A stretch of 64,000 nt of DNA, taken from a virus. Its lineage: Duplodnaviria > Caudoviricetes. Made by a program: the position numbers and the translations under genes. Below the pieces are notes generated by a model. The model searched no databases, was not told the origin of the DNA, and saw nothing but the letters and a program-made list of their open reading frames with translations. The stretch is from the IMG/VR virus record IMGVR_UViG_3300044712_000264, positions 1,023 to 65,022 of that record, one strand, 5' to 3'. Positions 1-64,000 of this stretch are shown piece after piece (position 1 is the stretch's first letter; every line of letters begins with the position of its first letter).

Positions 1-633
1 GTCTGGGTTGTCGCTCGTTAGCCACCACTGGCCATCGTCACGCACTAAGCGTTTTACGACCACCTCGCCCTCGTAAGACACCAGGAACGCAATACCCTGC
101 TTGGGATGCTTCTGTTCAGTGTTGATAACGATCAAATCGCCATCGAACAGACTGGGCACCATGCTCTCACCGGATACCCGAATGGCGATCATTCTGTCTG
201 GCCTGTAACCTTTTGACTCATACCAATCACGCCGAAAGAAGATAGGCGGGCGTTCTTCGTCCACATAATCGACTGCATATCCAGTCACCCCAGCCTTGGC
301 TGAGATGTTCACCCTACGGATGGCCGGATAGTCCGGGTTGTTCTCAAGGTCTATCAATTCAGTAGTGCGTCCCGCACGTAGCATGCTGGCTAGAGCTGGA
401 TTTGATGGTTTCGCACCTGGGGCTAGTAGGTAGGTCGTTGTTTCTGCCATAAGTTCAGAAACACTTATCCCCATGAAGGCAGCAACAGCAGGCTGGTTTT
501 TGCGTGTTGGTGCTGTGACGCCGAGTTCCCATTGCTGCACTGCCCCACGCGACACGCCAACCGCATCACCAAATTGCTGATGCGTCATCCGGCGTGACTC
601 GCGGAAATTCTTAATGAGTGTGCTGTAAGACAT
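1..633 (-). CDS. cI: CI-like repressor (HTH + S24 peptidase), 3'-truncated by window edge
   Basis: Manual translation MSYSTLIKNFRESRRMTHQQFGDAVGVSRGAVQQWELG (XRE HTH) followed by IRVSGESMVPSLFDGDLIVIN (S24 autocleavage domain); divergent from a cro-like gene. Confidence 0.9.
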   Translation of the reverse strand, partial: MSYSTLIKNFRESRRMTHQQFGDAVGVSRGAVQQWELGVTAPTRKNQPAVAAFMGISVSELMAETTTYLLAPGAKPSNPALASMLRAGRTTELIDLENNPDYPAIRRVNISAKAGVTGYAVDYVDEERPPIFFRRDWYESKGYRPDRMIAIRVSGESMVPSLFDGDLIVINTEQKHPKQGIAFLVSYEGEVVVKRLVRDDGQWWLTSDNPD

Positions 634-694
634 TTTTACTATCTTATCTGCTAGGGTATCTTGCAAAGCAAGAAAATCTAGCTAGAATCAGCGT
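634..694. promoter_or_regulatory. Immunity switch: divergent promoters with two 15-bp operators
   Basis: GCTAGGGTATCTTGC (650-664) and GCAAGAAAATCTAGC (668-682) fit GCWAG-N5-CTWGC; PR-like TTGCAA(661)-16-TAGAAT(683); both ATGs follow -10-like boxes with no SD (leaderless). Confidence 0.7.
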
Positions 695-937
695 ATGGAA
701 ACAAATCAAATCGACTACGCCATTGAACTCCTTGGAGGTACATCGGAGGCAGTTCGTAAATTGGGACTCAATGGGCACGCTACCGTATACCAGTGGCGCA
801 TCCAGGGCAGAGTGCCAGCAAAGTACTGCCCTGATATTGAGGTGCGCACAGGCATACCGTGCGAACTTTTGAATGCGGATGTTCCGTGGGCGCTGATTCG
901 TGGAACAGAAGCGCAGCAAGAGAAAGAAGCGGCTTGA
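695..937 (+). CDS. cro: Cro-like HTH regulator (YdaS/Cro family)
   Basis: 80 aa, AIELLGGTSEAVRKLG...TVYQWR..GRVP..YCPDIE; divergent from cI. Confidence 0.8.
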   Translation: METNQIDYAIELLGGTSEAVRKLGLNGHATVYQWRIQGRVPAKYCPDIEVRTGIPCELLNADVPWALIRGTEAQQEKEAA

Positions 938-940
938 GCC

Positions 941-1441
941 ATGAAAACAATAACGCTTTCCGATGACATCCATGTCACGATTGATGATGACGATTTTGAT
1001 CGTGTAGCCAAAATAAATTGGGTCCCAGTTCTCTGTGGCAAAAAGACGAAAAAAGTTTATGTAATGGGATGGTGTAAAGAGAAAAAACGCAACTTCTATA
1101 TGCATAGGTTGTTGACTATGGCTAATAGTGGCCAGCTCGTTGACCATATAAATGGAAATCCGCTCGACAACAGAAAGGCAAATCTTAGGATTTGTACACC
1201 TACTGAAAATTGCGGGAACATGCGATGCAATGTAGGGAAGAGTGGGTTCCGTGGAGTTGAAAAAACTCGTAGCGGGAAGTTCAGGGCATACATACAAATG
1301 CATTACAAGAATATGCATCTTGGCGTAAAAGAAACAGCCGAAGAAGCTGCAAGACTGTATGACTTCGCTGCAATTAGACACTTTGGTGAGTTTGCAACAC
1401 TCAATTTCCCCGTCCTGCGCAACCAACACGCTGAGGCATAG
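941..1441 (+). CDS. HNH-AP2 homing endonuclease
   Basis: VDHINGNPLDNRKANLR HNH motif plus SGFRGV...AARLYDFAAIRHFGEFATLNFP AP2 domain; AT-richer than flanks. Confidence 0.9.
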   Translation: MKTITLSDDIHVTIDDDDFDRVAKINWVPVLCGKKTKKVYVMGWCKEKKRNFYMHRLLTMANSGQLVDHINGNPLDNRKANLRICTPTENCGNMRCNVGKSGFRGVEKTRSGKFRAYIQMHYKNMHLGVKETAEEAARLYDFAAIRHFGEFATLNFPVLRNQHAEA

Positions 1442-1639
1442 ATGGAAAAGTGCATCCGCCAACTCCCACAGGTTCGCGTGCCCGAGTCGCTGGAAACCGC
1501 CCTTATGCGCCTGGCAGCGGGACACGAACGCACTCTTTCTGAGTACATCAAGCTGGTACTTAGTCATCATGTTTTTGGTCATGCCGTAACTATCGACGCT
1601 CACGCATCAGATAGCAACCAGGATCGGGCAACGCAATGA
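1442..1639 (+). CDS. Small DNA-binding protein (ribbon-helix-helix-like, cII position)
   Basis: QVRVPESLETALMRLAAGHERTLSEYIKLVL resembles an RHH fold; position after cro. Confidence 0.6.
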   Translation: MEKCIRQLPQVRVPESLETALMRLAAGHERTLSEYIKLVLSHHVFGHAVTIDAHASDSNQDRATQ

Positions 1640-1755
1640 ATTGCATTGGCTACGGAGGCTTAGGCGGTTGCACCGCGTTGCACCGTGACGGTGGGGGGAT
1701 CCTCGCTGTCGGCGCGAAACCGGGCAGCGTGGTGCAACCTCCTAAGCTGATTCGC

Positions 1756-2021
1756 TTGCACACCGCCCAATTCCCGCGCTATACTTACGGTGCCTCGAAA
1801 GAGGTCGGATGTGCAAGTCCGGTGAGACGCGGCAAAAAGCCGCACCCCGCAAGGTCTGCGGCTTTTTCAATTCTGGTCACCAGTTATGGCGGCCCGGATG
1901 GGAGGGTCCAGGCCCTGCCGGTCGCGCTCCGCGTCTCCCGGTCTTGCACACCCATTCGGGCTGCCGCCAAATGTGCAAGTTTGTCGGCAGTTGTTCCACA
2001 GAGACGACTGGAGATGCCATC
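1756..2021 (+). promoter_or_regulatory. c4/ash-type riboregulatory cassette 1 (promoter, a1/b1 targets, terminator, c4 RNA, a2/b2 targets)
   Basis: TTGCAC-18-TATACT; hairpin CGGA-TGTGCAAG-TCCG; GAGACGCGG; terminator AAAAAGCCGCA..TGCGGCTTTTT; downstream TGTGCAAG and GAGACGACTGGAG overlapping the SD. Confidence 0.8.
1887..1969 (+). ncRNA. c4-like antisense RNA 1 (seed CTTGCACA / CCGCGTCTC)
   Basis: Cloverleaf closed by TGGCGGCCCGGATGGG/CCCATTCGGGCTGCCGCCA with loops complementary to the flanking a/b sites. Confidence 0.75.
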
Positions 2022-2474
2022 ATGGCTAAAACAAACTTCGACCTCATTCGAGGTGACTTCCCCGATTCGTGTATTACTGGCAACGGAATTCCTGATGACG
2101 ACGGATACTTACGAATCGGAATTGGTAGCAAAAAAGAGTGCAAAAGGTATTACCTGCACCGCCTCGTATTTCGTGCATTCGTTGGCGAAATACCAGCCAA
2201 GCATGTTGTCATGCACACCTGCGATAACCCGGGATGTATCAACCCGAAGCATCTCAAAGTTGGCACGCACGACGACAACATGCTCGACATGGTTGAAAAA
2301 CGTCGCCACCAGTGGGGACAGGATCACTACAAAGCGAAACTCACAGAAACCCAAGTCAGGGAAATTCGGGAAGACAAGCGACTTCACAAAGAAATCGCTG
2401 CCGAATACGGGATTGTCCGATCAACTGTCTCCAACATCCGCGCAAAACGGATTTGGAAACACTTGGAGGATTAA
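2022..2474 (+). CDS. HNH endonuclease with C-terminal HTH
   Basis: YLHRLVF...VVMHTCDNPGCINPKHLKVGTHDDNM; AKLTETQVREIR tail; GGAG SD before ATG 2022. Confidence 0.85.
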   Translation: MAKTNFDLIRGDFPDSCITGNGIPDDDGYLRIGIGSKKECKRYYLHRLVFRAFVGEIPAKHVVMHTCDNPGCINPKHLKVGTHDDNMLDMVEKRRHQWGQDHYKAKLTETQVREIREDKRLHKEIAAEYGIVRSTVSNIRAKRIWKHLED

Positions 2475-2478
2475 GATC

Positions 2479-3054
2479 ATGTCGCAATCCGTCATCACCA
2501 TCGGTGATTTTTCCGTTCGTCAACACGACGGCCTTTTCTCTCTAAATGATCTTCATAAAGCTGCTGGCGGAGAACTTCGCCATCGCCCAGTCGAATTCAT
2601 ACGACTTGAGCAAACACGGGCGCTTTTGAATGAATTGCAAAAAGGTGGGGATCACCACCTTTTCACGAATACGGTAAAAGGCCGAAACGGTGGAACTTAC
2701 GTTTGCCGTGAACTGGTAATCGCTTACGCGGCCTGGATCAGCGCGGCGTTTCACCTCAAAGTCATTCGGGTGTTTCTCAACGCCAAAGCACACCCCCAGG
2801 TCGCAGCAACCCCCGCACCACCAAAGCGCAACGTGATTCGCTGCAAAGTCGAGTCCGTCTCCGTCACCATGCGCTTGACCAGCGGCGGCGTGGGCTTCGG
2901 CATCCGACTCCAGGGCGACCACTACAACATGCACCGCTTCACACCCGGCGAGTCCATCGAACTCGAATACGCACAAGGCGCAACTCCCCTGGCTGATTTG
3001 CCTATAGGCGTGAACAGGATCGCACAACCAGGCAGGAAGGCCGCTACAGCATGA
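2479..3054 (+). CDS. KilA-N domain antirepressor-like protein
   Basis: VRQHDGLFSLNDLHKAAGG...GGTYVCRELVIAYAAWISAAFHLKVIRVF is KilA-N; GGAGG SD before ATG 2479. Confidence 0.85.
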   Translation: MSQSVITIGDFSVRQHDGLFSLNDLHKAAGGELRHRPVEFIRLEQTRALLNELQKGGDHHLFTNTVKGRNGGTYVCRELVIAYAAWISAAFHLKVIRVFLNAKAHPQVAATPAPPKRNVIRCKVESVSVTMRLTSGGVGFGIRLQGDHYNMHRFTPGESIELEYAQGATPLADLPIGVNRIAQPGRKAATA

Positions 3055-3153
3055 TTTTCAACCCGGCTAGGTTCGCTACCGAAAAGCGGCTACTCCACCC
3101 GCCTGCCGGGGTGTTCTATGTGGGGGGACTATTGTTTTCTGGAGAAAAACAGT

Positions 3154-4077
3154 ATGCGTGATTACGGGAAAGTCCATACGTCATTTTGGACAAGCCCAAA
3201 CATTAGAGCGCTTTCAGATGATGGCCGTGCGCTGGCAATATATTTGTTGACATGCCCACACGGGACCATTGCCGGGGTATTCAGACTGCCAGATGGATAC
3301 GCTTGTGATGACTTGCAATGGGATTCTAAAAGGATAAAAAAAACCCTTTCGGAACTGTTGGCGAACGGTTTCGCAACCCGTTGCGAAGCTACAAAATGGG
3401 TATGGGTAACGAAACATTTCGTATGGAATCCACCAGAAAACCCAAATCAAAAAAAATCTGCATTAAAGGTTGTCATGCAAATTCCAGACGAGTGTTCATG
3501 GAAGGCTGATTTCATTGGTAAATGTGGCATTTATTTCGGAATTGATCCGTCCAAATCAGAACACTTGCGAAACCCTTCTGAAACCCTTCCAGAACCCTTG
3601 CCTAATCAGGAACAGGAACAGGATATAAACATCCTTACGTCCGTAGCCGACGGAATTTTGTCGCCGGACAAGCCGACGACCGCAGTGGAGCAAGCAACTG
3701 CCGATCAATCGACAAAGGCAAATACCTCACCTGCACCACGATTTCCGCCTTGCCCAGCTGAGCAAATCGTCGAGCTGTACCGGGAGGCGTTGCCGGAACT
3801 CCCCAACGTCCGGGTCATGGTTGACGACCGCAAACGTGCCATCAAAAAACGCTGGGAATGGGTGCTGTCGAGCACCAGACCAGACGGAAGCCGCCGGGCA
3901 GAAAACGCACAACAGGCGGTTGACTGGTTCCGGGATTTCTTCGAGTTGGCCCGAGAAAACGATTTCCTCATGGGCAGAACTCCCAAAGCAACCGGGCACA
4001 AAGGATGGACATGCGACATTGATTTTTTGATGACTGACAAAGGTTTGACGCAAGTTTTAGAAAAGGCAACAGCATGA
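3154..4077 (+). CDS. Replication initiator (lambda O-like)
   Basis: MRDYGKVHTSFWTS..ALAIYLLTCPH N-terminal wHTH type; QEQEQ linker; WTCDIDFLM C-terminus; directly upstream of DnaB. Confidence 0.8.
   Translation: MRDYGKVHTSFWTSPNIRALSDDGRALAIYLLTCPHGTIAGVFRLPDGYACDDLQWDSKRIKKTLSELLANGFATRCEATKWVWVTKHFVWNPPENPNQKKSALKVVMQIPDECSWKADFIGKCGIYFGIDPSKSEHLRNPSETLPEPLPNQEQEQDINILTSVADGILSPDKPTTAVEQATADQSTKANTSPAPRFPPCPAEQIVELYREALPELPNVRVMVDDRKRAIKKRWEWVLSSTRPDGSRRAENAQQAVDWFRDFFELARENDFLMGRTPKATGHKGWTCDIDFLMTDKGLTQVLEKATA
3558..3625 (+). repeat. Iteron-like 11-bp-periodic repeats (putative origin inside initiator gene)
   Basis: GAACACTT / GAAACCCTT / GAAACCCTT / GAACCCTT at ~11-bp spacing followed by (CAGGAA)n. 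Confidence 0.55.
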
Positions 4078-5408
4078 ATCAAGAGATTTGCAACCTTGAA
4101 GCCGAAAACGCGCTTATTGGCGGGCTGCTGTTAGACAACCGTGCATTTGATTTGATCGACGAAAGCCTCAAGCCTGAGCATTTTTCCAACGAGTTGACTC
4201 GCATGGTTTTTGCAGAAATTGCACGGCAAATTTCCTCCGGGAAACTGTGTGACCCCGTTACCGTTTTTCATGCCATGGAAAACCGGATTTCAATGCAAAA
4301 ACTAAACGAGTTCCCGCAGTACATGCCAAGCGCTTCCAGCATCCGGCGCTACGCAGGGATCGTAATTGAGCGCGCAAAGAGCCGGTCTCTTTTGTCGGTA
4401 AGCGCGGAAATTTCCGGTTTTGCACATGACCATAGCCGATCAATAGCAGAACGCATCGAGTCAGCTCAAGGACAGCTTGTGAAGCTCATGGACGAAGCGC
4501 CACGCGATGAGTGGGTGAGCGCTTATGACGGTATGGTCCAGCACACGCAAACCCTGGATGACAGGGCGGATGGAAAGGTTAAAGCGTGGGCGACTGGGCT
4601 TGTCGATGTTGATGACTACCTTGAAGGTGGATTGCGCCCTGGCGAGCTTGTGATTATTGGCGCGCGCCCAAGTATGGGGAAAACAGCGCTGGCCATGACT
4701 ATCGGCCTGAACATGGCCCGCGATCATGTGGTTTCCATGCTTTCGATGGAGATGCCACACAGCGAACTGCGCGACCGTCAAATTGCAATTTTGGGTGGTG
4801 TGAGCTTGTCAGATGTGAAACGACCTAGCAAAAACGGCCTGAACTGGGAGAGAGTTTCGCATGGGATTGATTGTGCAAAAAGGCTTAACTTTTACGCATC
4901 AGACCAAGGCGGATTGAACATCAACCAAGTGCGCAGCAAGGCCAGGAACATAAAGCGATTGCATGGGCTGCATGTGTTGATCGTGGATTACATCGGCCTG
5001 ATGTCTGGAATTGACTCAAAGCAAAGCCGGGTCTATCAACTGGAAGAAATCAGCCGTGGCCTCAAAACGCTCGCCAAAGAGCTTGGAATCTCCGTTGTGT
5101 GCCTTGCACAGCTTAATCGCAAAGTTGAAGAGCGGACAGATTCGACTCCACAGCTTGGGGACTTCCGCGACTCTGGCGCGATTGAGCAAGACGCAGACAC
5201 CGTGATTTTTGTTCATCGTCCAATCCAGGCGAAACCGGACATGGGGCCAGAGTGGACAAACTACGCCAAGGCCAGCATTGCGAAAAATAGAAATGGTCGC
5301 TGCGGTGTTGTCAACCTGTTTTATCAAGGCTCGCAAACAAAGTTTGGATCGTGGTCCGGACCTGCACCGTCATCCACAACATCAACAGTCAAAGGGAGGA
5401 ATTTGTAA
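4074..5408 (+). CDS. dnaB: Replicative DNA helicase, DnaB family
   Basis: IGARPSMGKT Walker A, IVDYIGL, LAQLNR, DFRDSGAIEQDAD, IAKNRNG. Confidence 0.95.
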   Translation: MNQEICNLEAENALIGGLLLDNRAFDLIDESLKPEHFSNELTRMVFAEIARQISSGKLCDPVTVFHAMENRISMQKLNEFPQYMPSASSIRRYAGIVIERAKSRSLLSVSAEISGFAHDHSRSIAERIESAQGQLVKLMDEAPRDEWVSAYDGMVQHTQTLDDRADGKVKAWATGLVDVDDYLEGGLRPGELVIIGARPSMGKTALAMTIGLNMARDHVVSMLSMEMPHSELRDRQIAILGGVSLSDVKRPSKNGLNWERVSHGIDCAKRLNFYASDQGGLNINQVRSKARNIKRLHGLHVLIVDYIGLMSGIDSKQSRVYQLEEISRGLKTLAKELGISVVCLAQLNRKVEERTDSTPQLGDFRDSGAIEQDADTVIFVHRPIQAKPDMGPEWTNYAKASIAKNRNGRCGVVNLFYQGSQTKFGSWSGPAPSSTTSTVKGRNL

Positions 5409-5638
5409 TGTCTGAATCTTCTGTTGATCTTACAAACCAATGGGTATTGCTGTGGAGTCAAAAGCAAAACGCCCTGCACGTTGAAACGCTTCCAGAAACA
5501 TTGGCCATCAATCGACGCGCATGTATCCACAACAAGCCAGGAGATTACCGGGTATTGATGATTGGAAGCCATGAAGATGTATCTGCTACATCGCGGTCCT
5601 TTGTGCAAATGCTCCAACAACGTCGGAGCGCAGCATGA
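5408..5638 (+). CDS. Hypothetical protein
   Basis: ATG overlaps dnaB stop, GGAGG SD. Confidence 0.6.
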   Translation: MSESSVDLTNQWVLLWSQKQNALHVETLPETLAINRRACIHNKPGDYRVLMIGSHEDVSATSRSFVQMLQQRRSAA

Positions 5639-6081
5639 ACAAGTGGGACGCAATCCGAGAGTTTTACCGCATCAACCTGCCAAAGATCATGGCTGAAAAG
5701 CGCAACGAGTGGGGAATTGATCCTTACGCATGGGATGAAGGAAAAGGCATCATTTTTTTTACGCCGATTGAGCAATGGCTGTGGCACGACATTCGTGCGG
5801 TAGATGTTGTGCTTTATCCGCAATTTCCAATTGGCAAATTCTTTGTTGATTTTGCAAATCCAGTCGCAAAAGTCGCCATCGAATGTGATGGACAGGCGTT
5901 TCATCTCGACAAAGAAAAAGACGCAAAACGTGATGCGGGGCTACGTGAAGCTGGATGGCACGTTTACCGCATAAGTGGCAGCGATTGCCGCAGAGACTTT
6001 GACGAAGAAACGATGACCAGCAGCGTTGCACACAATTTCATTACCGACATTGCCCGTACTCATGGGATTGCCAGGGCGTGA
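5635..6081 (+). CDS. DUF559/Vsr-like endonuclease
   Basis: PQFPIGKFFVDFA...VAIECDGQAFH...RDAGLREAGWHVYRISG. Confidence 0.85.
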   Translation: MNKWDAIREFYRINLPKIMAEKRNEWGIDPYAWDEGKGIIFFTPIEQWLWHDIRAVDVVLYPQFPIGKFFVDFANPVAKVAIECDGQAFHLDKEKDAKRDAGLREAGWHVYRISGSDCRRDFDEETMTSSVAHNFITDIARTHGIARA

Positions 6082-6377
6082 CTATCGAATGCCAATCATG
6101 CCAACACGCCAACAACACGCCCATCAGCGGCCAGTACAACGTCAATTGCATCCAGTGCATGGCGCGAATGATCGTCAACGCACGCCCGAGCAAGGCGATG
6201 CAGGAGCGCCAGATTGCGTTTCTGCAACGTCATCACAAAAACGCTTGGCTTGATCTGTGGCCACAAATCCAAAACCAACTCAAACAGAGGAACAACACCA
6301 ATGCACCACCCATACCCGGACCCACAAGTCCATCCCTCCCCGCACAGCCGGGCACATCCGCAACACGCCAGCGCTGA
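6078..6377 (+). CDS. Hypothetical Cys-rich protein
   Basis: Two CxxC pairs; GTGA overlap with upstream stop. Confidence 0.55.
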   Translation: MTIECQSCQHANNTPISGQYNVNCIQCMARMIVNARPSKAMQERQIAFLQRHHKNAWLDLWPQIQNQLKQRNNTNAPPIPGPTSPSLPAQPGTSATRQR

Positions 6378-6482
6378 CGAAAAAGCCAGTTTGCTAAACC
6401 GCTACTGCGGCCCAGGGCAGACTGACTGCCCGGTGTTGAGCGATGAATACGACATGGAAGTCGGGCTGGCGGGAGCGCTGCA

Positions 6483-6662
6483 ATGATCGAGCAGGACGAC
6501 CTCCGCGATCTGACGATGGCAATTGTCCTTGGCGGCATCATGGCAAAAGTGGCTCACTCGGCTATGCCCCCCAGCAGCATACATGCCGCTGTCTCGCTCG
6601 CCATGCAAGTTGCTGACGTGGCAATGCAAGAGCGGTACAAGCAGGCTGAGGTTGTGGAATGA
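6483..6662 (+). CDS. Small hypothetical protein
   Basis: MIEQDDLRDLTMAIVLGGIM..., ATGA-coupled at both ends; below ORF-track cutoff. Confidence 0.5.
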   Translation: MIEQDDLRDLTMAIVLGGIMAKVAHSAMPPSSIHAAVSLAMQVADVAMQERYKQAEVVE

Positions 6663-7015
6663 ACTGCACTCTCACACTCCCTTGGCCACCAAAACAGCTC
6701 TCGCCTAATGCCCGCATCCATTGGGCGACTCGCGCAAGGCATGCTAAAGGCTATAAATCGGCTTGCTATGCCATCACAAAGAGTGCCGGGCTACTACCCC
6801 CTTGCCCCACAGGGGAAATCGCTCTGAGGCTTGATTTTTTCGCACCTACTCGACGCAAGAGGGACTTAGACAACTTGCTTGCCAGCATGAAGGCTGGTCT
6901 TGATGGTGTGGCGTGGGCGCTGGGCGTTGACGATTCGCGGTTCACATTCGCTATCGCGCTGGCGGATGAGGTTGGTGGATTCGTAAAACTGCACATTGGA
7001 GATTCTGAACAATGA
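6659..7015 (+). CDS. rusA: RusA-like Holliday junction resolvase
   Basis: LTLPWPP..LSPN; RRKRDLDNLLASMKAGLDG..LGVDDSRF. Confidence 0.8.
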   Translation: MNCTLTLPWPPKQLSPNARIHWATRARHAKGYKSACYAITKSAGLLPPCPTGEIALRLDFFAPTRRKRDLDNLLASMKAGLDGVAWALGVDDSRFTFAIALADEVGGFVKLHIGDSEQ

Positions 7016-7476
7016 ACATCAACATCCAACAACTTCACACTAACGCCAAAGTTCCAACTTACGCACATCACGGCGATGCCTGCTTTGATCTTTACGCGGC
7101 CACTGTAGACGGGAATACGCACATCGGAAAGATCGTCTATGAAGGCGCGCCGGTTGTGTGTGGCACCGGATGGTCTTTCGAGATCCCGGCAGACCATGCC
7201 ATGCTCGTATTCAGCCGCAGCGGGCACGGGTTCAATTACGACCTTCGGCTGGCCAATTGCGTGGGCATCGTGGACGCTGGATACCGGGGAGAAGTAATGG
7301 TGAAGCTCACCTGCGATGCGCCGGATGATGATGTATCGCCGCCCTACAAAATCAATCCGGGTGATCGCATAGCCCAGGCAATGATTATCCCTGTTGAGCG
7401 CGTTTCGTTTGATGTGGTGGATGAGCTGTCAGAAACGGAGCGTGGGGATGGCGGGCTTGGGAGTTCTGGGCTATGA
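7012..7476 (+). CDS. dut: dUTPase (trimeric)
   Basis: ACFDL, SRSG, GIVDAGYRGEV, GDRIAQ, RGDGGLGSSG motifs. Confidence 0.95.
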   Translation: MNINIQQLHTNAKVPTYAHHGDACFDLYAATVDGNTHIGKIVYEGAPVVCGTGWSFEIPADHAMLVFSRSGHGFNYDLRLANCVGIVDAGYRGEVMVKLTCDAPDDDVSPPYKINPGDRIAQAMIIPVERVSFDVVDELSETERGDGGLGSSGL

Positions 7477-7617
7477 CGCCACCAGTTGAAAAGTACGGCT
7501 GTTTTAATCGCCCGCCAATCGTCACATTCGGCCAGCAGGATTGTCAATTTACACGGACCTGGCTTGGCATGCACGACCCGAAGTGCGAAGGCTGCAAACA
7601 CAAGGAGCAAAGAACTG

Positions 7618-7962
7618 ATGGACAAAACACCGAAACTCACGAACCAGCTCGTATTTGAGTGCATCCAGGATTTGCACAATCGAGAGAAGCCAGCAACACG
7701 GGAGCACCTGGCGTCTCGCTTCGGCGTGGCACTGATGGTTGTGGACCATCACATCAAGCAGCTGCTTTCGTCGGACAGGATTGTCAAAATCAAATCTGGC
7801 GTGTACACACCAGCGTTTGTCGAGCCTCAGTCACGCCCAGTCAGCACGACTTTTCTCAACAACGGATTTATCAAGCTCGAAATCGGGGATGACGTGTTGC
7901 AGCTCACGCCGAGTGAGAGCAAGAAGGTTGCCCTTGCTATGGCTGGGTTGGTGGCTGTGTAA
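7618..7962 (+). CDS. Winged-helix protein, candidate late-gene activator
   Basis: ATREHLASRFGVALMVVDHHIKQLLSSDRIVKIKSGVY wHTH-like; last early gene before the first late promoter. Confidence 0.55.
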   Translation: MDKTPKLTNQLVFECIQDLHNREKPATREHLASRFGVALMVVDHHIKQLLSSDRIVKIKSGVYTPAFVEPQSRPVSTTFLNNGFIKLEIGDDVLQLTPSESKKVALAMAGLVAV

Positions 7963-7966
7963 TTTA

Positions 7967-8001
7967 CAGAGTTTGACTAGACGCTTGACGCTGCGCAATA
8001 T
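7967..8001 (+). promoter_or_regulatory. Late promoter 1 (terS, leaderless)
   Basis: CAGAGT-TTGACT-17-CAATAT, ATG 8 nt later. Confidence 0.65.
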
Positions 8002-8009
8002 TCGCAGCT

Positions 8010-8678
8010 ATGGAAAAAGCAGCGCCAAGGAAAAAGCGTAAGACAGACTGGGACGCGGTAGAGCGAGATTACCGTACGGGGAAATTCACAAGTCGTGAAC
8101 TGGCTGAAAAATATCAGGTGAGTTTCAGCCTGATAGCCCGGAACGCCAAGAAGCACGGATGGACTCAAGACCTAGCTACTGCTATTCGACAAGCTACCAA
8201 CGCAAAGTTAATTGACGATCTTGTAAGCCGAGAAGTTCACGGAACTTCACAAAAAGTACACAACACAATCGAGGCCGCAGCCGATGTAAATGTCGGAGTA
8301 ATCCTCGGGCATCGAGTCGGCCTAAAGCGAATCACAACAATCAAAGAGCTGCTGCTAGACCAGGTTGAGCAAGCAACCATAAACATGGTTGACCTGGCCG
8401 ATGTGATCGAGATGGTGCGAAACCCGGACGAAAACGGGATTGATCGGGCGAATGATGCGCTCAAGAAAGCAATGGGTCGCAGTGCATTGGTGGATGATCT
8501 CAAGAAGCTGACCGATGTGGATGAAAAGGTTCGCAAAGGTGAGCGAGAGGCGTTCAGTATTGACAGCACACCCCCTGCCGAAGCCGATGCGTTCACGACG
8601 CTACTGCTCAAAATCAGCACAGGCAACAGTTCATCATTCCAGCCAGTGCAGCAAGACCCTGCGCACGACGAGGACTGA
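8010..8678 (+). CDS. terS: Terminase small subunit
   Basis: DWDAVERDYRTG..S.RELAEKY HTH; directly upstream of terL. Confidence 0.8.
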   Translation: MEKAAPRKKRKTDWDAVERDYRTGKFTSRELAEKYQVSFSLIARNAKKHGWTQDLATAIRQATNAKLIDDLVSREVHGTSQKVHNTIEAAADVNVGVILGHRVGLKRITTIKELLLDQVEQATINMVDLADVIEMVRNPDENGIDRANDALKKAMGRSALVDDLKKLTDVDEKVRKGEREAFSIDSTPPAEADAFTTLLLKISTGNSSSFQPVQQDPAHDED

Positions 8679-8680
8679 CC

Positions 8681-10264
8681 GTGGCACAGGCTCAAGAGAT
8701 TCAGCCCGCACTGCCGACGAACAAGGAGGAGCTTGCCCGTTGCCTGGCTGATCCTGAGTGGCGATTGTTCTCAGGGGCTTTGTACAAAATTATGATTAAA
8801 GGCGATGACGGCGAAGTGGAGGCCGTCATTCCATTTAAGCCAAACCGCGCCCAGCGTCGATTTGTCACTCGACTATGGCACCGCAATATCATACTCAAGG
8901 CCCGCCAGCTTGGATTTACCACTCTGGTATCAATTCTGTGGCTGGATCATGCCCTGTTCAACGCAAACCAGCGGTGCGGCATCATCGCACAGGACAGGGA
9001 CGCAGCAAAGGTCATATTCCGCGACAAAGTTAAGTTCGCGTATCAGAATCTCCCGCCAGAGGTGCGAGACAGGTTCCCGCTGGAGGCCGACAATGCCGAC
9101 GAACTGCTATTTGCCCACAATAATTCCAGTGTTCGCGTTGCGACATCCATGCGCTCGGGCACCATCCACCGGTTGCACATTTCAGAGTTCGGAAAGATTT
9201 GCGCCAAGTACCCGGAGAAAGCCGCCGAGGTCATCACTGGATCAATACCTTCTGTGCCTACGAACGGCATACTGGTCATTGAATCGACCGCAGAGGGACG
9301 CGAAGGCGAGTTCTATGAACTGGTGCAGCGCGCGGAGGGGATGGACGCAAGTAAGGCGCTACTGACACCCAAGGACTACCGCTTCCACTTCTATGCGTGG
9401 TGGCAAGAGCCAAAGTACCGGCTGCCAGCCAACACGGTTCACATCAGCGACAAGGAGCATGAATACTTCGACCTGATCGAAGCCAAGATGCAATGCCGCA
9501 TCGACCCGGACCAGCGCGCCTGGTACATCGCCACCCGAGCATCTGATTTTTCAGGGGCCGAAGAACGGATGTGGCAAGAGTATCCGTCAACGCCCGAGGA
9601 AGCCTTCCAGATCAGCACCGAGGGCAACTACTACGCCAAGGACATGATCGCCGTGCGCAAGCGTGGAGGCGTCACCCGCGTACCTGTGCTCGACCTTCCA
9701 GTGAATACGTTTTGGGACATTGGCAATAGCGACGGATGCGCAGTCTGGTTTCATCAAGAGCTGCGCGGCGAAGACCGCTTCATTGACTATTACGAGGCCC
9801 ACGGAGAGGACTTGCGCCACTACGTCAAAGAGTTGACCGCCAAGGGCTATGTGTTTGGTGCTCACTTCCTACCGCACGACGCCGACCACAAGCGCCTGGG
9901 CGACTACAACAAGAGCACCCGCCAAATGATGATGGAGCTGATGCCAGGTCAAAAGTTCATTGTTGTGCCCCGCATCACAGAGCTAATCACCGGCATCCAG
10001 CAGACCCGAAAGCACCTAAAAGGCATTTTCATTGACGCAGACAGGTGTAAGAAGGGCATCGAGCGCATTGAAGGCTACAAGAAGAAGTTTAGCCGCGCAG
10101 ACAACCGATTCACGGACGATCCAGACAAGGCTAACGGATGCAGCGAAGGTGCAGACGCCTTGCGCCAGTATGCCCAGGCCAAGGAAACCGGCTTGTTGAC
10201 TTATTCCGGCCAAGCATCCAACGAAGAACGCCCACCACCACCACCACCAGCCTGGTATCTATGA
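8681..10264 (+). CDS. terL: Terminase large subunit
   Basis: ILKARQLGFTT Walker A, LHISE Walker B, IESTAEG, WDIG RNase H-like, LPHDA. Confidence 0.93.
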   Translation: MAQAQEIQPALPTNKEELARCLADPEWRLFSGALYKIMIKGDDGEVEAVIPFKPNRAQRRFVTRLWHRNIILKARQLGFTTLVSILWLDHALFNANQRCGIIAQDRDAAKVIFRDKVKFAYQNLPPEVRDRFPLEADNADELLFAHNNSSVRVATSMRSGTIHRLHISEFGKICAKYPEKAAEVITGSIPSVPTNGILVIESTAEGREGEFYELVQRAEGMDASKALLTPKDYRFHFYAWWQEPKYRLPANTVHISDKEHEYFDLIEAKMQCRIDPDQRAWYIATRASDFSGAEERMWQEYPSTPEEAFQISTEGNYYAKDMIAVRKRGGVTRVPVLDLPVNTFWDIGNSDGCAVWFHQELRGEDRFIDYYEAHGEDLRHYVKELTAKGYVFGAHFLPHDADHKRLGDYNKSTRQMMMELMPGQKFIVVPRITELITGIQQTRKHLKGIFIDADRCKKGIERIEGYKKKFSRADNRFTDDPDKANGCSEGADALRQYAQAKETGLLTYSGQASNEERPPPPPPAWYL

Positions 10265-12492
10265 TTAACTCACTCTCCCACGAAACAATCAGCCCGGTAG
10301 ACCAGCCTGCAGACGATGGCGGTCTGTCATTGCGCCAGTTTGAACGCTTCTTCATCGAGATACGCAAACAGCCATCCTGGCGAGCACGAGCAGACAAAGA
10401 AATGGAGTACGTCGATGGCAATCAGCTCAACAGTGAGGTGTTGCAGGCACAGAAAGCCATCGGTATGCCTCCGGCTATCGAGCCGTTGATTGGGCCTGCT
10501 ATCGAGGCGGTACTGGGCCTGGAGGCCAAAACGCGCACTGACTGGCGTATCACTGCCGATGGCACAGATGGTGATGATGTGGCCGACGCGCTCAATGAGA
10601 AGCTGAACCACGCAGAGCGCCAATCCGGTGCCGACCGTGCGTGCTCAGACGCATTCAAGACGCAGGTATGCGTTGGCATTGGTTGGGTGGAGGTTCTGCG
10701 TGAGACTGACCCGTTCAAGCCGTTCCCGTACCGCTGCGAAACCGTGCATCGCAACGAAATCTACTGGGATTTTTTGAGCAAGAAGCCTGATTTGAGCGAT
10801 GCACGCTACCTCGTGCGCCGACGCTGGGTTGATGTGGCGCAGGCCAGATTGATGTTCAAGGAGCATGCCGAACTGATAGACCGTGCATTTGGACGCTGGA
10901 CTGATAAATATGAGCTGGCTACCGATGGCGGAACATCCACCAATATGGGGCGTTCATGGGACGATCAACGCGGATCAAGCATCGAAGAACAGGAATGGAT
11001 GGACTCAGAGAATAACCGCGTCTGTCTGTTCGAGGTCTGGTATCGACGCTGGGCCGATGTCGTCATTCTCAAATCGCCCGATGGCCGCGTGGTTGAGTAC
11101 GACGAAACCAACGATATGCACAACGAGGCTTTGGCCCTTGGTTTTATACAGCCACAGCGAGCCATCATCGCCAAGATGCATGTCTCGTTCTGGATGGGGC
11201 CGCACAAGCTGCACGACGGGCCGACACCGTACCCACATCAGGACTTCCCCTACGCGCCATTCTGGGGCCACAGAGAAGATAGAACCGGCGTGCCTTACGG
11301 CAGCGTGCGCGGCATGGTCTATCTGCAAGATAACGTAAACAGCGCAATATCCAAGATCCGCTGGGGCTTATCAGCCATTCGCACAGAGCGCACTCGCGGC
11401 GCAGTGGTGTACACGGATGAAGTGTTCAGGCAACAGATAGCCCGCCCGGACGCTGACATTGTGCTCAACGCCGAGCACATGGCGCAGCCTGGCGCCAAGT
11501 TCGAGGTATTCAGAGACTTCCAGCTCAACGAACAGCAGTACAAGATGCTCATGGATGCCCGCATGGGTATCGAGCGGGCATCGGGCATCACTGCGTCGTT
11601 TGCTGGCCAGCGCGGCACAGCAAACAGCGGGCTGCAGGAGGCCACCCAGATCGAGCAGGCCACGCAGTCGCTGGCAAGCCTTATGGATAACTTCCGCTAT
11701 GGCCGTACCAAAGTGGGAGAACTGCTGCTGTCGCTCATCATCGAGGATATGGTTGGCAAGCCAGAGACTGTCACGATCCGTGGCAATGCCGTGCTTCCTG
11801 ATCGTGATGTGGCACTCAATCAGCCGACATCGGACGACGAAACTGGCATGCAGTACCTGACAAATGACGTTGCGCGCACGCGGTTGAAGGTGGCATTGAG
11901 CGACGTGCCGAGTACACCCAGCTTCCGCACACAACAACTGGCCGCAATGAGCGAGGCGTTCAAGTCCATGCCTCCGCAGTATCAGGACGTGGCATTGCCG
12001 CATCTGCTGGCCCTGATGGATATTCCGAACAAGCAGGAGATCATCCAGGCCATCCAAGAGGCCAAGTCGCAGCCGTCGCCAGAGCAGGTGCATGCGGAAT
12101 GGGAGCGCGACTACAAAGACCGCGAGCTACTGGCACGCTACAACCCGGACAAACTTGAGGCCGATATAAAGAAAATCACGGCTGAAGCTGTGTCCACTGG
12201 CGTGAAGTCGGCGTTTGGCGCCGTGCAGGCTGGTCAACTCATTGCACAAATGCCACAGATCGCGCCGGTGGCGGACGTGGTGCTCCAGAACGCAGGATGG
12301 ACGCCACCAAATCCATCCGGGCAAGACCCCAACCTGCCGCAGCCAAACATTGCTGTGCCACCTGGCCCTGTAAACCCAGGCGATACATCGCCGCAGACAC
12401 CAACGGACCCGACATCGCCGCAAGGGAGCGCAGTCGTGGGTGAAAACGCAGGTATCAACACAATGCGAGAAGATTCGCAGAGTTTGCAGTAA
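10261..12492 (+). CDS. Portal protein (P22-like podovirus type)
   Basis: Follows terL with ATGA overlap; YVDGNQL, GIGWVEV, DLSDARY, PYGSVRGM..QD motifs. Confidence 0.85.
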   Translation: MINSLSHETISPVDQPADDGGLSLRQFERFFIEIRKQPSWRARADKEMEYVDGNQLNSEVLQAQKAIGMPPAIEPLIGPAIEAVLGLEAKTRTDWRITADGTDGDDVADALNEKLNHAERQSGADRACSDAFKTQVCVGIGWVEVLRETDPFKPFPYRCETVHRNEIYWDFLSKKPDLSDARYLVRRRWVDVAQARLMFKEHAELIDRAFGRWTDKYELATDGGTSTNMGRSWDDQRGSSIEEQEWMDSENNRVCLFEVWYRRWADVVILKSPDGRVVEYDETNDMHNEALALGFIQPQRAIIAKMHVSFWMGPHKLHDGPTPYPHQDFPYAPFWGHREDRTGVPYGSVRGMVYLQDNVNSAISKIRWGLSAIRTERTRGAVVYTDEVFRQQIARPDADIVLNAEHMAQPGAKFEVFRDFQLNEQQYKMLMDARMGIERASGITASFAGQRGTANSGLQEATQIEQATQSLASLMDNFRYGRTKVGELLLSLIIEDMVGKPETVTIRGNAVLPDRDVALNQPTSDDETGMQYLTNDVARTRLKVALSDVPSTPSFRTQQLAAMSEAFKSMPPQYQDVALPHLLALMDIPNKQEIIQAIQEAKSQPSPEQVHAEWERDYKDRELLARYNPDKLEADIKKITAEAVSTGVKSAFGAVQAGQLIAQMPQIAPVADVVLQNAGWTPPNPSGQDPNLPQPNIAVPPGPVNPGDTSPQTPTDPTSPQGSAVVGENAGINTMREDSQSLQ

Positions 12493-12512
12493 TGCCGGGT
12501 AGAAACTATCGT
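12478..12512 (+). promoter_or_regulatory. Late promoter 2
   Basis: CAGAGT-TTGCAG-17-TATCGT. Confidence 0.6.
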
Positions 12513-12540
12513 TTGGGCCTTATTTCACAAAGGTCAAACC

Positions 12541-13458
12541 ATGTTTTTCTCGAACAATTTGCGCAGTCTGACTGTAGTCTCCAACGCCACAGCCACGACA
12601 ACCGAACCCAGCTACTCTGCCTCATATGTCGATACGGTTGAAAGTGGTGTTAAAAACTATGCAGACAGCGTTGGCGCGCTAACAGGCGCCACCGCAGTAA
12701 CAGTAGTCGATGCACTGCCAACTGGCACTGTTTCACGTGAAATCAGGGATGTTGTGGTTCTCAACCGCGACACGGTATCGCACACCATTACGGTATCGAA
12801 AAAGAACAGCGGCACCAATTACACCGTGTTCAAAGCCACACTGGGTACGCTTGAGTCGGCAGTCTATGACGGCTTCAAGTGGTCCGTGTACACATCCTCT
12901 GGTGAACTGAAGGTGTCCACGCTTGGAGCGGCATCGTCCACCGCAGGCGTCAAGAACGGTGCAACAGTTACCGCCACCGAAGCTGGAACTGGTGTCGTGC
13001 ATCAGACCACGCTCACACTGGCAGCAACGCCCATCACTATGCGCAACACCGAACAGGGCGGCGGCGTGAAAATTTACGACTTCCCCGAAGGCCGCATCTT
13101 GGTACTTGGCGCAACCGCATCCATCGCTGTGACGACAACATCAGTCCTGGCTGACACGCTCAACGCAGGCGTGACATGTAATTACGGCATCGGAACAGTG
13201 ACTCAGAGCAACGCCACCGTTGCCACAACTGAGCAAGACATTGTGCAGGTAACTGCGTTCACATCCAGCGCGACGGTTGACGTTGCAGGAGCAGTCGCCA
13301 AAGGTGTAGGCGTATTGGCACCATTCGACGGCACCACAACGCCCGTCGATGCATACCTGAATCTGGCCGTGGCCGGTGCAACAGACATTGACGCTGATGC
13401 AACCGTAACTGTGTCGGGCACCGTCAATATCACATGGATCAACCTGGGCGATTATTGA
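12541..13458 (+). CDS. Virion structural protein (head decoration/fibre-like)
   Basis: Thr/Val/Ala-rich beta-type composition; between portal and scaffold. Confidence 0.55.
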   Translation: MFFSNNLRSLTVVSNATATTTEPSYSASYVDTVESGVKNYADSVGALTGATAVTVVDALPTGTVSREIRDVVVLNRDTVSHTITVSKKNSGTNYTVFKATLGTLESAVYDGFKWSVYTSSGELKVSTLGAASSTAGVKNGATVTATEAGTGVVHQTTLTLAATPITMRNTEQGGGVKIYDFPEGRILVLGATASIAVTTTSVLADTLNAGVTCNYGIGTVTQSNATVATTEQDIVQVTAFTSSATVDVAGAVAKGVGVLAPFDGTTTPVDAYLNLAVAGATDIDADATVTVSGTVNITWINLGDY

Positions 13459-13469
13459 TCCTCAATTTG

Positions 13470-13504
13470 CAGAGTTTGATATTTCTTTGACATAGCTTGA
13501 AACT
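13470..13504 (+). promoter_or_regulatory. Late promoter 3 (scaffold/capsid)
   Basis: CAGAGT-TTGATA-17-GAAACT. Confidence 0.6.
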
Positions 13505-13644
13505 TGTGCTTGCATCCTCGTGAGAGGTCGCAATAGAGCAACGCCGGGATGGCGTGGCATTCCTTTAAATGGAGAGTGACGGGGACGTATGTGCCCCCTA
13601 GCTCGTCCCTCTAGCGGGCACTGCGATAAGTGCCGGGACAAAAG

Positions 13645-14670
13645 ATGAATCAAGCCGAGTATTTCGAGGCAAATCAGGTGGATGGTCAACTGACCGATGC
13701 GCAAGCCATGCAGATGCTGGTATTGCAAGAGGGTGATAGCGGTACTGCACAAACGCAGCAGCCGCAAAGCAGCGATTCGCCCGGCGCTGCAACCGAGTCA
13801 GAAACCGAAGCCAAAAGCGAAGTTGTTGAAAGCGCAGACAGTTCTACTCCAGAACCTGAGCCGACGCCGGTTGTGCTAGCGAAAGATGGTGTTCACACCA
13901 TCCCGTATGAGCAACTGGAGGAGGCCCGCAAGGCCGCGCAGCATTACAAGCAGCAGGTAGATGCCTACCAGCGAAAGCTGGAGGAAGCGCAGTCACAAGC
14001 TGCGCAACGTCAGACACCTGCTGACCCCAATGCAACGCAGGCCACAGGCTGGATCAGCCCTGATGAGATTGCTAACGCATTTGGAGACTTCTCAGAAGCT
14101 GGCATCGCCAAGGGTGTTGCATCCCTGGTTGATAAGCGCACGCAAGCAATGTTGGCCGACGTAGAGGCGCGAGCCGAAGCGAAAGCCACAGAGCGTGTGC
14201 GTGCTGAACTTGCAGCGCGGGACTTTGAATTGCAGAAGTTGTCGCATTTCGATGCGATAAACAAAGCACATCCAGATGCCGAATCCATTGCGCAAAGCGT
14301 AGAGCTTGATGGATGGATCAAGCAACAGCCTTCGTATGCGCAAGCAGGCATTGCCCAGGCGTTACAGCATGGCACTGCCGCGCAGGTCATCGAGGCGCTG
14401 GACGCATTCAAAGCCGCAACAACTCCGCAAAAACCCGCAGCGGTTACGCCGCCACCTGTTGACAAACAGGCGACGGTGGCCGCTGCAAAGGCAGTAATTG
14501 CCAAAGCCAAAGCTACTCCGCCCATGAGCCTGTCTGCAATGCCAGCAGGCTCAAGCGCCGCAGTAGACGAAGCCAACGCAATGCTGGAAATGTCGGATAG
14601 GGATTTGATGACCAAGTTCGGGAACAAATCCCCGGACCAGATCATGGCCCTCATGAGTCGGGTTCTTTGA
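13645..14670 (+). CDS. Capsid scaffolding protein
   Basis: Acidic/coiled-coil, AKDGVHTIPYEQL, AHPDAESI; precedes major capsid. Confidence 0.75.
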   Translation: MNQAEYFEANQVDGQLTDAQAMQMLVLQEGDSGTAQTQQPQSSDSPGAATESETEAKSEVVESADSSTPEPEPTPVVLAKDGVHTIPYEQLEEARKAAQHYKQQVDAYQRKLEEAQSQAAQRQTPADPNATQATGWISPDEIANAFGDFSEAGIAKGVASLVDKRTQAMLADVEARAEAKATERVRAELAARDFELQKLSHFDAINKAHPDAESIAQSVELDGWIKQQPSYAQAGIAQALQHGTAAQVIEALDAFKAATTPQKPAAVTPPPVDKQATVAAAKAVIAKAKATPPMSLSAMPAGSSAAVDEANAMLEMSDRDLMTKFGNKSPDQIMALMSRVL

Positions 14671-14728
14671 ACCATTTTTGATTTGGCATCGCTGTGAAGC
14701 GTAGCCGGTCCCACCGCTGGAGATTTTT

Positions 14729-16009
14729 ATGGCAACCAATATTCCGTATGGATCAGCCCTTGCAATCAAGTTGCAGAGTGCTGGTCTTTTTGCTGCAAAC
14801 ATGCAGCGCAACACGACGCTCAACCGTCTCACAGGCAAGTTTCCACAGCAAGCCGACGCAGAGAGCACGATCCGCAGCCAGTCCAGCAACGAGATGCCCA
14901 TCGTTCGCTGCATGGACTTGCAAAAAACTGCGGGTGACGAGATCACGTTTGACCTGATTAACCCCATGGGTGGCAAGCCCATCATGGGTTCTCGCATGGC
15001 CGAGGGCTTGGGACGCAGCATGTCCTTCAGCCAAGACCGTCTGCGCATCAACCAGGCGCGTTACCCCATCTCTGCTGGCGACACCATGACGCAGCAACGT
15101 ACACCGCATGAGCTGCGCAAGCTGGCACGTGCGTTGGGAGAAAACTACATGAACCGCTTGAGCGATCAGTTGATTCTGACGCATTTGGCCGGTGCGCGTG
15201 GTTTCCACAACAACATCGAGTGGGCATTGCCGCCGGCGTCCGATCCTGATTTTGCTGAAATTGCTGTGAACCCGGTCAAGGCTCCTACCAAGAACCGCCA
15301 CTTCATCAGCACTGGGAGCGGCATTGAAACAGTCAAAGCATCCGGTAACGAAATCACCATCGCTACAACCGATGTCATGAATTCTGACCTGATTGATGCC
15401 CTGCGCACCACGCTTGATGGCATGGCAGTTCCTCCCCCTCCTGTGATTTTCGAGGGTGACAAGATGGCTAGCGACTCACCGTTGCGCGTGTTGCTGGTAT
15501 CGAGTGAGCAATACACCTCCATTCTGCAATCTAACTCCGGCTCCTTCCGCACGTTTCAGGCAAACGCCATGGCACGCTCGCAGCAAGCCGGGCAGAACCC
15601 GCTCTTCATGGGTGAGGCTGGACTGTGGAATGGTATTTTGATCGTCAAGATGCCCAAGCCAATTCGCTTCTACGCTGGCGACTCTCTGCGTTGGTGCGCA
15701 AGCTACACCAGCGAGACGGAGACCACTACGGACTTGATCCCTGCCGGTTTCAGCACTACTCACGCAGTGGATCGCGCTATTCTGCTGGGTGGACAAGCAC
15801 TGGCCGAGGCATGGGGCAAGCACACCAAGTCGGGTTTCCCGTTCTTCTTCTCCGAGAAGGAGTTGGACCACGGCGACAAGCTGGAATTGCTGCTGGGTGC
15901 CATAAATGGCCGCTCGAAGATTCGCTTCGAGATTGACCATGGTGATACCAAGCAGTTCACCGACTACGGCGTGATTGCGATTGATACCGCTGTCAAGCTG
16001 CCCGCCTAA
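14729..16009 (+). CDS. Major capsid protein (N4-gp56-like family)
   Basis: DLQKTAGDEITFDL, NPLFMGEAGLWNGILI, RAILLGGQAL, DYGVIAIDTA; GGAG SD. Confidence 0.88.
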   Translation: MATNIPYGSALAIKLQSAGLFAANMQRNTTLNRLTGKFPQQADAESTIRSQSSNEMPIVRCMDLQKTAGDEITFDLINPMGGKPIMGSRMAEGLGRSMSFSQDRLRINQARYPISAGDTMTQQRTPHELRKLARALGENYMNRLSDQLILTHLAGARGFHNNIEWALPPASDPDFAEIAVNPVKAPTKNRHFISTGSGIETVKASGNEITIATTDVMNSDLIDALRTTLDGMAVPPPPVIFEGDKMASDSPLRVLLVSSEQYTSILQSNSGSFRTFQANAMARSQQAGQNPLFMGEAGLWNGILIVKMPKPIRFYAGDSLRWCASYTSETETTTDLIPAGFSTTHAVDRAILLGGQALAEAWGKHTKSGFPFFFSEKELDHGDKLELLLGAINGRSKIRFEIDHGDTKQFTDYGVIAIDTAVKLPA

Positions 16010-16030
16010 CCCTTAACGGAGGATAACAAA

Positions 16031-16516
16031 ATGGCAACTACCTTTACCCGCAAGCAGCTGGCATCACAGCAGCAATTCGGCGGCACGCCTTACGGCAATC
16101 TGTCTGTTTTGCAATTCAACGTCACTACAAACTCTAGTGGCGTGTGGACAAACGGCGACGGTGCAGCCGCCCCCACGGCAGCTGATGAACTGCTGATTGG
16201 CATCCTGCCCGCAGGATTCCAGTTGCAGGATGCGCTGATGATTGTGTCCAACGCATTCACAGCAGCCACAGCCGCCAAGGTGGGATTCCGCTATGTCGAT
16301 GGTGTTGACGTGACGGCAGTACCGCAGGATGCCGACTACTTCACAGCATCTTTGGTGCTGAATGCAGTAGGCCGCTATCGCGCTGACAACACCGCTGTGG
16401 CACCTGTAACGCTGCCGAAAGCTGCGTACCTTGTGCTTGACTGGGATACCGCCACCAACGACTCCGTGGGCGTGCTGGATGTTCTGGTGTATGGCGTTCT
16501 GACTGGCGCTCCCTAA
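16031..16516 (+). CDS. Minor capsid/decoration protein
   Basis: Follows MCP with GGAGG SD; beta-rich. Confidence 0.6.
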   Translation: MATTFTRKQLASQQQFGGTPYGNLSVLQFNVTTNSSGVWTNGDGAAAPTAADELLIGILPAGFQLQDALMIVSNAFTAATAAKVGFRYVDGVDVTAVPQDADYFTASLVLNAVGRYRADNTAVAPVTLPKAAYLVLDWDTATNDSVGVLDVLVYGVLTGAP

Positions 16517-16535
16517 GCGCAAGGGGGACACAGCA

Positions 16536-16904
16536 ATGGATCACGTATCAGTCAAGTACATCGGCAAGCGTGCGCAGTATGTTGATGGCGCTTTTGGGAC
16601 TCGCATTCTGTTCAATCAGGGTGAGTCCCGCTTAGTCCCAGCAGACAAAGCACGTCTGATGCTCAAGCACCCGGACGTTTACGTCCTAGGCGTAGCTGAT
16701 GCGCCCATTGCTGTTGTCCCAGCTACCAAAACGGAGGCCGATGACACGCAAGATTTGCGCGATGCGGTTTCCGCTATGAGCGACAAAGACTCGCTCTCAG
16801 ATTTTGCTCAAATGAAGTACGGCATCAAGCTGGACAAGCGTAAGAGCATTGATGACCTTCGCTTTCAGGCCATCGGCTTGATCGACCAGTACGGCGCGAA
16901 CTAG
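16536..16904 (+). CDS. Head-associated hypothetical protein
   Basis: SD, position in head operon. Confidence 0.6.
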   Translation: MDHVSVKYIGKRAQYVDGAFGTRILFNQGESRLVPADKARLMLKHPDVYVLGVADAPIAVVPATKTEADDTQDLRDAVSAMSDKDSLSDFAQMKYGIKLDKRKSIDDLRFQAIGLIDQYGAN

Positions 16905-16913
16905 GCCAGTGCC

Positions 16914-17576
16914 ATGACGCAAGAAGAGCTGATTGCAATTTTCAGGCGTGACACGGATGACCTTGTCGCGCCATATCTCTCGTCTGATGCGTCAATCATT
17001 CAGTGGCTGGCAGAGGCAGAGCAAGAGGCTGCAATCCGGGCGCGGTTAATCCATGACGTATCCACCGCTGCCGTGTGTCGGATCAACGTCATTTCTCCAA
17101 CATCAACATACAACCTGCACCCGGCAATTATTGAAATGTCCAGGGCAGCATTTACGCCTGCTGGTTCTACGACTGAGACAGAGCTATATCTCACAGACAC
17201 CGTAGAGCAAGACAGGATGTTTCCTGGTTGGCGCACGACGATAGACACGCCACGGCAGGCCATCCAGACAGACACGCAATTGCGCCTGTGCTGCATACCT
17301 GGCAATGATGGCGTTATCGCGCTTGAGGCATACCGGCTTCCGCTGTCAGATCCTGATGATTCGTGGGAGCCTGAGATTGCCGCTATCCATCATCGGCATC
17401 TAGTCCTATGGGCGCTTTACCGCTGCTACAGCAGACCAGACGAAGAGCTGTTTAACCAAAAGAAGTCGGACGTTGCGTTACTGGATTTCACCCGCGTGTT
17501 TGGCCTTCGACCAGAAACCAATATGCGGCGTGACTCCCAGGCGAATAGGCCGCTTTTCAATAAGGCGGTGTGGTAG
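16914..17576 (+). CDS. Head-tail adaptor
   Basis: ELIAIFRRDTDD..PYL..WLAEAEQEA..RA; PEI..HHRHLVLWALYR. Confidence 0.65.
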   Translation: MTQEELIAIFRRDTDDLVAPYLSSDASIIQWLAEAEQEAAIRARLIHDVSTAAVCRINVISPTSTYNLHPAIIEMSRAAFTPAGSTTETELYLTDTVEQDRMFPGWRTTIDTPRQAIQTDTQLRLCCIPGNDGVIALEAYRLPLSDPDDSWEPEIAAIHHRHLVLWALYRCYSRPDEELFNQKKSDVALLDFTRVFGLRPETNMRRDSQANRPLFNKAVW

Positions 17577-17852
17577 ATGAGCAGCCCCTTCAAAAAAGAC
17601 CCCGACGCTGTCCTCGACTACACATTCAACTGGGGTTCCTGGCTGACTGATGCCGAGGATGTCATCGACACAGTCGAGTGGATCCCTGACGAAGGGTTGA
17701 CGGTAGCCAACTCCACATACACCTCAACGACCGCCACTGCGTTCGTCTCGGGTGGGGCTGTCGGGGACACGCTCAAGCTCACATGCCGCATCACAACGCT
17801 GGGAGGTCGCACTGATGACCGGACCATCACCCTCAAGATCGTTGACCGTTAA
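17577..17852 (+). CDS. Fibre-tail adaptor-like protein
   Basis: KDPDAVLDYTFNW..WL..VSGG..CRITT.GGRTDDRT. Confidence 0.6.
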   Translation: MSSPFKKDPDAVLDYTFNWGSWLTDAEDVIDTVEWIPDEGLTVANSTYTSTTATAFVSGGAVGDTLKLTCRITTLGGRTDDRTITLKIVDR

Positions 17853-17863
17853 AGGAACCGCAA

Positions 17864-18328
17864 ATGGCCCTCACAACTTGCATATCCCCCGCCTTCAAAG
17901 CTGCGCTGCTGGCAATGACACCACATACCGCGTCAGATACCTACAAATTCGTACTCATTAAGTCTGGGCACGCCGGTACATATGACACCACACTGACCGC
18001 AGGCGGCACGCCGGGCACAGGCACGCCCAGCACGTCGAATATCGGCACGGACGAGATTACGCCATCCGGGTCTTATTCGTCCGGGGGGATCACGATGACT
18101 GGATTCAGCGCCTCCCTACAGGGTGCTACGGGGTGCCTCGACTTCACCATCCCTGATGTGACCTCCGCGACCATCAGCGCAGTGGGCGGCGTGATTGTCA
18201 ACTCCAGCCGCAGTAACGCGGTGGTGGCGATCATGGACTTCGGCGGGACAGTCACCAGCACCAACGGCACGTTCTCATGCGTGGAGCCTGCCGTCGGTGC
18301 TACCACGTCGATGATCCGTTTCGCGTGA
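17864..18328 (+). CDS. Tail structural protein (paralog of 21965-22393)
   Basis: YSSGG...TISA...DFGGTVTST pattern shared with the downstream ORF. Confidence 0.6.
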   Translation: MALTTCISPAFKAALLAMTPHTASDTYKFVLIKSGHAGTYDTTLTAGGTPGTGTPSTSNIGTDEITPSGSYSSGGITMTGFSASLQGATGCLDFTIPDVTSATISAVGGVIVNSSRSNAVVAIMDFGGTVTSTNGTFSCVEPAVGATTSMIRFA

Positions 18329-18335
18329 TGGTGCG

Positions 18336-19229
18336 ATGGCAGCACTTTCTGGCACAGTTAAGGACAGCAACAATGCGAACGCCGCACGGCTAGTGCGCGT
18401 CTATCGGCGCGATTCTGGCTCGCATGTCGGCACAGTGGTATCTGACGGCACCACTGGCGCGTGGAGCGTAACGACGGCGGATACGACGGAGCACTTCGCC
18501 ATCGTGCATGACGGGACTGTAGACGACGCCAACGTGCTCGCCGTCTCCTTGTTGCTGCACGGGGACGGGGCGAATAACTCAACGGTGTTTACTGACATTA
18601 GCAAAGGGAAAGTGCTCACCCCCTACGGCGGTGCAAAGATAAGCACAACGCAGAGTAAGTTCGGCGGGTCCAGCATGTATTTTGACGGGGCTGGTGACTA
18701 CATAGGAGCGCCATCTGCCTCGGACCTCATATTCGGCTCAGGAGCCTTCACAGTAGAGTTATTTTTTTACAGGGCGGGGGCCGGGGATCAGTCGTACATG
18801 GAAACGCTTATTGATTTCCGCGCTTCCGACACCAACTCAACCGCATTTAGTGTGGGCACAAAAAGCACAGGGGATGTGGGTACATACGGCTACCCGACAG
18901 GGAGCTCGTGGACTGCGCGGGGGACATTCACGGCGAACGCCTGGAACCATATTGCGGTCGTATCCACAGGATCGACAGGCTATTTCTTCCTGAACGGCGT
19001 GCAGCAGTGGACAGGCTCTATGGGCTCCACTAACTACACCGAAGGCACCTTGAAAATAGGCGCAGCGGTATCGACAACCTATACGTTCAATGGCTACGTC
19101 GACGAGGTTCGGGTAACCAAAGGTGTGGCGCGGTATACAGCGGACTTTACACCCCCCAATGCGGCGTTCTCCTTTGTATCCGGCGGCACCAGTAACGCCA
19201 TCATCTACGACAGGCTGGTGCCAGTATGA
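18336..19229 (+). CDS. LamG/ConA-like domain tail protein
   Basis: VSLLLHGDG, KFGGSSMYFDG, FTVE, WNHIAVV, GYVDEVRVTKGVARY. Confidence 0.8.
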   Translation: MAALSGTVKDSNNANAARLVRVYRRDSGSHVGTVVSDGTTGAWSVTTADTTEHFAIVHDGTVDDANVLAVSLLLHGDGANNSTVFTDISKGKVLTPYGGAKISTTQSKFGGSSMYFDGAGDYIGAPSASDLIFGSGAFTVELFFYRAGAGDQSYMETLIDFRASDTNSTAFSVGTKSTGDVGTYGYPTGSSWTARGTFTANAWNHIAVVSTGSTGYFFLNGVQQWTGSMGSTNYTEGTLKIGAAVSTTYTFNGYVDEVRVTKGVARYTADFTPPNAAFSFVSGGTSNAIIYDRLVPV

Positions 19230-20209
19230 GTTACACGCCACCGAACGGGGATGCTGCGAACTTCTCCTTTTATGGGGCGAGTGCATACACCGCTCCAGCG
19301 GGGAATGCTGCGAATTTCACGTTCTTTGTGGCCGTTAATGCCTCCGTCAACCTGTCAGGTGCATCGGTAACATCCTCAGCCGGGGCGGTTGTCGCCAAAG
19401 GTTACGCCAACGCTGCGGCTGCGGGATCGTCGGTAGCGACGGGTGCAGGCGCGGTAGCCGCCCAAGGAACCGCCAGTACCACGCTTTCCGGCGCGCAAGT
19501 CACAGCATCTGTAGGGGACATGTCGGCTCAGGGGGTGGAGATAGCCCTCGTGACAGGCTCTGAATGCGAGTCCGGCGCCGGTACGGTAACGGTTACCGGG
19601 GACGCAGCAGTACCTCTCCAGGGCACGGCGGCTACGGCAGCGGCGTATCCAGTATCCGCCCAGGCCGGAGCAGTTGGCACCCTCACCGGCGCTGAGGCTG
19701 TAGCAGCGGTTGGCACCCTCACAGGATCGGGTACCGGATCAACATCCGTCACAGGCACAGAGGCCACCAGCTCGGCGGGCACGGTTACGGCGCAGGGCAT
19801 TGCAGCCGCTGCGCCACCAGGCGTACAGACCCAGTCTGCAGCCGGCGCGCTAAGCGCTGTAGGCACAGCCAGCGTGACGCTGCAGGACTCACAAGGCCAA
19901 ACTGAGATCAGCGCAATGCTTGCGCTCGGTGAGGCGCGCGCGCTGCTGGCAGGTATCTCCGCAGCGGTTAGCGCAGGCTCAATGAGTGCCACCGGAGCGG
20001 CTCAGGCGCTGCTGGCCAGCATCGCCATCAGCTCGTCTGCTGGGCGGATAAACAGGTTCGACCCGGCTGCTGCGCGCACTGCCGCCGTCCCACCAGAGTC
20101 GCGCAGGATGGTGGTTGCAGCAGAGCCAAGAACACTACTTGTCGCCGCAGAAAGCAGGACTGCACCTGTTTTGCGCGAACACCGCACGCTGGTCGTGGCG
20201 GCAGCATAA
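19226..20209 (+). CDS. Ala/Gly/Thr-rich tail protein
   Basis: Repetitive A/G/T/V composition; duplicated N-terminal YTxPxGxAANFxF. Confidence 0.65.
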   Translation: MSYTPPNGDAANFSFYGASAYTAPAGNAANFTFFVAVNASVNLSGASVTSSAGAVVAKGYANAAAAGSSVATGAGAVAAQGTASTTLSGAQVTASVGDMSAQGVEIALVTGSECESGAGTVTVTGDAAVPLQGTAATAAAYPVSAQAGAVGTLTGAEAVAAVGTLTGSGTGSTSVTGTEATSSAGTVTAQGIAAAAPPGVQTQSAAGALSAVGTASVTLQDSQGQTEISAMLALGEARALLAGISAAVSAGSMSATGAAQALLASIAISSSAGRINRFDPAAARTAAVPPESRRMVVAAEPRTLLVAAESRTAPVLREHRTLVVAAA

Positions 20210-20218
20210 GGGGAACTG

Positions 20219-21442
20219 ATGGACATCAAACAGTTCTCGGGCCTGGCAAACAAGGTAGCGCAAGAGGCCATCCCTCTAGGCGCCCTCACCGCTGCCACCA
20301 ACACAGACATCGACAACGCCGGGAAACTGCGCCGCCGCCGTGGCACCACGCTCATAAGTGCCGGTGGGTTCCACAGCCTGTTCGCAGTCTCCGACACAGA
20401 AGGCTATGCCGTCAAAGATGGCGACCTGTGCCGGTTCTCGCAGTCCATGGCCCTAGACGTCATCGCCCAAGGAGTCGGTGACGACCCGTTGTCTTACGTA
20501 CGCGTGGGCGACCGCATCTACGCCAAATCCCGCACCCAGGCGCTGACATTCGCGGCACAGGGCATGGCCCAACAGTGGGGTGTCCCGCTCGTCCCTGGGT
20601 TCGCCGTCGCCCCCATAGGCAGCGCAACAGTCAGCGCACGTCTGGTGGCCTTGACGTACCGCAGGGACTCGGATGGGCTGGAAGGTGGTGTGGTCGACAC
20701 CAGGATCGTCTACGGCGATGCGGTTGCGATCTCATCTATCCCGACAGTCTCAGGGCACACCGCTTCGATCTACATGACGGCCCCGAATGGCGAAACGCTG
20801 CTGCTGGCGGCGGAAGGAGTCATCGGCGCCATCAATGTGTACCCGGACGCCATCAGGGACGTACCGCTGCGCACACTGAACAAGACGCCGCCGACTGGTC
20901 CTGGCCCGCTTGCGTGGCTATTCGGGCGGATTCTGCTGGCCGACGGCAATGTGCTGTGGGAGACGGACCCGTACCAGTACGAGCTGGTGGACGCCGTCGG
21001 AGGGTACAAGCTGCTGGAGTCCGAGATCACATTCCTCGGAGGCGTCAGCGATGGCGTGTTCATCGGCACACAGACGGGCGTGTTCTTCATGGGCGGCACG
21101 TTCGACGCAGCGCAACTAACACGGGTATCCACTCGCCGCGCTCCGAACCAACAACCACAGCAGATCGACATGTCTGACGTGCTCAAAGGCGACGCCCCCG
21201 GCGTTGGCGTCCTCTTCCTCACCGATGGAGGTGTGTGCGTCGGTATGCCGGGAGGTCAGCTGGTGAATCTGACCAACAAGATTTTTGAATTTCCAAAGGC
21301 CGAGTCCATGAGCGTGATGGTGCGCGCACAGGACGGCATGAACCAGTTTGTTGGGGTGGCATCACACCCCGGATCACCTACCGGCTCCGCACGGTTTGGC
21401 GATTTTGTTGATGCGGAGATTGTCAGATTTAGGGGTAATTGA
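20219..21442 (+). CDS. Tail nozzle/tubular protein-like
   Basis: FSGLAN..ATNTDIDNAGKLRRRRG N-terminus; beta-propeller-like repeats. Confidence 0.6.
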   Translation: MDIKQFSGLANKVAQEAIPLGALTAATNTDIDNAGKLRRRRGTTLISAGGFHSLFAVSDTEGYAVKDGDLCRFSQSMALDVIAQGVGDDPLSYVRVGDRIYAKSRTQALTFAAQGMAQQWGVPLVPGFAVAPIGSATVSARLVALTYRRDSDGLEGGVVDTRIVYGDAVAISSIPTVSGHTASIYMTAPNGETLLLAAEGVIGAINVYPDAIRDVPLRTLNKTPPTGPGPLAWLFGRILLADGNVLWETDPYQYELVDAVGGYKLLESEITFLGGVSDGVFIGTQTGVFFMGGTFDAAQLTRVSTRRAPNQQPQQIDMSDVLKGDAPGVGVLFLTDGGVCVGMPGGQLVNLTNKIFEFPKAESMSVMVRAQDGMNQFVGVASHPGSPTGSARFGDFVDAEIVRFRGN

Positions 21443-21443
21443 A

Positions 21444-21953
21444 ATGCATTGTGATAACGAGACACGTCTGGCAATGTCAGGCAAATACATCGGCCAGATC
21501 ATCCGTAAGGGTGAGGTCATCGACCAGTTCGAGTTCGACAACCTAGTCGTCGATCAGGGTCTGAACTACGCGCTCAATGCGTCGTTCGGTCAAACCTCGG
21601 CGCTGAGCAGCTGGTACATCGGTCTGTTCGAGGGTAACTACACCCCTGTGGCTGGAGTGACTGCAGCGACCATTGCCGGGCTGGCGACAGAGACTACGGC
21701 CTACACCTCGGGCACACGCCCCGCGTGGACCACGGTGTCGGCTACTGCCAAGTCACTCACCAACGGCGCCAGTCGTGCGAGCTTCACGTTCAACGCCACG
21801 AAGACGATCTACGGAGCATTCTTGGTTTCCAGCAGCACCAAGAGCGGAACGAGCGGCACGCTGTTCAGTGCGGCACGCTTCACGACGGCTAAGACAGTCG
21901 ATTCCGACGATGAGCTGCTCGTCACCTACGTTCTGACAGCAGCTGACGCATAA
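21444..21953 (+). CDS. Tail structural protein
   Basis: NLVVDQGLNYAL..WYIGL..TIYGAFL..GTLFSAARF. Confidence 0.65.
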   Translation: MHCDNETRLAMSGKYIGQIIRKGEVIDQFEFDNLVVDQGLNYALNASFGQTSALSSWYIGLFEGNYTPVAGVTAATIAGLATETTAYTSGTRPAWTTVSATAKSLTNGASRASFTFNATKTIYGAFLVSSSTKSGTSGTLFSAARFTTAKTVDSDDELLVTYVLTAADA

Positions 21954-21964
21954 GGGAGCAACCC

Positions 21965-22393
21965 ATGGCATCAAGTGGATTTGTATTCAACTCTGCCATG
22001 CGCGACGAAGCGCTTGGCAACATCACCTACAACAACGACTCCTTCAAGGTCATGCTGCTGACATCAACAGCGACGCCGAACAAGGATACGTGGACGCGGC
22101 GCAGCGATGTTACCAACGAGGTGACAGGCTCTGGATATAGCGCTGGGGGTACGGCCTGCACGGTTACGGTGGGGGCGACAGACACCACCAATGACCGGGT
22201 GGACACTTCCCTCGGCGCTGTGACATGGCCAGCATCTACCATCACTGCCCGCTACGCGATTTACTACAAGACACGGGGTGGGGCGTCGAGCGCTGATGAG
22301 CTGATCGCGTGTGTGGATTTTGGGCAGGACGTGTCTACCATCTCTGACACGTTCAGCCTGACAGCCAGCACGCTGCGTAAGACCAACCCTTAA
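21965..22393 (+). CDS. Tail structural protein (paralog of 17864-18328)
   Basis: FKVMLL..NEVTGSGYSAGG..TITARYAIYY..DFGQDV; GGGAG SD. Confidence 0.65.
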   Translation: MASSGFVFNSAMRDEALGNITYNNDSFKVMLLTSTATPNKDTWTRRSDVTNEVTGSGYSAGGTACTVTVGATDTTNDRVDTSLGAVTWPASTITARYAIYYKTRGGASSADELIACVDFGQDVSTISDTFSLTASTLRKTNP

Positions 22394-22405
22394 CCGTAGA
22401 ACGCA

Positions 22406-25400
22406 ATGGCTGACGGCGCGGTTGTAACGGTCCATGTTGTCTTGCTCCCAGGCGAGGCGCTCAATCTCGATCTATTCCACACGGGGTTTAAGTACGGGAG
22501 CGACACATCGTGGTCGTTTAGCTGCGAGGACGAGGTAGGCTACGGCTACGCCACGGAGGACAGCGAAAGCGCGTATTTCCCTACGGGGGCCATGTTCCTG
22601 ACGTACGGTGCCGCCAACGCAGACACCGTCCACAAGTTCGGGAGTACGTCTATTTTCTTTCCCGCCGGGGTGTATCAGGAGCTTCCGTCGGGGTCAGGGA
22701 CCATCGCCGCGTATGCCGATTTCACTCTGGAGTTCTTTTTGAACTTCGCGTCCATGGCGAACGACACCTCCGTTATAGATGGCAGCGGGGTGTACATATA
22801 CGAGCGAAATGGCATCCTGTACACCCCGCCAGGGGTTTCCCCAGCTATGTCCACGGCCACGTGGTACCACGTGGCTGTCTGTCGGAAGGCGAACGTCATC
22901 CGGTACTTCCTGAATGGCGTAAAGTTTGCCGAAGGTGTAAGCACAGCCGCGCTGTCCATAACCCAATTCGGCGCTGTGGCGGTACGCGGGTCGTTCTACA
23001 TCGACTCGGTTGGGTTTTCCAGCCACTACGGGCACTACGACGGCAGTGGGTTCATCGCCCCAATCCTACCGTTCTACAACCCACCGTCATCGAGCGGCGT
23101 GCGCATGACGGTCATTTGTGCGTTCACCCCCGCTGAGGCGAGCGGATCGCGCATAACGCCAGCAGAGGCAGACGGACAGTGGGCGCGCACGGTCCTGCTA
23201 CTTAGCGGCGGGGGCACGGTAGGGTCAAAGGCAATCGTGGACGCCAAAGGGCGGCTGATCTACAACCAGGCCGATACCGTGTACACGGACGCGCACAAGA
23301 AGTTCGCGCCCACAAGCCTGTATTTCAACGGCACCTCGGCCAAGCTGGCAATGGTCGCCGCGCGTAACCTGGACCTCGTTGACGGCGACTTCACTATCGA
23401 GTTCTGGATATACCCGACCAGGATACAGACCTCAGCGCTGATGGCCAAGTGGAACGGCAACGGCGTCAGCGCCCGGAGCTACGCCCTCTACATGACCGCA
23501 GAGGGGGTGATCAGCTTCAAGTTCTACGACGGCCCCTCCAACACCGATACCACTATCCTCAGTACAGAGGCACTGAGCGTCAACACGTTCTCGTTCGTGG
23601 CAGTCTGCCGCTATGGGGACGACTACCGCGTGTTTGTGAACGGCTCAAGCGGTCCGGTAGTGACTACGACCAAGACACCGTACCGGTACACCTCCAGAAC
23701 ATACGGCGACAGCACGACCTGGGACACGCATGTAGTCATCGGGGCTGGGTCGGCTGACGGGTCAGGCCCCGGCGAATATTTTCAGGGGTACCTTGAGGAC
23801 TTCCGTGTCACTAACGGGTTTGCCCGATATACGACGGACCCTCACGCAGTGCCATCAACGGCTTTTCTCCCGCGCGGGTCGGGCAGCGACGGAGACCCAT
23901 ACTGGGGGCAAGTGGCGCTGCTGTGCCACTTCGATGAGCCGAATGGCGCGGTGTCGAACCTTCGGGATGCCAAAGGGCACCCGCTGTACGCCTCCGGGGG
24001 GTACGTCACCAGTTTTGGGCTTTATGGCGGGAGTTTTTACGATGGCGGTGGAACGCTACGCACCCCATACGGGGCAGAGTTCGACCTCTCCATGGGTGAC
24101 TTTACTATCGAGTTGTGGGGTGCCGAGCTAGCAACTGGCGTTGTCGCTGGGAATTCGTACAACCAGGGGTCTAAAGGCTGGCAGATTAGCGTAGATAAAA
24201 ACGATGCCGACCCGGCGAATGAGAGGCTTCGGGGCTACCTGAAGTGGACGCAGTGGGACGAAAACGGCGTGCAGGACATCGCCATCAGCACGCTGTACCC
24301 TTTCTACCACGACAATGTGTATGGTGGGGCAAAACGCTGGTGGCACATAGCCGTCGTGCGTAAAGACTACGACGTGACGTTGTTTGTCGATGGGGTGGGG
24401 GCCACGACAGCTATCCCCCGGCTACCTGCGTACTCCGAGGCTGATGTGTACCTCTGTTCGTACCCAGGCAGTCGTGGCTTTGGCTACATTGACGAGCTGC
24501 GCTTCACACGTGCCGCCCGCTACCCGAGTACCGGCTACAAAGTTCCGGCTGGCAAGCTACCAGAGACAGCGTTCAGCTACGGCGCGGCTGTATCCACGAT
24601 TGTGCATAGCTTCATACCAGCCAGCGCAAAGTCTGCCGTGACCATAGATGGGGTAGTGGCGTCATTTGTACACTCGGTCATACCCCCGCTAATCATCGGT
24701 CAACCGTCGGCCTATGGCCCGACCATGGAGCATGCATACTCGCTGGTGGCACCGACCATCACCGGGGGGGAAGGCATCCCCGAGGATGTGGCGTTCTCTG
24801 TAGCTATCAACACCCGGCAGGCGCACAGCCATGCTCAGGTGTTCTATGTGGACGATACGGTTGTCGCGCAAGCAGCGAAAGGCGTTTCGATCCGGTTCGG
24901 GATTACGGACACTGCATCGGCGGCAATGTACTCTGTAGGGTTGACTGACGGTATTCAGGTGGGTGAAAGTGCCCCGCTGGTCACGTACAAAACGCGGGCT
25001 TTGGGCGAGGCGATAGACTTCGCGGATAGCACCCCAGTCGGCGTGGTTGGGGTCGTCATAGCTGTAGAACTTGCAGTCTCGGATGCCCCGGCGCCCGCAT
25101 TCCACAAGCTGCTTACCCAGACACTGGCGGCGTCTGACACCGCACACACCCGGCAAACAACAGGTGCCACTGACTCCATAGGGGTCAGTGCTGCGCCTGC
25201 TTACGCTGGGCACAAGACCGCTTCTGATGGTGTTGCATTCACATCGACTGTGGCACGCCGTGCTGGGTTCGTCACGACGCTGGCAGAAACGGTCGAAGTC
25301 AGCGACGCACCGGCGACGGACGTGCTCCTGTACGCGACGGTTAGCGAGGACGTGGCCCTGGCCGATGCACCTGCGCAGACGCTGCTGTTCCAGGCCATCG

Positions 25401-25897
25401 TGCGGGAGCACGTGCAGCTCAAAACATTCTTCGCGTCGCCCGCGTACACCACCTGGGCGATGAACACCAGGAACGCTGCCGTTACCCAGTACACAGGCTA
25501 CAACTTCAACAGCTTCGCCAAGATGGGCGAGCGCTACATGGGCGCGAACGACCAGGGCTTGTACTGGCTTGATGGTGACGACGACGCAGGGCGTGACATA
25601 AAGAGCCGGATCACAACGGGCGTCATCCAGCCGAACGGCAACAAGCTCTCGGGGGTGCAGTATGCCTACCTGGGGATGCGCGGCGACGGGGAATTCATCG
25701 TCACGGTGACAGACGAGGCCGGTGGGTCGTACAACTATACGCTTACCGGCTCCAGCATGGAGACATCGAGAGTCGCTTTTGGGCGAGGGTTCAAAACCCG
25801 CTATTTCACCTTTTCGCTGGAGTCTCAGGGTCAGGACTTCGACCTGGACAGCGCTGAGTTCGTCACCACTGAGATGGCGCGAAAGGTTCAGCGATGA
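22406..25897 (+). CDS. Large tail fibre/receptor-binding protein with three LamG-like modules
   Basis: Three DFT(L/I)E..W.H(V/I)AV..(D/E)..R modules; C-terminal WAMNTRNAAVTQY domain. Confidence 0.75.
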   Translation: MADGAVVTVHVVLLPGEALNLDLFHTGFKYGSDTSWSFSCEDEVGYGYATEDSESAYFPTGAMFLTYGAANADTVHKFGSTSIFFPAGVYQELPSGSGTIAAYADFTLEFFLNFASMANDTSVIDGSGVYIYERNGILYTPPGVSPAMSTATWYHVAVCRKANVIRYFLNGVKFAEGVSTAALSITQFGAVAVRGSFYIDSVGFSSHYGHYDGSGFIAPILPFYNPPSSSGVRMTVICAFTPAEASGSRITPAEADGQWARTVLLLSGGGTVGSKAIVDAKGRLIYNQADTVYTDAHKKFAPTSLYFNGTSAKLAMVAARNLDLVDGDFTIEFWIYPTRIQTSALMAKWNGNGVSARSYALYMTAEGVISFKFYDGPSNTDTTILSTEALSVNTFSFVAVCRYGDDYRVFVNGSSGPVVTTTKTPYRYTSRTYGDSTTWDTHVVIGAGSADGSGPGEYFQGYLEDFRVTNGFARYTTDPHAVPSTAFLPRGSGSDGDPYWGQVALLCHFDEPNGAVSNLRDAKGHPLYASGGYVTSFGLYGGSFYDGGGTLRTPYGAEFDLSMGDFTIELWGAELATGVVAGNSYNQGSKGWQISVDKNDADPANERLRGYLKWTQWDENGVQDIAISTLYPFYHDNVYGGAKRWWHIAVVRKDYDVTLFVDGVGATTAIPRLPAYSEADVYLCSYPGSRGFGYIDELRFTRAARYPSTGYKVPAGKLPETAFSYGAAVSTIVHSFIPASAKSAVTIDGVVASFVHSVIPPLIIGQPSAYGPTMEHAYSLVAPTITGGEGIPEDVAFSVAINTRQAHSHAQVFYVDDTVVAQAAKGVSIRFGITDTASAAMYSVGLTDGIQVGESAPLVTYKTRALGEAIDFADSTPVGVVGVVIAVELAVSDAPAPAFHKLLTQTLAASDTAHTRQTTGATDSIGVSAAPAYAGHKTASDGVAFTSTVARRAGFVTTLAETVEVSDAPATDVLLYATVSEDVALADAPAQTLLFQAIVREHVQLKTFFASPAYTTWAMNTRNAAVTQYTGYNFNSFAKMGERYMGANDQGLYWLDGDDDAGRDIKSRITTGVIQPNGNKLSGVQYAYLGMRGDGEFIVTVTDEAGGSYNYTLTGSSMETSRVAFGRGFKTRYFTFSLESQGQDFDLDSAEFVTTEMARKVQR

Positions 25898-27486
25898 GCC
25901 TGCTACCGGCCTTCTTTATCAACGGAGAAGCCCGGAAAACCGTCGTACACGTCAACGGCGGGGTTGAGCTTGCGAACACCCGTTGGGGGCAGTTCGCGCA
26001 CGCTTATCACCTGTACCTCGATTCCGTGGTGCGCAACGCAACGCACCAGTCGCCCAGCCACACCTACGTGTTACCCGGCGGCGACACGATGACCGTCACC
26101 ACCGAAGGTGACACGGACCACGTGCTGCTGACGGTGGGTGACAAGTCAGAAACGTCCCAGCTGGAAACACCGCAAAAGGCCCTACAGGGGTTCCTCGTCG
26201 TCCCGATGAACGAGAACAAGACCGGGCCGGACAGAGCAAAAGCGCGGCTGTACTCGTTCGGCTTTGACGCGACCAACTTCTCCTCTGGGGCGGCTGCTGG
26301 CATGTACGCAGGCAACACCAGGAAGCATGATGGCGTCGGCAAGTATTTCACCTGGGACGGTACCGGCGGCGGCGACATGGCGCATGAGCCGTTTGACAGG
26401 ATCACCAGCACATCAGGCTACCTGCAGAACCCGAACGCTTACGCACAGCCCTACGCCGCGCTGTCTGGGTGGGTGTACTGTGACGGGATCGGGTATCAGT
26501 TGCTGAATGGCCAGATCCATGGCATGCGGGTCCGGGGGGGCGACATGCTGATTGCCGACTTCAACGGCAGCACCGTGCGGATACACTCAGCGAAGATACT
26601 GCGCAAGAACAATTCCACAGAGGTCGCTGACGTCAAATATGACCGCATGCTTGGCACGGCAACTGTGAACGGGAAGGCACCGGTCAATTTCAGCCAGAAC
26701 ATGAAGATGTGCGTCGTCGGAGACACCATCATCAACATCGAGGCGCCGTTCGCTGCGCAGCGGGTGTTCCCTACCCAGACGATACCGACGTCGGATGACT
26801 ATAAGGTGGTGCGCTCTGGGTACGCAGGTAACGCTCTGTACCTCACAACCCGCAAAACAACCCGCACGGGGGCGATGTCGAATTTCAGCCCACACGACGC
26901 TGCGGAGTACGGGCCACCAGACAGCAACTACGGCCCCATAGACACACACGGGCATGTTGAGTACAGCTACGAATACTTCGAGATTGCCTATTTCACGCCA
27001 GATAACACTGTGTCCACTCCCGCTTGGACGGGGAAGCTGATCAAGGACAACCACTCCACCATCATTAAGAAGCCGGTGATTGTCTTTCAGGGCATCTTCC
27101 CGACGACTGTGTTCGCGTGGTTGCGCACGGTAAGTGTCACAACCGTCGAGGACACCAATCGGCTGTATTGGTACAAGGACTACGACACAGGCGACTTCGT
27201 GCGCCTGAACTGGTCCGTCGGCTACGTTTCGACAGTGCAGCACGAGGATTACGGCATCCCAGAGCCGTTTGAGTCAGCTGTAGCCGTAGGGCGCGGGCTG
27301 AACGTCGGCGGGTACGTGGTCGAGGGGAACAACAGCCCGAGTAACTGGCTCTATGCCGTGACGAACAGCAAGGGAGATTACATCCTGCGCACTGCCCCGA
27401 ACGGGCAGAAGTCTGACGCACTGCTGGTATCGAGAACTGGGCAGACGGTACGGGTCAAAGACACGTACTCAGTCGGAATAATTTAA
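25894..27486 (+). CDS. Tail-associated hypothetical protein
   Basis: ATGA-coupled 530-aa beta-rich ORF. Confidence 0.6.
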   Translation: MSLLPAFFINGEARKTVVHVNGGVELANTRWGQFAHAYHLYLDSVVRNATHQSPSHTYVLPGGDTMTVTTEGDTDHVLLTVGDKSETSQLETPQKALQGFLVVPMNENKTGPDRAKARLYSFGFDATNFSSGAAAGMYAGNTRKHDGVGKYFTWDGTGGGDMAHEPFDRITSTSGYLQNPNAYAQPYAALSGWVYCDGIGYQLLNGQIHGMRVRGGDMLIADFNGSTVRIHSAKILRKNNSTEVADVKYDRMLGTATVNGKAPVNFSQNMKMCVVGDTIINIEAPFAAQRVFPTQTIPTSDDYKVVRSGYAGNALYLTTRKTTRTGAMSNFSPHDAAEYGPPDSNYGPIDTHGHVEYSYEYFEIAYFTPDNTVSTPAWTGKLIKDNHSTIIKKPVIVFQGIFPTTVFAWLRTVSVTTVEDTNRLYWYKDYDTGDFVRLNWSVGYVSTVQHEDYGIPEPFESAVAVGRGLNVGGYVVEGNNSPSNWLYAVTNSKGDYILRTAPNGQKSDALLVSRTGQTVRVKDTYSVGII

Positions 27487-27495
27487 GGGGGAGAT

Positions 27496-29343
27496 ATGGG
27501 TAATGGAGTTCCAATAGCAGACGTAACCAGCGGTATAAACGTCATCACAGAGGCGAGAAACAACGGGGTCACGCTGGTGAATTCACTGCTCGGCCAGATA
27601 AACAGGTTCTCAGGGGATCTGGCGAGCTATGGCAGCCAGTTTAGGGAGTCTGTTGGGAGCGTGTCGATAAACATCGCTCCACCGGCTGCGCCCGCCATGA
27701 ACGCGCCGCCCGCGCCAGTCGCGTTTACCCCATCGCCGCTGGACTTCGGGTCTGAGCCACCGCTCACAACCCCTGAGAGCGTCCCCACGCTCACGCTGCC
27801 GACGAAGCCGACAAACAGCATCGGGTATGTCCCGAGCATTCCGGGGCCGTTCGACACTATGGCCCCTGGGAGTGCGCCGGGGATCACGTTGCCGACGCTA
27901 CCGTCCAGGCCGCAGCTGGACCAGCCCACCAGGCCGTTGCTGGAGGTTCCGCGTATCTCTGCCTTCATTGGGGTGAAGCCGACGTACTCGATAATCAGCG
28001 AAATGCCCGAGGCGTTCAAAGGGGAAATCGTGACGTATGTGGAGCCAGCGGATAACGCTGTGTCTACTGCGCTGTGGGACCACCTTACCCTACTCAAGAA
28101 CCGGGTGCAGGCCGGAGGGACGGGCCTTCCGGCGGCCATCGAGGGTGCTATCTGGAGCCGTGCGGCTGACCGAGAACGAGGGCTTGCGCTCGGGGCTGAG
28201 ACAGATGCGCTACGCCAGGATGCGGCGCGTGGGTTCCACACCCCGACCGGTGCGGCCCAGGCGAAACTGCTGCAGGTCAGGAACGAGTACGGCAGCAAGA
28301 TGATCTCCCTCGGTCGTGATGTGGCCATCAAACAGGCTGAGCTGGAGATTGCGAATATCCAGAAGGCGCTGGAGCAGATCATCCCTATGGAGCAGCTGCT
28401 CGTCACGCACGAGAACGAGGCCCGGCGCAGGGCACTGGATGCGGCCACGCAGGCGAACACCGCCGCTGGGCAGATATATGACATCTACATGCGCGGCTTC
28501 CTTGGGGGCCAGGAGAGTCGCAAGATCGGTCTGGGCATTTACCAGGGTGAGATCCAGGCGTACGAGGCTGAGACCCGTGCGTATTCCGCGCTGATAGATG
28601 CCGAGCGCGCGAAGACAGACATCAACAAGGCACTGATTGAGCAGTACACCGCCGAGATCGGCGTGAATGCACAGCTCATCGAGATGTACAAGACGGAGGT
28701 GGATGCTGCGGTTGCTGCCGGGCGTCTGGAAGAGCTCAAGCTGAAGATGTTTGAGCTCGAAATTACCGCGTTCGAGGCCCAGACCAAAACCTACATCGCC
28801 CTGCTGCAGGGCAAAACCGCCGAGGCGCAGATTTACGGCGAGCGCGTGCGGGCTTACCAAGCCGAACTGCAAGGGTATAGCGCAGAGGTCGAGGCGGCGA
28901 CGAGAGTGCACCAGAGCCTGGTCGAGCGGTTCAAGCTGCAACAAGGCACTGACCAGTTGCGCGTCGAGATGTACAAAGCCCGCGTGGACGCAAACGCGTC
29001 AAAAGCAAAGGCGGAAACGGATTTCGCTGCAGTGAACAACCAGGCCAACTCGACCTACGCCCAGGCCATTGCCTCGTTCAACGCGATACAGGCGAAGGTG
29101 TGGGAAGCATCTACCCAGGCTCACATCAGTGCTCAGACCGCTGCTGCCCAGGTGGCGAAGATGAACCTGGATGCGGTCCAGGCATCGAAGGCGTTGTCCC
29201 AGGACGCGACGAAGGCCGCGTCGCAGGTATACGCGCAGCTTATCAGCTCGGCGCTCAGCCAGCAGCACTACAGCGTCAGCGCTTCGGGAAGCTCCAGCCT
29301 TGGAGCGAACCTGTCCGAGAGCCACAGTTTTTCAGGAGAATAA
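27496..29343 (+). CDS. Coiled-coil virion/ejection protein
   Basis: Pro-rich N-half, GGTGLPAAIE..IWSRAADRE, long helical heptads. Confidence 0.65.
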   Translation: MGNGVPIADVTSGINVITEARNNGVTLVNSLLGQINRFSGDLASYGSQFRESVGSVSINIAPPAAPAMNAPPAPVAFTPSPLDFGSEPPLTTPESVPTLTLPTKPTNSIGYVPSIPGPFDTMAPGSAPGITLPTLPSRPQLDQPTRPLLEVPRISAFIGVKPTYSIISEMPEAFKGEIVTYVEPADNAVSTALWDHLTLLKNRVQAGGTGLPAAIEGAIWSRAADRERGLALGAETDALRQDAARGFHTPTGAAQAKLLQVRNEYGSKMISLGRDVAIKQAELEIANIQKALEQIIPMEQLLVTHENEARRRALDAATQANTAAGQIYDIYMRGFLGGQESRKIGLGIYQGEIQAYEAETRAYSALIDAERAKTDINKALIEQYTAEIGVNAQLIEMYKTEVDAAVAAGRLEELKLKMFELEITAFEAQTKTYIALLQGKTAEAQIYGERVRAYQAELQGYSAEVEAATRVHQSLVERFKLQQGTDQLRVEMYKARVDANASKAKAETDFAAVNNQANSTYAQAIASFNAIQAKVWEASTQAHISAQTAAAQVAKMNLDAVQASKALSQDATKAASQVYAQLISSALSQQHYSVSASGSSSLGANLSESHSFSGE

Positions 29344-29345
29344 AG

Positions 29346-31679
29346 ATGACTTGCAAACCTAAACACATGACACTGCGGGCTTTTAACGGGTTCGGCATGC
29401 CTGGGTATGCCCCACAGGATGACCCCCTGGCCAGGATGACTGCAGCCCGCAATTTTGACTGGTCTGCTCAGGACAGGAGCCGGGCGCAGGGGATGCAGGA
29501 CACTCAGTTTGCCTCGTCCCTGCAGGATAAGGCACTGGAGCGCCAGTACCGTGCTCAGCGGGAGCAGCGCATCGCCGCTGACTTCAACCGGGCGCAGAAT
29601 AGCTTGACCCGACCAATGACGCCCATGACGCCTTACCAGCTGCGCAACGGCGGGGAGATCCACGCGAATGCCGGGTTCGTGATGGGCGGTTTCGCTGAGA
29701 AGGCCAACGGCATCAAGTGGCTGTCGCCACGCGATCAGATGGACTATCAGGCCAAGATGGCGCAGGTCGATGCTGACCTGGAGCTGAAGAATGCGCGGGC
29801 GGCTCAGATGATGCCGCCAGGCGTCGACACCCAGCTGAAGCCCGTAGGGTATGGGCTGCGGCCAGTGGGTTTGCGCAACGGCGGCGAGATTCACGCAGCC
29901 AAGGGCGGACTGTGGGGTGCCATCAAGGGTGCCGTGGGCATGGGCGAGTCAGACGAGGCGTTCGCTGCCAGAAAAGCAGCGGCAGAGAAAGCAGCAGCGC
30001 AGGCCAAGCAGCAGCAACCGAACACAATGCCAGATGTGCGCCGTGGTCTTGATGGCCAAGGTGGTAACAGCATCGAGAACCGGCTAAAGGCAGCGGGGGC
30101 TGTGAACGGTGGCACCCTACAGACTGGCAAAGGCGGCGAGGTTCCAGGCAAAGGCAAAGGCGACAAGATTCCTGCACTCTACGAGCCGCATGAGTTCGTG
30201 GTGAGCAATGACATGCTGGCCGCTGATCCTGCGCTGTTGCCACACCTGCGCGAGTTGCGCAAAGCTGTACTGGCGAAAAAGGGTATGACACCGGAGCAGG
30301 CCGACGCGAAGGCTATCCACATGGATTCAGAAGGCCCAGGTGACATGATGGGGTCCAAGGACGAGAAAGAGCCGAAGGCGGTGAAGCGGGGGTTTGGGAT
30401 TAGGGCGGAGGACAGTTTTTTTGGCCCTGACTTCTTTGGCAGTGACAAAGCGAATAAACGATTGGTAGAAGGACTGGCCGCCCAGCAAGCAGCCAAAGAT
30501 GCGGAAGCCAACAGGGCATTTGTCGATGCCAAAGGAAGTCCACGCATTGGTTTAGACAAATGGATTGGTGTTACGAATGGGTATAAAGAGGTTACACCGA
30601 AGGCTGATAGCGCCCCACCAGAGAGTGGGGACGGTGGCTCGCGTGACAGACAACGCTCTGGAGCAAATCCCGCAACCAACGCAAACTACAGCAACGAAGG
30701 CCGGAGCATCCCTGCGCCTCCTGTTACAAAGCCATCCGCCAAAGATACGCCCGCCGTGCTGCAAGGCGCAACAGGCCAGAACGTAGGCTTTGGCGTCACG
30801 CGCTTCAACGCGCCCGGCCAGTCGCCGTTGTTCACCAACATGACGGACGCAGCGGGTATGGCCAGCAATGAGGCGTTAATCAGCCGCAAGCCGCAGAGCG
30901 ATCAGGATCGAATTGCAACAGACAACCTTGTGGCACGCGGTAATGCAAGGATGGATGCAGAAGCGCGCATGGCGCAACGTCAGGCAGAGTTGCAGGCTGA
31001 ATACCAGCAGGGGCAGGTTGATAATAGGGCGATAGACAGCCGCGCACGGCAAACTGAACTGGCTAAAGAAATCGAAAATCTCAATACACACCTTAGCAGT
31101 CGAAGCCTGACACCAGAGGAATACCGCAGGGGTGAGAAGCAATTGGAGTTGCTGCAAACAGCTCGATTGAATGAGGGCGCGGGCTTCGGTTTGCATGAGA
31201 CCCAGCTTGCAACAAACGCTGCAACCAATGCTACAAACTTCGGCATCCATGCTGCGGATAACCAAGCGCGATTGCAAGGCGAGAGCATGAAGTTGGCTCA
31301 GACTGCGCCCGGTGAAGCGTTGAAGAATCAATTGACCCAGCAGCTTGTCAACGCTCAAGCGCAATACGCTTTAGCCAAAACGCCAGAAGAAAAAGCAGCA
31401 GCCGAGCACATGTTACGTGCAGCACAGGGTAAATGGGATGCGTTCAAACCATCTGTTGTGCCTCTAGCAGACAAGATGGCCCCTGATGGCTTCACAAAAT
31501 TAAATGGTGGGTCTACGCTTTATGTCCCTGCTGCAGATGGTGGAGTAGGTCGTTTTGTTTCACCTTCTCAGTCGGAAGCACAGAGCGCTGGTACACAGGA
31601 ACGAGTTGTCGGGCAAATATACGTGGATGCAAAAGGCAACCGCGCCAAATGGGATGGCAAGAACTTTGTCCCAGCTTAA
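29346..31679 (+). CDS. Internal virion/DNA ejection protein
   Basis: AGGAG SD; two LRNGGEIHA repeats; GGEVPGKGKGDKIPA..HEFVV motif; precedes the giant protein. Confidence 0.65.
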   Translation: MTCKPKHMTLRAFNGFGMPGYAPQDDPLARMTAARNFDWSAQDRSRAQGMQDTQFASSLQDKALERQYRAQREQRIAADFNRAQNSLTRPMTPMTPYQLRNGGEIHANAGFVMGGFAEKANGIKWLSPRDQMDYQAKMAQVDADLELKNARAAQMMPPGVDTQLKPVGYGLRPVGLRNGGEIHAAKGGLWGAIKGAVGMGESDEAFAARKAAAEKAAAQAKQQQPNTMPDVRRGLDGQGGNSIENRLKAAGAVNGGTLQTGKGGEVPGKGKGDKIPALYEPHEFVVSNDMLAADPALLPHLRELRKAVLAKKGMTPEQADAKAIHMDSEGPGDMMGSKDEKEPKAVKRGFGIRAEDSFFGPDFFGSDKANKRLVEGLAAQQAAKDAEANRAFVDAKGSPRIGLDKWIGVTNGYKEVTPKADSAPPESGDGGSRDRQRSGANPATNANYSNEGRSIPAPPVTKPSAKDTPAVLQGATGQNVGFGVTRFNAPGQSPLFTNMTDAAGMASNEALISRKPQSDQDRIATDNLVARGNARMDAEARMAQRQAELQAEYQQGQVDNRAIDSRARQTELAKEIENLNTHLSSRSLTPEEYRRGEKQLELLQTARLNEGAGFGLHETQLATNAATNATNFGIHAADNQARLQGESMKLAQTAPGEALKNQLTQQLVNAQAQYALAKTPEEKAAAEHMLRAAQGKWDAFKPSVVPLADKMAPDGFTKLNGGSTLYVPAADGGVGRFVSPSQSEAQSAGTQERVVGQIYVDAKGNRAKWDGKNFVPA

Positions 31680-31691
31680 CTGGAGTCACAG

Positions 31692-34600
31692 ATGGCTTTT
31701 GAATTTGATAGCAGTACAGCGCAAGCAGAAAATACGTTTGATTGGGCTACTGCAGTTCCATACGAGTCACCAAAACCACCATCTCTAACAGACCGTCTTG
31801 GCTTTGGCATCCGCAACACCATAGACTATGGCCGCATCGCTGCAACCAATGACAAAGACGAGATAGCTGGAATCGTTGCTGATGTTGATAGCAGACGCAC
31901 AGCACCTACGCATGAACAGGTGCAGATGCAGAAGGAATACGACCCATACCGCCAGCGCGCAAACGAAGCGGATGGCGTAGTCGATACGACGCTTGCATAC
32001 GGGTCTGCTGCTGCTAAACGGTTGGGACAATTTGCGCAGCACCCACGTGAATTTGCGGGGATGATTGCCGAGAATCTGCCCAATTCAGCGCCAGGTATGG
32101 CTGCAGGTCTCGCCGGTGCGGCATTAGGCTCTCAGGTATTACCTGGATGGGGAACGGCAGTAGGTGGCGTTGTAGGAGGCACTGCTGGCGGATATGCGGT
32201 TGAGCAAGGTTCCTCCATGCTTGAGCAAATCCAAAAAGAGGCTCAAGCACGGGGCATCAACCCACAAGACAAGGCCGCAATGTCGGCCATGATCGGGGAG
32301 AAATACTCCGAATTCTTGCCAGCTTCACAGCGCAAAGGTGTCGGCACAGCAGGGACAGACGCACTACTCAACACCTTGACAATGGGTGTTGCTGGGGCAG
32401 GTGAGCGAGTCCTTGCAAAAGAAGCCAGAGCACTTGCCGAAGGCGTAAAAGACGGTTCTATCAGCGCAACAAAAGCCGCTGAAATATCGGCTGACATTTC
32501 AGCGCGTAACGCTGCAATGAATACGCTTGGTGCCAAGACACTACGCGGAGCAGGCATCACCGGCAGTGAGATGGCTGGAGAAGGCTTGTCTGAGGCCGCA
32601 GGGCAGAAGTACGCCTATGGGAATGTCGATGCTGGCGACGTGATTGATGAATCCTTGCTTGGCTTAGGTCAAGGTGTCGGCATGGCAGCTGGGCATAAGG
32701 CGATTGATAGGGTTACTGGTGCATCGGATAGCAACCAGATTGACGATTACCTAAAAGCTACTGCACCTCAACAACAAGAAACACCCCCAGATCAACCTCC
32801 CCTGATTGGCTCAAACCCGGATGCAGGGGCAATGGTTGTATTCAAAGACGGTACAACCGCATATCGTTCTGACTTTGAAAACGCTCTTGCTGCAATGCCA
32901 GAAGATGAGCGTGCAGCAACCATGGCGCGCGTCATGGGGTATGCGCCACAGTCAGCGAACCCGGATGAATCGGCGATCAACCCGGACGACCCGGCTATAC
33001 CGCCCCAACAGACAAAATCAGAGGCAATGGGGCTGGTCCCCACTGATGCTCCGTCCATCACCAATGCCGCAATCGCCGCCGTTGAAACTGGCGCGCATGA
33101 CATCGAGCAAGAGAATGCCGCACAAGAGCAAGCGTCAACACTTGAACAGGCTGCGCATGCAACCAAAGTCGAAGCGCCAAAGGTTGACCAGAAGAATATC
33201 GCTATCGAGATAGCCAAGTCTTTGCGCGAGGGAATTGCAGCAGACGCGCAAGCCGGAGTAATCCGCCCGCCACAAGAACAAGAGCGTTCAATGCTGCTTG
33301 GATTGCTTGATGTACAAGATGGCGGCAACCTCAGCAACCAGGAACTTGAGAGCAGGCTATCCGCCAAACAACGAAAGGATTTTGAGTGGCTGCAAAACTT
33401 TTCAGCCAGCGAAAGTATCGCAACGGCACGGCGCAATGCGCAACAACAGCCGACAACGCAATCAGATTTACCCACCACGCCAACTACAGGAGAAACCTAT
33501 GGCAACCAAAACCCCAGTACCCAGCAAAAAATCAGCTCCCAGCAAAGCCCCGGCCAAGATGCCAATGCAGATGCCCAAGGGCAAAAAGGGCTGCTAAACC
33601 CGCAGACTCTTGCGCAACACCCCTACTCCACCAACTCGGGGGATGCTCAAAACAATGATCAAACCACCCAAGCCATCGCGCCAGAAGCGCAACAACCGGC
33701 CCAGCAGCCCGGCGCCAAGCCTACCCCAGCGCCCCTGAGCGTGCCGGATAGGCTTCGGGCACAGAGGGAGCAGCTATCTGCTCCCGCCCTGCCATCTATC
33801 AATCTTCCGAAGGACGAGCGCCAACGCCAGCAGGCGCTCAAGGGAGAATTGCGAGACAGACTCGGACTAACCCCAGGCCAAACCCAAGCCGCCCCGAAGC
33901 GTAGTCCGTTCAAAGAATTCATTGTTGCCAACGGTATCAGCGACTCACCCGCCGACGTAGTTGGCGAAAGCAACGCATTCCGGGCAAACAATATCCTGCC
34001 GCGTGCATTCCGCAAGAACGGGTTAAGCCTGGACGCACTGGCCGAGAGAGCGGTTCAAGCCGGGTACATCACCCAGGACGATCTTGATGCAGGGAACGCG
34101 CATACTGTGCTGGCATCCATGATCCAGGACGAGGTTGCAGGGCGCAAGGTGCATCTCCCGATGAACATGCAGACGGATGATGCTGCGGCAAAAATGGAAT
34201 CGTACCGGCGCGCAGAGATGGAGGATGCGGCGGATAAGTATGGTTTGCCATACGACCAGTACACGCGCACAGACAATTTGGCGAGCATGGTCCGCCGTGT
34301 TCAAACCAGACTTGAACAACCAGACCCCACCGGCCTACTGAAACCAGAGCGCATCTTGCGCAATGCCCAAGATGCAGTAGCACGCATCGAGCGCAAACGC
34401 GCCCAAGAATCGGAGCGTTATCAACAGTTCGCAAAGCTGACTTCCAACGAGCAGGATGCTGCAATCGACGTGCTGACCGGCGACAATGGGCATCCAATAT
34501 TTGCGCGTCGTGCTGACCTTGATGCACACGCCGCATGGCACCAGGCACAGCAACAATGGAGCGACTTATATGGCGAAGCCTACACCCCCGACAATGCCGA

Positions 34601-37600
34601 ACAACAGAGTGTCGGAAAAGATCAAGCACCTACCGCTGGAATCACAGAAGCGAGTCCTGGAAGCGCTCAAGGAAATGATACCGCAGCACAACCGGGAAGC
34701 GCTCCAGTTCAAGATGGAACAGGCCAAGACCAGCAAGAGCAAACCTTCGGACTGACCAGCCCGAACCGCTCAGATGTTCTGACGCAGCAGGCAGCGATTG
34801 AGGCCGAAGCAGCACGCAAAGAACAGGGCGGCGATAAACCTATCACGCGCAAGGTGACTGCGGATCAGGTTGACTTGTTCAATCCTCAAGGTGGATTGTT
34901 TGATGCGCCGGCAGATGATCCTGCCCCGCCACCAACCAATCTCAAGGAAGGATTGGAGAGGATAAGGGCGAAGAATGCGCCCGCAGAAAAATTACCAGCA
35001 GGCTGGACAGAAAGCGCGCCAGGGCGACTCGCAACAAACGAAGACCCCGCAACAGGCGGCATAGTGGATACCGCAATAGGGACCGGCAAGTGGTTTGCAA
35101 TCAGCAATGAAACCAATGGACGGATACCTGGAGATTTCAATACAAGGGCAGAAGCTATTGCTGCACTCGGGACGCAGGATAAGACAGGTAGCACGACAGA
35201 CGCAACCGACTTAAACGCCATGTTTGACGATGTTTTGTCAGAAGAACTGGCAAGGCGTCAACCGGCAGAATCACCTAAGAGTGTTCCTGAAAAGATACGT
35301 GCAGCAAGAGCAAAGCGCAAGCAAGGCCCACGCACAGCCACCCAGGCCACAGTAAGCGCTGTAAAGAATACCGCATCGGCACTGAACAACGCAATCGACG
35401 GACTGGGCGCATTATTTGGCGGAAATACTAGCGGAAGGCTTGGTTCTGGTCTATCCTTTGACGAGGACACATACGCAAAGGCCAAGCCGCTATTCCAAGC
35501 TGCTATTGCCAATCTGGCAGACGCAGGCAGTGACATCAAGGAAGCCATGCGCGCCATTGTGAAGATGGTGTTAGACAAGTTTGGGAGTGCTGCTGCGCAA
35601 AATATGAAACCGTATGTTGTGCGGTTCATTCAAGATGTGCAAAGCGGAAACGATGCAGCGACAACCGATAATCATGGCAACGGAGTATCAAATGTACCAA
35701 GTACCGACAATAGTGTGGAACGAAATAGCGCAGTCGCAAGCGCTGAGCGAACCGTGGGGTACGCTATTCAGGATGACGCAGGAGGAACTACCGTCCGGCC
35801 TGGAGAAGCTGGTGGACGAACCACTGGAAGCACAGGGCGCGGACAACAGGACGGTGATAGCGTACCGACTGGTAGCACCACTGCTACAGGAGAACGAGGC
35901 AATCAGCGACTACATCATGTTGGTGGACAATCCGAGCTTACGAGCATCGTTACCGGAGCTGACTTCAGTGAACGAGGCGGTGATTCTGGCATCACAGGAG
36001 TACCTCCTGAACCCATCTCAACAAGCCAAGTTGACGCAGCTGCTGACCAAAGCCATACAGGGTTAAAAGCTGGGATTGAGCGCGCACGCGCCAATAAAGT
36101 CCCGGTAACAACGGGCGACATCGATAACATCCGAGCCACGTTACCCCAGCTACTACCCGGCCAGCAAGAAGATGTAAAACTGGCAGAAACACGCTTTGCC
36201 AAGGTTGACGGCTACGGAATGCTGTTTACCAATGGGACTGGTACAGGCAAGACATTTTCAGGTCTTGGAGTTATAAAGCGGTTTGCATTGCAAGGCAAGA
36301 ACAACACGCTGATCGTTGCGCCAGATAACAAAATTGGAACCGACTGGATAGATGCAGGCAAGCGGCTTGGCCTGGATATAACCTTGCTGAAAGACACCAA
36401 GGACTCAGGCAAGGGTATTGTCATCACGACTTACGCCAACCTTGGAGAGAACGATACTCTGGCAAGTCGCAAGTGGGATTTGGTTGTATCAGATGAGGCG
36501 CACTCGCTCATGCAAGCGGCGAACGGTGAGCCGACAAGCTACCTGTACAACCTGCGCGCTATCACCAATCACCCGGACGGCGCACATACCCGCTTCAACA
36601 TGCTGCACCGTGCGGAACTTGATCGAGCCACAGCACTTGGCAAGGGAATAGAAGAAATCGAACGCGACATGTCAGCATCGGACACAACCGATATGCGCCG
36701 TTCCTCACTCGAAGCCAAGAGCGAAAAGATGCAATCTGAGCTTGGTGATTTGCGTAAAAAACTCGATGCCGCCAAGGCCAAAGTACTGGCAGAAGTTAAA
36801 GCCAGCCAGGGTGCAGGCCGCACACGACTGGTCGCACTATCTGCTACGCCCTTCGCCTACGAAAAAACAATCGACTGGGCCAACGGCTACCTGTTTGACT
36901 ACAACGAAGGGCAGGCAAGCGAAGAAGGATCATTCCGAGGCTACAACGCGGGCAGCAACAAAGACCGCTACATGATGCAGCACTTCGGTTACTCGATGCG
37001 CTACAACAAACTCACACAGCCTGATTCAAAGGTGGATCGCGGACTGATGCAGCGCCAGTGGAATGCCAGCCTGAAAAAGTCGGGCGCATTGTCGGGCCGG
37101 ATGCTTGAGGTGAAACCCGACTATGACAGGCGCTTCATTTTGGTGGAATCAGCCATTGGCAACCGCATTGACGAAGCGCTGGATTGGATCAGCGAGCAAC
37201 GACAGGCAGAAAAAGGCCAAGGCCCATATTCCGATCTTGGAGATGCGATCAATGAGCAATTCAAGTACCTGCAAAAACGCTATCTACTGGAGGCGATCAA
37301 GGCCACTGAGGTAATTCCGATTGTGAAGCAGCACCTCGCAATGGGACGCAAGGTAGTGGTGTTCCACGATTACAAGAAGGGTGGAGGCTTCAATCCGTTT
37401 CGTGTCAATACGGCGGTGAAGTCGGACATGGCCGCTGCAGTGCGGGAGTTCGAAGCAAAGTTCAAGGACTTGGTGAATGCGCCGCTTGGTTCTATGCCTT
37501 CGCCCATTGAGGTATTCAGCCGGGAATTACCACAGACTCTGTTGATAAATGGCGACGAAAAGCAAGCTGATTTACTCAAGCGCTACAAGTCGTTCCAAGA

Positions 37601-40600
37601 CGATGCCAATGGGCCGCAGGTCATGCTGGTGCAGTCTGCCAAGAACAAAGGCTGGAGTGGGCACGACACCACAGGCAAGCATCAGCGTGTGCTAATCAAC
37701 CTGGGGCAACCCACAGCCCCCACACTGGCGATACAGCAAGAGGGTCGAATCTACCGCACAGGGCAAGCATCAGACGCGATCATGCGCTACATGAACACCG
37801 GTACCAACTGGGAGCGCTGGACGTTTGCAACCACCATTGCAGGGCGGGCAAGTACCGCCGAGAACCTTGGCATGGGAGAGATGGCGCGCGCGCTCAAAGA
37901 CTCGTTCATCCAGTCGTTTGAAGAATCAGACGCTTACCCGCCAGGGCATGAAAACGAGGGCAAAGGCGGAAAGGAGCGAGACAAAGCCGCTAATGATGCG
38001 ATCACCGAGTACGACCGGGCAAAGACCTTCTACTTCGGGCAACAGAAAAAGAACAGCAAAACCAAAGCGCAAGAGGGTGCCGACTACTTCGCCACGCCTG
38101 AGCCTATCGGCCTGAAAATGGCGCAATGGCTGGATGCGCGAGGCGGTGAGGATGTTCTTGAACCAAGCGCAGGGCATGGAGCAATTGCACGATGGATACC
38201 AGACAACACCAGCCGTACCGCAATTGAGCCAAGCCTGACGCTGCGCTCACGCATGGCAATGGTGATGAATCCTACCGAGGATCGCATTATTGATGGTACG
38301 TTTGAAGATCACCACGTTGGAAACAAGTACGACGGCATTGCGATGAATCCGCCATTTGGATCAGGCGGGAAGACGGCCATTGACCATCTGGCAAAAGCTG
38401 CGACCCACTTGCGAGACGGTGGACGCATTGTTGCGCTGATACCCACCGGGCCAGCAGCAGATAAGAAGTTTGATAAGTGGTTTTATGACAAGAGCGAGAG
38501 GCCGGTCAAGCCACTATTCAAGTCTGATGCGGGCGATGTTCGTAAGGGCGATACGGTCTATGTCTACGATGAATATCAGAAGAAAGAACGGCCTTTTATT
38601 GTTGGGTCGTATGACTCAAAGAACAACCTCTTCTTTGACGTTGGTAGAACAATCGGATGGGGCACGCACGAAGTTCGTAGGGTTGAGCGCACAGGCACGC
38701 AAACCGAGTCATTCAACGCCGCAGAAGGCTTGCAGTTGGTTGCCAACATCAAACTGCCACAAGTTGCATTTGAACGCGCTGGAACGTCAGTAGCTACGCG
38801 CATTGTGGTTCTTGAGAAAGGTGGCGCAAATGTGATGCAGCGTGACCGGGATTACTCGGGTATCACGGACATCAACGAACTGTTCGACAAACTTGAGCAC
38901 CTGGACTTTGCAGCCAGAACCAAGCCGGTAGAAGCTGCGCCTGTTGAAGCTACAAAGGCTGAAAAGCCAGCAACAGCACCCAAGCCCGCAAAGTCAGCCG
39001 CCAATGAAGGAGACGAAGTTTCTATCAACGGCAAGAAGTACGAAATCCAGATTTACACCACCAACGTAGGCAAGGCGAAGCGCGGTATTTGGATGGACTC
39101 AAAAACAGAGGCCAGCAAGTACAGCGCCCGCACATTCACGCACAGCTCCAACAAGGGCAAGTGGTTTGTTGATGAATACTGGTTCCCGAAGGATTCTGAG
39201 ATCATCAAACCATCCACACAACAATCCCACATCAGCAACGGCGACTCCAGCTACGAAGAGACTGCCAAGGTGCAAGCTGGCATCGAGGGCAAAAGCCTTA
39301 TTGACGCAGCTCGATTCATTGAGCAAACAGGCACACCAGCACAGGCCGAGATTGCAAAGCAAGTCATCTCCAAACTGGAGCGATTACAGGCCAGTAGTGT
39401 CAAACTGGAATTGATCGTTGCGCATCGTGGCGACCAGGTTCCTGCACAAATGGGTAAGTCCAGGGGGTACACAGAATCCGGGTTTGACAACAAAGGCCGC
39501 GATATTACTGTGTGGGTAGCTGGTGCCGATGTGACTGGCCGGGTAGGGACGGATTACGAAACGGTGCTGCATGAGATGGTACACGCTGCGACGATGGGCG
39601 TTGTTCAGTTCGGTAGAACAAATCCCAATTCTTTGGCCGGTAAGCATGTCCGGGATCTGTCCGCCGTAACGAGCGCTATATCCAGCCACATCATCGACAG
39701 GTTCGCCCAGGCCGACAGCGGCAAAACAGAATTGACCGAGTTTGAAAAGGATGTGCGAGCTGGGGCAAACAACGCCTTCCGTGGTATTGACGAGGTGCTT
39801 TCATGGGCTTTGACAAGTCCTCAAGCACAGTCATATCTTGAAGGGATACCATACAAAAACCAGAACCTGTGGACCAAGTTGGTGCAGGCGATTCGCACTC
39901 TGCTTGGCCTTTCGCCAACAGCAGACACGGCCTTGTCAGAAGTCTTGCGCGTTGCTGAAAACCTGATGGCATCCGATCTGAACGACCACGCTATGCAGGC
40001 ATTTTGGCACAAGCGAGGGATAGGGATGAGCACCATTCAGGCGGCAGGCTCCATTGTCCTGCCAAAGAAAAACGGGCCGAAATCCCTAATCACAAACCAA
40101 GCCCTGCCAACAACATGGCAAGCACCAGATGCCACCAAGATGGACGACTTCATCTACTCGATGCAGGACAAGAACATCGACACGCGACGAGTCATTGACA
40201 CCATCAACCAGACCATAGGGGCCATCAATGAGCAGCAAAACCCGTACCTGCAGGAAGAGTTGTACCACGGGCGCGCAGCCATGGCCACCAAGGAGTTCTT
40301 GGAGAAGCAGGTGCGCCCGTTGTTGGTTGAACTGCGCACACGCGGCATAACGATGGAGGACTTGGAAGCGTATCTGCACAATCGACACGCCGAAGCGCGC
40401 AACATCCAGGCGGCGAAGATCAATCCCGACAACCAAGACATGCAGGACGGCGGCAGCGGCATCAAGACTGCCGATGCTCGCGCCTACCTTGCTGCATTGA
40501 CCCCTGCGCAAACCACGGCATTCAAGTCGCTGGCGGCCAAGGTTGAGAAGATCACCCAATCCACCCGTGAGTTGCTGGTTTCCAGCGGTCTTGAAAAGCA

Positions 40601-42809
40601 GTCAACCATCGGAGCATGGGAACAAGCCTACGGCGACGAGTACGTCCCACTGCAACGTGAGGAAATGGAGAACGGCATGGGCATCGGCCAGGGCATCAGC
40701 ACCCGTGGAAGTGCCAGCAAGCGATTCATGGGAAGCGATAAGAAGGTGGTAAACATCTTCTCAAACATCGTCATGGCGCATGAGCGGGCCATCACCCGCA
40801 GCGAGAAAAAGCGTATTGGTGAAGCGCTCTACGGCCTGGTGCTCAAGGCGCCCAACCCCGACTTCTGGTTTGCAATTGACCCTGCATTGCAGCAAAACCC
40901 GAAGAAGGTCATGGACACCATGATGCAGCTTGTCAACATGGGCCTGGACCCCGCAGACGCGGACAGCATTGCCAGAGAGCCGACGACACGCTACATCAAC
41001 CCAATCACCAAGACGGTGGAGTCACGCATCAATCCAGCCATGCGCAATGCAGAAAACGTTCTGGCCGTTCGCATTGATGGCGAGGATAAGTTCGTGTTCT
41101 TCAACAAGAAGGATGAGCGTGCCATGCGTATGGTCAAGGCGCTAAAAAATCTTGATTCTGACCAGTTGGGAGAGGTAATGGGCGCTGTATCCAAGGCCAC
41201 CCGCTACTTTTCGGCCATCAATACGCAGTTCAATCCGATCTTCGGCGTGACCAACCTGCTGCGCGACATTCAGACGGGCATGCTCAATCTGCAATCCACC
41301 GCACTCAAAGGCAAGCAAGGTGCCATCGCCAAGAACGTGGTACCGGCACTGATGGGCATCTATTCTGACTTGCGCAAACACCGTGCAGGGAAAGCGGCAA
41401 CATCTGACTATGCGAAGCTGTTCGAAGAGTTTCAGCGCGAAGGTGGCGCAACGGGATACCGTGATATGTTTGCCAATGCGAAAGAACGCGCAGACGCAAT
41501 CGAGCAAGAGATCAAAGACATCGGCGCTGGCAAGGCCAAGCAGTTGGGTAAAGGAATCCTTGGCTGGTTGAGTGACTACAACGAAGCAATGGAGAACTCT
41601 GTGCGATTGTCAGCGTACAAGGTTGCCAAGGAACAGGGCATGAGCAACCAGCAAGCTGCTAGCCTTGCCAAGAATCTGACGGTGAACTTCAACCGCAAGG
41701 GGCAAGTGGCGCTACAGGCTGGTGCGCTGTATGCGTTCTTCAATGCCAGTGTGCAGGGCACTGCGCGCATCGCCCAGACTCTTACCGAAGATGGCAAGCT
41801 GTCTACCGTTGGAAAGCAGATCCTCATCGGAGGATTGACGCTGGGTGCCATGCAGGCCGTATTACTGGCCGCTGCGGGGTTTGACGATGGGGAGCCTCCA
41901 GACTTCGTGCGCGAGAGGAATCTGATTATCCCGATTGGCGGAAGCAAGTATGTCTCCATCCCCATGCCGCTGGGCTTCCACGTGATACCAGGCCTTGCGC
42001 GCATTCCTACAGAGTGGGCCATGGGCGGATTCAAGAACACGCCAAAGCGCATCGCCCAGATCGCAGCCATGTTCGCTGAGGCCATGAACCCCATTGGGTC
42101 TGCGGGATTGTCGATGCAAACACTGGCGCCCACAGTGCTCGATCCGTTTGCTGCTTTGACTGAAAACAGAGACTGGACAGGTAAGCCGATTGCCAAGTTG
42201 GACTTTAACTCCCTGCGCCCCACTGCGGGCCACACGCGGGCAAAGGACACCGCCACGCCCTGGGCTACGTTCCTATCCAAAGCAGTCAACTACGCAACAG
42301 GTGGAGACGAGTACAAACCAGGAGTTGCGAGTCCAACGCCAGACCAGATTGATTACCTGATCGGCCAGGTTACGGGTGGCGTTGGCCGCGAGATCAGCAA
42401 GGCATCACAGGTGGTGAAATCAGCAACGACAGGTGAGGATTTGCCACTGTTCAAGACACCATTGATTGGGCGCTTTGTCGGAACCACAGAAGGCAATGCA
42501 GCCGAATCAAGCCGGTTCTATGAGAACCTGAAACAGATCGGCGCGCACAAAGCCGAGATTGATGGCCTCAAGCGGGACCACAAGCCATTGGAAATCATTC
42601 GATACCTGCGCGAGAACCCGGATGCGCAACTGTTGACTGCTGCGACGCACGTTGAAGAGCAGATTCAGAAATTGACGCACCTACGGCGCGCACTGGTTAA
42701 GAAAGATACGCCACCGGAGCGCGTTAAGGCAATAAACGATCAGATCACAGCCAGGATGGCGCAGTTCAACAAGATGGTGAAGCAGAGGGAGTTGGCGGGG
42801 GCGGGGTGA
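31692..42809 (+). CDS. Giant DarB-like polyvalent virion protein (SF2 helicase + N6-adenine MTase + HExxH metallopeptidase + LPD38-like C-terminus)
   Basis: NGTGTGKT (~36231), DEAH (~36492), SATP, QEGRIYR; EPSAGHG (~38160), NPPF (~38346); LHEMVH (~39570); C-terminal LTVNFNRKG/LYAFFNASVQG/IPMPLGF. Confidence 0.85.
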   Translation: MAFEFDSSTAQAENTFDWATAVPYESPKPPSLTDRLGFGIRNTIDYGRIAATNDKDEIAGIVADVDSRRTAPTHEQVQMQKEYDPYRQRANEADGVVDTTLAYGSAAAKRLGQFAQHPREFAGMIAENLPNSAPGMAAGLAGAALGSQVLPGWGTAVGGVVGGTAGGYAVEQGSSMLEQIQKEAQARGINPQDKAAMSAMIGEKYSEFLPASQRKGVGTAGTDALLNTLTMGVAGAGERVLAKEARALAEGVKDGSISATKAAEISADISARNAAMNTLGAKTLRGAGITGSEMAGEGLSEAAGQKYAYGNVDAGDVIDESLLGLGQGVGMAAGHKAIDRVTGASDSNQIDDYLKATAPQQQETPPDQPPLIGSNPDAGAMVVFKDGTTAYRSDFENALAAMPEDERAATMARVMGYAPQSANPDESAINPDDPAIPPQQTKSEAMGLVPTDAPSITNAAIAAVETGAHDIEQENAAQEQASTLEQAAHATKVEAPKVDQKNIAIEIAKSLREGIAADAQAGVIRPPQEQERSMLLGLLDVQDGGNLSNQELESRLSAKQRKDFEWLQNFSASESIATARRNAQQQPTTQSDLPTTPTTGETYGNQNPSTQQKISSQQSPGQDANADAQGQKGLLNPQTLAQHPYSTNSGDAQNNDQTTQAIAPEAQQPAQQPGAKPTPAPLSVPDRLRAQREQLSAPALPSINLPKDERQRQQALKGELRDRLGLTPGQTQAAPKRSPFKEFIVANGISDSPADVVGESNAFRANNILPRAFRKNGLSLDALAERAVQAGYITQDDLDAGNAHTVLASMIQDEVAGRKVHLPMNMQTDDAAAKMESYRRAEMEDAADKYGLPYDQYTRTDNLASMVRRVQTRLEQPDPTGLLKPERILRNAQDAVARIERKRAQESERYQQFAKLTSNEQDAAIDVLTGDNGHPIFARRADLDAHAAWHQAQQQWSDLYGEAYTPDNAEQQSVGKDQAPTAGITEASPGSAQGNDTAAQPGSAPVQDGTGQDQQEQTFGLTSPNRSDVLTQQAAIEAEAARKEQGGDKPITRKVTADQVDLFNPQGGLFDAPADDPAPPPTNLKEGLERIRAKNAPAEKLPAGWTESAPGRLATNEDPATGGIVDTAIGTGKWFAISNETNGRIPGDFNTRAEAIAALGTQDKTGSTTDATDLNAMFDDVLSEELARRQPAESPKSVPEKIRAARAKRKQGPRTATQATVSAVKNTASALNNAIDGLGALFGGNTSGRLGSGLSFDEDTYAKAKPLFQAAIANLADAGSDIKEAMRAIVKMVLDKFGSAAAQNMKPYVVRFIQDVQSGNDAATTDNHGNGVSNVPSTDNSVERNSAVASAERTVGYAIQDDAGGTTVRPGEAGGRTTGSTGRGQQDGDSVPTGSTTATGERGNQRLHHVGGQSELTSIVTGADFSERGGDSGITGVPPEPISTSQVDAAADQSHTGLKAGIERARANKVPVTTGDIDNIRATLPQLLPGQQEDVKLAETRFAKVDGYGMLFTNGTGTGKTFSGLGVIKRFALQGKNNTLIVAPDNKIGTDWIDAGKRLGLDITLLKDTKDSGKGIVITTYANLGENDTLASRKWDLVVSDEAHSLMQAANGEPTSYLYNLRAITNHPDGAHTRFNMLHRAELDRATALGKGIEEIERDMSASDTTDMRRSSLEAKSEKMQSELGDLRKKLDAAKAKVLAEVKASQGAGRTRLVALSATPFAYEKTIDWANGYLFDYNEGQASEEGSFRGYNAGSNKDRYMMQHFGYSMRYNKLTQPDSKVDRGLMQRQWNASLKKSGALSGRMLEVKPDYDRRFILVESAIGNRIDEALDWISEQRQAEKGQGPYSDLGDAINEQFKYLQKRYLLEAIKATEVIPIVKQHLAMGRKVVVFHDYKKGGGFNPFRVNTAVKSDMAAAVREFEAKFKDLVNAPLGSMPSPIEVFSRELPQTLLINGDEKQADLLKRYKSFQDDANGPQVMLVQSAKNKGWSGHDTTGKHQRVLINLGQPTAPTLAIQQEGRIYRTGQASDAIMRYMNTGTNWERWTFATTIAGRASTAENLGMGEMARALKDSFIQSFEESDAYPPGHENEGKGGKERDKAANDAITEYDRAKTFYFGQQKKNSKTKAQEGADYFATPEPIGLKMAQWLDARGGEDVLEPSAGHGAIARWIPDNTSRTAIEPSLTLRSRMAMVMNPTEDRIIDGTFEDHHVGNKYDGIAMNPPFGSGGKTAIDHLAKAATHLRDGGRIVALIPTGPAADKKFDKWFYDKSERPVKPLFKSDAGDVRKGDTVYVYDEYQKKERPFIVGSYDSKNNLFFDVGRTIGWGTHEVRRVERTGTQTESFNAAEGLQLVANIKLPQVAFERAGTSVATRIVVLEKGGANVMQRDRDYSGITDINELFDKLEHLDFAARTKPVEAAPVEATKAEKPATAPKPAKSAANEGDEVSINGKKYEIQIYTTNVGKAKRGIWMDSKTEASKYSARTFTHSSNKGKWFVDEYWFPKDSEIIKPSTQQSHISNGDSSYEETAKVQAGIEGKSLIDAARFIEQTGTPAQAEIAKQVISKLERLQASSVKLELIVAHRGDQVPAQMGKSRGYTESGFDNKGRDITVWVAGADVTGRVGTDYETVLHEMVHAATMGVVQFGRTNPNSLAGKHVRDLSAVTSAISSHIIDRFAQADSGKTELTEFEKDVRAGANNAFRGIDEVLSWALTSPQAQSYLEGIPYKNQNLWTKLVQAIRTLLGLSPTADTALSEVLRVAENLMASDLNDHAMQAFWHKRGIGMSTIQAAGSIVLPKKNGPKSLITNQALPTTWQAPDATKMDDFIYSMQDKNIDTRRVIDTINQTIGAINEQQNPYLQEELYHGRAAMATKEFLEKQVRPLLVELRTRGITMEDLEAYLHNRHAEARNIQAAKINPDNQDMQDGGSGIKTADARAYLAALTPAQTTAFKSLAAKVEKITQSTRELLVSSGLEKQSTIGAWEQAYGDEYVPLQREEMENGMGIGQGISTRGSASKRFMGSDKKVVNIFSNIVMAHERAITRSEKKRIGEALYGLVLKAPNPDFWFAIDPALQQNPKKVMDTMMQLVNMGLDPADADSIAREPTTRYINPITKTVESRINPAMRNAENVLAVRIDGEDKFVFFNKKDERAMRMVKALKNLDSDQLGEVMGAVSKATRYFSAINTQFNPIFGVTNLLRDIQTGMLNLQSTALKGKQGAIAKNVVPALMGIYSDLRKHRAGKAATSDYAKLFEEFQREGGATGYRDMFANAKERADAIEQEIKDIGAGKAKQLGKGILGWLSDYNEAMENSVRLSAYKVAKEQGMSNQQAASLAKNLTVNFNRKGQVALQAGALYAFFNASVQGTARIAQTLTEDGKLSTVGKQILIGGLTLGAMQAVLLAAAGFDDGEPPDFVRERNLIIPIGGSKYVSIPMPLGFHVIPGLARIPTEWAMGGFKNTPKRIAQIAAMFAEAMNPIGSAGLSMQTLAPTVLDPFAALTENRDWTGKPIAKLDFNSLRPTAGHTRAKDTATPWATFLSKAVNYATGGDEYKPGVASPTPDQIDYLIGQVTGGVGREISKASQVVKSATTGEDLPLFKTPLIGRFVGTTEGNAAESSRFYENLKQIGAHKAEIDGLKRDHKPLEIIRYLRENPDAQLLTAATHVEEQIQKLTHLRRALVKKDTPPERVKAINDQITARMAQFNKMVKQRELAGAG
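33499..33597 (+). CDS. Nested +1-frame small basic protein (32 aa)
   Basis: AGGAG-6nt-ATG; MATKTPVPSKKSAPSKAPAKMPMQMPKGKKGC. Confidence 0.5.
   Translation: MATKTPVPSKKSAPSKAPAKMPMQMPKGKKGC
34570..34755 (+). CDS. Nested +1-frame protein (61 aa)
   Basis: GGAG-8nt-ATG; helical VSEKIKHLPLESQKRVLEALKEMI. Confidence 0.45.
   Translation: MAKPTPPTMPNNRVSEKIKHLPLESQKRVLEALKEMIPQHNREALQFKMEQAKTSKSKPSD
35692..36066 (+). CDS. Nested +1-frame globular protein (124 aa)
   Basis: GGAG-6nt-ATG; ordered amphipathic helical sequence while the host frame is G/S/T low-complexity. Confidence 0.6.
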   Translation: MYQVPTIVWNEIAQSQALSEPWGTLFRMTQEELPSGLEKLVDEPLEAQGADNRTVIAYRLVAPLLQENEAISDYIMLVDNPSLRASLPELTSVNEAVILASQEYLLNPSQQAKLTQLLTKAIQG

Positions 42810-42960
42810 TGTGCCCGTCAAAATGAATCACGCCATACTTTTCTGGATCAAGCACCTCGCCAAATGCGCCGATTGGCGAGACGCCATCCCAGCCAACTAG
42901 GTAGTTGTCAACGATTGGTAAGAAACTCCCGACGATGTTGGTTGCGGTAGGTTTATCCAT
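42766..42960 (-). CDS. Small antisense-oriented moron protein (leaderless)
   Basis: TATACT 6 nt upstream of ATG 42960; convergent overlap with the end of the giant gene. Confidence 0.45.
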   Translation of the reverse strand: MDKPTATNIVGSFLPIVDNYLVGWDGVSPIGAFGEVLDPEKYGVIHFDGHITPPPPTPSASPSC

Positions 42961-42984
42961 GCTGCAAGTATAGGCCGCCAATCG

Positions 42985-43019
42985 CAGAGTTTGTCATTCC
43001 AGCGTCACACAAAGACAAT
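42985..43019 (+). promoter_or_regulatory. Late promoter 4 (lysis)
   Basis: CAGAGT-TTGTCA-17-GACAAT. Confidence 0.65.
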
Positions 43020-43049
43020 TGCTTGATACCCAAGCTACCAAGAGGGTCT

Positions 43050-43481
43050 ATGACCGCTGAAATCCCCCCCATTGTCCCCGCACCATCAGACGAACGACGC
43101 GCCGGTGAGCGCCGCAAAGGCTGGCACACCCCAGACGACTGCCCAAAGGTGACTGAGTTCAAGGATGCTGTCGATTCTATTTTCGCTCACCTTAAAGAAG
43201 GCAACGCCCGCATGGAGGCCATGGAGGCGGCGATCTTCGAGAACAACCGCATCGCCACAGAGAACCTGCAGCGGCTCGAAAAGAAGCAGGACGTGAACCA
43301 GGCAGTCACGGACGGCATCGCTGAAATCCTCGAAATGGGCCGGGGAGTATTCAAGTTTTTCTTTTTCACAGGCAAATGGCTGCGCAGGATCGTCATGTTT
43401 CTCGGCCCACCTATCACAGTAATCGTCACCCTGTTTACGGCCTGCATCGGACTGTGGTACGCACTCAAGCCGCCCAAATGA
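43050..43481 (+). CDS. Holin-like membrane protein
   Basis: Coiled coil plus C-terminal TM segment; first gene of the lysis cassette. Confidence 0.5.
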   Translation: MTAEIPPIVPAPSDERRAGERRKGWHTPDDCPKVTEFKDAVDSIFAHLKEGNARMEAMEAAIFENNRIATENLQRLEKKQDVNQAVTDGIAEILEMGRGVFKFFFFTGKWLRRIVMFLGPPITVIVTLFTACIGLWYALKPPK

Positions 43482-43650
43482 TATGGACCCCGCACTAATC
43501 ACCTACATCTGTATCACCACAGTTGCACTAATCGTGGCGTTCCCAAGGTTTTGATATGCACGCCAAGCCCCACAGCACAGCGTACCGGGCTGCAAATGCC
43601 GTTGTTCTGCTGTGGTGGACGGCAATTGTGTTTATTGCAAGGAGGACACC

Positions 43651-43821
43651 ATGGAAATCACTTTAGCCATGCGGGTGCTGGATGCAATGGCATCCCAACT
43701 TGAAGCGCTGAAAGAACGAATTGAGATGGCCGAAGCGCGCATCAAAGAGTTGCAGAAAAAAGGCGAATGCTCTTGTCAGACGTGGCGGGAGCATACCCAG
43801 TTGCCCAGGGATGAAGGATGA
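43651..43821 (+). CDS. Small coiled-coil protein
   Basis: GGAGG SD; ATGA-coupled to endolysin. Confidence 0.6.
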   Translation: MEITLAMRVLDAMASQLEALKERIEMAEARIKELQKKGECSCQTWREHTQLPRDEG

Positions 43822-44288
43822 ACAAGCGCATAACAACTGCCCTGGCCATCGCCACAGCGCTGGCGATACCAGCAGAGGGCATATTCACCCGTTGGTATTT
43901 TGATCCGGTTGGTATCGCTACTGTCTGTGCAGGACACACGAAGAATGTGGACAAGTCCAAGGTCTACACAGTTGCTGAATGCAAAGCGTTGTTGAACAAG
44001 GAGATGGGTGATGTCGTACAGAGGTTGGACACGTGTAGGCCAGGGCTACCGATCAACGTACTCGCGGCGTTCAGCGATGCAGCTTTCAACGTCGGAGAAC
44101 ACATCGCCTGCGACTCAACCCGCTCAACAGCAGCTCGCCTACTTGCAGCGGGAAGATACGCAGAGGCATGTGCCCAGCTTCCGCGCTGGAATAGGGCTGT
44201 CGTCGGTGGAGTCTCAGTACCCTTATCAGGTCTGACTAAGCGTAGAGAGATGGAGCGTCAGGTCTGCTTGGGTGAGAGGCTTGAATGA
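43818..44288 (+). CDS. SAR-type lysozyme endolysin (GH24)
   Basis: N-terminal weak TM then E-8-D-5-T triad (EGIFTRWYFDPVGIAT), AFNVG, GLTKRREME. Confidence 0.92.
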   Translation: MNKRITTALAIATALAIPAEGIFTRWYFDPVGIATVCAGHTKNVDKSKVYTVAECKALLNKEMGDVVQRLDTCRPGLPINVLAAFSDAAFNVGEHIACDSTRSTAARLLAAGRYAEACAQLPRWNRAVVGGVSVPLSGLTKRREMERQVCLGERLE

Positions 44289-44725
44289 TGCGCTTGTGGC
44301 TGATTTGCGGAATACCGATGTGTCTCGTTTTGGCTTTTTTTGCGACATATCGCACCGGATATGTACACGGAAGCGACACAATTCAAGCTAAATGGGACGC
44401 CGAGAAAGCCGCAATCGTCACCGCCCAGCGCGACAAAGAGGCCGCGCTCCAGGCCAACATGGACAACCTCAGGACGGAGAAAAACAATGAACTTGCACGC
44501 CTTAATCGCCATGTGCGCGCTCTATCTGACAGCCTGCGCGACCGCCCCGACCGCCCCGCCGTGCCAGCGTCTACCCAAATTGGAGATGGTGCCATTGGAT
44601 GCACTGGAGCAACCCTTTACCGTTCAGATTCAGAATTTCTTATCAGGTTCTCTGAGCGAGCCGACACCCTCCGACTTGCCTTGAAAGCTTGCCAAGAGGC
44701 GTATCAAGCTGCATCCGGGCAATAA
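44285..44725 (+). CDS. Rz-like inner-membrane spanin
   Basis: N-terminal TM, coiled coil, after endolysin. Confidence 0.8.
   Translation: MMRLWLICGIPMCLVLAFFATYRTGYVHGSDTIQAKWDAEKAAIVTAQRDKEAALQANMDNLRTEKNNELARLNRHVRALSDSLRDRPDRPAVPASTQIGDGAIGCTGATLYRSDSEFLIRFSERADTLRLALKACQEAYQAASGQ
44487..44684 (+). CDS. Rz1-like outer-membrane lipoprotein spanin nested in Rz
   Basis: GGAG SD; lipobox LTAC; Pro-rich; +1 frame inside Rz. Confidence 0.8.
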   Translation: MNLHALIAMCALYLTACATAPTAPPCQRLPKLEMVPLDALEQPFTVQIQNFLSGSLSEPTPSDLP

Positions 44726-44746
44726 AAATCCCGCTACCTGAGCGGG
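44724..44746. terminator. Terminator between convergent lysis and moron genes
   Basis: AAAAAT-CCCGCT-ACCTG-AGCGGG. Confidence 0.5.
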
Positions 44747-44753
44747 CGTGGTT

Positions 44754-45074
44754 TTAATTCCGATGGTTATGCGCCGTGGCACCTAATCCTTCGTCCATGA
44801 GTTTATAAACCTCAGCGACGCTTAACCATCTGCCAGGGAATCCATTTTTAATGGCAACAGCATCAACATCTCTCTTCCATCGTGCGGAGTATTCGTCAGT
44901 TCTCTCCCAGCTACCCATTGGCTTCGGAGTAAGACATGGACCATAATAGTCGCGTGCATGCGACAAAACTGCCATAAGAGCACGAGGTGAATCTGGGTGC
45001 GCACCAGGCGGTTTTTCTACTGTGATTTCAAAGATTTCTCCGTTTGTTCCCCGCATTTGTTTGGTGATCTTCAT
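44754..45074 (-). CDS. Hypothetical protein
   Basis: ATGA-coupled chain downstream of the BRO gene. Confidence 0.55.
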   Translation of the reverse strand: MKITKQMRGTNGEIFEITVEKPPGAHPDSPRALMAVLSHARDYYGPCLTPKPMGSWERTDEYSARWKRDVDAVAIKNGFPGRWLSVAEVYKLMDEGLGATAHNHRN

Positions 45075-45346
45075 ATCTTCCCCTTGCGAATTAGACCCGG
45101 CGCGTGGCCGGGCGTGGTTTTAATTCCGTCGAATTCGACAGAATTAGACTTGCATCCGGCTTGCTGCAAACGCTTGGACAAGGCATCAACGCCAGCGCTC
45201 ACAATGGCATCCACCTTGCAACAGCGCCCGAACGGCATGTCTTTGGCCGCGCATGTGCATTCTCCCGGAGCTGCCACTTTTACTAACTCAGACGCCGGGA
45301 TTCCGCGTTCAATGTCTGCATCCTGAAATGGTGTGGATGCACTCAT
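45071..45346 (-). CDS. Hypothetical protein
   Basis: GGAGG SD, ATGA overlap. Confidence 0.55.
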   Translation of the reverse strand: MSASTPFQDADIERGIPASELVKVAAPGECTCAAKDMPFGRCCKVDAIVSAGVDALSKRLQQAGCKSNSVEFDGIKTTPGHAPGLIRKGKI

Positions 45347-46494
45347 GCTACTACCTCCACTTTGGCAGGCAACACCAGATCAAGCAGTTCTTGGAACTTG
45401 CTGACATACCACTCTGGCTGCGTTTCCTTCGGGTTGCTTGGATGCGTTGCGTTCTTGCCGTACTCCAAGTTGCGCACAGATTTGAATGTCTTTGTCCCGT
45501 TTGTGGACTTGCGCTCTACATCCTCCAGAATTCCATTTTCTACCAGTAAGCGATTGAACTTCACGGCACTCATACCAACATCAAACTCAGCCAACAAAGC
45601 GCTTGCCGTTTTTGTCACTTCGCTCGATCCGCTGGTAGAGCTTGCCGGCGCATCGGTGGCGTAATGTGGCAGCAGGCCGGCAACGCCAAGCTGTTGCTCG
45701 ATCCGCTGATACCCACCAAGCACAGCCGAAGGTGCCAGCTTCAAATCCTTGGCAGCGCTGCGAAGCAACAGGACACAGGCCGACACGTGGTCGCGGTTGC
45801 TTGAAATCCTTTTCTTTGGTTCCGGCTGTGGCTTCGCGCTGTAGCTCCCAGTCTTGCGGATCGTCGGCAACACTTCTTCAAAAAACCACGCCTCGAACTT
45901 TTGGGCTTCTGGCAGTTCGCTTTTGACTATCAGCCGGTACACGTCTGGTTCCGTCAGAACGCGCACATCCTGCATTCCTCCAGCGGTTTGAAGGGGGTAG
46001 CGTTTTGCTACCCCCTTGCAATGTTGCTTAATAGCGTCACTGGCATTGACGTATCCGAGCGCTTCGCACACGTCTTTCCCGACAAACAGAGGCTCGCCAT
46101 CTTCGTCAGTTACGACACGGATAGTTTTCGACTCAAAATTGAAAGGGGTGATTGAATTCATGATTTCTTTCTTTGCAGAAGGTTGTGGTGGTTGGGGAAC
46201 TGTTGTGACTGCATCGGCGTGATAGCCAGCCGTGTAGTCGGCCAAAGGGTTTTGACCTTTGGGATATTCGAGAATCAGCCTGTCGTCCTTCTTGAAGTCA
46301 GGGCGACCTGGAAGGTTGAAGATAGTGACTCCAAAGCGGACATTTCCGCTGACGACATCCAGATGCAAACTGCCGTCTGGTTTAGTCGTGACCGATTGAA
46401 CCGTGACCTTGAGGTGGGCGACGGTTGATTGATCGGGTGCAGGGGAAAAGAAAGGCAAGGCAGGCGCGGGCGCGCCAAGAGATGGTTTAGCCAT
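45343..46494 (-). CDS. BRO-N + KilAC-type antirepressor with N-terminal extension
   Basis: FNFESKTIRVV..PLFVGKDVCEALGY..EPDVYRLIVKS..WFFEEVLPTIRKTGSY; C-terminal MSAVKFNRLL..YGKN. Confidence 0.85.
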   Translation of the reverse strand: MAKPSLGAPAPALPFFSPAPDQSTVAHLKVTVQSVTTKPDGSLHLDVVSGNVRFGVTIFNLPGRPDFKKDDRLILEYPKGQNPLADYTAGYHADAVTTVPQPPQPSAKKEIMNSITPFNFESKTIRVVTDEDGEPLFVGKDVCEALGYVNASDAIKQHCKGVAKRYPLQTAGGMQDVRVLTEPDVYRLIVKSELPEAQKFEAWFFEEVLPTIRKTGSYSAKPQPEPKKRISSNRDHVSACVLLLRSAAKDLKLAPSAVLGGYQRIEQQLGVAGLLPHYATDAPASSTSGSSEVTKTASALLAEFDVGMSAVKFNRLLVENGILEDVERKSTNGTKTFKSVRNLEYGKNATHPSNPKETQPEWYVSKFQELLDLVLPAKVEVVA

Positions 46495-46747
46495 GATTTA
46501 CTCTTGTCAACAGGTTGTAAACCTGCCGCCAACGCTTCCAACGTTGGTGACAGACCGTGTGGGCGTTGGAAGACCGGGACAAGGACCGGCGCATCTTGCG
46601 ATGCCACCCACACAGCCCGTCATAACTGAGCATGTGTGTTGCGCATTAAAAAAGCAGCTAACCGTTACGGCGCTGCTTGTCGTTGCGCCTTGTCTTTTGG
46701 GCTTCCACACCCAGGCGCGATTGTAGCGTAGACTTTTTCATCTGCAA
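46495..46747 (-). promoter_or_regulatory. c4/ash-type cassette 2
   Basis: TTGCAG-16-TACAAT; a1 GGG-TGTGGAAG-CCC, b1 GACAAGG, terminator AAGCAGC..GCTGCTTTTTT, a2 ACG-TTGGAAG-CGT, b2 GACAAGAG. Confidence 0.8.
46548..46623 (-). ncRNA. c4-like antisense RNA 2 (seed CTTCCAAC / CCTTGTC)
   Basis: TGACGGGCTGTGTGGG..CCCACACGGTCTGTCA stem, GCATC-GCAA-GATGC arm, loops complementary to a/b sites. Confidence 0.75.
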
Positions 46748-47121
46748 GGGTATGCTTTTACCATGGCTGTGTAAACGAACATCGCGCCGCCTTGGTCGGT
46801 TGCAGGGAAAGCGGATATGTCTGAGTTGCGCAGTGTTTGGTACAGGTTGAAACTCACGACAAAATTATCGGGGCGACCGTCTTTCCCCATCGGAGGGCAA
46901 ATCGCCCGAGGTGCCAGGCCCAAATCCTGTACTGTCAGCACCGCAGACAGCATGCCACCAGATATAGACATGATCTCCAGCAACGTACTGACACCGATAA
47001 GAAGATTGACATTTTGCGCCGACCGCTTCAAATATGCAGGAGTGTATAAATCATCTGCGTGTGCCGATGTTGCCATAGACACAGTCAATGCCGCAGACAT
47101 AATGATGGGTAACAGTTTCAT
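46738..47121 (-). CDS. Exported protein, Rap1a/Tai immunity-like moron
   Basis: Sec signal (..SAHA|D), internal ICPP, C-terminal AMVKAYPC. Confidence 0.6.
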   Translation of the reverse strand: MKLLPIIMSAALTVSMATSAHADDLYTPAYLKRSAQNVNLLIGVSTLLEIMSISGGMLSAVLTVQDLGLAPRAICPPMGKDGRPDNFVVSFNLYQTLRNSDISAFPATDQGGAMFVYTAMVKAYPCR

Positions 47122-47374
47122 GGTTTACCTTTCAGGTGGTTGTTGTAAAAAAGCAGGCTAACCTATGGCCTGCGGCGAAACTTGCCAATGCTTGCAATGT
47201 CTACGCTTTGGGGCGTAGACATCCATAGGAAGAAAAGTTATTGTTTCGCTGAAAACTTTCCATAAGTTGCGCCCCACAAACAGAAAACCCGCCAGGGTGC
47301 GCTTACATGTAGAGGCGGGGCGGGTGTTGTTGGGGGGATTGTAAAACTGGTAAAACCACGAGTTTTCCGCTGTT

Positions 47375-47612
47375 TATGGCATTGAACATGGTATTCAGTA
47401 GGTTAGAACGTTGATTTATAACGTTTTCTGGCTCCCCCCTGCTCCGCCAGTATCAATCCAAGACAATCCACAAAAGCCCCATACTGTCTAAGTATCGGGG
47501 CTTTTCCATTGGGCGGACGGTGCATAATAGTCCCAGCTAATCCATAGCGATACCACGCAAGCCACGATACAAACATGGTACCCGTCGTGGTATCCACCGG
47601 GACAATACCATG
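47375..47612. mobile_element. attP: tRNA-3'-like core with flanking arm-type repeats
   Basis: Core TCCCCCCTGCTCCGCCA (47433-47449); 12-bp-periodic (C/T)ATGG(C/T)A repeats at 47375-47395 and 47573-47594; IHF-like AATCAACGTTCTA on the minus strand. Confidence 0.75.
47472..47505 (+). terminator. Intrinsic terminator after att core
   Basis: AAAAGCCCC..GGGGCTTTT. Confidence 0.75.
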
Positions 47613-48770
47613 ACCTTGACTGTGCGCACCATTGACGCTGCAAAACCTCGTGAAAAAGGCTACAAGCTGGCCGACGGTGCCGGGCTGTACCTCTACGTGG
47701 CACCAACAGGCGTAAAAAGCTGGCGTGCAAACTACACACGGGCAGGGAAACAAGCCACGCGCACCTATGGCCGGATGCCGGATATGACACTGGCCGACGC
47801 ACGCAAGGCACACGCAGCTGCGCGCGATACCACGACGGATGCCCTTGCCAAGGCTCCGAAGTTTGAAGCCGTGGCGCGTGACTGGCTAAAAATCAAGCTG
47901 CCGACGCTTTCAAATTCCAAACACCAGATACAGGTTGAGAACACCCTGGAGCGGTTTGTTTTCCCGGCCATCGGTGCCAGACCGATTGACACACTGCGCC
48001 GTGCTGATCTTGTTGCGTGCGTCCAAGCGGTGCAGGCCGGAGGGCAGATTGAAACGGCGCACCGGGTTGCCGGGCGCATAGCGGCTGTGCTTGACTACGC
48101 CCAGGATTCTGGTTTGATCGAAACGCATCCAGCCAGCGGCCTGGCGCGTGTGCTGCAATCGCGCAAAGTCAAAAAGCCAATGGCCAGCATACCGCCAGAA
48201 GAAACCGGCGCACTGTTGCGCGCCATCGCCGACTATGACGAACCCGTTACCAGGCTTGGATTGCAACTGCTGGCCCATGTGTTTGTCCGGGTTGGCGAAT
48301 TGCGCGGTATGAAATGGGATGAATTGCGCGAAGGTAGCGCAGTGTGGGTGGTCCCTGAAGAGCGCATGAAGCTGCGCCTACCACATGTTGTCCCATTATC
48401 AGCGCCTGCACAGTGTTTGCTGGAGTCGCTGCGCGTCATAAATGGCGATCGTGAGTATGTGTTTGATTCGCCTATTCGCCCAGGGCACCCGATCTCGGAA
48501 AACACATTTTTGTTTGCGCTCTACCGACTCGGATACCGTGGGCGCATGACTGCCCACGGATTCCGTGCGCTTGCCAGCACTGTTCTCAATGAACAATCTG
48601 ACTTTGCGCACGATGTTATTGAGCGGCAGCTGGCGCACAAAGAGACTGACGCGGTACGAGCTGCATACAACCGGGCAGAATATCTCGATGCACGCCGCGA
48701 TCTCATGACGTGGTGGAGTGATTGGCTGGCTGCGCAAACCGATGCAAATCAGAAACCCGCCAGCGGGTAA
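47610..48770 (+). CDS. int: Tyrosine integrase (P4-like)
   Basis: YKLADGAGLYL arm-binding domain; R (VRVGEL), HGFR, LAH, AYNR catalytic residues. Confidence 0.95.
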   Translation: MTLTVRTIDAAKPREKGYKLADGAGLYLYVAPTGVKSWRANYTRAGKQATRTYGRMPDMTLADARKAHAAARDTTTDALAKAPKFEAVARDWLKIKLPTLSNSKHQIQVENTLERFVFPAIGARPIDTLRRADLVACVQAVQAGGQIETAHRVAGRIAAVLDYAQDSGLIETHPASGLARVLQSRKVKKPMASIPPEETGALLRAIADYDEPVTRLGLQLLAHVFVRVGELRGMKWDELREGSAVWVVPEERMKLRLPHVVPLSAPAQCLLESLRVINGDREYVFDSPIRPGHPISENTFLFALYRLGYRGRMTAHGFRALASTVLNEQSDFAHDVIERQLAHKETDAVRAAYNRAEYLDARRDLMTWWSDWLAAQTDANQKPASG

Positions 48771-48897
48771 TGCCGCCGATTTTGACGGGTTGCGGCAGAT
48801 TCCCTTTTGCTACCTCTCGCCAAAATGTTGATTTCCCCATACTCAGAAGCGTTGCAGCTTCTGCCGCCGGGATAAGTATCTTTTCGTTCATATTCAT
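48703..48897 (-). CDS. AlpA-family excisionase/RDF
   Basis: AAEAATLLSMGKSTFWREVAKGNLPQPVKIGGITRWRVSDL; convergent overlap with int. Confidence 0.85.
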   Translation of the reverse strand: MNMNEKILIPAAEAATLLSMGKSTFWREVAKGNLPQPVKIGGITRWRVSDLHRFAQPANHSTTS

Positions 48898-48907
48898 TTC
48901 CAAAAAC

Positions 48908-48933
48908 AAAAACCCCGCTGCTTGAGCGGGGTT
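48908..48933 (-). terminator. Intrinsic terminator
   Basis: AACCCCGCT..AGCGGGGTT with T-run on the minus strand. Confidence 0.65.
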
Positions 48934-49015
48934 GGTGGTGATTGCCCTGGTGTATTTCAACCCAAGCGCGGCGGACCTTGCGGCTAAGTTGGGGTAGGCG
49001 GCATGGGCTGTTAAG

Positions 49016-49282
49016 TCACACGCGAATGCATTCCTTGGCTTTGTCGGTGAGGTACACCAGCCCGTCACGTTCATAGAAAAATCCGCCAGTGTCGTCAAGA
49101 GCCTTTGAACCCTCTCGATGATCCCCTGGTCCGTTACGGCCAATAGTCATTACCCTCCAGTAATAGTCGTCCTTGAACAGGCCCCGAGGTACTCCGTCGT
49201 CTAGTGTTCGTGCGTTCTGCACAAACAACAGCAGCTCGGATTCTGTTTCTGATGATCCTGTAAAAATACCTTTGTAGTCCAT
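49016..49282 (-). CDS. Hypothetical protein
   Basis: AAGGA SD, 88 aa. Confidence 0.55.
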   Translation of the reverse strand: MDYKGIFTGSSETESELLLFVQNARTLDDGVPRGLFKDDYYWRVMTIGRNGPGDHREGSKALDDTGGFFYERDGLVYLTDKAKECIRV

Positions 49283-49291
49283 GTAAATTCC

Positions 49292-49474
49292 TTAATGCCT
49301 GTGATTCGAGCGCGTCGGGATTGTCCCCCGGCGCTCCATGTTGCGCAGGGTCTGCGGCGTGCATGTGTACCGTGCGCACATCTCTTCGGTTGACAGCCAC
49401 GGCGACAGGCTGGCAATCAGGCGCTCAACTTCCATGCTAAGGCGGCGCACTTCCAATATCGCTGCTTCGGTCAT
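49292..49474 (-). CDS. Excisionase-like HTH protein, possibly truncated
   Basis: WLSTEEMCARYTCTPQTLRNMERRGTIP stops before a typical wing. Confidence 0.55.
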   Translation of the reverse strand: MTEAAILEVRRLSMEVERLIASLSPWLSTEEMCARYTCTPQTLRNMERRGTIPTRSNHRH

Positions 49475-50058
49475 TTAACCCCCTTGTGCCCATCGTTGCC
49501 CAGCGTCTTCTTGAAGCCCACATTCCCAGCGGTGTGGAACACAACCAAGCCCTCTGGCTTCATAAATCCGGGCGCTGCCACGCTTCCAGCAGCCTGAAGG
49601 TAGTTCATCCACATATCCACGGTGTTCGTGTCAAACGTGCATCTGTCTAACACCGGCACAAGTCCGCAACAAGGCGGCAAGAAGTCTTGTGTGCGTGTGA
49701 CTCGCGGGTCCATAGTAGGGTACGTTTTAGGTTCTGTGCCATGAAGCGCCCAGCGTTGCACATTGAACAGGCTGAACCGTTTTTCTTTCAGCCCGTAATT
49801 GCGCTGGATGCCTTGACCCCACCACTCGCCGAAGTGACGACCTGGCCCAAGAGTTAGCAGTTCGTCCCTGTGCGCTTCGGCCCATTTTGCAAAGCCATGA
49901 TTGTCATCTGTTGTGGTGATCCAGCGTGTGCGGCTCCCGATAAACATGGTTTTCCCATCATCGCTGATGTAAATCTGTGCATTCGTGCCGTCTATTTTTT
50001 CGGTGATTATCACTTCACGGGACAATCGCGCCATCTTAGGAAATTCTCTAAATTCCAT
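49471..50058 (-). CDS. RNA ligase (Rnl2-like nucleotidyltransferase)
   Basis: ITEKIDGTNA (motif I), GSRTR, FGEWWG, SLFN, PEGLVV, FKK. Confidence 0.85.
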   Translation of the reverse strand: MEFREFPKMARLSREVIITEKIDGTNAQIYISDDGKTMFIGSRTRWITTTDDNHGFAKWAEAHRDELLTLGPGRHFGEWWGQGIQRNYGLKEKRFSLFNVQRWALHGTEPKTYPTMDPRVTRTQDFLPPCCGLVPVLDRCTFDTNTVDMWMNYLQAAGSVAAPGFMKPEGLVVFHTAGNVGFKKTLGNDGHKGVK

Positions 50059-50086
50059 TGTTTAATCCTTTGTTTGTCTTTGTTCG

Positions 50087-50611
50087 TTACATTGCCAAAA
50101 TAGACCTCAGTGGCCGTGGTGTGTAATTCCGCGAGCTGTCCGGCGCAGGCCTGTACACCTCATACGGATGATGAACCCCGTAGGTAATGCGCACCTCTCG
50201 CCCGCCGATCTCAGCCACCATTTCATTCACGTTCGGCTTCCGATCTGGTATCACAAACGTTTCCATTCGGTGTAGCTGCTGTGGTGTGGCCACCTTGAGC
50301 GCCTGCATCTGCCTTGCTGGCGGAAAGTCCAAGTTCTGTAGCAGCATGCGCCCTCTATCAGTGATCGCGTACAAGTGCATTGCCCGTGTGCGTATCTTGT
50401 GCGCCGGATTTTGATTTGCCATTTGGCGCATCACCGCCCTGGTAGTGCATATGTATTCGCAGCGCTTTAGCGAGTTGATGCATTCTTTCGCATCGAATCC
50501 AAGTTCCGCGTTTACGTCATGCAACCCCGCCTCTCCTAGTTTTCTTATCGCCCGCAGCGTGGCTTCGTTCTTTTTGATTAGCTTGGCTATCCGTGTCAAT
50601 CCCCCAGCCAA
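50087..50611 (-). CDS. Hypothetical wHTH-like protein
   Basis: ORF in coupled operon; YAITDRG wing-like segment. Confidence 0.5.
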   Translation of the reverse strand: MAGGLTRIAKLIKKNEATLRAIRKLGEAGLHDVNAELGFDAKECINSLKRCEYICTTRAVMRQMANQNPAHKIRTRAMHLYAITDRGRMLLQNLDFPPARQMQALKVATPQQLHRMETFVIPDRKPNVNEMVAEIGGREVRITYGVHHPYEVYRPAPDSSRNYTPRPLRSILAM

Positions 50612-50907
50612 TACTCAATCGCCCGCACCGGCTCCATTTCTAGCTGCGTGGCAATGTGCATCTCCAGAATCGACAGCCTTGAGTCGTGCGCGCCCTTCAG
50701 CACAGCAAGACCGCTGCACTGCATCATCTCGGCTATGTTGACGCGCATACGTAGCTGCCACGGTGCGTCAATCTCAATGCCATTCTCAAGTGGATTGAAA
50801 ACGTCAAAGCCAGCACCTCGCAAGGCACTTGCGGCGTCATTGAATGCCGTTTTGTTGTATCCAGGTATGCCCGTTATTGGGCCGCAAAGGTAAAGTCGTT
50901 TTTTCAT
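50596..50907 (-). CDS. DUF4406/nucleoside deoxyribosyltransferase-like protein
   Basis: LYLCGPITG..N..AF..AA..LR..G..VFNP; S..LE. Confidence 0.8.
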   Translation of the reverse strand: MKKRLYLCGPITGIPGYNKTAFNDAASALRGAGFDVFNPLENGIEIDAPWQLRMRVNIAEMMQCSGLAVLKGAHDSRLSILEMHIATQLEMEPVRAIEYWLGD

Positions 50908-50911
50908 TTTG

Positions 50912-51123
50912 TCACCTCGTTGTTTGCTTTTTGATTTCCCGCCTGCAATTCTGGCATGTCACGCCCCCGGCTGGCTGTTCGTAGTCGATATACCACCGGC
51001 CATCATCAATGTCGCCACGGCCACATAACAGACCTTTGTTGGTAGCTGCGTGGACCATTAAATGCAGCTCGTTTCCGTGCTTGTGCTTGCATCGCCGGAC
51101 GAAAAAAATGATTGATCCGTCAT
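50912..51123 (-). pseudogene. Zn-finger-like ORF split by a frameshift at a T7 run
   Basis: ATGA-coupled start MTDQSFF; one extra T joins it to VRRCKH..VHAA..LCG..VTCQNC. Confidence 0.4.
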
Positions 51124-51326
51124 TGTTTACCCGTAGATTTGCAGGTTATGGTTAGTGTGCGCAGGTTCCCGTCGTCTACCCTGCGCACGGTGAATGTTTC
51201 TGCGGAGCAAGTGCTTGCCATGGCTCTAAAAGACATGTTTGCATCGTGGTATGACGTGTCGCATGCGGTCATCAATATGGTGGCTGACAGAAGAATCAAT
51301 GGCCGCATATATGCGCGGCGTATCAT
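51120..51326 (-). CDS. Small lipoprotein
   Basis: Hydrophobic N-terminus with MTAC lipobox-like motif. Confidence 0.5.
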   Translation of the reverse strand: MIRRAYMRPLILLSATILMTACDTSYHDANMSFRAMASTCSAETFTVRRVDDGNLRTLTITCKSTGKQ

Positions 51327-51751
51327 TGCTCATTCTCCGCAGATTGCAACAGTTCGACCACCTTCTCAGACCAGCCTTTTCCATCGACAAAGAATGCATT
51401 GCCTGCTTCGGTTGGTGTTCCAACAGCATCAACAAACCCCATGCTGCACAAGCGTTTTTGTGCAGTTTGCCAATTCGTTTTCATTCTGTGCCCAATCTGT
51501 CCAACGGATAGATACTTTTCTTCTGTCACAGGCGCTGGCGCTTTGACTTGGAACAGCTCAAGCACGTTGATGCCTGTGATAACAGCTACAGCGCGGTTTG
51601 CGCCCTGGATCGCCGCGTCCTTGTCCAGTCCAAGAGATACCGCAGCTTGTATCGCCTGTGGTATTAGCTTGATTGCGTCGATCCGTCGCTCGTATTCGGT
51701 TTTGGTGAGTTGGCCAGCGATGGCTTCGGTGATTGTTTTGGGTTGTGTCAT
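51323..51751 (-). CDS. Antirepressor C-terminal-like protein
   Basis: ANRAVAVITGINVL..YLSVGQIG..PTEAG..WSEKV. Confidence 0.55.
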   Translation of the reverse strand: MTQPKTITEAIAGQLTKTEYERRIDAIKLIPQAIQAAVSLGLDKDAAIQGANRAVAVITGINVLELFQVKAPAPVTEEKYLSVGQIGHRMKTNWQTAQKRLCSMGFVDAVGTPTEAGNAFFVDGKGWSEKVVELLQSAENEQ

Positions 51752-51765
51752 GGTGTTGTGGTAAT

Positions 51766-51790
51766 AAAAAACCCGCTGTTGGAGCGGGTT
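51766..51790 (-). terminator. Intrinsic terminator
   Basis: AACCCGCT..AGCGGGTT plus T-run. Confidence 0.65.
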
Positions 51791-51808
51791 GGGTGGGGTG
51801 TGAGTTGG

Positions 51809-52084
51809 TTATCCCTGCAAACGATGCCTGGTCACATTCGCAACAGCAGGAAACGGACTCGCAACCGTGGTTATCCGTTCAACCGTCGGCTCCAAAAAAT
51901 TGCTGTGCTCGTTGCCGGTGATCTTCAAATAGTCGCTTTCCACCCTTGCTGTGTCCACCAGCACACTAGCCACACTGGCCACTGCTTTGGCGCGTTCGAT
52001 GTCCATCGGTGTTTCTTTGTTTCGCAAATCTGCAAGTGTGTCCAGCAGCGACTGGCGTACTTGGTCAATGTGGGGATTTGTCAT
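51809..52084 (-). CDS. Hypothetical protein (HNH-adjacent)
   Basis: MDIERAKAVASVASVLVDTARVE; AAGGA SD. Confidence 0.65.
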   Translation of the reverse strand: MTNPHIDQVRQSLLDTLADLRNKETPMDIERAKAVASVASVLVDTARVESDYLKITGNEHSNFLEPTVERITTVASPFPAVANVTRHRLQG

Positions 52085-52548
52085 GCGGTTTCCTTTTTGA
52101 TGCGGTTGACTTGGCGCATGATTGCGCCTTTGAGTTGATAAAGTTTTCCAAGTTCGGTGTTTCTCCATACGCTGTTACGGCGCATGTTTTCGTGCCTTGT
52201 GATGCACTCCAGTCTGTCTGCCGTGACTTCTTCTTCCGCTACGGTTTTCATGCCTCTACGAAACACAACAATGTGGCCATCAGGGATGGGGCCGTGTGCT
52301 GCTTGCCACACAAGCCGGTGTACTGGCGTCCAGCGGCGCGTAGTCGGCAGCGATTGGTCATCGGTCATCTTGCGTTCCAGGTAGCCGTCTTTGCTGATGC
52401 GCAGCGTGCCGATTGGCACATAGTTGTGCTGCGCCGCTCCAGACATGTGCCCTTTCTTGAAGCGGGTTTCGTGGCTACGTCCACCAGAGTCGAAATTGAT
52501 TCCTTTGTTCCATGGTGTCTGGCCTGGTTTGAATGATGTTTTGTTCAT
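52081..52548 (-). CDS. HNH endonuclease with FKxG repeats
   Basis: FKPGQTPWNKG, FKKG, VHRLVWQAAHGPIPDGHIVVF..LECITRHENMRRN. Confidence 0.8.
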   Translation of the reverse strand: MNKTSFKPGQTPWNKGINFDSGGRSHETRFKKGHMSGAAQHNYVPIGTLRISKDGYLERKMTDDQSLPTTRRWTPVHRLVWQAAHGPIPDGHIVVFRRGMKTVAEEEVTADRLECITRHENMRRNSVWRNTELGKLYQLKGAIMRQVNRIKKETA

Positions 52549-52557
52549 TTTGGGCAA

Positions 52558-52580
52558 TAAAAAGCCCGCATCAGCGGGCC
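52558..52580 (-). terminator. Intrinsic terminator after antA
   Basis: GCCCGC-TGAT-GCGGGC-TTTTT. Confidence 0.65.
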
Positions 52581-52607
52581 ATTGGTTGGTTACAGAAACA
52601 GGGGGTT

Positions 52608-53564
52608 TCAGTTCGTTATGCGCTGCATCCTTTGGGCCAGTCTGCTGTTGCAGGCGGCTGCAAGTATTGCCAGTTCGTGGTTACTCACCAGCATGTCACC
52701 TTCGCGCCCAATGGCAACAGCCAGCTTCTGCACTGGCATTGCAATAGCGTCTGTCTCTAACTGTTCAGCGTGTGGCTTCACGACAGTATCGTCACGGCCA
52801 TCAGCCATGAACGAAAGCAGCCAGCGCTCATTCCTCCAGCTTTTACCTGCTTGCAGCAGCGTCTTGAACATGGTCTCTTGCACTTTTGCTGCTACCTGGT
52901 TGGAAGCCTCCAATGCTTGATAAATTTTGTCCTGGTTTGTTGGTGTATCGGGTGCTGGCAAGGTTGGAACCTCATTTGGTAAGTGTTTCTGAATCAAGGT
53001 GGCAATGCTCTGGTCGTCAAGCTTGCCTTGCAGGTAGGCCACGGCGTCGGCAAACTTAGACGGGTGCAGCAGCTCATATTTGTTGCATCCCATCTTGCGC
53101 TGGAATCGCGTCCAGGTGCTCGGGTAGTCCTGCTTGCCACTGGCGACGATCAAATCGACCAGCTCTTTCAGGTGCTGCTTCTGCGCCGGGCTTATGCGGT
53201 CGTAGGGCAACTTACAAGGAATGCTTGACAGTTGCACCTGTTTTTCACAAGCGATGAAGTAACGCCGGGCTTCGCGCCCTTTGTCGTTGTTTTCCACCAT
53301 CGCCAGCTCTTTGGCCATGTCCAGGGTCAGGTGGTAATCAATTGCAGCGCCGCGATTGCCGCTCGCCAATTCGGGCGAGCGGGAAATGCTCAGAAAATCC
53401 ACACCTTCCACAAACTTGAATTTTTTGATGCGGCCTTTGATCCAGTTTGAGAAGTCGCGCAACACTTCCATAAAGGTGTGCAGCGTGCGAGCGTCGCAAA
53501 GTTGAACGGATTGATCGTTGAGAGTCCCAGTAAAAACGGGGACGAGTGCGAGAGTTTCAGCCAT
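52608..53564 (-). CDS. AntA/AntB-family antirepressor
   Basis: DARTLHTFMEV.RDFSNWIKGRI..F.EG.DF..DYHLTLDMAKELAMVE..GREARRYFI.CE; GGAGG SD. Confidence 0.88.
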   Translation of the reverse strand: MAETLALVPVFTGTLNDQSVQLCDARTLHTFMEVLRDFSNWIKGRIKKFKFVEGVDFLSISRSPELASGNRGAAIDYHLTLDMAKELAMVENNDKGREARRYFIACEKQVQLSSIPCKLPYDRISPAQKQHLKELVDLIVASGKQDYPSTWTRFQRKMGCNKYELLHPSKFADAVAYLQGKLDDQSIATLIQKHLPNEVPTLPAPDTPTNQDKIYQALEASNQVAAKVQETMFKTLLQAGKSWRNERWLLSFMADGRDDTVVKPHAEQLETDAIAMPVQKLAVAIGREGDMLVSNHELAILAAACNSRLAQRMQRITN

Positions 53565-53865
53565 GATTGGCCTCCAGTTGTGTCGGTTTGAAAACCGCAC
53601 ACCCGCTTTCAATCGGGTGGCGACTTGAACAGGGTTGAAAGACCGGGACACTGGCGGAGGCCATTAACCGGCGGGCTTGCGCCCCCCTATTCAAGCCACC
53701 ATAAACTGGGGCACGAACAAAAAAGCCGCAAACCTTTGCGGTGATGCGGCTTTGCGCCGCCAGCGTCTTCAGGCTTTCAATCCCGGCCCCTGTTTTTTGC
53801 AGTGACTGGCCCCGGCGCGATCGCTGGAGCGTTCGAGCATTGTAGCGCGTAATTTCATTTTGCAT
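53565..53865 (-). promoter_or_regulatory. c4/ash-type cassette 3
   Basis: -10 TACAAT; a1 CGGG-ATTGAAAG-CCTG, b1 ACGCTGGCGG, terminator AAAGCCGCA..TGCGGCTTTTTT, a2 CCG-ATTGAAAG-CGG, b2 ACTGGAGG. Confidence 0.8.
53618..53702 (-). ncRNA. c4-like antisense RNA 3 (seed CTTTCAA / CCGCCAGTGT)
   Basis: TGGTGGCTTGAATAGGG..CCCTGTTCAAGTCGCCA stem, GGGC-GCAA-GCCC arm. Confidence 0.75.
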
Positions 53866-53886
53866 AGTGCGTAAAAAAGCCGCTTG

Positions 53887-54435
53887 TCAGGCTGCTTGTT
53901 TCTTCTCTTGATCTTGCATCGTTATCCATCGTAGAGAGGTCATCGCTGCTTCGTGCATCTGGTTAGGGCTGCTCTCAAGCAGCACATCTTCATACAGGCT
54001 TACTCCATCCGTCAGTTCCTGTATTGCTGGTCCATCGAGTCCCCACTGCCCTATACGTCGATAACGCTCCAGCGTGCGCATAAGTGCATCGGCTGCTTTG
54101 TCTATCAATGCAATGGCCGGATTGCCTTGGCCGCCGATGTCCAGGTAACGCGCTTTTGCTTCATTCAGCGCAAAAGCCAATGCGTTGTACGATTCGCGGT
54201 CTTCTGGTGGCACCGTTCGCTTGATGAACCCCTCTAGCGCCAGGTGTACCGGCAGAAGGATGGCTTTGTAGTCAAAATAGGTGTTGTCCTTGTACGGAGT
54301 GCATCTCGCAACCACGTTGTCAACACCATGCAGCCGCTGTTTTGCGCGGGCAATCACGAAGTCACCGATCTTGTATGTGACTGTTCCATGCTGGCTTTGC
54401 GCCAGTTTTCTAGCGTAGGTTGATGTTTTACGCAT
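53887..54435 (-). CDS. Hypothetical protein
   Basis: Helical ORF in early operon. Confidence 0.6.
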   Translation of the reverse strand: MRKTSTYARKLAQSQHGTVTYKIGDFVIARAKQRLHGVDNVVARCTPYKDNTYFDYKAILLPVHLALEGFIKRTVPPEDRESYNALAFALNEAKARYLDIGGQGNPAIALIDKAADALMRTLERYRRIGQWGLDGPAIQELTDGVSLYEDVLLESSPNQMHEAAMTSLRWITMQDQEKKQAA

Positions 54436-54862
54436 CGTCTTCAAGCAGCCGTTGTAGCGCATCACGTGCAGCTTTGCACTCTGGCTGCGTTCCGTAGACG
54501 CTCATTGTTGAGCGCCCGATGTGCGCTTCGATCTTGTCACGCTGGCGTTGATGCTCTTCCCGCACGGCCTTGGCCACTGCGTTGCGCAGCTCGACACCGG
54601 ATCGGTTGCGTTCAGTTTTTAGCTGTTCAACTTCAATTCGCAGTGCCTTCACCGCTTCTTCAAGCTGCCCGCAAAACTGAGATGTGTTCTGGCCTTTGGC
54701 GCACTGACGCCAGCCGTCTGAGCGCATTTGGCTGAATTGCTCAAAAGCAAGTTTCTCAGCAAAGTCGTAGACGTATGGATTCAGGTCCATGCGGCCATCC
54801 GGCTGCTCGCGGAGTGTGAATCCGCATTCGAGGGCAAGGGCTTTTATTTCGTCTTTGGTCAT
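54428..54862 (-). CDS. Hypothetical protein
   Basis: ATGA-coupled; IKALALECGF..DLNPYVYDFA. Confidence 0.6.
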   Translation of the reverse strand: MTKDEIKALALECGFTLREQPDGRMDLNPYVYDFAEKLAFEQFSQMRSDGWRQCAKGQNTSQFCGQLEEAVKALRIEVEQLKTERNRSGVELRNAVAKAVREEHQRQRDKIEAHIGRSTMSVYGTQPECKAARDALQRLLEDDA

Positions 54863-55107
54863 TTCAATTCTTCCGATGTCACTGGTATGTAGCTAGCGCA
54901 CCCGAAATCCGGCGCTGTGCGCAGCGTCGGCAGGTCGCGTGTAGGCTCTGGATTGTCACGACAGTCTGTGGCTCTGATGAGCGTCAACGTTCCGTCCCGT
55001 AGCAGTATTGGCAACGCTCTGCATCTGCCGAAACTTCCATCTTTTTGAGACTCTCTATCCCAAAAGCAGCATGTACTGCATGCGTAAGAATTCCAGTGTG
55101 GGTTCAT
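54859..55107 (-). CDS. Cys-rich hypothetical protein
   Basis: CSTC.FW..GRC..FGC. Confidence 0.55.
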   Translation of the reverse strand: MNPHWNSYACSTCCFWDRESQKDGSFGRCRALPILLRDGTLTLIRATDCRDNPEPTRDLPTLRTAPDFGCASYIPVTSEELK

Positions 55108-55161
55108 TCCATGTTCCCCCCAATATCCGCCGCCACTTTCAGCACAGCAAGCCTCGCGGTT

Positions 55162-55557
55162 TCATTTGTCGCTCCTAGTGAAGCTCAACAGCGCCTCTGC
55201 GTGGGCGATGGCTGCTTCTTGTGTGAGGTGAACAAGACCTAATTTCAGACAACGCTCTTGTGTTTCGTCGCCATAAAAATCATTTCTGTGTGCGCGCATT
55301 TTTGAATTTAGATCAACACACCAGTATTCAACATCCGGCGATGATTCCCGCACCGGCGCGGGCACTTCATGGCCGTTGATGGTGATGGTTTCTGGCTTGA
55401 TTCGCCATTCAAATCTGTCATCTGACAGATACTCAAACGGGGTTGGCTCGTCATGCCAAATCTTGCTTTCACGCAGTGCGTTTCGCATCTGTACCGTTTT
55501 GCCACGCGCGATCGCTATCAGGATGTCTGCTTGTGGGTGTGGTGTCAGTTCTTTCAT
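55162..55557 (-). CDS. Hypothetical phage protein
   Basis: WRIKPETITING.EVPAP..GLVHLT.EAA. Confidence 0.6.
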   Translation of the reverse strand: MKELTPHPQADILIAIARGKTVQMRNALRESKIWHDEPTPFEYLSDDRFEWRIKPETITINGHEVPAPVRESSPDVEYWCVDLNSKMRAHRNDFYGDETQERCLKLGLVHLTQEAAIAHAEALLSFTRSDK

Positions 55558-55772
55558 TTTAACTGCCGCCCAGCCCAAGCCGCAAAGCTGCTCAGGTACA
55601 GATAATCAAGCGCTCCACTCTGCTCGTACAGCACACCAGGCTCATTCGGAGGCGTGGCACCGAAAAAATGTTTCGGCCTGTGCTCGTCACCAATGGCCAA
55701 CACAGTGCGCTTTGTTGTTCCTTTTCCACGGTTGACGTAGGTTTTCCCAACTTCGATTTCACTTGTTTTCAT
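55554..55772 (-). CDS. Hypothetical protein
   Basis: IEVGKTY..SFAAWA; ATGA-coupled. Confidence 0.6.
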   Translation of the reverse strand: MKTSEIEVGKTYVNRGKGTTKRTVLAIGDEHRPKHFFGATPPNEPGVLYEQSGALDYLYLSSFAAWAGRQLK

Positions 55773-55996
55773 TGCGGCGTCATCCATCCAAACATTGAAT
55801 CAAACGTAATAACGCCACGCTTGCGCAGCGCTTGCAACCTACCATCAATCACCCGGAATGCCTCCCGTCCGGTTGCTACTGCTATGCGCTCACACTCGGC
55901 GCGCACTTCGCCGTGCATCACATCGCTCAACCGGCCCGTTTGGATCATGTCCATGCGAGCAACAATCAGAGCGTCCAGTTTGTCGTATTGGCTCAT
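55769..55996 (-). CDS. Hypothetical wHTH-like protein
   Basis: FRVIDGRLQALRKRGVITF. Confidence 0.6.
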   Translation of the reverse strand: MSQYDKLDALIVARMDMIQTGRLSDVMHGEVRAECERIAVATGREAFRVIDGRLQALRKRGVITFDSMFGWMTPQ

Positions 55997-56138
55997 GGTG
56001 CCATCCCATCAAGTGCTCGTTGTTTTTGCCGCTCTCTATCACGCGACATAACCCTGTCGCTCCACAGCTTGCGCCGCAAGCGCGCAATTTGTACTGCTGC
56101 ATAGGATATTGGTAGTAGCCTGTACTTTTCATTGCGTT

Positions 56139-56423
56139 TCATGTAATCAATCTTCCATCCGCCTGCATCTGCGCGGCTTTTTTCTTGGCAGCTTCACGCA
56201 ATGCATGTTCTACCACTTTATTCACAACGTCATCAAGTTTTGCTTGTGCAGCAGCCTGTATGTATGGCGTAAAGTCCATTTGCCGCACATAAGTATGCAC
56301 CTGTTTCTGGAGCAATTCTGTGCCGAATGCCTTGCCAAACCTCTGGTACGAAAACTGCTCGACAAACATGCTCGCGGCTGCTTCGCTCAGGATAGATTCG
56401 TCAATTTCGATTATGAGATGCAT
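56139..56423 (-). CDS. Hypothetical protein
   Basis: GGGAG SD. Confidence 0.55.
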   Translation of the reverse strand: MHLIIEIDESILSEAAASMFVEQFSYQRFGKAFGTELLQKQVHTYVRQMDFTPYIQAAAQAKLDDVVNKVVEHALREAAKKKAAQMQADGRLIT

Positions 56424-56638
56424 ACAGACTCCCTGGTGTGTTGAATCGCAGCCTGCGCGTTCCTGAGAGCGTGAGCAGGCGTCAGCAGTCGATGGCTGTA
56501 GCCCCGGCTCTCACCAAATGAATGCCACGCCAGCAACTGCGCAACGTCGCGCAACGCCTGCAACAGATCGGCCTCTGCCTGTGCCTCTTTTCTGCTGCGT
56601 TGCAGGTACCAATTCATGATTACGTCTGTTCGTTTCAT
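56411..56638 (-). CDS. Hypothetical protein
   Basis: GGAG SD, ATGA-coupled. Confidence 0.5.
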   Translation of the reverse strand: MKRTDVIMNWYLQRSRKEAQAEADLLQALRDVAQLLAWHSFGESRGYSHRLLTPAHALRNAQAAIQHTRESVCIS

Positions 56639-56967
56639 GATTCATCTCCTTTGACTTTTGCGATGGCGGCGGTAGCTTTTTTAGTGTTCCATCCCATTGC
56701 CTCACATCCAGGCAATAACTCTTGCAGCGCCTCCAGCAAATCCGGCGCAGCAGCCGCCAGAGTGACATTCGCTACGGTTTCTGCGGACAAAGACCAGTAG
56801 CCACTATCCTTGTCGTATTTCGCGCCCCGTGATGTGAACATCAGTAGATTACTCGGGTAATCGCTCCCCATGCCTGGGCTATCGTCTGGTTCAGACGATT
56901 TGATACCGGCGCATCCTCCGCGAATATCTAAGACCCATGGTCCCGGTGTCGGTTGTTGTGTGCTCAT
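56635..56967 (-). CDS. TPGPW...AAAPDLL family protein
   Basis: Motifs shared with adjacent ORF; GGAGG SD. Confidence 0.65.
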   Translation of the reverse strand: MSTQQPTPGPWVLDIRGGCAGIKSSEPDDSPGMGSDYPSNLLMFTSRGAKYDKDSGYWSLSAETVANVTLAAAAPDLLEALQELLPGCEAMGWNTKKATAAIAKVKGDES

Positions 56968-57269
56968 GCTGCACCTCCTGTGGCTTTGGCGATGGCTGCA
57001 TAGGCTGCATCGCGATCTGCTTTGCTGATCCGGTTATCTGGATTGCTCAACAGGAACCGTACAGCATTCAACAAATCAGGCGCAGCGGCGATAAGGAGGG
57101 CGTTGGCTTCGGATTCTTCCTCGTATTGACAGTCGCCAACTTCAACAATTGCAGACCATTCGCCAAAATCAGGATCGTTTCCACCGTGCGTCGGATAGAC
57201 CTCAAATGCCTCTTTGTTGCTCCAGTGCGTCCTTACGGCCCACGGCCCCGGTGTGTGTTGTGTGCTCAT
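56964..57269 (-). CDS. TPGPW...AAAPDLL family protein
   Basis: HTPGPW..ANALLIAAAPDLL..AAIAKATG. Confidence 0.65.
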   Translation of the reverse strand: MSTQHTPGPWAVRTHWSNKEAFEVYPTHGGNDPDFGEWSAIVEVGDCQYEEESEANALLIAAAPDLLNAVRFLLSNPDNRISKADRDAAYAAIAKATGGAA

Positions 57270-57442
57270 TTCTGTTCCTTCGATGGTATGTAGTGCTCAA
57301 GCCCTTCGCCTTCGCACAAATGCGATACAAAAGGCGTATCTGCTTTGTGGCGCTTCCGCTCTGTGTGGCGTAAGCACTGCTCGCGTGTCGGGCACTGGAA
57401 GCCGTGGCAGCGGGGGGATTCGGCGGGTAGTAGTTGTGTCAT
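57266..57442 (-). CDS. Small Cys-rich protein
   Basis: MTQLLPAESPRCHGFQCPTREQCLRH; ATGA-coupled to next gene; below ORF-track cutoff. Confidence 0.5.
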   Translation of the reverse strand: MTQLLPAESPRCHGFQCPTREQCLRHTERKRHKADTPFVSHLCEGEGLEHYIPSKEQK

Positions 57443-57453
57443 TGTTGTGATCT

Positions 57454-57876
57454 TCAGAACGGAATATCGTCATCCAAATCCGCAGCAGGCGCGGACCGTT
57501 CAGCCTGTGCTTCTGCCGGGCGGGCCGATGACTGTGACTTAGGCGCGTAGCTTGTGCCACCGTCGTCGTCGCGCTTGCCGCCTTGCAGCGCAACGTCGGT
57601 CACGCGCACGGACATCGCCTTTTTTGTTGTGCCGTCCTTCGCCTGGTACTCGCGCTCCGACACCTGGCCAACGACTGTCACTTGCTGGCCCTTGCGCATG
57701 TACTGCTCCAGTGTGTCGGCGCGTTTGCCGAATAGTCCACATTCCCACCAAAGAGCTGGTTTGTCTTTGCCTGGGCTGCTGTCTGCCACAGAAAAAGACA
57801 GAACCGAAGTTCCGTCTTGTAGCACCCGCTTTTCAGCGTCACGTCCCAAGTTCCCGGTTATCGTGATGAAGTTCAA
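57454..57876 (-). CDS. ssb: Single-stranded DNA-binding protein
   Basis: ITGNLGRDAE, KGQQVTVVG, acidic DDDIPF tail; TTG start with AAGGA SD. Confidence 0.93.
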   Translation of the reverse strand: MNFITITGNLGRDAEKRVLQDGTSVLSFSVADSSPGKDKPALWWECGLFGKRADTLEQYMRKGQQVTVVGQVSEREYQAKDGTTKKAMSVRVTDVALQGGKRDDDGGTSYAPKSQSSARPAEAQAERSAPAADLDDDIPF

Positions 57877-57890
57877 TTTGTTTCCTTTGG

Positions 57891-59528
57891 TTATGCTGCA
57901 ATCTTGCGCGGTCCGCTGGTGCGGTATCCTGGTTTTGATGTGCGGTCCTGGTGCGCAGCGTCGGCGTCAATGCCTAGCTCGGCACCGTAGCGCGATTGAA
58001 CGAAGTGAAGTACCCGCTCGATTTGAGAATCAGACAAGCGCACAAGAAGCGCATTCAGCTCGACCAGTATCGAAACCTGATTCGCCGCCGCTGACACCAT
58101 AGCCGCAGGAGGTGCAACAGGCTGCTGCACAGCGCTTGCCGCCTTGAGCGCATCTTCTGCCTCGATGCGCGCCGATTCTTCTTCCTGCCTGCGCTTGGCT
58201 GCGCGGGCTTCCTCCGCTGCTGCGGTCTTTGCAGCCTCCGCCACCCGGTAGTTTGAGATGCGCGACTCGACCAGAAGTTTCAAATCATCTGGTTGCTTGA
58301 GCACGATCACCGGCACGTCAGAAAACAGGAAGCCAAACGACTCACGCTCTTTCAGAGTCGCCAGATTCGCCTGGATGCGCTCGGCAACAATGTTGGCATC
58401 AACCTTCGCCGCAGCCAGCATAGTGTTGACTGCATCCCGCATCGAGTCAAAGTTCTTCTTGCCCTTGATGACCCCGGCAAAGTCGGCACAAATGGCGGGC
58501 ATCAGTGGCTGGCCACCAAGGCGGTCGTTCAGCGCTGCAATGTGCTGGCCAAGGGCCATGCGCGCGTCTGTCACGATTTTGGTTTTCATTGCCTCTTTGC
58601 GCGACTTCACCAGTTTGTCCAGGTCCAGCCGCCTGCGCTTGGATTCGGCCATGATGTCGTCGATGGTGCGAAACAGCTCATCTATGTCACGGGTCTGACT
58701 CAGAGCGTGCTGCTTTGCCGCTGCAAGCCGGTCCTCAACTTCGCCGCACCATTTCACAGCTTTTTCGGCATCGGCAAAATCTTCATCCGTCACCAACTCG
58801 GTGATGATCCCATCAAACATAGCCAGGGCGTGCGCCTTGAATTCGGCCAGATTGCTGGCTGTCACCATGCCTGTTACCGCGATGTGCAGCGCTGGAAGTG
58901 TTTCTGGCGTGCGGCCAATGGGTTTTACCTCGATGGCCTGGGGCTGGTACTCGCGCAGGTCAATCTCGAACTGAGCCCAGCCTTGCATGATGCGCTCGCG
59001 CAGCTCAATGTCCGGCTCGTAAATGCAGTGGCGCTCTTCGAGTAGAGAATCACCATCCCATGAGGATGCCATGAACAGTGCGTATTTCGCCCCGCTCACG
59101 GCCAATTGCTGCTCCAACTGGATGCGGTAGTGCAGCGGCAAGTCTTCACCGGTGCAGCCAGGATGCATTGCTTGGCGAATGTCGTTGTTGAGCGTTTTGT
59201 GCTCAAAAACCACCGACTCATCCATTGTCAAGCCATCGAATGACGCAAGCAGGTTGCCATTGGTGCCGACTACTGGATACAAATCCTCGTCGAGAATCTT
59301 TTCAGCAATCTGCCTTGCCAGTGCCTCAAACCTGTGTCCATCATCAAACCTGCGCTGGGTTCCGGCGTCTACGTCAGGCACAATTCCGGTGCTGCGTTCA
59401 TGCAGTAGCTGCGACCGTGTTTTGTATGGGCTGGCACCAAGGACGGCAGAGGCCTCCGATGCCGGATAAAACTGCTTGCGCAGTTGGTGCCAACTTGGCT
59501 CACCCTGTACTACGTTATGCGTAATCAT
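57891..59528 (-). CDS. YqaJ-like recombination exonuclease with long helical C-terminus
   Basis: QGEPSWHQLR..ASEA..GHRFEALAR..LASFDG..FEHK..YRIQLEQQL. Confidence 0.88.
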   Translation of the reverse strand: MITHNVVQGEPSWHQLRKQFYPASEASAVLGASPYKTRSQLLHERSTGIVPDVDAGTQRRFDDGHRFEALARQIAEKILDEDLYPVVGTNGNLLASFDGLTMDESVVFEHKTLNNDIRQAMHPGCTGEDLPLHYRIQLEQQLAVSGAKYALFMASSWDGDSLLEERHCIYEPDIELRERIMQGWAQFEIDLREYQPQAIEVKPIGRTPETLPALHIAVTGMVTASNLAEFKAHALAMFDGIITELVTDEDFADAEKAVKWCGEVEDRLAAAKQHALSQTRDIDELFRTIDDIMAESKRRRLDLDKLVKSRKEAMKTKIVTDARMALGQHIAALNDRLGGQPLMPAICADFAGVIKGKKNFDSMRDAVNTMLAAAKVDANIVAERIQANLATLKERESFGFLFSDVPVIVLKQPDDLKLLVESRISNYRVAEAAKTAAAEEARAAKRRQEEESARIEAEDALKAASAVQQPVAPPAAMVSAAANQVSILVELNALLVRLSDSQIERVLHFVQSRYGAELGIDADAAHQDRTSKPGYRTSGPRKIAA

Positions 59529-60520
59529 TCTGCAACTCCTTCCGCAACTACCGTTGCCCGAATCATCGCCATCTGATCCTCAGTCAGCCGCGCCTTGGTG
59601 CTTGCCATGGAAATAACCTCGTCGGCGGTCTTTTTGCCTGTTTCAATCAGCGCGCGCCACTTTGGCAGGTTGGTGCCGAACTGCTCATCCGTGTACTCCG
59701 GAAGTTCTTGCTTTGGCTTTGTAATCTCTCCCGTGTCTGCGTTTACCGCTTCGAACCACTCATCCGGCTTGCTCATGCCTTCTTTGAGCGATACGAAAAT
59801 CTTTCGTAGGCTCACGATTTGTGCGGGCTGGATGGCGTCAAGACGGCGCTGGATGCGCTTTTCGATTTGCTCCTTGCTTACCCCGTACTCTCCAAAGGCT
59901 TTAACCAAATTGGCCACCGCTTGCGGGCCAGTGTCGGCCTTGGCGTTGAGCGTGGCATCACACTGCGCCACAGCTGCTTCGGTCACGTCTCCGGGGATTA
60001 CTGCCAGGATGCAGGCCCGCAAGCGGCGCGCGCCCTGGTTTGCGACCAGCTCGTAAATCTCGCGTGGGTCTTCAATCTTGTAACTGCCTTTTTTTGTGTG
60101 GCGAAGGTGTGGCACCTGGAACACGATTTCCCGGCGGGTGTTGGTTTCCACGTCCCAAGCATATGCCTGCACTGTGCTTTCTCCGTTGACCTGGCTTAGT
60201 TCGCGCATTCCGAACTGCATGTTCCCCCAGCTCTGCGCCATTGCTTCTGCCAGCCGGATGCTTGGGCCGGTAATGCTTGTGCCTCCCTTGGCGTAGCTGT
60301 AAACGGCAGCTTCGGCTAGGCTGGGGCGCGTGCAAGCGTTCAGGATGCGGTCCATTGCGGTACGTTGGTCACGCGGATTCATGCGGGCAATCATCATTGC
60401 GGCCTGCACCTCGGCAATCGCGCGGTGCTGGTCGCTCTGCGCTAACACGTTGCCTGCTACGGCGGATTGGTTGCGTTGTGCCGATGCGGCAAATGGGTTG
60501 ATGGCGGATAGATCGTTCAT
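59525..60520 (-). CDS. Putative ssDNA-annealing recombinase
   Basis: Coupled upstream of YqaJ and SSB; GPSIRLAE..WGN; DTGEI motif. Confidence 0.6.
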   Translation of the reverse strand: MNDLSAINPFAASAQRNQSAVAGNVLAQSDQHRAIAEVQAAMMIARMNPRDQRTAMDRILNACTRPSLAEAAVYSYAKGGTSITGPSIRLAEAMAQSWGNMQFGMRELSQVNGESTVQAYAWDVETNTRREIVFQVPHLRHTKKGSYKIEDPREIYELVANQGARRLRACILAVIPGDVTEAAVAQCDATLNAKADTGPQAVANLVKAFGEYGVSKEQIEKRIQRRLDAIQPAQIVSLRKIFVSLKEGMSKPDEWFEAVNADTGEITKPKQELPEYTDEQFGTNLPKWRALIETGKKTADEVISMASTKARLTEDQMAMIRATVVAEGVAE

Positions 60521-60523
60521 CTC

Positions 60524-60688
60524 TCAAGTTCTCCAGTTCCAGTTGTGAAATTCGTGTTTGTAGCCAGTCTTGCTACAAGACAGCCGGCGCGGATTGATCC
60601 CGCAGTCTCGGATAGCTGCTCGCAGCGCACGGCTTTTGTTTTTAAAAGCCTGGCGCAAAGCGGCGTACTGTTGGATAAAGCGTTTCAT
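60524..60688 (-). CDS. Small basic hypothetical protein
   Basis: ATGA-coupled, GGAG upstream. Confidence 0.45.
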   Translation of the reverse strand: MKRFIQQYAALRQAFKNKSRALRAAIRDCGINPRRLSCSKTGYKHEFHNWNWRT

Positions 60689-61056
60689 GTCCCTGCTCCA
60701 GAGTTGAGCCATGCAACCCATGCATAGAACGCGAGCACGCCCAGTGCCAGCACAATGCCCTCTACACGCGACAAAAATGGCTGGCGTGGACGGTGCAGCC
60801 GGGAATGCTCAATTGCTGATTTCGCTTTCATTTTTTGGCTCTCCTGAGTGCAAAGCGGTGACACAAAATGACTGGGTATCCGCTCATCCCGTACATGGCA
60901 AAGGTCTGTAGGTATGCGGTGATATTCATTTTGCGAACCACCATTGCACGGCTACATATGCCAACCCGCTGCCGATTGCGAGGCACAAAAACACGTCGCT
61001 TATCAAGCTCTCTCGATAGTGGTTGTCTTTCATTTCTTTTCTCCTGTTTTACAAAT

Positions 61057-61079
61057 AAAAAACCCGCTCGTCGGCGGGT
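61057..61079 (-). terminator. Intrinsic terminator
   Basis: ACCCGC..GCGGGT plus T-run. Confidence 0.6.
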
Positions 61080-61177
61080 GCCGTTGGTTGCATGCGTTGA
61101 TTGGCGTGCGGTTTATGCTGCGCAATCAATAGCAGTTTCAAGATGATGTTCTACACGTTTCAAGATAAATAACGAAC

Positions 61178-61366
61178 TTACGTGTCTTCATCCTGTGCTT
61201 GTGCGTCTTCCTGTGCTTTTTGTTCTGCTTCGAATTCTTCTCGCACCTTGGCCCGCATCTCGCGGGCGTTATCAAAAGCTTCTACCACCTTGGAATACCT
61301 AAATTGCTCTTCAATCGAATGAAACGATTCACAGCAACTTCCACGGCCGCATATGTCGCAACTCAT
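61178..61366 (-). CDS. Small Cys/His protein
   Basis: GGAGGAG SD; MSCDICGRGSCCESFH. Confidence 0.6.
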   Translation of the reverse strand: MSCDICGRGSCCESFHSIEEQFRYSKVVEAFDNAREMRAKVREEFEAEQKAQEDAQAQDEDT

Positions 61367-61561
61367 ATTTCTCCTCCCCCGTGTGAATGCTTTGCAGCAC
61401 AAAACTTCATGTGTGAACACCCTGAAGCACAAAAAAGCAGCGCGGGTATTCGTCGCACAAATCTCGCAACGTTTCCCCCAGCGCTCTCAAATTCGTTATG
61501 GTGATAACACGCAGATTGCGGGTTCTGCGGCGCACGGTGATTCGGTATGTCGTCATGTCCG

Positions 61562-61897
61562 CTACCCCAGAAAGCAGGCTAGGCTGCGATGATGGCTGCG
61601 CACTGGGCGCGGGAACTCGATTTGACGATCATCATCCTCCAGCCGCGCCCGCTGCATAGTCTCAAGTGCGACGGTTTCGATAAACCCCTTGAGCTGTGGG
61701 CTGATGATTTCAAACACGTCTTTATCGCCAAGCCATGCATGGCACAGCTCAAGAGCTTCATCAGCTCCAGGGTCGAACAGTGTTTGTGGCTCATGCGGCT
61801 GGTGGTCAAAATAACACTCCAGCTGCAAGCTGCCGTGCGTGCAATGGATGAATTTATGCATGCCCTCCATGCCGGGCCTGGTTGCCGTTGCGCTCAT
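61562..61897 (-). CDS. Hypothetical protein
   Basis: GGGGG SD; acidic. Confidence 0.55.
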   Translation of the reverse strand: MSATATRPGMEGMHKFIHCTHGSLQLECYFDHQPHEPQTLFDPGADEALELCHAWLGDKDVFEIISPQLKGFIETVALETMQRARLEDDDRQIEFPRPVRSHHRSLACFLG

Positions 61898-61911
61898 GAT
61901 TAACCCCCATG

Positions 61912-61937
61912 AAAAAAGCCAGCACGGTGGCTGGCTT
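61912..61937 (-). terminator. Intrinsic terminator 3' of the tRNA-like RNA
   Basis: AAGCCAGC..GCTGGCTTTTTT. Confidence 0.7.
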
Positions 61938-61955
61938 GGTTGAAATTTAAATAAA

Positions 61956-62064
61956 TGGTGTGGGTGCCGGATGTGATCCCGGCTTGTTCGTGTTCTCGAT
62001 TCGTCAGCAAAAACAGGCCTACGTAATTTCTCTGCCCGCGCATCACAACTGCGCAATAACCCAC
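61956..62064 (-). ncRNA. tRNA-like RNA with CCA end and no canonical anticodon arm
   Basis: GTGGGT/ACCCAC-A-CCA acceptor, GCGCA-7-TGCGC arm, GCCGG-8-CCGGC arm abutting the acceptor. Confidence 0.55.
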
Positions 62065-62107
62065 GTAAATGATTAGCCACGCGGCTGGATTGTTGAAATT
62101 CTGTTGC

Positions 62108-62413
62108 TTAACTTGTGGTAGGCATCCAACGCCGCCATCTGGCCTTTGCTGCGGCGATGTTCTTTTGACGTGCTCCACGCATAAACGGCAACGGCATCCA
62201 TTCGCCGTCTTCCCATTCGCGGCCACAGCGTAGGCATGTCGTCGAGTCTCCGTACCACTCAACAAACCAGGATAAAAACCGCGTGCGCTTCTTGCAATCC
62301 GGGCACGTGCCTGCAAAGCATCGGCGCATAGTCGGCTGTGGCGCGTGGATGTGTATCGCAGTCAAGGTTTGCCCCTTCTGTCGCTTAGATTGCGTTTTGC
62401 CGCTTGCAGGCAA
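62108..62413 (-). CDS. Zn-ribbon hypothetical protein (start uncertain)
   Basis: CPDC..WYG..TCLRCG.EW. Confidence 0.55.
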   Translation of the reverse strand: MPASGKTQSKRQKGQTLTAIHIHAPQPTMRRCFAGTCPDCKKRTRFLSWFVEWYGDSTTCLRCGREWEDGEWMPLPFMRGARQKNIAAAKARWRRWMPTTS

Positions 62414-62681
62414 TGTCGCCGCACCATGTGGTGCATCCGCCTTTTATCCCGCAGTGCGGGTTTGGTGTAGGATCGTGCTTTGTCATTGCATCGCCGCATG
62501 CGGACAACTTCGTGTACTGATTCAATGCTTTCGCAATAAGCTCTGCATTCGCATAATCACTACACCAGCAAACAGCAGGCCCATTCATAGCCCTTACTCC
62601 CGGTGATGTATCGCCGTTTGCACACCGAAAAATTGCGGTTTCAAAGTGCACTGTTACTCCTTGCATTTGTATGCATGTCAT
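62385..62681 (-). CDS. Hypothetical protein
   Basis: AAGGA SD before ATG 62681. Confidence 0.45.
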   Translation of the reverse strand: MTCIQMQGVTVHFETAIFRCANGDTSPGVRAMNGPAVCWCSDYANAELIAKALNQYTKLSACGDAMTKHDPTPNPHCGIKGGCTTWCGDIACKRQNAI

Positions 62682-62947
62682 GGTTGGTCCTTGTTGATCC
62701 ATCAGGTCAAGAATGATGGTTGCCCGTTTCGTGGGCAAGTCGGCTGAAAAATCAGCACCAGGTTCGGTGGGCCACTTGTGAAGTAAAGGTAGGAACTCAG
62801 CATTTCTGCTGCGCGTCCGGCGAAACGACGTTCCAAGGTGTCCGGTGACAGTCTCTAACCAACCGTGATCGCTGTCTCTATCACGATAGGAACAATTGGT
62901 TTGCTGCCATCGGTTCCGAAGTTTTGGCAGCTCTCTCTGCGGTCACG

Positions 62948-63310
62948 CTATGCGCACAGTCCCGCCGCCCGTAGCAGTTCACCATGCGCTTTCACTGCTT
63001 CCGCCGCTGCGTCTTTTAGCGACAATTCCTGCCGCTTCAGCGCATCGGCCAACAGCACCCCAAAACTCGCTTTGATCGCGTCTTCAAGGAAAGGAGACAG
63101 ACTGGCAGGCATCTTGTGGTAGTTCGTATCTCCGTCGCTGAACTGGTGGTACACCGTAGGCGATTCCTCGCCTTTCGCAAGTTTCAGTGAACGCAGCTCA
63201 CCGATTCCGCCTCCGCCTCCGTGGTACTTATCGCCAATCAGCGACGCCCATGTAAGGCATTCTTGTTGCTCGCGCTTCGCTGCGTTGTATTGTTCAATCT
63301 TCGTTGCCAT
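62948..63310 (-). CDS. Hypothetical protein
   Basis: GAGG SD; 120 aa. Confidence 0.65.
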   Translation of the reverse strand: MATKIEQYNAAKREQQECLTWASLIGDKYHGGGGGIGELRSLKLAKGEESPTVYHQFSDGDTNYHKMPASLSPFLEDAIKASFGVLLADALKRQELSLKDAAAEAVKAHGELLRAAGLCA

Positions 63311-63524
63311 CTTTTACCTCATCGTTTTGTTTGAAATTTGTTCCTTACTCTCCAGGGAGTCACGCCCCTTGCACATTCAAGCTGGCGTTGCCTGTCATGA
63401 GTGGCGCGCGGGTTAGTCGCGCCCCAGATGTGCAATCTGGATACTTCAGTTGGAACAGAAAACCGGAAGGCCGACTTGTGAGAATCGGCTATCCGCGTTG
63501 CTTTTACCAAGGGCAATTGCTTTA

Positions 63525-64000
63525 TTAGACCTTCACAACTTTGTGAGCGTCGTTTAGTCGATATGCGACGTTTGGCTCAATACCATCTTCCCCAACGTAT
63601 GCAATCACGGTGCGACTGCGTTTTCCGTCGTAGTATTGGAAATACATCTTTGCGTAGTCGCCACCGGTCATCGTTGCGGAGTCGCCACCGGTCATCGTTG
63701 CGGAGTAGCCACCGGTCATCTTTGCGGAGTCGCCACCGGTCATCGTTGCGTAGTCGCCACCGGTCATCTTTGCGGAGTAGCCACCGGTCATCGTTGCGGA
63801 GTCGCCACCGGTCATCTTTGCGGAGTCGCCACCGGTCATCTTTGCGGAGTCGCCACCGGTCATCGTTGCGGAGTTGCCACCGGTCATCGTTGCGGAGTCG
63901 CCACCGGTCATCTTTGCGTAGTAGCCACCGGTCATCGTTGCGTAGTCGCCACCGGTCATCTTTGCGGAGTAGCCACCGGTCATCGTTGCGGAGTCGCCAC
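63525..64000 (-). CDS. Octapeptide-repeat protein (MTGGxxA[TK])n, 5'-truncated by window edge
   Basis: Open frame through the repeats ending in YVGEDGIEPNVAYRL. Confidence 0.75.
   Translation of the reverse strand, partial: GDSATMTGGYSAKMTGGDYATMTGGYYAKMTGGDSATMTGGNSATMTGGDSAKMTGGDSAKMTGGDSATMTGGYSAKMTGGDYATMTGGDSAKMTGGYSATMTGGDSATMTGGDYAKMYFQYYDGKRSRTVIAYVGEDGIEPNVAYRLNDAHKVVKV
63650..64000. repeat. 24-bp coding tandem repeat, about 14 copies
   Basis: Unit GTCGCCACCGGTCATCGTTGCGGA with a few variable positions. Confidence 0.95.

Follow-up and report, generated by a model that had tools for sequence, protein, structure and literature searches.

The DNA analysed here, a single stretch of 64,000 nt (the window), comes from a record that is one complete temperate phage of ~65 kb, encoding an integrase as well as a CI/Cro switch (Table 1). 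The tyrosine integrase identifies it as an integrating temperate phage; relatives of this integrase are found in Burkholderiales, and the phage is lambdoid, with a host probably of that order. Three cassettes, K1, K2 and K3, share the same order of elements: an a1 hairpin, b1, an intrinsic terminator, a C4 antisense RNA, a2, and b2 at a ribosome-binding site. K1 is located inside the rightward early operon, with the cro-like gene on one side and the replication genes on the other, the gene order being cI-like, cro-like, HNH, small ORF, K1, HNH, KilA-N, int-alpA motif, O/DnaD-like initiator and DnaB. The cI-like ORF has a full length of 249 aa and its 3' end lies beyond the window; a scan placed a promoter-like site at 661-688, beside the cro-like gene. 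The start of the O/DnaD-like initiator gene at 3154, directly downstream of the K1 operon, was read from the sequence.

Table 1 Features of the window (positions 1,023 to 65,022 of IMGVR_UViG_3300044712_000264; whole record, 65,022 bases)
Feature	Position	Strand	Basis or detail
CI-like primary repressor, HTH and S24/UmuD-like peptidase	1-666	-	phrog_4 2.9e-36, phrog_811
Cro-like small repressor, divergent from cI-like gene	695-937	+	phrog_35 2.9e-7
K1 promoter-like site, TGCACA, 17-nt spacer, TATACT	1757-1785	+	consensus match only, 9/12
K1 leader targets a1 and b1	1806-1832	+	perfect complements of C4 a'/b'
K1 a1 TGTGCAAG	1810-1817	+	8-nt perfect complement of a'; hairpin loop in fold
K1 b1 GAGACGCGG	1824-1832	+	9-nt perfect complement of b'
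K1 leader intrinsic terminator	1834-1868	+	terminator scan, fold
K1 C4 antisense RNA	1882-1971	+	RF01695 52.6 bits; three-way junction fold, -48.8 kcal/mol
K1 downstream targets	1972-2021	+	a2 1972-1979; b2 2000-2018 over GGAG Shine-Dalgarno sequence
First K1-gated gene, HNH endonuclease, 150 aa	2022-2474	+	Pfam HNH_3 6e-14; phrog_59
Second K1-gated gene, KilA-N domain protein, 191 aa	2479-3054	+	Pfam KilA-N 4e-20; phrog_129/2812
Replication initiator (O/DnaD-like) and DnaB helicase	3154-5408	+	phrog_1701/5810/345; Pfam DnaB, DnaB_C
K2-gated gene, Bro-N antirepressor, 383 aa	45343-46494	-	Pfam Bro-N 5.3e-23; phrog_130 anti-repressor Ant 9.5e-59
K2 downstream targets	46495-46542	-	a2 GTTGGAAG 46542-46535; b2 GACAAG 46508-46503
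K2 C4 antisense RNA	46543-46627	-	RF01695 61.9 bits; fold -46.3 kcal/mol
K2 leader	46648-46709	-	a1, b1, then hairpin and U run; isrK 25.9 bits, below cut-off
K2 b1 GACAAGG	46694-46688	-	complement of K2 b'
K2 a1 TGTGGAAG	46709-46702	-	complement of K2 a'
K2 putative promoter, TTGCAG ... TACAAT	46720-46747	-	read from sequence
Tyrosine integrase	47610-48770	+	Pfam Phage_int_M, Arm-DNA-bind_3, Phage_integrase
K3-gated gene, AntA-family antirepressor, 318 aa	52608-53564	-	Pfam AntA 5.2e-24; phrog_5817
K3 downstream targets	53565-53612	-	a2 53612-53606; b2 CTGGAGGCCA 53577-53568, including Shine-Dalgarno sequence
K3 C4 antisense RNA, 21-nt b' loop	53613-53706	-	RF01695 62.9 bits; fold -49.4 kcal/mol
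K3 leader	53719-53819	-	extra 5' hairpin, a1, b1, intrinsic terminator (terminator scan, fold)
K3 b1 CTGGCGG	53763-53757	-	complement of K3 b'
K3 a1 TTGAAAG	53780-53774	-	complement of K3 a'
K3 putative promoter	53839-53865	-	-10 box TACAAT 53844-53839, read from sequence

RNA family membership, architecture, address matching and gene families were computed directly. When Rfam model RF01695 was applied with its gathering score of 45 bits, exactly three sites in the window exceeded the cut-off, each over the full model (window-wide E-values between 2.8e-7 and 7.9e-10). The complete 65,022-base record likewise contained three, and a permissive search of the entire window with this model found no fourth C4. 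A preliminary description of this DNA had reported three c4/CI-type cassettes, and their coordinates and strands proved right. All three predicted C4 folds put a' at the junction and b' into the loop of the second hairpin; the RNAs share 55-62% identity with one another, and those of unrelated contigs resemble them at least as closely. The leaders were each predicted to fold into the a1 hairpin and a second hairpin ending in a U run. The isrK model (cut-off 50 bits) scored 24.8 bits for the K1 leader, which it spanned at 1792-1868, 25.9 bits for K2 and 42.8 bits for K3. The c4-a1b1 model (cut-off 46.7 bits) gave no match, 13 bits and 24.3 bits, respectively. Of the two Rfam models proposed earlier as a check, C4 recovered all three cassettes above cut-off and c4-a1b1 matched the K2 and K3 leaders, both below it; the leaders resemble IsrK and c4-a1b1 RNAs at sub-threshold scores. 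Judged by sequence and predicted structure, K1-K3 are genuine C4/CI-type cassettes. The consensus scan flagged the K1 promoter-like site alone; those of K2 and K3, with poor -35 boxes, were not flagged.

KilA-N, Bro-N and AntA domains each matched a single gene in the genome, belonging to K1, K2 and K3, respectively, and each directly behind a C4 RNA. The genes named in the preliminary description as gated by the cassettes were recovered by Pfam as HNH_3, KilA-N, Bro-N and AntA; the "KilAC" part attributed to the K2 gene was not confirmed, as Pfam ANT (PF03374) was not found anywhere in the genome. These predicted domains support the conclusion that each cassette gates a gene of an antirepressor family.

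The seeds claimed for the three cassettes are all present, at verified coordinates. The longest perfect runs between each RNA and its own a1/a2 are 8/8 (K1), 6/8 (K2) and 7/7 nt (K3), and with its own b1/b2 9/6, 7/6 and 7/8 nt; cognate runs are thus 6-9 nt at all four sites, versus at most 6 nt against the two other cassettes. No a-site followed within 70 nt by a matching b-site was found outside the cassettes in the whole genome. The predicted b' duplexes lie 3-8 nt ahead of the start codons and span the Shine-Dalgarno region in K1 (-18.2 kcal/mol, ending 3 nt ahead of the ATG at 2022) and K3 (-24.0 kcal/mol); that of K2 (-7.1 kcal/mol), a 6-nt match only, lies just upstream of or into this region, barely reaching a weak Shine-Dalgarno sequence. 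Summed a2 and b2 duplex energies, which leave out target structure and kinetics, were -26.5, -20.3 and -29.5 kcal/mol for the cognate pairs and -6.2 to -15.2 kcal/mol for the non-cognate ones, placing cognate pairs ahead by 5-20 kcal/mol. At single sites the picture differs. The a' elements of K2 and K3 are one base apart, and K3 a' is predicted to form an 8-bp duplex with K2 a2, one of the pairs being G-U, at -8.5 kcal/mol versus -5.8 kcal/mol at its own site; similarly, K1 b' would pair with K3 b1 at -21.0 kcal/mol versus -17.0 kcal/mol with its own b1. K3 b' at K2 b2 is weak (-3.5 kcal/mol). The orthogonality proposed earlier is therefore retained for the two sites taken together, where each RNA prefers its own targets, but not for every site taken singly.

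These addresses were compared with those of 35 cassettes from other viral records, giving a set of 38. The mean pairing score was 13.1 for cognate and 8.45 for non-cognate combinations (1406 non-cognate pairs). Among the 35, a 7-nt match to a1 was present in 34 and to a2 in 30, in the same layout with other seeds. The a seed of K2 (TTCCAAC type) recurs in 5/35, showing that shared addresses exist in nature; the a seeds of K1 and K3 are unique among the 38, and none of the 35 has both the a and b seed of K1, K2 or K3.

The premise that a phage carries one such locus turned out to be wrong. Two C4 copies above cut-off occurred in 5 of the 43 C4-positive viral records sampled; the cultured phages RCS47, JL22, 673R5 and Ro157c2YLVW have 2 copies each, and D6 has three C4 matches. 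In a P1-like sample, comprising 25 records picked for an extra ant gene, 6 records contained between 3 and 5 copies, all with different seed pairs. P1-like plasmids have also been described with additional icd-ant or ant insertions (PMC6906374), and the D6-like plasmid prophage pYU39_89 with a second c4-icd region (PMC6799933). Stacking is thus not peculiar to the present phage. The switch is of a known kind, with stacks also in P1-like phages; what is particular here is the lambdoid setting, probably in Burkholderiales, the absence of C4 from 41 of 42 terminase relatives, and the cassette between cro and the replication genes. Five of 18 AntA-homologue loci have a C4 just upstream, and at one of these five the c4-a1b1, isrK and C4 models all exceed their cut-offs.

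Among characterized systems, the immI loci of P1 and P7 (c4, icd, ant1/ant2) reach RF01695 scores of 68.8 and 69.6 bits, compared with 52.6-62.9 bits here. There, too, a'/b' correspond to an upstream a1/b1 pair and a downstream a2/b2 pair; b2 lies at the ribosome-binding site and is followed by an antirepressor gene. The P1 gene order ant, kilA, repL is echoed here by KilA-N and then replication genes after K1. Unlike the present phage, P1 and P7 are plasmid prophages with a C1 repressor and one cassette each; they have the small icd-like ORF, in place of which the first gated ORF here is the 150-aa HNH (K1) or the antirepressor (K2, K3), and they differ from the present phage in that here an intrinsic terminator separates b1 from the C4 RNA. 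A leader terminator is shared with the IsrK/STnc1160/orf45-anrP region of the lambdoid Salmonella prophage Gifsy-1, in which, according to PMC4825925, a short leader RNA stops at an intrinsic terminator and read-through yields a processed RNA complementary to the leader, with an antirepressor-like gene behind. The isrK model matches all three leaders here at the right place, although below 50 bits, and an orf45-like small ORF is absent. The P4 immunity RNA CI (seqA, seqB, seqC) arises by processing of a leader that is not translated, pairs with sites flanking it on either side and lies upstream of replication genes, as does K1 (PMC4825925). P4 acts by premature transcription termination, whereas the position of b2 on the Shine-Dalgarno sequence points to a translational block here. 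P1-like and D6-like phage-plasmids (RCS47, JL22, D6, pYU39_89 and IMG/VR records G299 and G307) also carry several C4 cassettes with their own a/b seed pairs, up to 5 in the IMG/VR P1-like records; these are plasmid prophages of enterobacteria, and the genes behind their copies are related Ant/Icd genes, in contrast to three different domain families in a lambdoid integrating phage. Many C4-family RNAs with differing a' elements, which are expressed and seem to be cut at a GGW site, are reported in PMC5320573 as Group 1 small RNAs of Acinetobacter baumannii; they are scattered over the bacterial chromosome, unlike the cis-linked targets and gene of each RNA here.

We propose, with a probability of roughly 0.8, that the three cassettes act as independent switches of the C4/CI/IsrK type. 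This agrees with the type of mechanism suggested earlier from P1 c4 and P4 CI, to which Gifsy-1 IsrK also belongs. Transcription, processing, repression and the targets of the three proteins are what we infer from these features. Each promoter would produce a leader displaying a1 in a hairpin loop and b1; because an intrinsic terminator follows b1, most transcripts would stop as a short IsrK-like RNA. Read-through would carry the ~85-90-nt C4 RNA, presumably excised by RNase P by analogy with P1. Precedents are the RNase P processing and a'/b' targeting of P1/P7 c4 (PMC5320573 and PMC12197685) and, for the mechanism, P4 CI/seqA/seqC and IsrK/STnc1160/orf45-anrP (PMC4825925). The single-stranded a' junction may then pair with a2, immediately beyond the 3' end of the RNA, and the b' loop with b2, located at the Shine-Dalgarno sequence of the gene that follows. 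Pairing would stop translation of that gene and, probably through polarity, expression of later ones. The short a1/b1 leader RNA could titrate the C4 RNA, like Gifsy-1 IsrK, and open the switch. Because the two-part addresses differ from cassette to cassette, each RNA should mainly control its own gene. In a lysogen, three antirepressor-type proteins would be kept silent, as would the same cassettes if another copy of this phage superinfected the cell. Since the CI-like repressor itself includes an S24 peptidase domain, the need for an antirepressor is not obvious.

That domain also means that self-induction may not require antirepressors, consistent with a tentative alternative in which the C4 RNAs themselves are the useful product: the lysogen would silence antirepressors of incoming phages sharing any of its three addresses, and its own antirepressors would wake heteroimmune resident prophages. 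If so, the cassettes would serve defence and offence instead of controlling the phage's own induction. The recurrence of the K2 a seed fits this, as do P1/P7 heteroimmunity, which resides in a few bases of these elements (PMC5320573 and PMC12197685), and known Salmonella antirepressors that act on the repressors of other prophages (PMC3121763). However, the target repressors are hypothetical, the a seeds of K1 and K3 are unique in the comparison set, and no sampled cassette shares both seeds, making this a doubtful primary role. We are more sceptical that the main task of K1 is to gate the early-right operon, from cro to replication, as a P4-like RNA immunity rather than an antirepressor lock. 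There, the leader terminator would be a tR1-like stop, and the C4 RNA would hold HNH and KilA-N off in the lysogen, with polarity extending this to DnaB helicase and the O-like initiator. The genes from cI-like to DnaB follow in the order given above, on one strand with short gaps, the sole terminator-like site separating KilA-N from the initiator gene (3096-3113) is weak, and P4 CI RNA governs replication genes via premature termination (PMC4825925). Yet K1 has a promoter-like site of its own, its targets match those of K2 and K3 in type, b2 again lying at the first ORF's Shine-Dalgarno sequence, an anti-terminator fold test of the leader was negative, and transcription from K1 into the replication genes would have to be assumed.

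The cross-pairings at single sites raise the prospect that the three switches are wired together in a hierarchy or cascade, the K3 RNA acting on K2 and the K1 RNA on the K3 leader. We consider this improbable, given the advantage of cognate pairs when both sites are summed and the weak K3 b' pairing at K2 b2, and the energies that favour it omit target structure and kinetics. Least probable, to the point of being hardly credible, is that at least one cassette is an inactive passenger, either a remnant or a module travelling with adjoining HNH homing-type endonuclease genes. Three HNH genes do adjoin K1 and K3, and the low identity of the C4 RNAs together with the C4-free terminase relatives fits acquisition as modules. 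Nevertheless, every part of the three cassettes is intact and mutually matched, and the gated genes retain open reading frames and complete domains.

Covariance-model searches with the Rfam C4 antisense RNA family (RF01695, gathering score 45 bits) placed a match over the cut-off in each of the three cassettes K1, K2 and K3, spanning the model from end to end, and a permissive Rfam search of the whole window found no fourth or degenerate C4 copy. The window comprises bases 1023–65022 of a viral record of 65,022 bases that has terminal repeats and is rated 100% complete. Cassette coordinates, strands, seeds and −10 boxes, which a preliminary description had given from the sequence alone, were all verified. 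Both the cmscan structure lines and independent minimum-free-energy folds give each C4 RNA, folded alone, a long closing stem and two hairpins; the seed element a′ is left unpaired at the junction, and b′ occupies the loop of hairpin two. The C4 sequences have 5′ AUGG/AUGA and 3′ CCA-like tails, a sequence feature that is no sign of processing by itself. The three RNAs are 55–62% identical to one another and reach 67–68% identity with their best matches among the RNAs of unrelated contigs; being no nearer to each other than to these, they are not recent internal duplicates.

Upstream of the C4 RNAs, the leaders of K1, K2 and K3 matched the isrK model (RF01394) at 24.8, 25.9 and 42.8 bits, under its 50-bit cut-off, and the c4-a1b1 model (RF03163, cut-off 46.7 bits) gave 13 bits for K2, 24.3 bits for K3 and no match for K1. 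The Rfam comparison proposed in the preliminary description bore out the C4 RNAs at all three loci, the leader matches falling under their cut-offs. Because the leader matches are well placed and on the correct strand, the leaders of K1–K3 probably work like those of the isrK and c4-a1b1 families, though they are not filed as members. Of 18 viral loci with a gene for an AntA homologue (at most 60% identity), 5 have an over-cut-off C4 RNA immediately upstream, and at one AntA-homologue locus the c4-a1b1, isrK and C4 models all exceed their cut-offs, which ties an isrK-type leader to a C4 cassette. When folded, each of the three leaders forms an a1 hairpin and, after it, a second hairpin with a trailing U run, the terminator scan flagging K1 and K3; of the three cassettes only K1 has a promoter that passed a consensus promoter scan. 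An anti-terminator formed in the K1 and K3 leaders by the 3′ part of b1 and the 5′ terminator arm was rejected, since the free leaders form the terminator in both minimum-energy and centroid structures.

Features of the three C4 cassettes and their surroundings in the window
Feature	Coordinates	Strand	Evidence or remark
K1 cassette	1756-2021	+	
K1 C4 RNA	1882-1971	+	RF01695, 52.6 bits, model 1-87 of 87
K2 cassette	46495-46747	-	
K2 C4 RNA	46543-46627	-	RF01695, 61.9 bits, model 1-87 of 87
K3 cassette	53565-53865	-	
K3 C4 RNA	53613-53706	-	RF01695, 62.9 bits, model 1-87 of 87
CI-like repressor			HTH and S24 peptidase parts; extends past the window's left end
cI/cro promoter palindrome	660-672		
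cro-like gene	695-937		diverges from the CI-like gene; followed by another HNH gene and a small ORF
HNH gene upstream of K1	941-1441	+	
Imperfect inverted repeat	1656-1749	+	94 nt
Three copies of GTTGCACC	1667-1738		two direct, one inverted
HNH_3 endonuclease, first ORF behind K1	2022-2474	+	Pfam; 150 aa
KilA-N protein, second behind K1	2479-3054	+	Pfam
int-alpA RNA motif	3060-3126	+	RF02996, 51 bits, cut-off 35.8
Bro-N protein behind K2			Pfam; phrog_130 'anti-repressor Ant'; 383 aa
RNA ligase family gene	49471-50058	-	
DUF4406 / nucleoside deoxyribosyltransferase-like gene	50596-50907	-	
HNH gene just after AntA	52081-52557	-	
AntA-family protein behind K3			Pfam; phrog_5817 'anti-repressor Ant'; 318 aa
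Tail-gene region ORF	31692-42809	+	3705 aa

The claim that each RNA complements its own targets was upheld. All 12 cognate sites are perfect runs of 6–9 nt, against runs of at most 6 nt with the other two cassettes: at a1 and a2 the complements measure 8 and 8 nt in K1, 6 and 8 nt in K2 and 7 and 7 nt in K3, and at b1 and b2 they measure 9 and 6 nt, 7 and 6 nt, and 7 and 8 nt, respectively. When the whole genome was searched, an a site with a matching b site within 70 nt occurred inside the cassettes only. The 21-nt loop of the K3 RNA carries a block complementary to GGAGGCCA that was absent from the preliminary list of seeds. The b′ duplexes of K1 (−18.2 kcal/mol) and K3 (−24.0 kcal/mol) span the Shine-Dalgarno sequences GGAG and GGAGG, respectively, and stop 3 nt before the ATG; that of K2 is short (−7.1 kcal/mol), stops 7 nt short of the start codon and overlaps a weak AAGAG only in part. 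Orthogonality, also proposed at the outset, is predicted for the paired address: with target structure ignored, the summed a2 and b2 duplex energies of the RNAs with their own sites were −26.5 (K1), −20.3 (K2) and −29.5 (K3), whereas the six non-cognate combinations ranged from −6.2 to −15.2. Taken one at a time, the sites discriminate less sharply. The a′ elements of K2 and K3 differ by one base, and, target structure again ignored, K3 a′ pairs with K2 a2 through a G-U pair at −8.5, compared with −5.8 at its own site, and K1 b′ pairs with K3 b1 at −21.0.

A similar address was found in 35 C4 cassettes from other viral records, although the seeding pattern by which they were collected favours consensus. 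A 7-nt complement of the a′ seed lies upstream (a1) in 34 and downstream (a2) in 30 of the 35, and complements of 5–10 nt to the b′ loop usually lie on both sides. Across all 38 cassettes, K1–K3 included, the mean cognate score was 13.1, against 8.45 for non-cognate pairs (n=1406). The 38 cassettes use 13 different a heptamers, and their b loops vary much more widely; in this consensus-favouring sample the K2 a seed recurs in five other cassettes and the a seeds of K1 and K3 are unique.

The gene families named in the preliminary description, HNH and KilA-N behind K1 and AntA behind K3, were matched in Pfam; the K2 gene, put forward as BRO-N/KilAC, matched Bro-N, but Pfam ANT (the 'KilAC' domain) has no match in the genome. 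Bro-N, KilA-N and AntA each have one match genome-wide, directly behind a C4 RNA. From the cro-like gene, the order runs through an HNH gene, a small ORF, K1, the second HNH gene, KilA-N, the int-alpA motif, an O/DnaD-like initiator and a DnaB helicase, with RusA, dUTPase and terminase genes after the helicase; a tyrosine integrase lies 1.1 kb from K2. The phage is temperate, with a lambda-like layout, and the gene order puts K1 upstream of the replication genes in the rightward early operon, a position that the preliminary description had missed. The int-alpA motif sits between the KilA-N and initiator genes rather than upstream of an integrase or alpA, its G-rich 3′ tail stopping ~28 nt ahead of the likely initiator start at 3154. 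HNH endonuclease genes adjoin K1 on both sides and lie just after AntA at K3, and may bear on cassette mobility.

On its upstream side the K1 promoter is abutted by a 94-nt imperfect inverted repeat, inside which GTTGCACC occurs in three exact copies within 72 bp; this could be a protein-binding region. As a window-wide motif GTTGCACC was rejected, its 72 matches, against 85 expected, showing no enrichment. The cI/cro promoter palindrome was rejected as a CI operator at the cassette promoters: allowing up to 2 mismatches, it has 52 matches against 52.5 expected, with no copy at the promoters of K1–K3.

The interpretation of the cassettes as c4/CI-type switches is supported by these computations and draws on known systems. 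Weinberg et al. 2010 (PMC2864571) list both c4 and c4-a1b1; the P1/P7 c4 mechanism, with RNase P processing, is described in PMC5320573, and the P4 CI mechanism in PMC4825925, as is IsrK of Gifsy-1, a SeqA-like leader whose downstream RNA is processed and which is accompanied by an antirepressor-like gene; c4 and IsrK are summarised in a review (PMC12197685). Each cassette would be transcribed from its own promoter, and the leader terminator would stop most transcripts to yield a short a1/b1 RNA; read-through would produce the C4 RNA, whose a′ and b′ would pair with a2 and b2 and block translation of the first ORF, and the short leader RNA could titrate the C4 RNA. These steps are the most likely ones, given family membership, the matched sites and the P1, P4 and IsrK precedents.

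K1–K3 share with the P1-type circuit the complementarity of a′ and b′ to a1/b1 and a2/b2 and a b2 over the ribosome-binding site of the first ORF, only partly so in K2, and each C4 RNA is predicted to control an antirepressor-family gene. The P1-type circuit has a small icd-like ORF coupled to the antirepressor, whereas no such ORF lies between b2 and the first gated gene in K1, K2 or K3. In P1, blocked icd translation turns ant off through Rho-dependent polarity. The likeness of K1 to P4 CI immunity is one of arrangement alone, K1 lying upstream of the O-like initiator and DnaB genes. As to what the KilA-N, Bro-N and AntA proteins act on, the repressors of other prophages are as plausible a target as the phage's own, given the cleavage domain within the CI-like repressor itself.

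Novelty had been claimed on the premise that C4 loci occur once per phage, and the copy numbers contradict it, within samples that are small and pattern- or homology-seeded. Two C4-core patterns seeded a set of 97 viral records, 42 of which contain C4 (41 over the cut-off), or 43 C4-positive records with one terminase relative added; five of the pattern-seeded records have two over-cut-off copies, four more have a weaker second copy, and none of the 97 has three. In these two-copy phages the seeds differ, or the a seed is common and b differs. In G095, G134, G109 and G100 a weaker C4-like match (23.6–41.7 bits) lies 0.2–2.3 kb upstream of the strong one on the same strand; these could be tandem cassettes or decayed ones. 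Eleven cultured P1/D6-like phages were chosen by similarity to the extra cassette of RCS47: six of them, including P1 and P7, carry a single copy, four (RCS47, JL22, 673R5 and Ro157c2YLVW) carry two, and D6 has three matches, two over the cut-off. A biased sample of 25 P1-like viral records, taken from 80 loci for their length or for carrying several ant copies, held one over-cut-off copy in 2, two in 17, three in 3, four in 2 and five in 1, each copy in the four- and five-copy genomes having its own a/b combination. Stacking of three switches stands for this phage but is not unique to it, which leaves the main claim to novelty unsupported; K1–K3 reveal no new mechanism. In the available parts of the literature, multiple or orthogonal c4 cassettes per phage are touched on only by a remark on a D6-like 'second region', by extra icd-ant or ant insertions in P1-like plasmids (PMC6906374) and by the large C4-like RNA family, variable in a′, of a single Acinetobacter baumannii genome (PMC5320573); no paper found there views multiple address-specific C4 switches within a single phage as one system.

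Survey of relatives placed the cassettes outside the structural lineage. Among the terminase relatives (42 of 80 loci with large terminase at least 67% identical, picked by length or closeness), 41 viral records lack any C4 match and one has a single C4, gating a Bro-N gene, which indicates that K1–K3 belong to a swapped-in early region. Megablast of window positions 1600–9000 gave no close cultured relatives, that of 45000–55000 gave 33-nt matches only, and distant BLAST of each cassette together with its gene found matches only to short segments of coding sequence. Integrase relatives at ~70% identity come from Thiomonas, from Variovorax (where the match is partial) and from bins of unclassified Proteobacteria; together with a 59%-identical relative in Undibacterium they point weakly to a Burkholderiales host. 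With 27 candidates scored per genome, 15 of 151 Burkholderiales genomes contain C4 matches and five contain same-contig pairs within 70 kb, with no same-contig triple among the candidates scored. Three Burkholderiales genomes (G261, G231 and G283) are rich in C4 matches scattered over many contigs, one with at least 27 and the others with 12 and 9, and resemble A. baumannii with its large C4-like RNA family.

The interest of K1–K3 lies in the lambdoid, non-enterobacterial setting, the three antirepressor families, the near absence of C4 from structural relatives and the position of K1 ahead of the replication genes. With them, stacks of address-specific C4 switches reach beyond the P1-like plasmid prophages of enterobacteria to a phage of the integrating CI/Cro type with integrase relatives in Burkholderiales, and the same RNA device would lock KilA-N, Bro-N and AntA in one phage. 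A broader reading, to which we give only about a 15% chance, is that C4 switches are a general two-part address, a short a seed plus a highly variable b loop, collected as interchangeable modules by diverse temperate phages, and that K1 occupies a tR1-like position in a lambda-type early operon, so that antisense RNA, and not only CI, decides whether the replication genes are reached. If so, a lambdoid phage would have had RNA immunity of the P4 style added to it. The layout of K1 lets C4 gating of a lambdoid replication operon be tested, and K1–K3 provide three RNA lock-and-key pairs, all natural, compact and apparently specific, that suit a cross-repression test. Elsewhere in the window, the early leftward region between K2 and K3 holds an RNA ligase family gene and a DUF4406 / nucleoside deoxyribosyltransferase-like gene, and the tail-gene region contains a single ORF of 3705 aa.

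Follow-up and report, generated by a model that had tools for sequence, protein, structure and literature searches.

Evidence for a small gene, and probably a second, embedded in the +1 frame of linkers of a giant DarB-like phage gene

Can the low-complexity linkers that join the domains of a very large phage protein also encode small proteins of their own, and, if they do, which of the two reading frames is the older? This question is raised by the window, the 64,000-nt stretch of viral DNA analyzed here, whose forward strand carries at 31692-42809 an ORF of 3705 amino acids (frame 0, the host frame in what follows). In its translation, Pfam recognizes LPD38 at residues 3401-3591 (133 bits, cut-off 27) and ResIII at residues 1491-1609 (39.2 bits, cut-off 22.5), the latter marking a ResIII/SNF2-type helicase N-lobe at 36162-36518, together with MTS (17.5 versus 23) and Helicase_C_4 (19.8 versus 30.5), both below their cut-offs. 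Very large size combined with helicase, methyltransferase and LPD parts is what defines phage-type polyvalent or DarB-like proteins, and the homologous CDSs in Parlo and Skulduggery are annotated as ‘DarB-like antirestriction protein’. On this domain content, the predicted product is a DarB-like virion polyvalent protein made of an SNF2/ResIII helicase, a methyltransferase-like part and LPD38. Polyvalent proteins of phages and conjugative elements have been described by Iyer et al. (2017; PMC5512222), in whose main text, with embedded genes outside its theme, the words ‘overlap’, ‘frameshift’ and ‘linker’ have no occurrence.

The original prediction, made from the window’s letters, was that three genes provided with Shine-Dalgarno (SD) sites are overprinted in the +1 frame of this giant gene. 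ORF1 (33499-33597, 32 aa, K/P/A-rich), ORF2 (34570-34755, 61 aa, a basic protein with three predicted helices) and ORF3 (35692-36066, 124 aa, an all-helical protein in its AF2 model, with the conserved start MYQVP) do have the lengths attributed to them and all start at giant codon position 2; each lies entirely within the giant CDS, on the same strand and in the +1 frame. Translation also bears out the C-terminus KGKKGC of ORF1 and the low complexity of the giant frame over all three ORFs, where it is rich in Q/G/S/T/A/D. The predicted spacing of 6–8 nt between a GGAG or AGGAG core and each ATG is found as well: AGGAG at 33488-33492, 6 nt before the ATG of ORF1; GGAG at 34558-34561, 8 nt before that of ORF2; and GGAG at 35682-35685, 6 nt before that of ORF3, read from the sequence. 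The SD and ATG of ORF1 and ORF2 are kept in close relatives, the core of ORF1 in the loci L001 and L016 and that of ORF2 unchanged in L001, while L014 has AGGA 4 nt before the ATG of its ORF2 counterpart.

Judged from the window’s sequence alone, ORFs 1–3 are no more than chance. The longest +1 open runs in the giant gene measure 152, 135, 117, 114, 111, 107, 106 and 92 codons, and in 500 synonymous-codon shuffles of the gene, used as the null model, the longest run averages 148 codons. The real gene contains 4 SD-ATG +1 ORFs of 30 aa or more, compared with 2.3 ± 1.4 in the shuffles, 19% of which reach 4; one of at least 120 aa is present in 9.8% of shuffles. With the giant protein held fixed, the probability that the +1 frame is open over ORF3 is 0.013–0.34; calculated from linker composition, it is 0.5–0.6 for ORF2 and 0.77–0.88 for ORF1, and this range of 0.5–0.9 for the two together is uninformative. 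The fourth SD-ATG +1 ORF, at 37123-37314 (63 aa, inside the helicase), which was absent from the original prediction, is attributable to chance and can be used as a negative control within the gene: it shows no constraint, and position 3 of the giant codons remains the most variable there (0.57–0.63 in a regional scan, 0.48–0.61 in a whole-gene scan). The evidence for ORF3 and ORF2 comes from their relatives and not from the sequence of the window.

ORF3 belongs to a family of 534 clusters at E ≤ 1e-3, most of them 120–140 aa long, with alignments that begin at residue 1. Fourteen retrieved loci contain homologs, and giant genes with a copy in their +1 frame are known from 12 loci of metagenomes or MAGs, from one RefSeq plasmid and from six cultured phages, the cultured carriers including phages of Pseudomonas, Serratia, Klebsiella, Vibrio and Ruegeria. 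The cultured-phage and plasmid copies are always in the +1 frame, as judged from coordinates, and never annotated (0 of 7 records list the homolog), as expected from the prediction that standard annotation would miss such genes. In 11 of the 13 loci examined, the giant-equivalent frame runs open over more than 1300 codons; the exceptions are L016, whose MAG contains frame breaks, and L020, from a bacterial MAG in which a stand-alone ORF3 copy lies outside any giant gene. Three loci with 38–39% G+C have +1 runs of 171 codons, the next-longest +1 runs in the same giant genes being of 75–82 codons. By eye, 14 of 15 loci have a GGAG, AGGA or GAGG core 4–12 nt ahead of the homologous ATG, L022 having GGGA as its only SD-like core, and an SD core stands at the same distance in all six cultured phages.

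Conservation of ORF3 in homologous giant genes had been proposed as a check, and it holds: the +1 ORF and its SD are kept, and substitutions follow the codon phase of ORF3, with differences of 0.38, 0.28 and 0.48 at its codon positions 1, 2 and 3. Across 35391-38919, variability peaks at giant codon position 3 everywhere except over ORF3. The whole-gene scan, which covers 32772-42760 (the first 1080 bases of the giant gene are without covering relatives), found 7 of about 100 bins with data in which the variability of position 3 did not exceed that of position 1 or 2, all seven in ORF2 or ORF3, and no further stretch with this second-frame signature in that range. The original idea that linkers are used as coding space is upheld strongly at ORF3 and fairly well at ORF2, but it does not extend to all linkers. 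In the independent trio Parlo, ZX1 and Skulduggery, position 3 dips to 0.21–0.31 solely at the ORF3 homolog, and in the contigs of run X2, among the differences listed, which exclude 37 others, giant position 3 accounts for 21 of 22 upstream versus 0 of 11 inside ORF3. Amino-acid identity is higher in the ORF3 frame than in the giant frame in 65 of 66 locus pairs (0.556 versus 0.373). Both frames are open over ORF3 beyond chance: when the ORF3 protein is fixed and its codons are redrawn, 1–12 giant-frame stops are expected, with a probability of no stop of at most 0.01 in 8 of 12 embedded loci, and the giant frame is stop-free in 13 of 13 loci. On this comparative evidence, ORF3 is a real and independent gene, with an SD site and ATG of its own at the sequence level. 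The substitution patterns indicate purifying selection mainly in the ORF3 frame, the giant frame being merely held open as what appears to be a disordered bridge.

The AF2 model of ORF3 has seven helices (pLDDT 83.5, pTM 0.75). The structure and family searches proposed for this ORF gave a confident helical bundle but no known family: none is found in Pfam, PHROGs, NCBIfam or PADLOC, and Foldseek finds no fold match (best E 2.6 against PDB and 0.78 against BFVD). An acidic DNA-mimic antirestriction protein of the Ocr/ArdA type was considered and rejected, as the net charge in 60 aligned family members and the six cultured-phage copies ranges from -12 to +3 (median -3), with no fold match. A further rejected candidate is an Rz1 o-spanin; ORFs 1–3 show by eye no hydrophobic signal or lipobox, and the host gene encodes a helicase-methylase polyvalent protein.

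For ORF2, the evidence is mainly a deficit of synonymous change in the giant frame, where synonymous differences are 1 of 60 in the comparison with L001 versus 111 of 528 elsewhere (p = 2.5e-5), and 1 of 54 in that with L016 versus 134 of 494 elsewhere (p = 2e-6). Another near-identical block in L001, at 32940-33120, contains no ORF, so that apparent constraint may also be produced by recombination; in L016 a block of this kind is absent. In a second lineage, L014 carries a +1 homolog (E ~3e-7) in which 18 of 46 residues are identical, compared with 13 of 46 for the giant frame, at BLOSUM62 scores of 88 and 49, though codon-position differences between the window and L014 (21/20/20) show no phase bias, and a called 73-aa protein, P0094, is a relative of ORF2. 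Carriers come from these two lineages only. The ORF2 profile matches a +1 ORF of MW202426.1 at E = 0.44, while a spurious match scores 0.0058. The AF2 model has a pLDDT of 74. ORF2 is probably real, an embedded gene whose predicted product is small, basic and made of three helices.

ORF1 is kept through in-frame indels in L001 and L016, its only carriers, which are close, related and non-independent genomes. The synonymous constraint is weak (synonymous differences 1 of 20, p = 0.06, and 0 of 20, p = 0.002), and differences at giant positions 1, 2 and 3 number 13, 10 and 5 over 79 codon comparisons. Its K/P/A-rich composition is that expected of the +1 reading of a Q/S/P-rich linker, and nucleotide conservation reaches about 60 nt upstream of its ATG. 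ORF1 is possibly a third embedded gene.

How far can these observations be explained otherwise? Chance open frames in a linker that seldom makes +1 stops, with the giant protein alone encoded, would agree with the shuffles of the window, with the high probabilities of an open frame at ORF2 and ORF1, with the fourth ORF, which is plainly due to chance, and with the mosaic block of L001, where local near-identity arose without an ORF. As an account of the whole, this explanation is improbable, and its weight differs among the ORFs. For ORF3 it is practically negligible, being excluded by codon phase, the pairwise identities, the size of the family, the confident fold and the stand-alone copy; for ORF2 it is unlikely, given that synonymous change is deficient against L001 and L016 alike, and that a lineage with just 28% giant-frame identity there has a +1 homolog; for ORF1 it is evenly balanced with its opposite. 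Synonymous change at ORF1 and ORF2 could likewise have been suppressed by an element of the RNA or DNA, such as a structure, a promoter, or a site of packaging or recombination, and the constraint that starts before the ATG of ORF1, as well as the few relatives available for both, would suit it. This too is improbable, considering that Rfam has no match at E ≤ 1 in 33200-36300, that promoter-like sites number 0 versus 2.1 expected, that folding z-scores (0.36, 0.72 and -0.64) resemble those of control stretches, and that the ORF2 protein is kept in L014 and P0094 despite nucleotide divergence.

Two other explanations bear on ORF3, and both are highly improbable. It might be a frameshift product, either a truncated giant protein that slips to +1 and ends in an ORF3 tail, or an ORF3-helicase fusion arising by slippage from ORF3 into the giant frame. 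One sequence, P0068, does fuse ORF3 in frame with the helicase N-terminus, but it shifts frame again soon after, like a contig with indel errors; and the +1 frame, open well upstream of the ATG in some loci (from 3743 in L014 and from 35608 in the window), opens just 2–8 codons before it in L015, L022, Parlo, ZX1 and both Vibrio phages, which leaves almost no space for slippage. The SD core and ATG are kept nearly everywhere, ORF3 ends vary (119–138 aa) and the 3′ ends share no slippery site visible by eye; a programmed ribosomal frameshift product was rejected on the late opening in these six loci and the variable stops. The giant ORF might instead be an annotation artefact at ORF3, in which two large genes flank an ordinary ORF3 gene and frame 0 is open by chance. 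The giant frame there is indeed poorly conserved and of low complexity, and L020 carries ORF3 with no giant gene; against this stands the lack of the expected giant-frame stops, none of which is seen in the 13 loci nor in the six cultured phages. Moreover, the DarB-like giant of the Bcep22-like phage JC1, which is not among the ORF3 carriers found, was detected in virions by mass spectrometry, according to PMC9144972.

We return to dual coding, with a probability of roughly 0.85 for the reading that two, perhaps three, low-complexity linkers of the DarB-like giant are read in two frames. At least one embedded gene, and probably two, would be common to many related phages and overlooked by annotation. 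The predicted hidden SD-equipped genes are in this way strongly backed at ORF3 and fairly well at ORF2, while ORF1 depends on its two related carriers. The direction of overprinting comes out reversed with respect to the original proposal: for ORF3, the small gene looks older and dominant, and the giant linker appears to be the overprint. The giant ORF would have come to read across ORF3 in another frame, a read-through that may have joined the N-terminal modules to the helicase-methylase module. The giant-equivalent frame is still stop-free in the stand-alone copy of L020, which may then descend from an embedded copy, so that the order of the frames is not proven. As for expression, ribosomes would initiate internally on the giant gene’s own mRNA, as for Rz1 inside Rz; the stretch is present in no sequencing run on record as RNA.

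In lambdoid and Bcep22-like phages, the spanin gene Rz1 lies wholly inside Rz, in the +1 frame. An embedded Rz1 is stated for JC1 in PMC9144972. The arrangement is alike in that a small +1 gene with its own ribosome-binding site sits wholly within a larger phage gene and both products would come from one mRNA, which in the present case is read from sequence alone. It differs in that the host is an 11-kb virion polyvalent protein gene and not a lysis gene, that the small protein looks soluble, a helical bundle of a new family in whose sequence neither a lipobox nor a signal peptide is visible, and that the host frame is a disordered linker and not a working domain. In small viruses, overprinted genes (PhiX174 B in A, E in D, and K, and many RNA-virus cases) show a similar dual coding, with one frame ordered and conserved, the other disordered, and synonymous change suppressed in the overlapped frame. 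There, the new frame is usually a small accessory protein, whereas here the small protein appears older and the giant linker new; unlike those cases, two large modules seem in effect to be fused across an intervening gene. Overprinting of this kind has been reviewed (PMC8227390).

Several hundred sequence clusters of one family have thus been missed within a gene that ranks among the largest of a widespread phage group, an annotation blind spot in which gene callers discard ORFs nested in long genes and PHROGs, Pfam and NCBIfam hold no model for the ORF3 family. The giant protein is presumed to act as an antirestriction effector that is injected, and its study would be altered by a conserved co-encoded partner; large multidomain proteins could grow by bridging an intervening gene without destroying it.

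The P1 Dar antirestriction system consists, according to PMC9144972, of DarB and the accessory DarA, DdrA, DdrB, Hdf and Ulx; in the same text, the JC1 authors state that Bcep22-like phages lack homologs of these accessory proteins. P1 and the present phage share a large virion-packaged helicase-methylase protein, which in P1, according to that source, needs small accessory proteins; these are encoded by separate genes and not embedded ones, ORFs 1–3 resemble no named protein in sequence or fold, and we infer an accessory role here. In its widest and rather doubtful form, the proposal would be that DarB-like giants were put together by reading, in another frame, through small genes that already existed, with ORF3, ORF2 and perhaps ORF1 surviving as a hidden accessory set made from the giant’s mRNA. 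ORF3 would then be an obligatory partner in the loading, restraint or packaging of the helicase-methylase effector, the counterpart of the P1 Dar accessory proteins that these phages otherwise lack, and a widespread unannotated antirestriction component. Somewhat less doubtful, and still tentative, is the narrower suggestion that ORF3 works with the helicase-methylase module, for example as an assembly, packaging or regulatory partner, because it always directly precedes that module. In all embedded loci the giant-frame match spans approximately from ORF3 into the helicase-methylase part, the helicase N-lobe being the constant downstream neighbor. In the window, ORF3 ends before the helicase, as predicted, at a measured 96 nt and not about 70 nt from the ResIII match (residue 1491, nucleotide 36162), and about 25 nt ahead of the conserved helicase N-terminal motif.

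The giant ORF (31692-42809, plus strand, 3705 aa) is found in a window that belongs to a 65-kb virus record. It comes after genes for terminase, portal, the major head protein, a head-closure protein and large tail/virion proteins, in that order, and is followed by an endolysin gene, an arrangement resembling that of the Bcep22-like podoviruses with a 'massive DarB-like protein' described in PMC9144972. In the encoded polyvalent protein LPD38 and ResIII exceed the Pfam cut-offs, while the SNF2, Helicase_C_4 and methyltransferase matches are weaker; an HExxH-like motif, HEMVHAAT, at about aa 2607-2614 (window about 39500-39520) fits a peptidase, with no Pfam family reported at that place. A blastn search of the region gave no matches in phages and one short match in plasmids.

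The original prediction was that ORF1 (33499-33597, 32 aa), ORF2 (34570-34755, 61 aa) and ORF3 (35692-36066, 124 aa) are hidden genes in the +1 frame of the giant gene, each preceded by a Shine-Dalgarno (SD) core. Coordinates, frame and SD cores were all correct, and over the three ORFs the frame of the giant gene (frame 0) is of low complexity, as had been claimed. Judged from the window alone, the three ORFs are nevertheless within chance. The giant gene (55% G+C) contains eight open +1 runs of 92-152 codons, and when its synonymous codons were shuffled 500 times the longest run averaged 148 codons, compared with 152 in the real gene; four SD-ATG +1 ORFs have 30 aa or more, against 2.3 +/- 1.4 in the shuffles, 19% of which reached four. 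The fourth of these ORFs, at 37123-37314 inside the helicase, was used as negative control. If the giant protein is kept constant, the probability of an open +1 frame is 0.5-0.9 over ORF1 or ORF2, and is thus expected, and 0.037 over ORF3, which is mildly unexpected. A tblastn comparison of all 180 alternative-frame pieces with relatives was dropped, because conservation of the giant protein makes any frame look conserved.

Related loci were collected in two rounds of scans, the first using the giant-frame protein as query and the second ORF3. A homolog of ORF3 occurs in 14 loci (35-92% identity), including one, L004, that came up in the giant-frame search but not in the ORF3 search. Of the 13 loci examined, 11 have the frame one base 5' of ORF3 open over a length of 1317 to more than 2790 codons, so that ORF3 lies within a giant gene in the same +1 relation. 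Three loci have a G+C content of 38-39% and about 235 +1 stops per giant gene; there the ORF3 run measures 171 codons and the next-longest 75-82. Furthermore, tblastn revealed embedded ORF3 in six cultured phages (Serratia Parlo, Pseudomonas Skulduggery, Klebsiella vB_KpnP_ZX1, Vibrio 1.232.O, Vibrio D274 and Ruegeria 45A6) and in a circular 57.7-kb RefSeq 'plasmid' of Comamonas thiooxydans. According to the printed coordinates, all seven annotated records have the match in +1, and in each of them the giant CDS is the sole annotated feature over it, so that the expectation that standard annotation would miss such ORFs holds for ORF3.

The pattern of substitution at ORF3 follows its own frame. 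When 13 loci are aligned by codon, the differences per site at ORF3 codon positions 1, 2 and 3 are 0.38, 0.28 and 0.48, and the third position of the giant frame is therefore the least variable over ORF3. Between 35391 and 38919, scanned in 11 loci with bins of 30 codons, giant position 3 varies more than the other two (0.51-0.74) everywhere but over ORF3 (0.22-0.43). A scan of the giant gene in 12 loci covered it from 32772 on, as none of the loci supplied a relative for its first 1080 bases (31692-32771). Data were available for about 100 bins, and in seven of these giant position 3 is no higher than another position; ORF2 accounts for two of the seven and ORF3 for five. The trio Parlo, ZX1 and Skulduggery, which has no sampling in common with the other scans, shows a dip of position 3 to 0.21-0.31 over four consecutive bins at the ORF3 homolog, whereas the seven other flagged bins among its 147 have position 3 at 0.40-0.62. 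When contigs from a sludge metagenome run were compared with the window, giant position 3 accounted for 21 of 22 differences upstream and 0 of 11 inside ORF3, among the differences listed (37 more are unlisted). For 65 of 66 pairs, the same columns give a higher amino-acid identity when translated in the ORF3 frame than when translated in the giant frame. The giant frame is kept open as well: when each ORF3 protein was fixed and its codons redrawn from local usage, 1-12 stops fell in the giant frame, whereas the real loci have none in 13 of 13; therefore the giant protein is one polypeptide and the stretch is read twice. At the level of comparative sequence, these data demonstrate dual coding at ORF3.

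Ribosomes could reach the ORF3 frame by slipping out of the giant frame or by starting anew. An SD core lies 5' of the ORF3 ATG in 14 of 15 loci and in all six cultured phages, the +1 frame opens just 2-8 codons 5' of this ATG in six loci, and the position of the ORF3 stop differs between loci. The kept SD core, the late opening and the variable stop argue for independent initiation of ORF3 and against frameshifting. A protein, P0068, considered as evidence of an ORF3-helicase fusion was rejected, its contig switching frame twice.

ORF2 is probably also a real embedded gene, and the stretch probably dual-coding. Two loci, L001 and L016, are close relatives, with proteins about 80-90% identical over this part; L016, a MAG contig, has its giant gene split over frames 3, 2, 1 and 2, as from long-read indel errors, and was compared at the nucleotide level only. 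In both, third-position differences per 30 fall from 8-15 in the flanks to 0-2 from 34515 to 34740, and whole 90-nt bins from 34560 contain 0-2 differences at any position. At codons with unchanged amino acid, synonymous differences number 1/60 in ORF2 against 111/528 elsewhere in one comparison, and 1/54 against 134/494 in the other. The stretch is thus frozen at all positions, whereas a neutral linker would diverge at all three. In the more distant L014, identity in the giant frame is about 37-40% over the module and 28% over the ORF2 overlap, and a +1 ORF with AGGA and ATG specifies a product of 50 aa that has 39% identity to ORF2 (E about 3e-7) and a KIKHLP..SQ..VL core in common with it; a 73-aa protein of the ORF2 type, P0094, has been called as a gene. 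AlphaFold2, run on a five-row alignment, predicts three helices (pLDDT 74). The case for ORF2 has four weak points: the carriers belong to two lineages only, codon-phase bias is absent between the window and L014 at ORF2, further candidate homologs fall short of significance, and L001 is mosaic elsewhere in the giant gene. A tblastn search of ORF2 against phages gave no matches at E <= 1, and further viral scans returned only the two known contigs. An ORF2-like +1 ORF in MW202426.1 lies at the expected place, yet its profile E is 0.44 and it was not counted; a similar run in two AT-rich phages was rejected, as there the giant frame looks like ordinary protein and holds the phase signal (1/6/4 at ORF-frame positions).

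For ORF1 the case is tentative, and we place its being a real embedded gene slightly below even odds. It is carried by L001 and L016 only, where SD, ATG and stop survive two in-frame indels. Synonymous differences are 1/20 (p = 0.06) and 0/20 (p = 0.002), and differences at giant positions 1, 2 and 3 are 13, 10 and 5, the phase of ORF1 itself, although the counts are small. Conservation extends 60 nt 5' of the ATG, and the composition of ORF1 is what its linker yields in +1; explanations at the RNA level were looked for and found no support. Metagenome scans for the part bearing ORF1 and ORF2 yielded no loci at first and then one distant high-GC locus, which was uninformative. The original prediction of hidden +1 genes stands for ORF3, with selection in its own frame and both frames open, probably for ORF2, and more tentatively for ORF1. 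The tail of P0094 is rich in K, A, P and T and ends in KKG.C.., like the KGKKGC end of ORF1, a likeness that may be due to chance or to a shared basic tail module.

The AlphaFold2 model of ORF3 (60-sequence alignment) has seven helices, with a mean pLDDT of 83.5 and a pTM of 0.75. Foldseek gave no matches at E <= 0.001 in PDB and BFVD, and none of the three ORFs matched a family in Pfam, PHROGs, PADLOC or NCBIfam, the weak rows being both for ORF2 (BET, E = 0.095; a MazF-like PHROG, E = 0.087). The best Protein Atlas score, 0.90, was to a nameless cluster that had been labeled automatically as phosphatase (140 of the 256 features in common) and was taken as chance, and a role as DNA mimic was dropped as unlikely, since acidity is not conserved. 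ORF3 relatives form 92 clusters by word-indexed search and 534 by full profile search at E <= 1e-3, mostly of 120-140 aa and aligned from the first residue; gene callers pick up ORF3 where contig ends cut the giant gene. A few members of 300-557 aa, one from a Bacillota MAG, have extra sequence in the same frame. In two of them, P0199 and P0169, a repeated acidic domain (motif ..W.EY..Q.Q.EES..) comes after the ORF3 domain and has no match in Pfam, PADLOC or NCBIfam.

A stand-alone homolog (53% identity) is found on a Burkholderiales MAG contig, at L020:4001-4393, between an upstream 517-aa ORF of no known kind and a convergent type III restriction-modification pair (a ResIII helicase of 898 aa and an N6_N4 methylase), 64 nt from the end of the pair. 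The giant-equivalent frame has a stop just 5' of its SD, and no helicase lies 3' of it. This suggests to us that ORF3 is the older gene and that the giant linker is the overprint. The giant-equivalent frame is still stop-free across ORF3 itself, and for this reason the stand-alone copy may instead descend from an embedded one.

Ribosomes would start internally on the mRNA of the giant gene, the linker would be a tolerated by-product tying modules together, and ORF3 may act with the helicase-methylase module, which it always directly precedes. A co-fold prediction of ORF3 with the helicase region gave no answer (score 0.00) and has no weight either way as to binding. Phage genes embedded in +1 have precedents, such as Rz1 in Rz; the novelty here lies in the host gene, in the new protein family, in how widely it is conserved and in the way modules appear to have been fused across a gene that survives. 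In the available text of the literature, including PMC5512222 and PMC9144972 (supplements aside), no report was found of genes embedded in DarB-like or polyvalent genes.

Some further observations concern the region itself. A search of sequencing runs with 35300-36400 found 10-17% of the sampled words in each of 23 runs, which come from 16 studies and are for the most part metagenomes of wastewater, sludge, biofilm and freshwater, with no RNA run among those listed; the four compared with the window (X2, X20, X23 and X24) are all contigs, and the two labeled 'TRANSCRIPTOMIC' are marked as probably DNA. The giant-frame domain at about aa 1160-1320 (window about 35170-35650) is also found in ten other viral contigs (L003, L005-L013), and it is a separable module because no ORF3 homolog was seen in their fetched flanks. 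Finally, the window and L001 almost coincide over 32940-33120, with 0-5 differences per 90 nt as against 30-43 per 90 nt for L016, and this block is a recent mosaic exchange within the giant gene.
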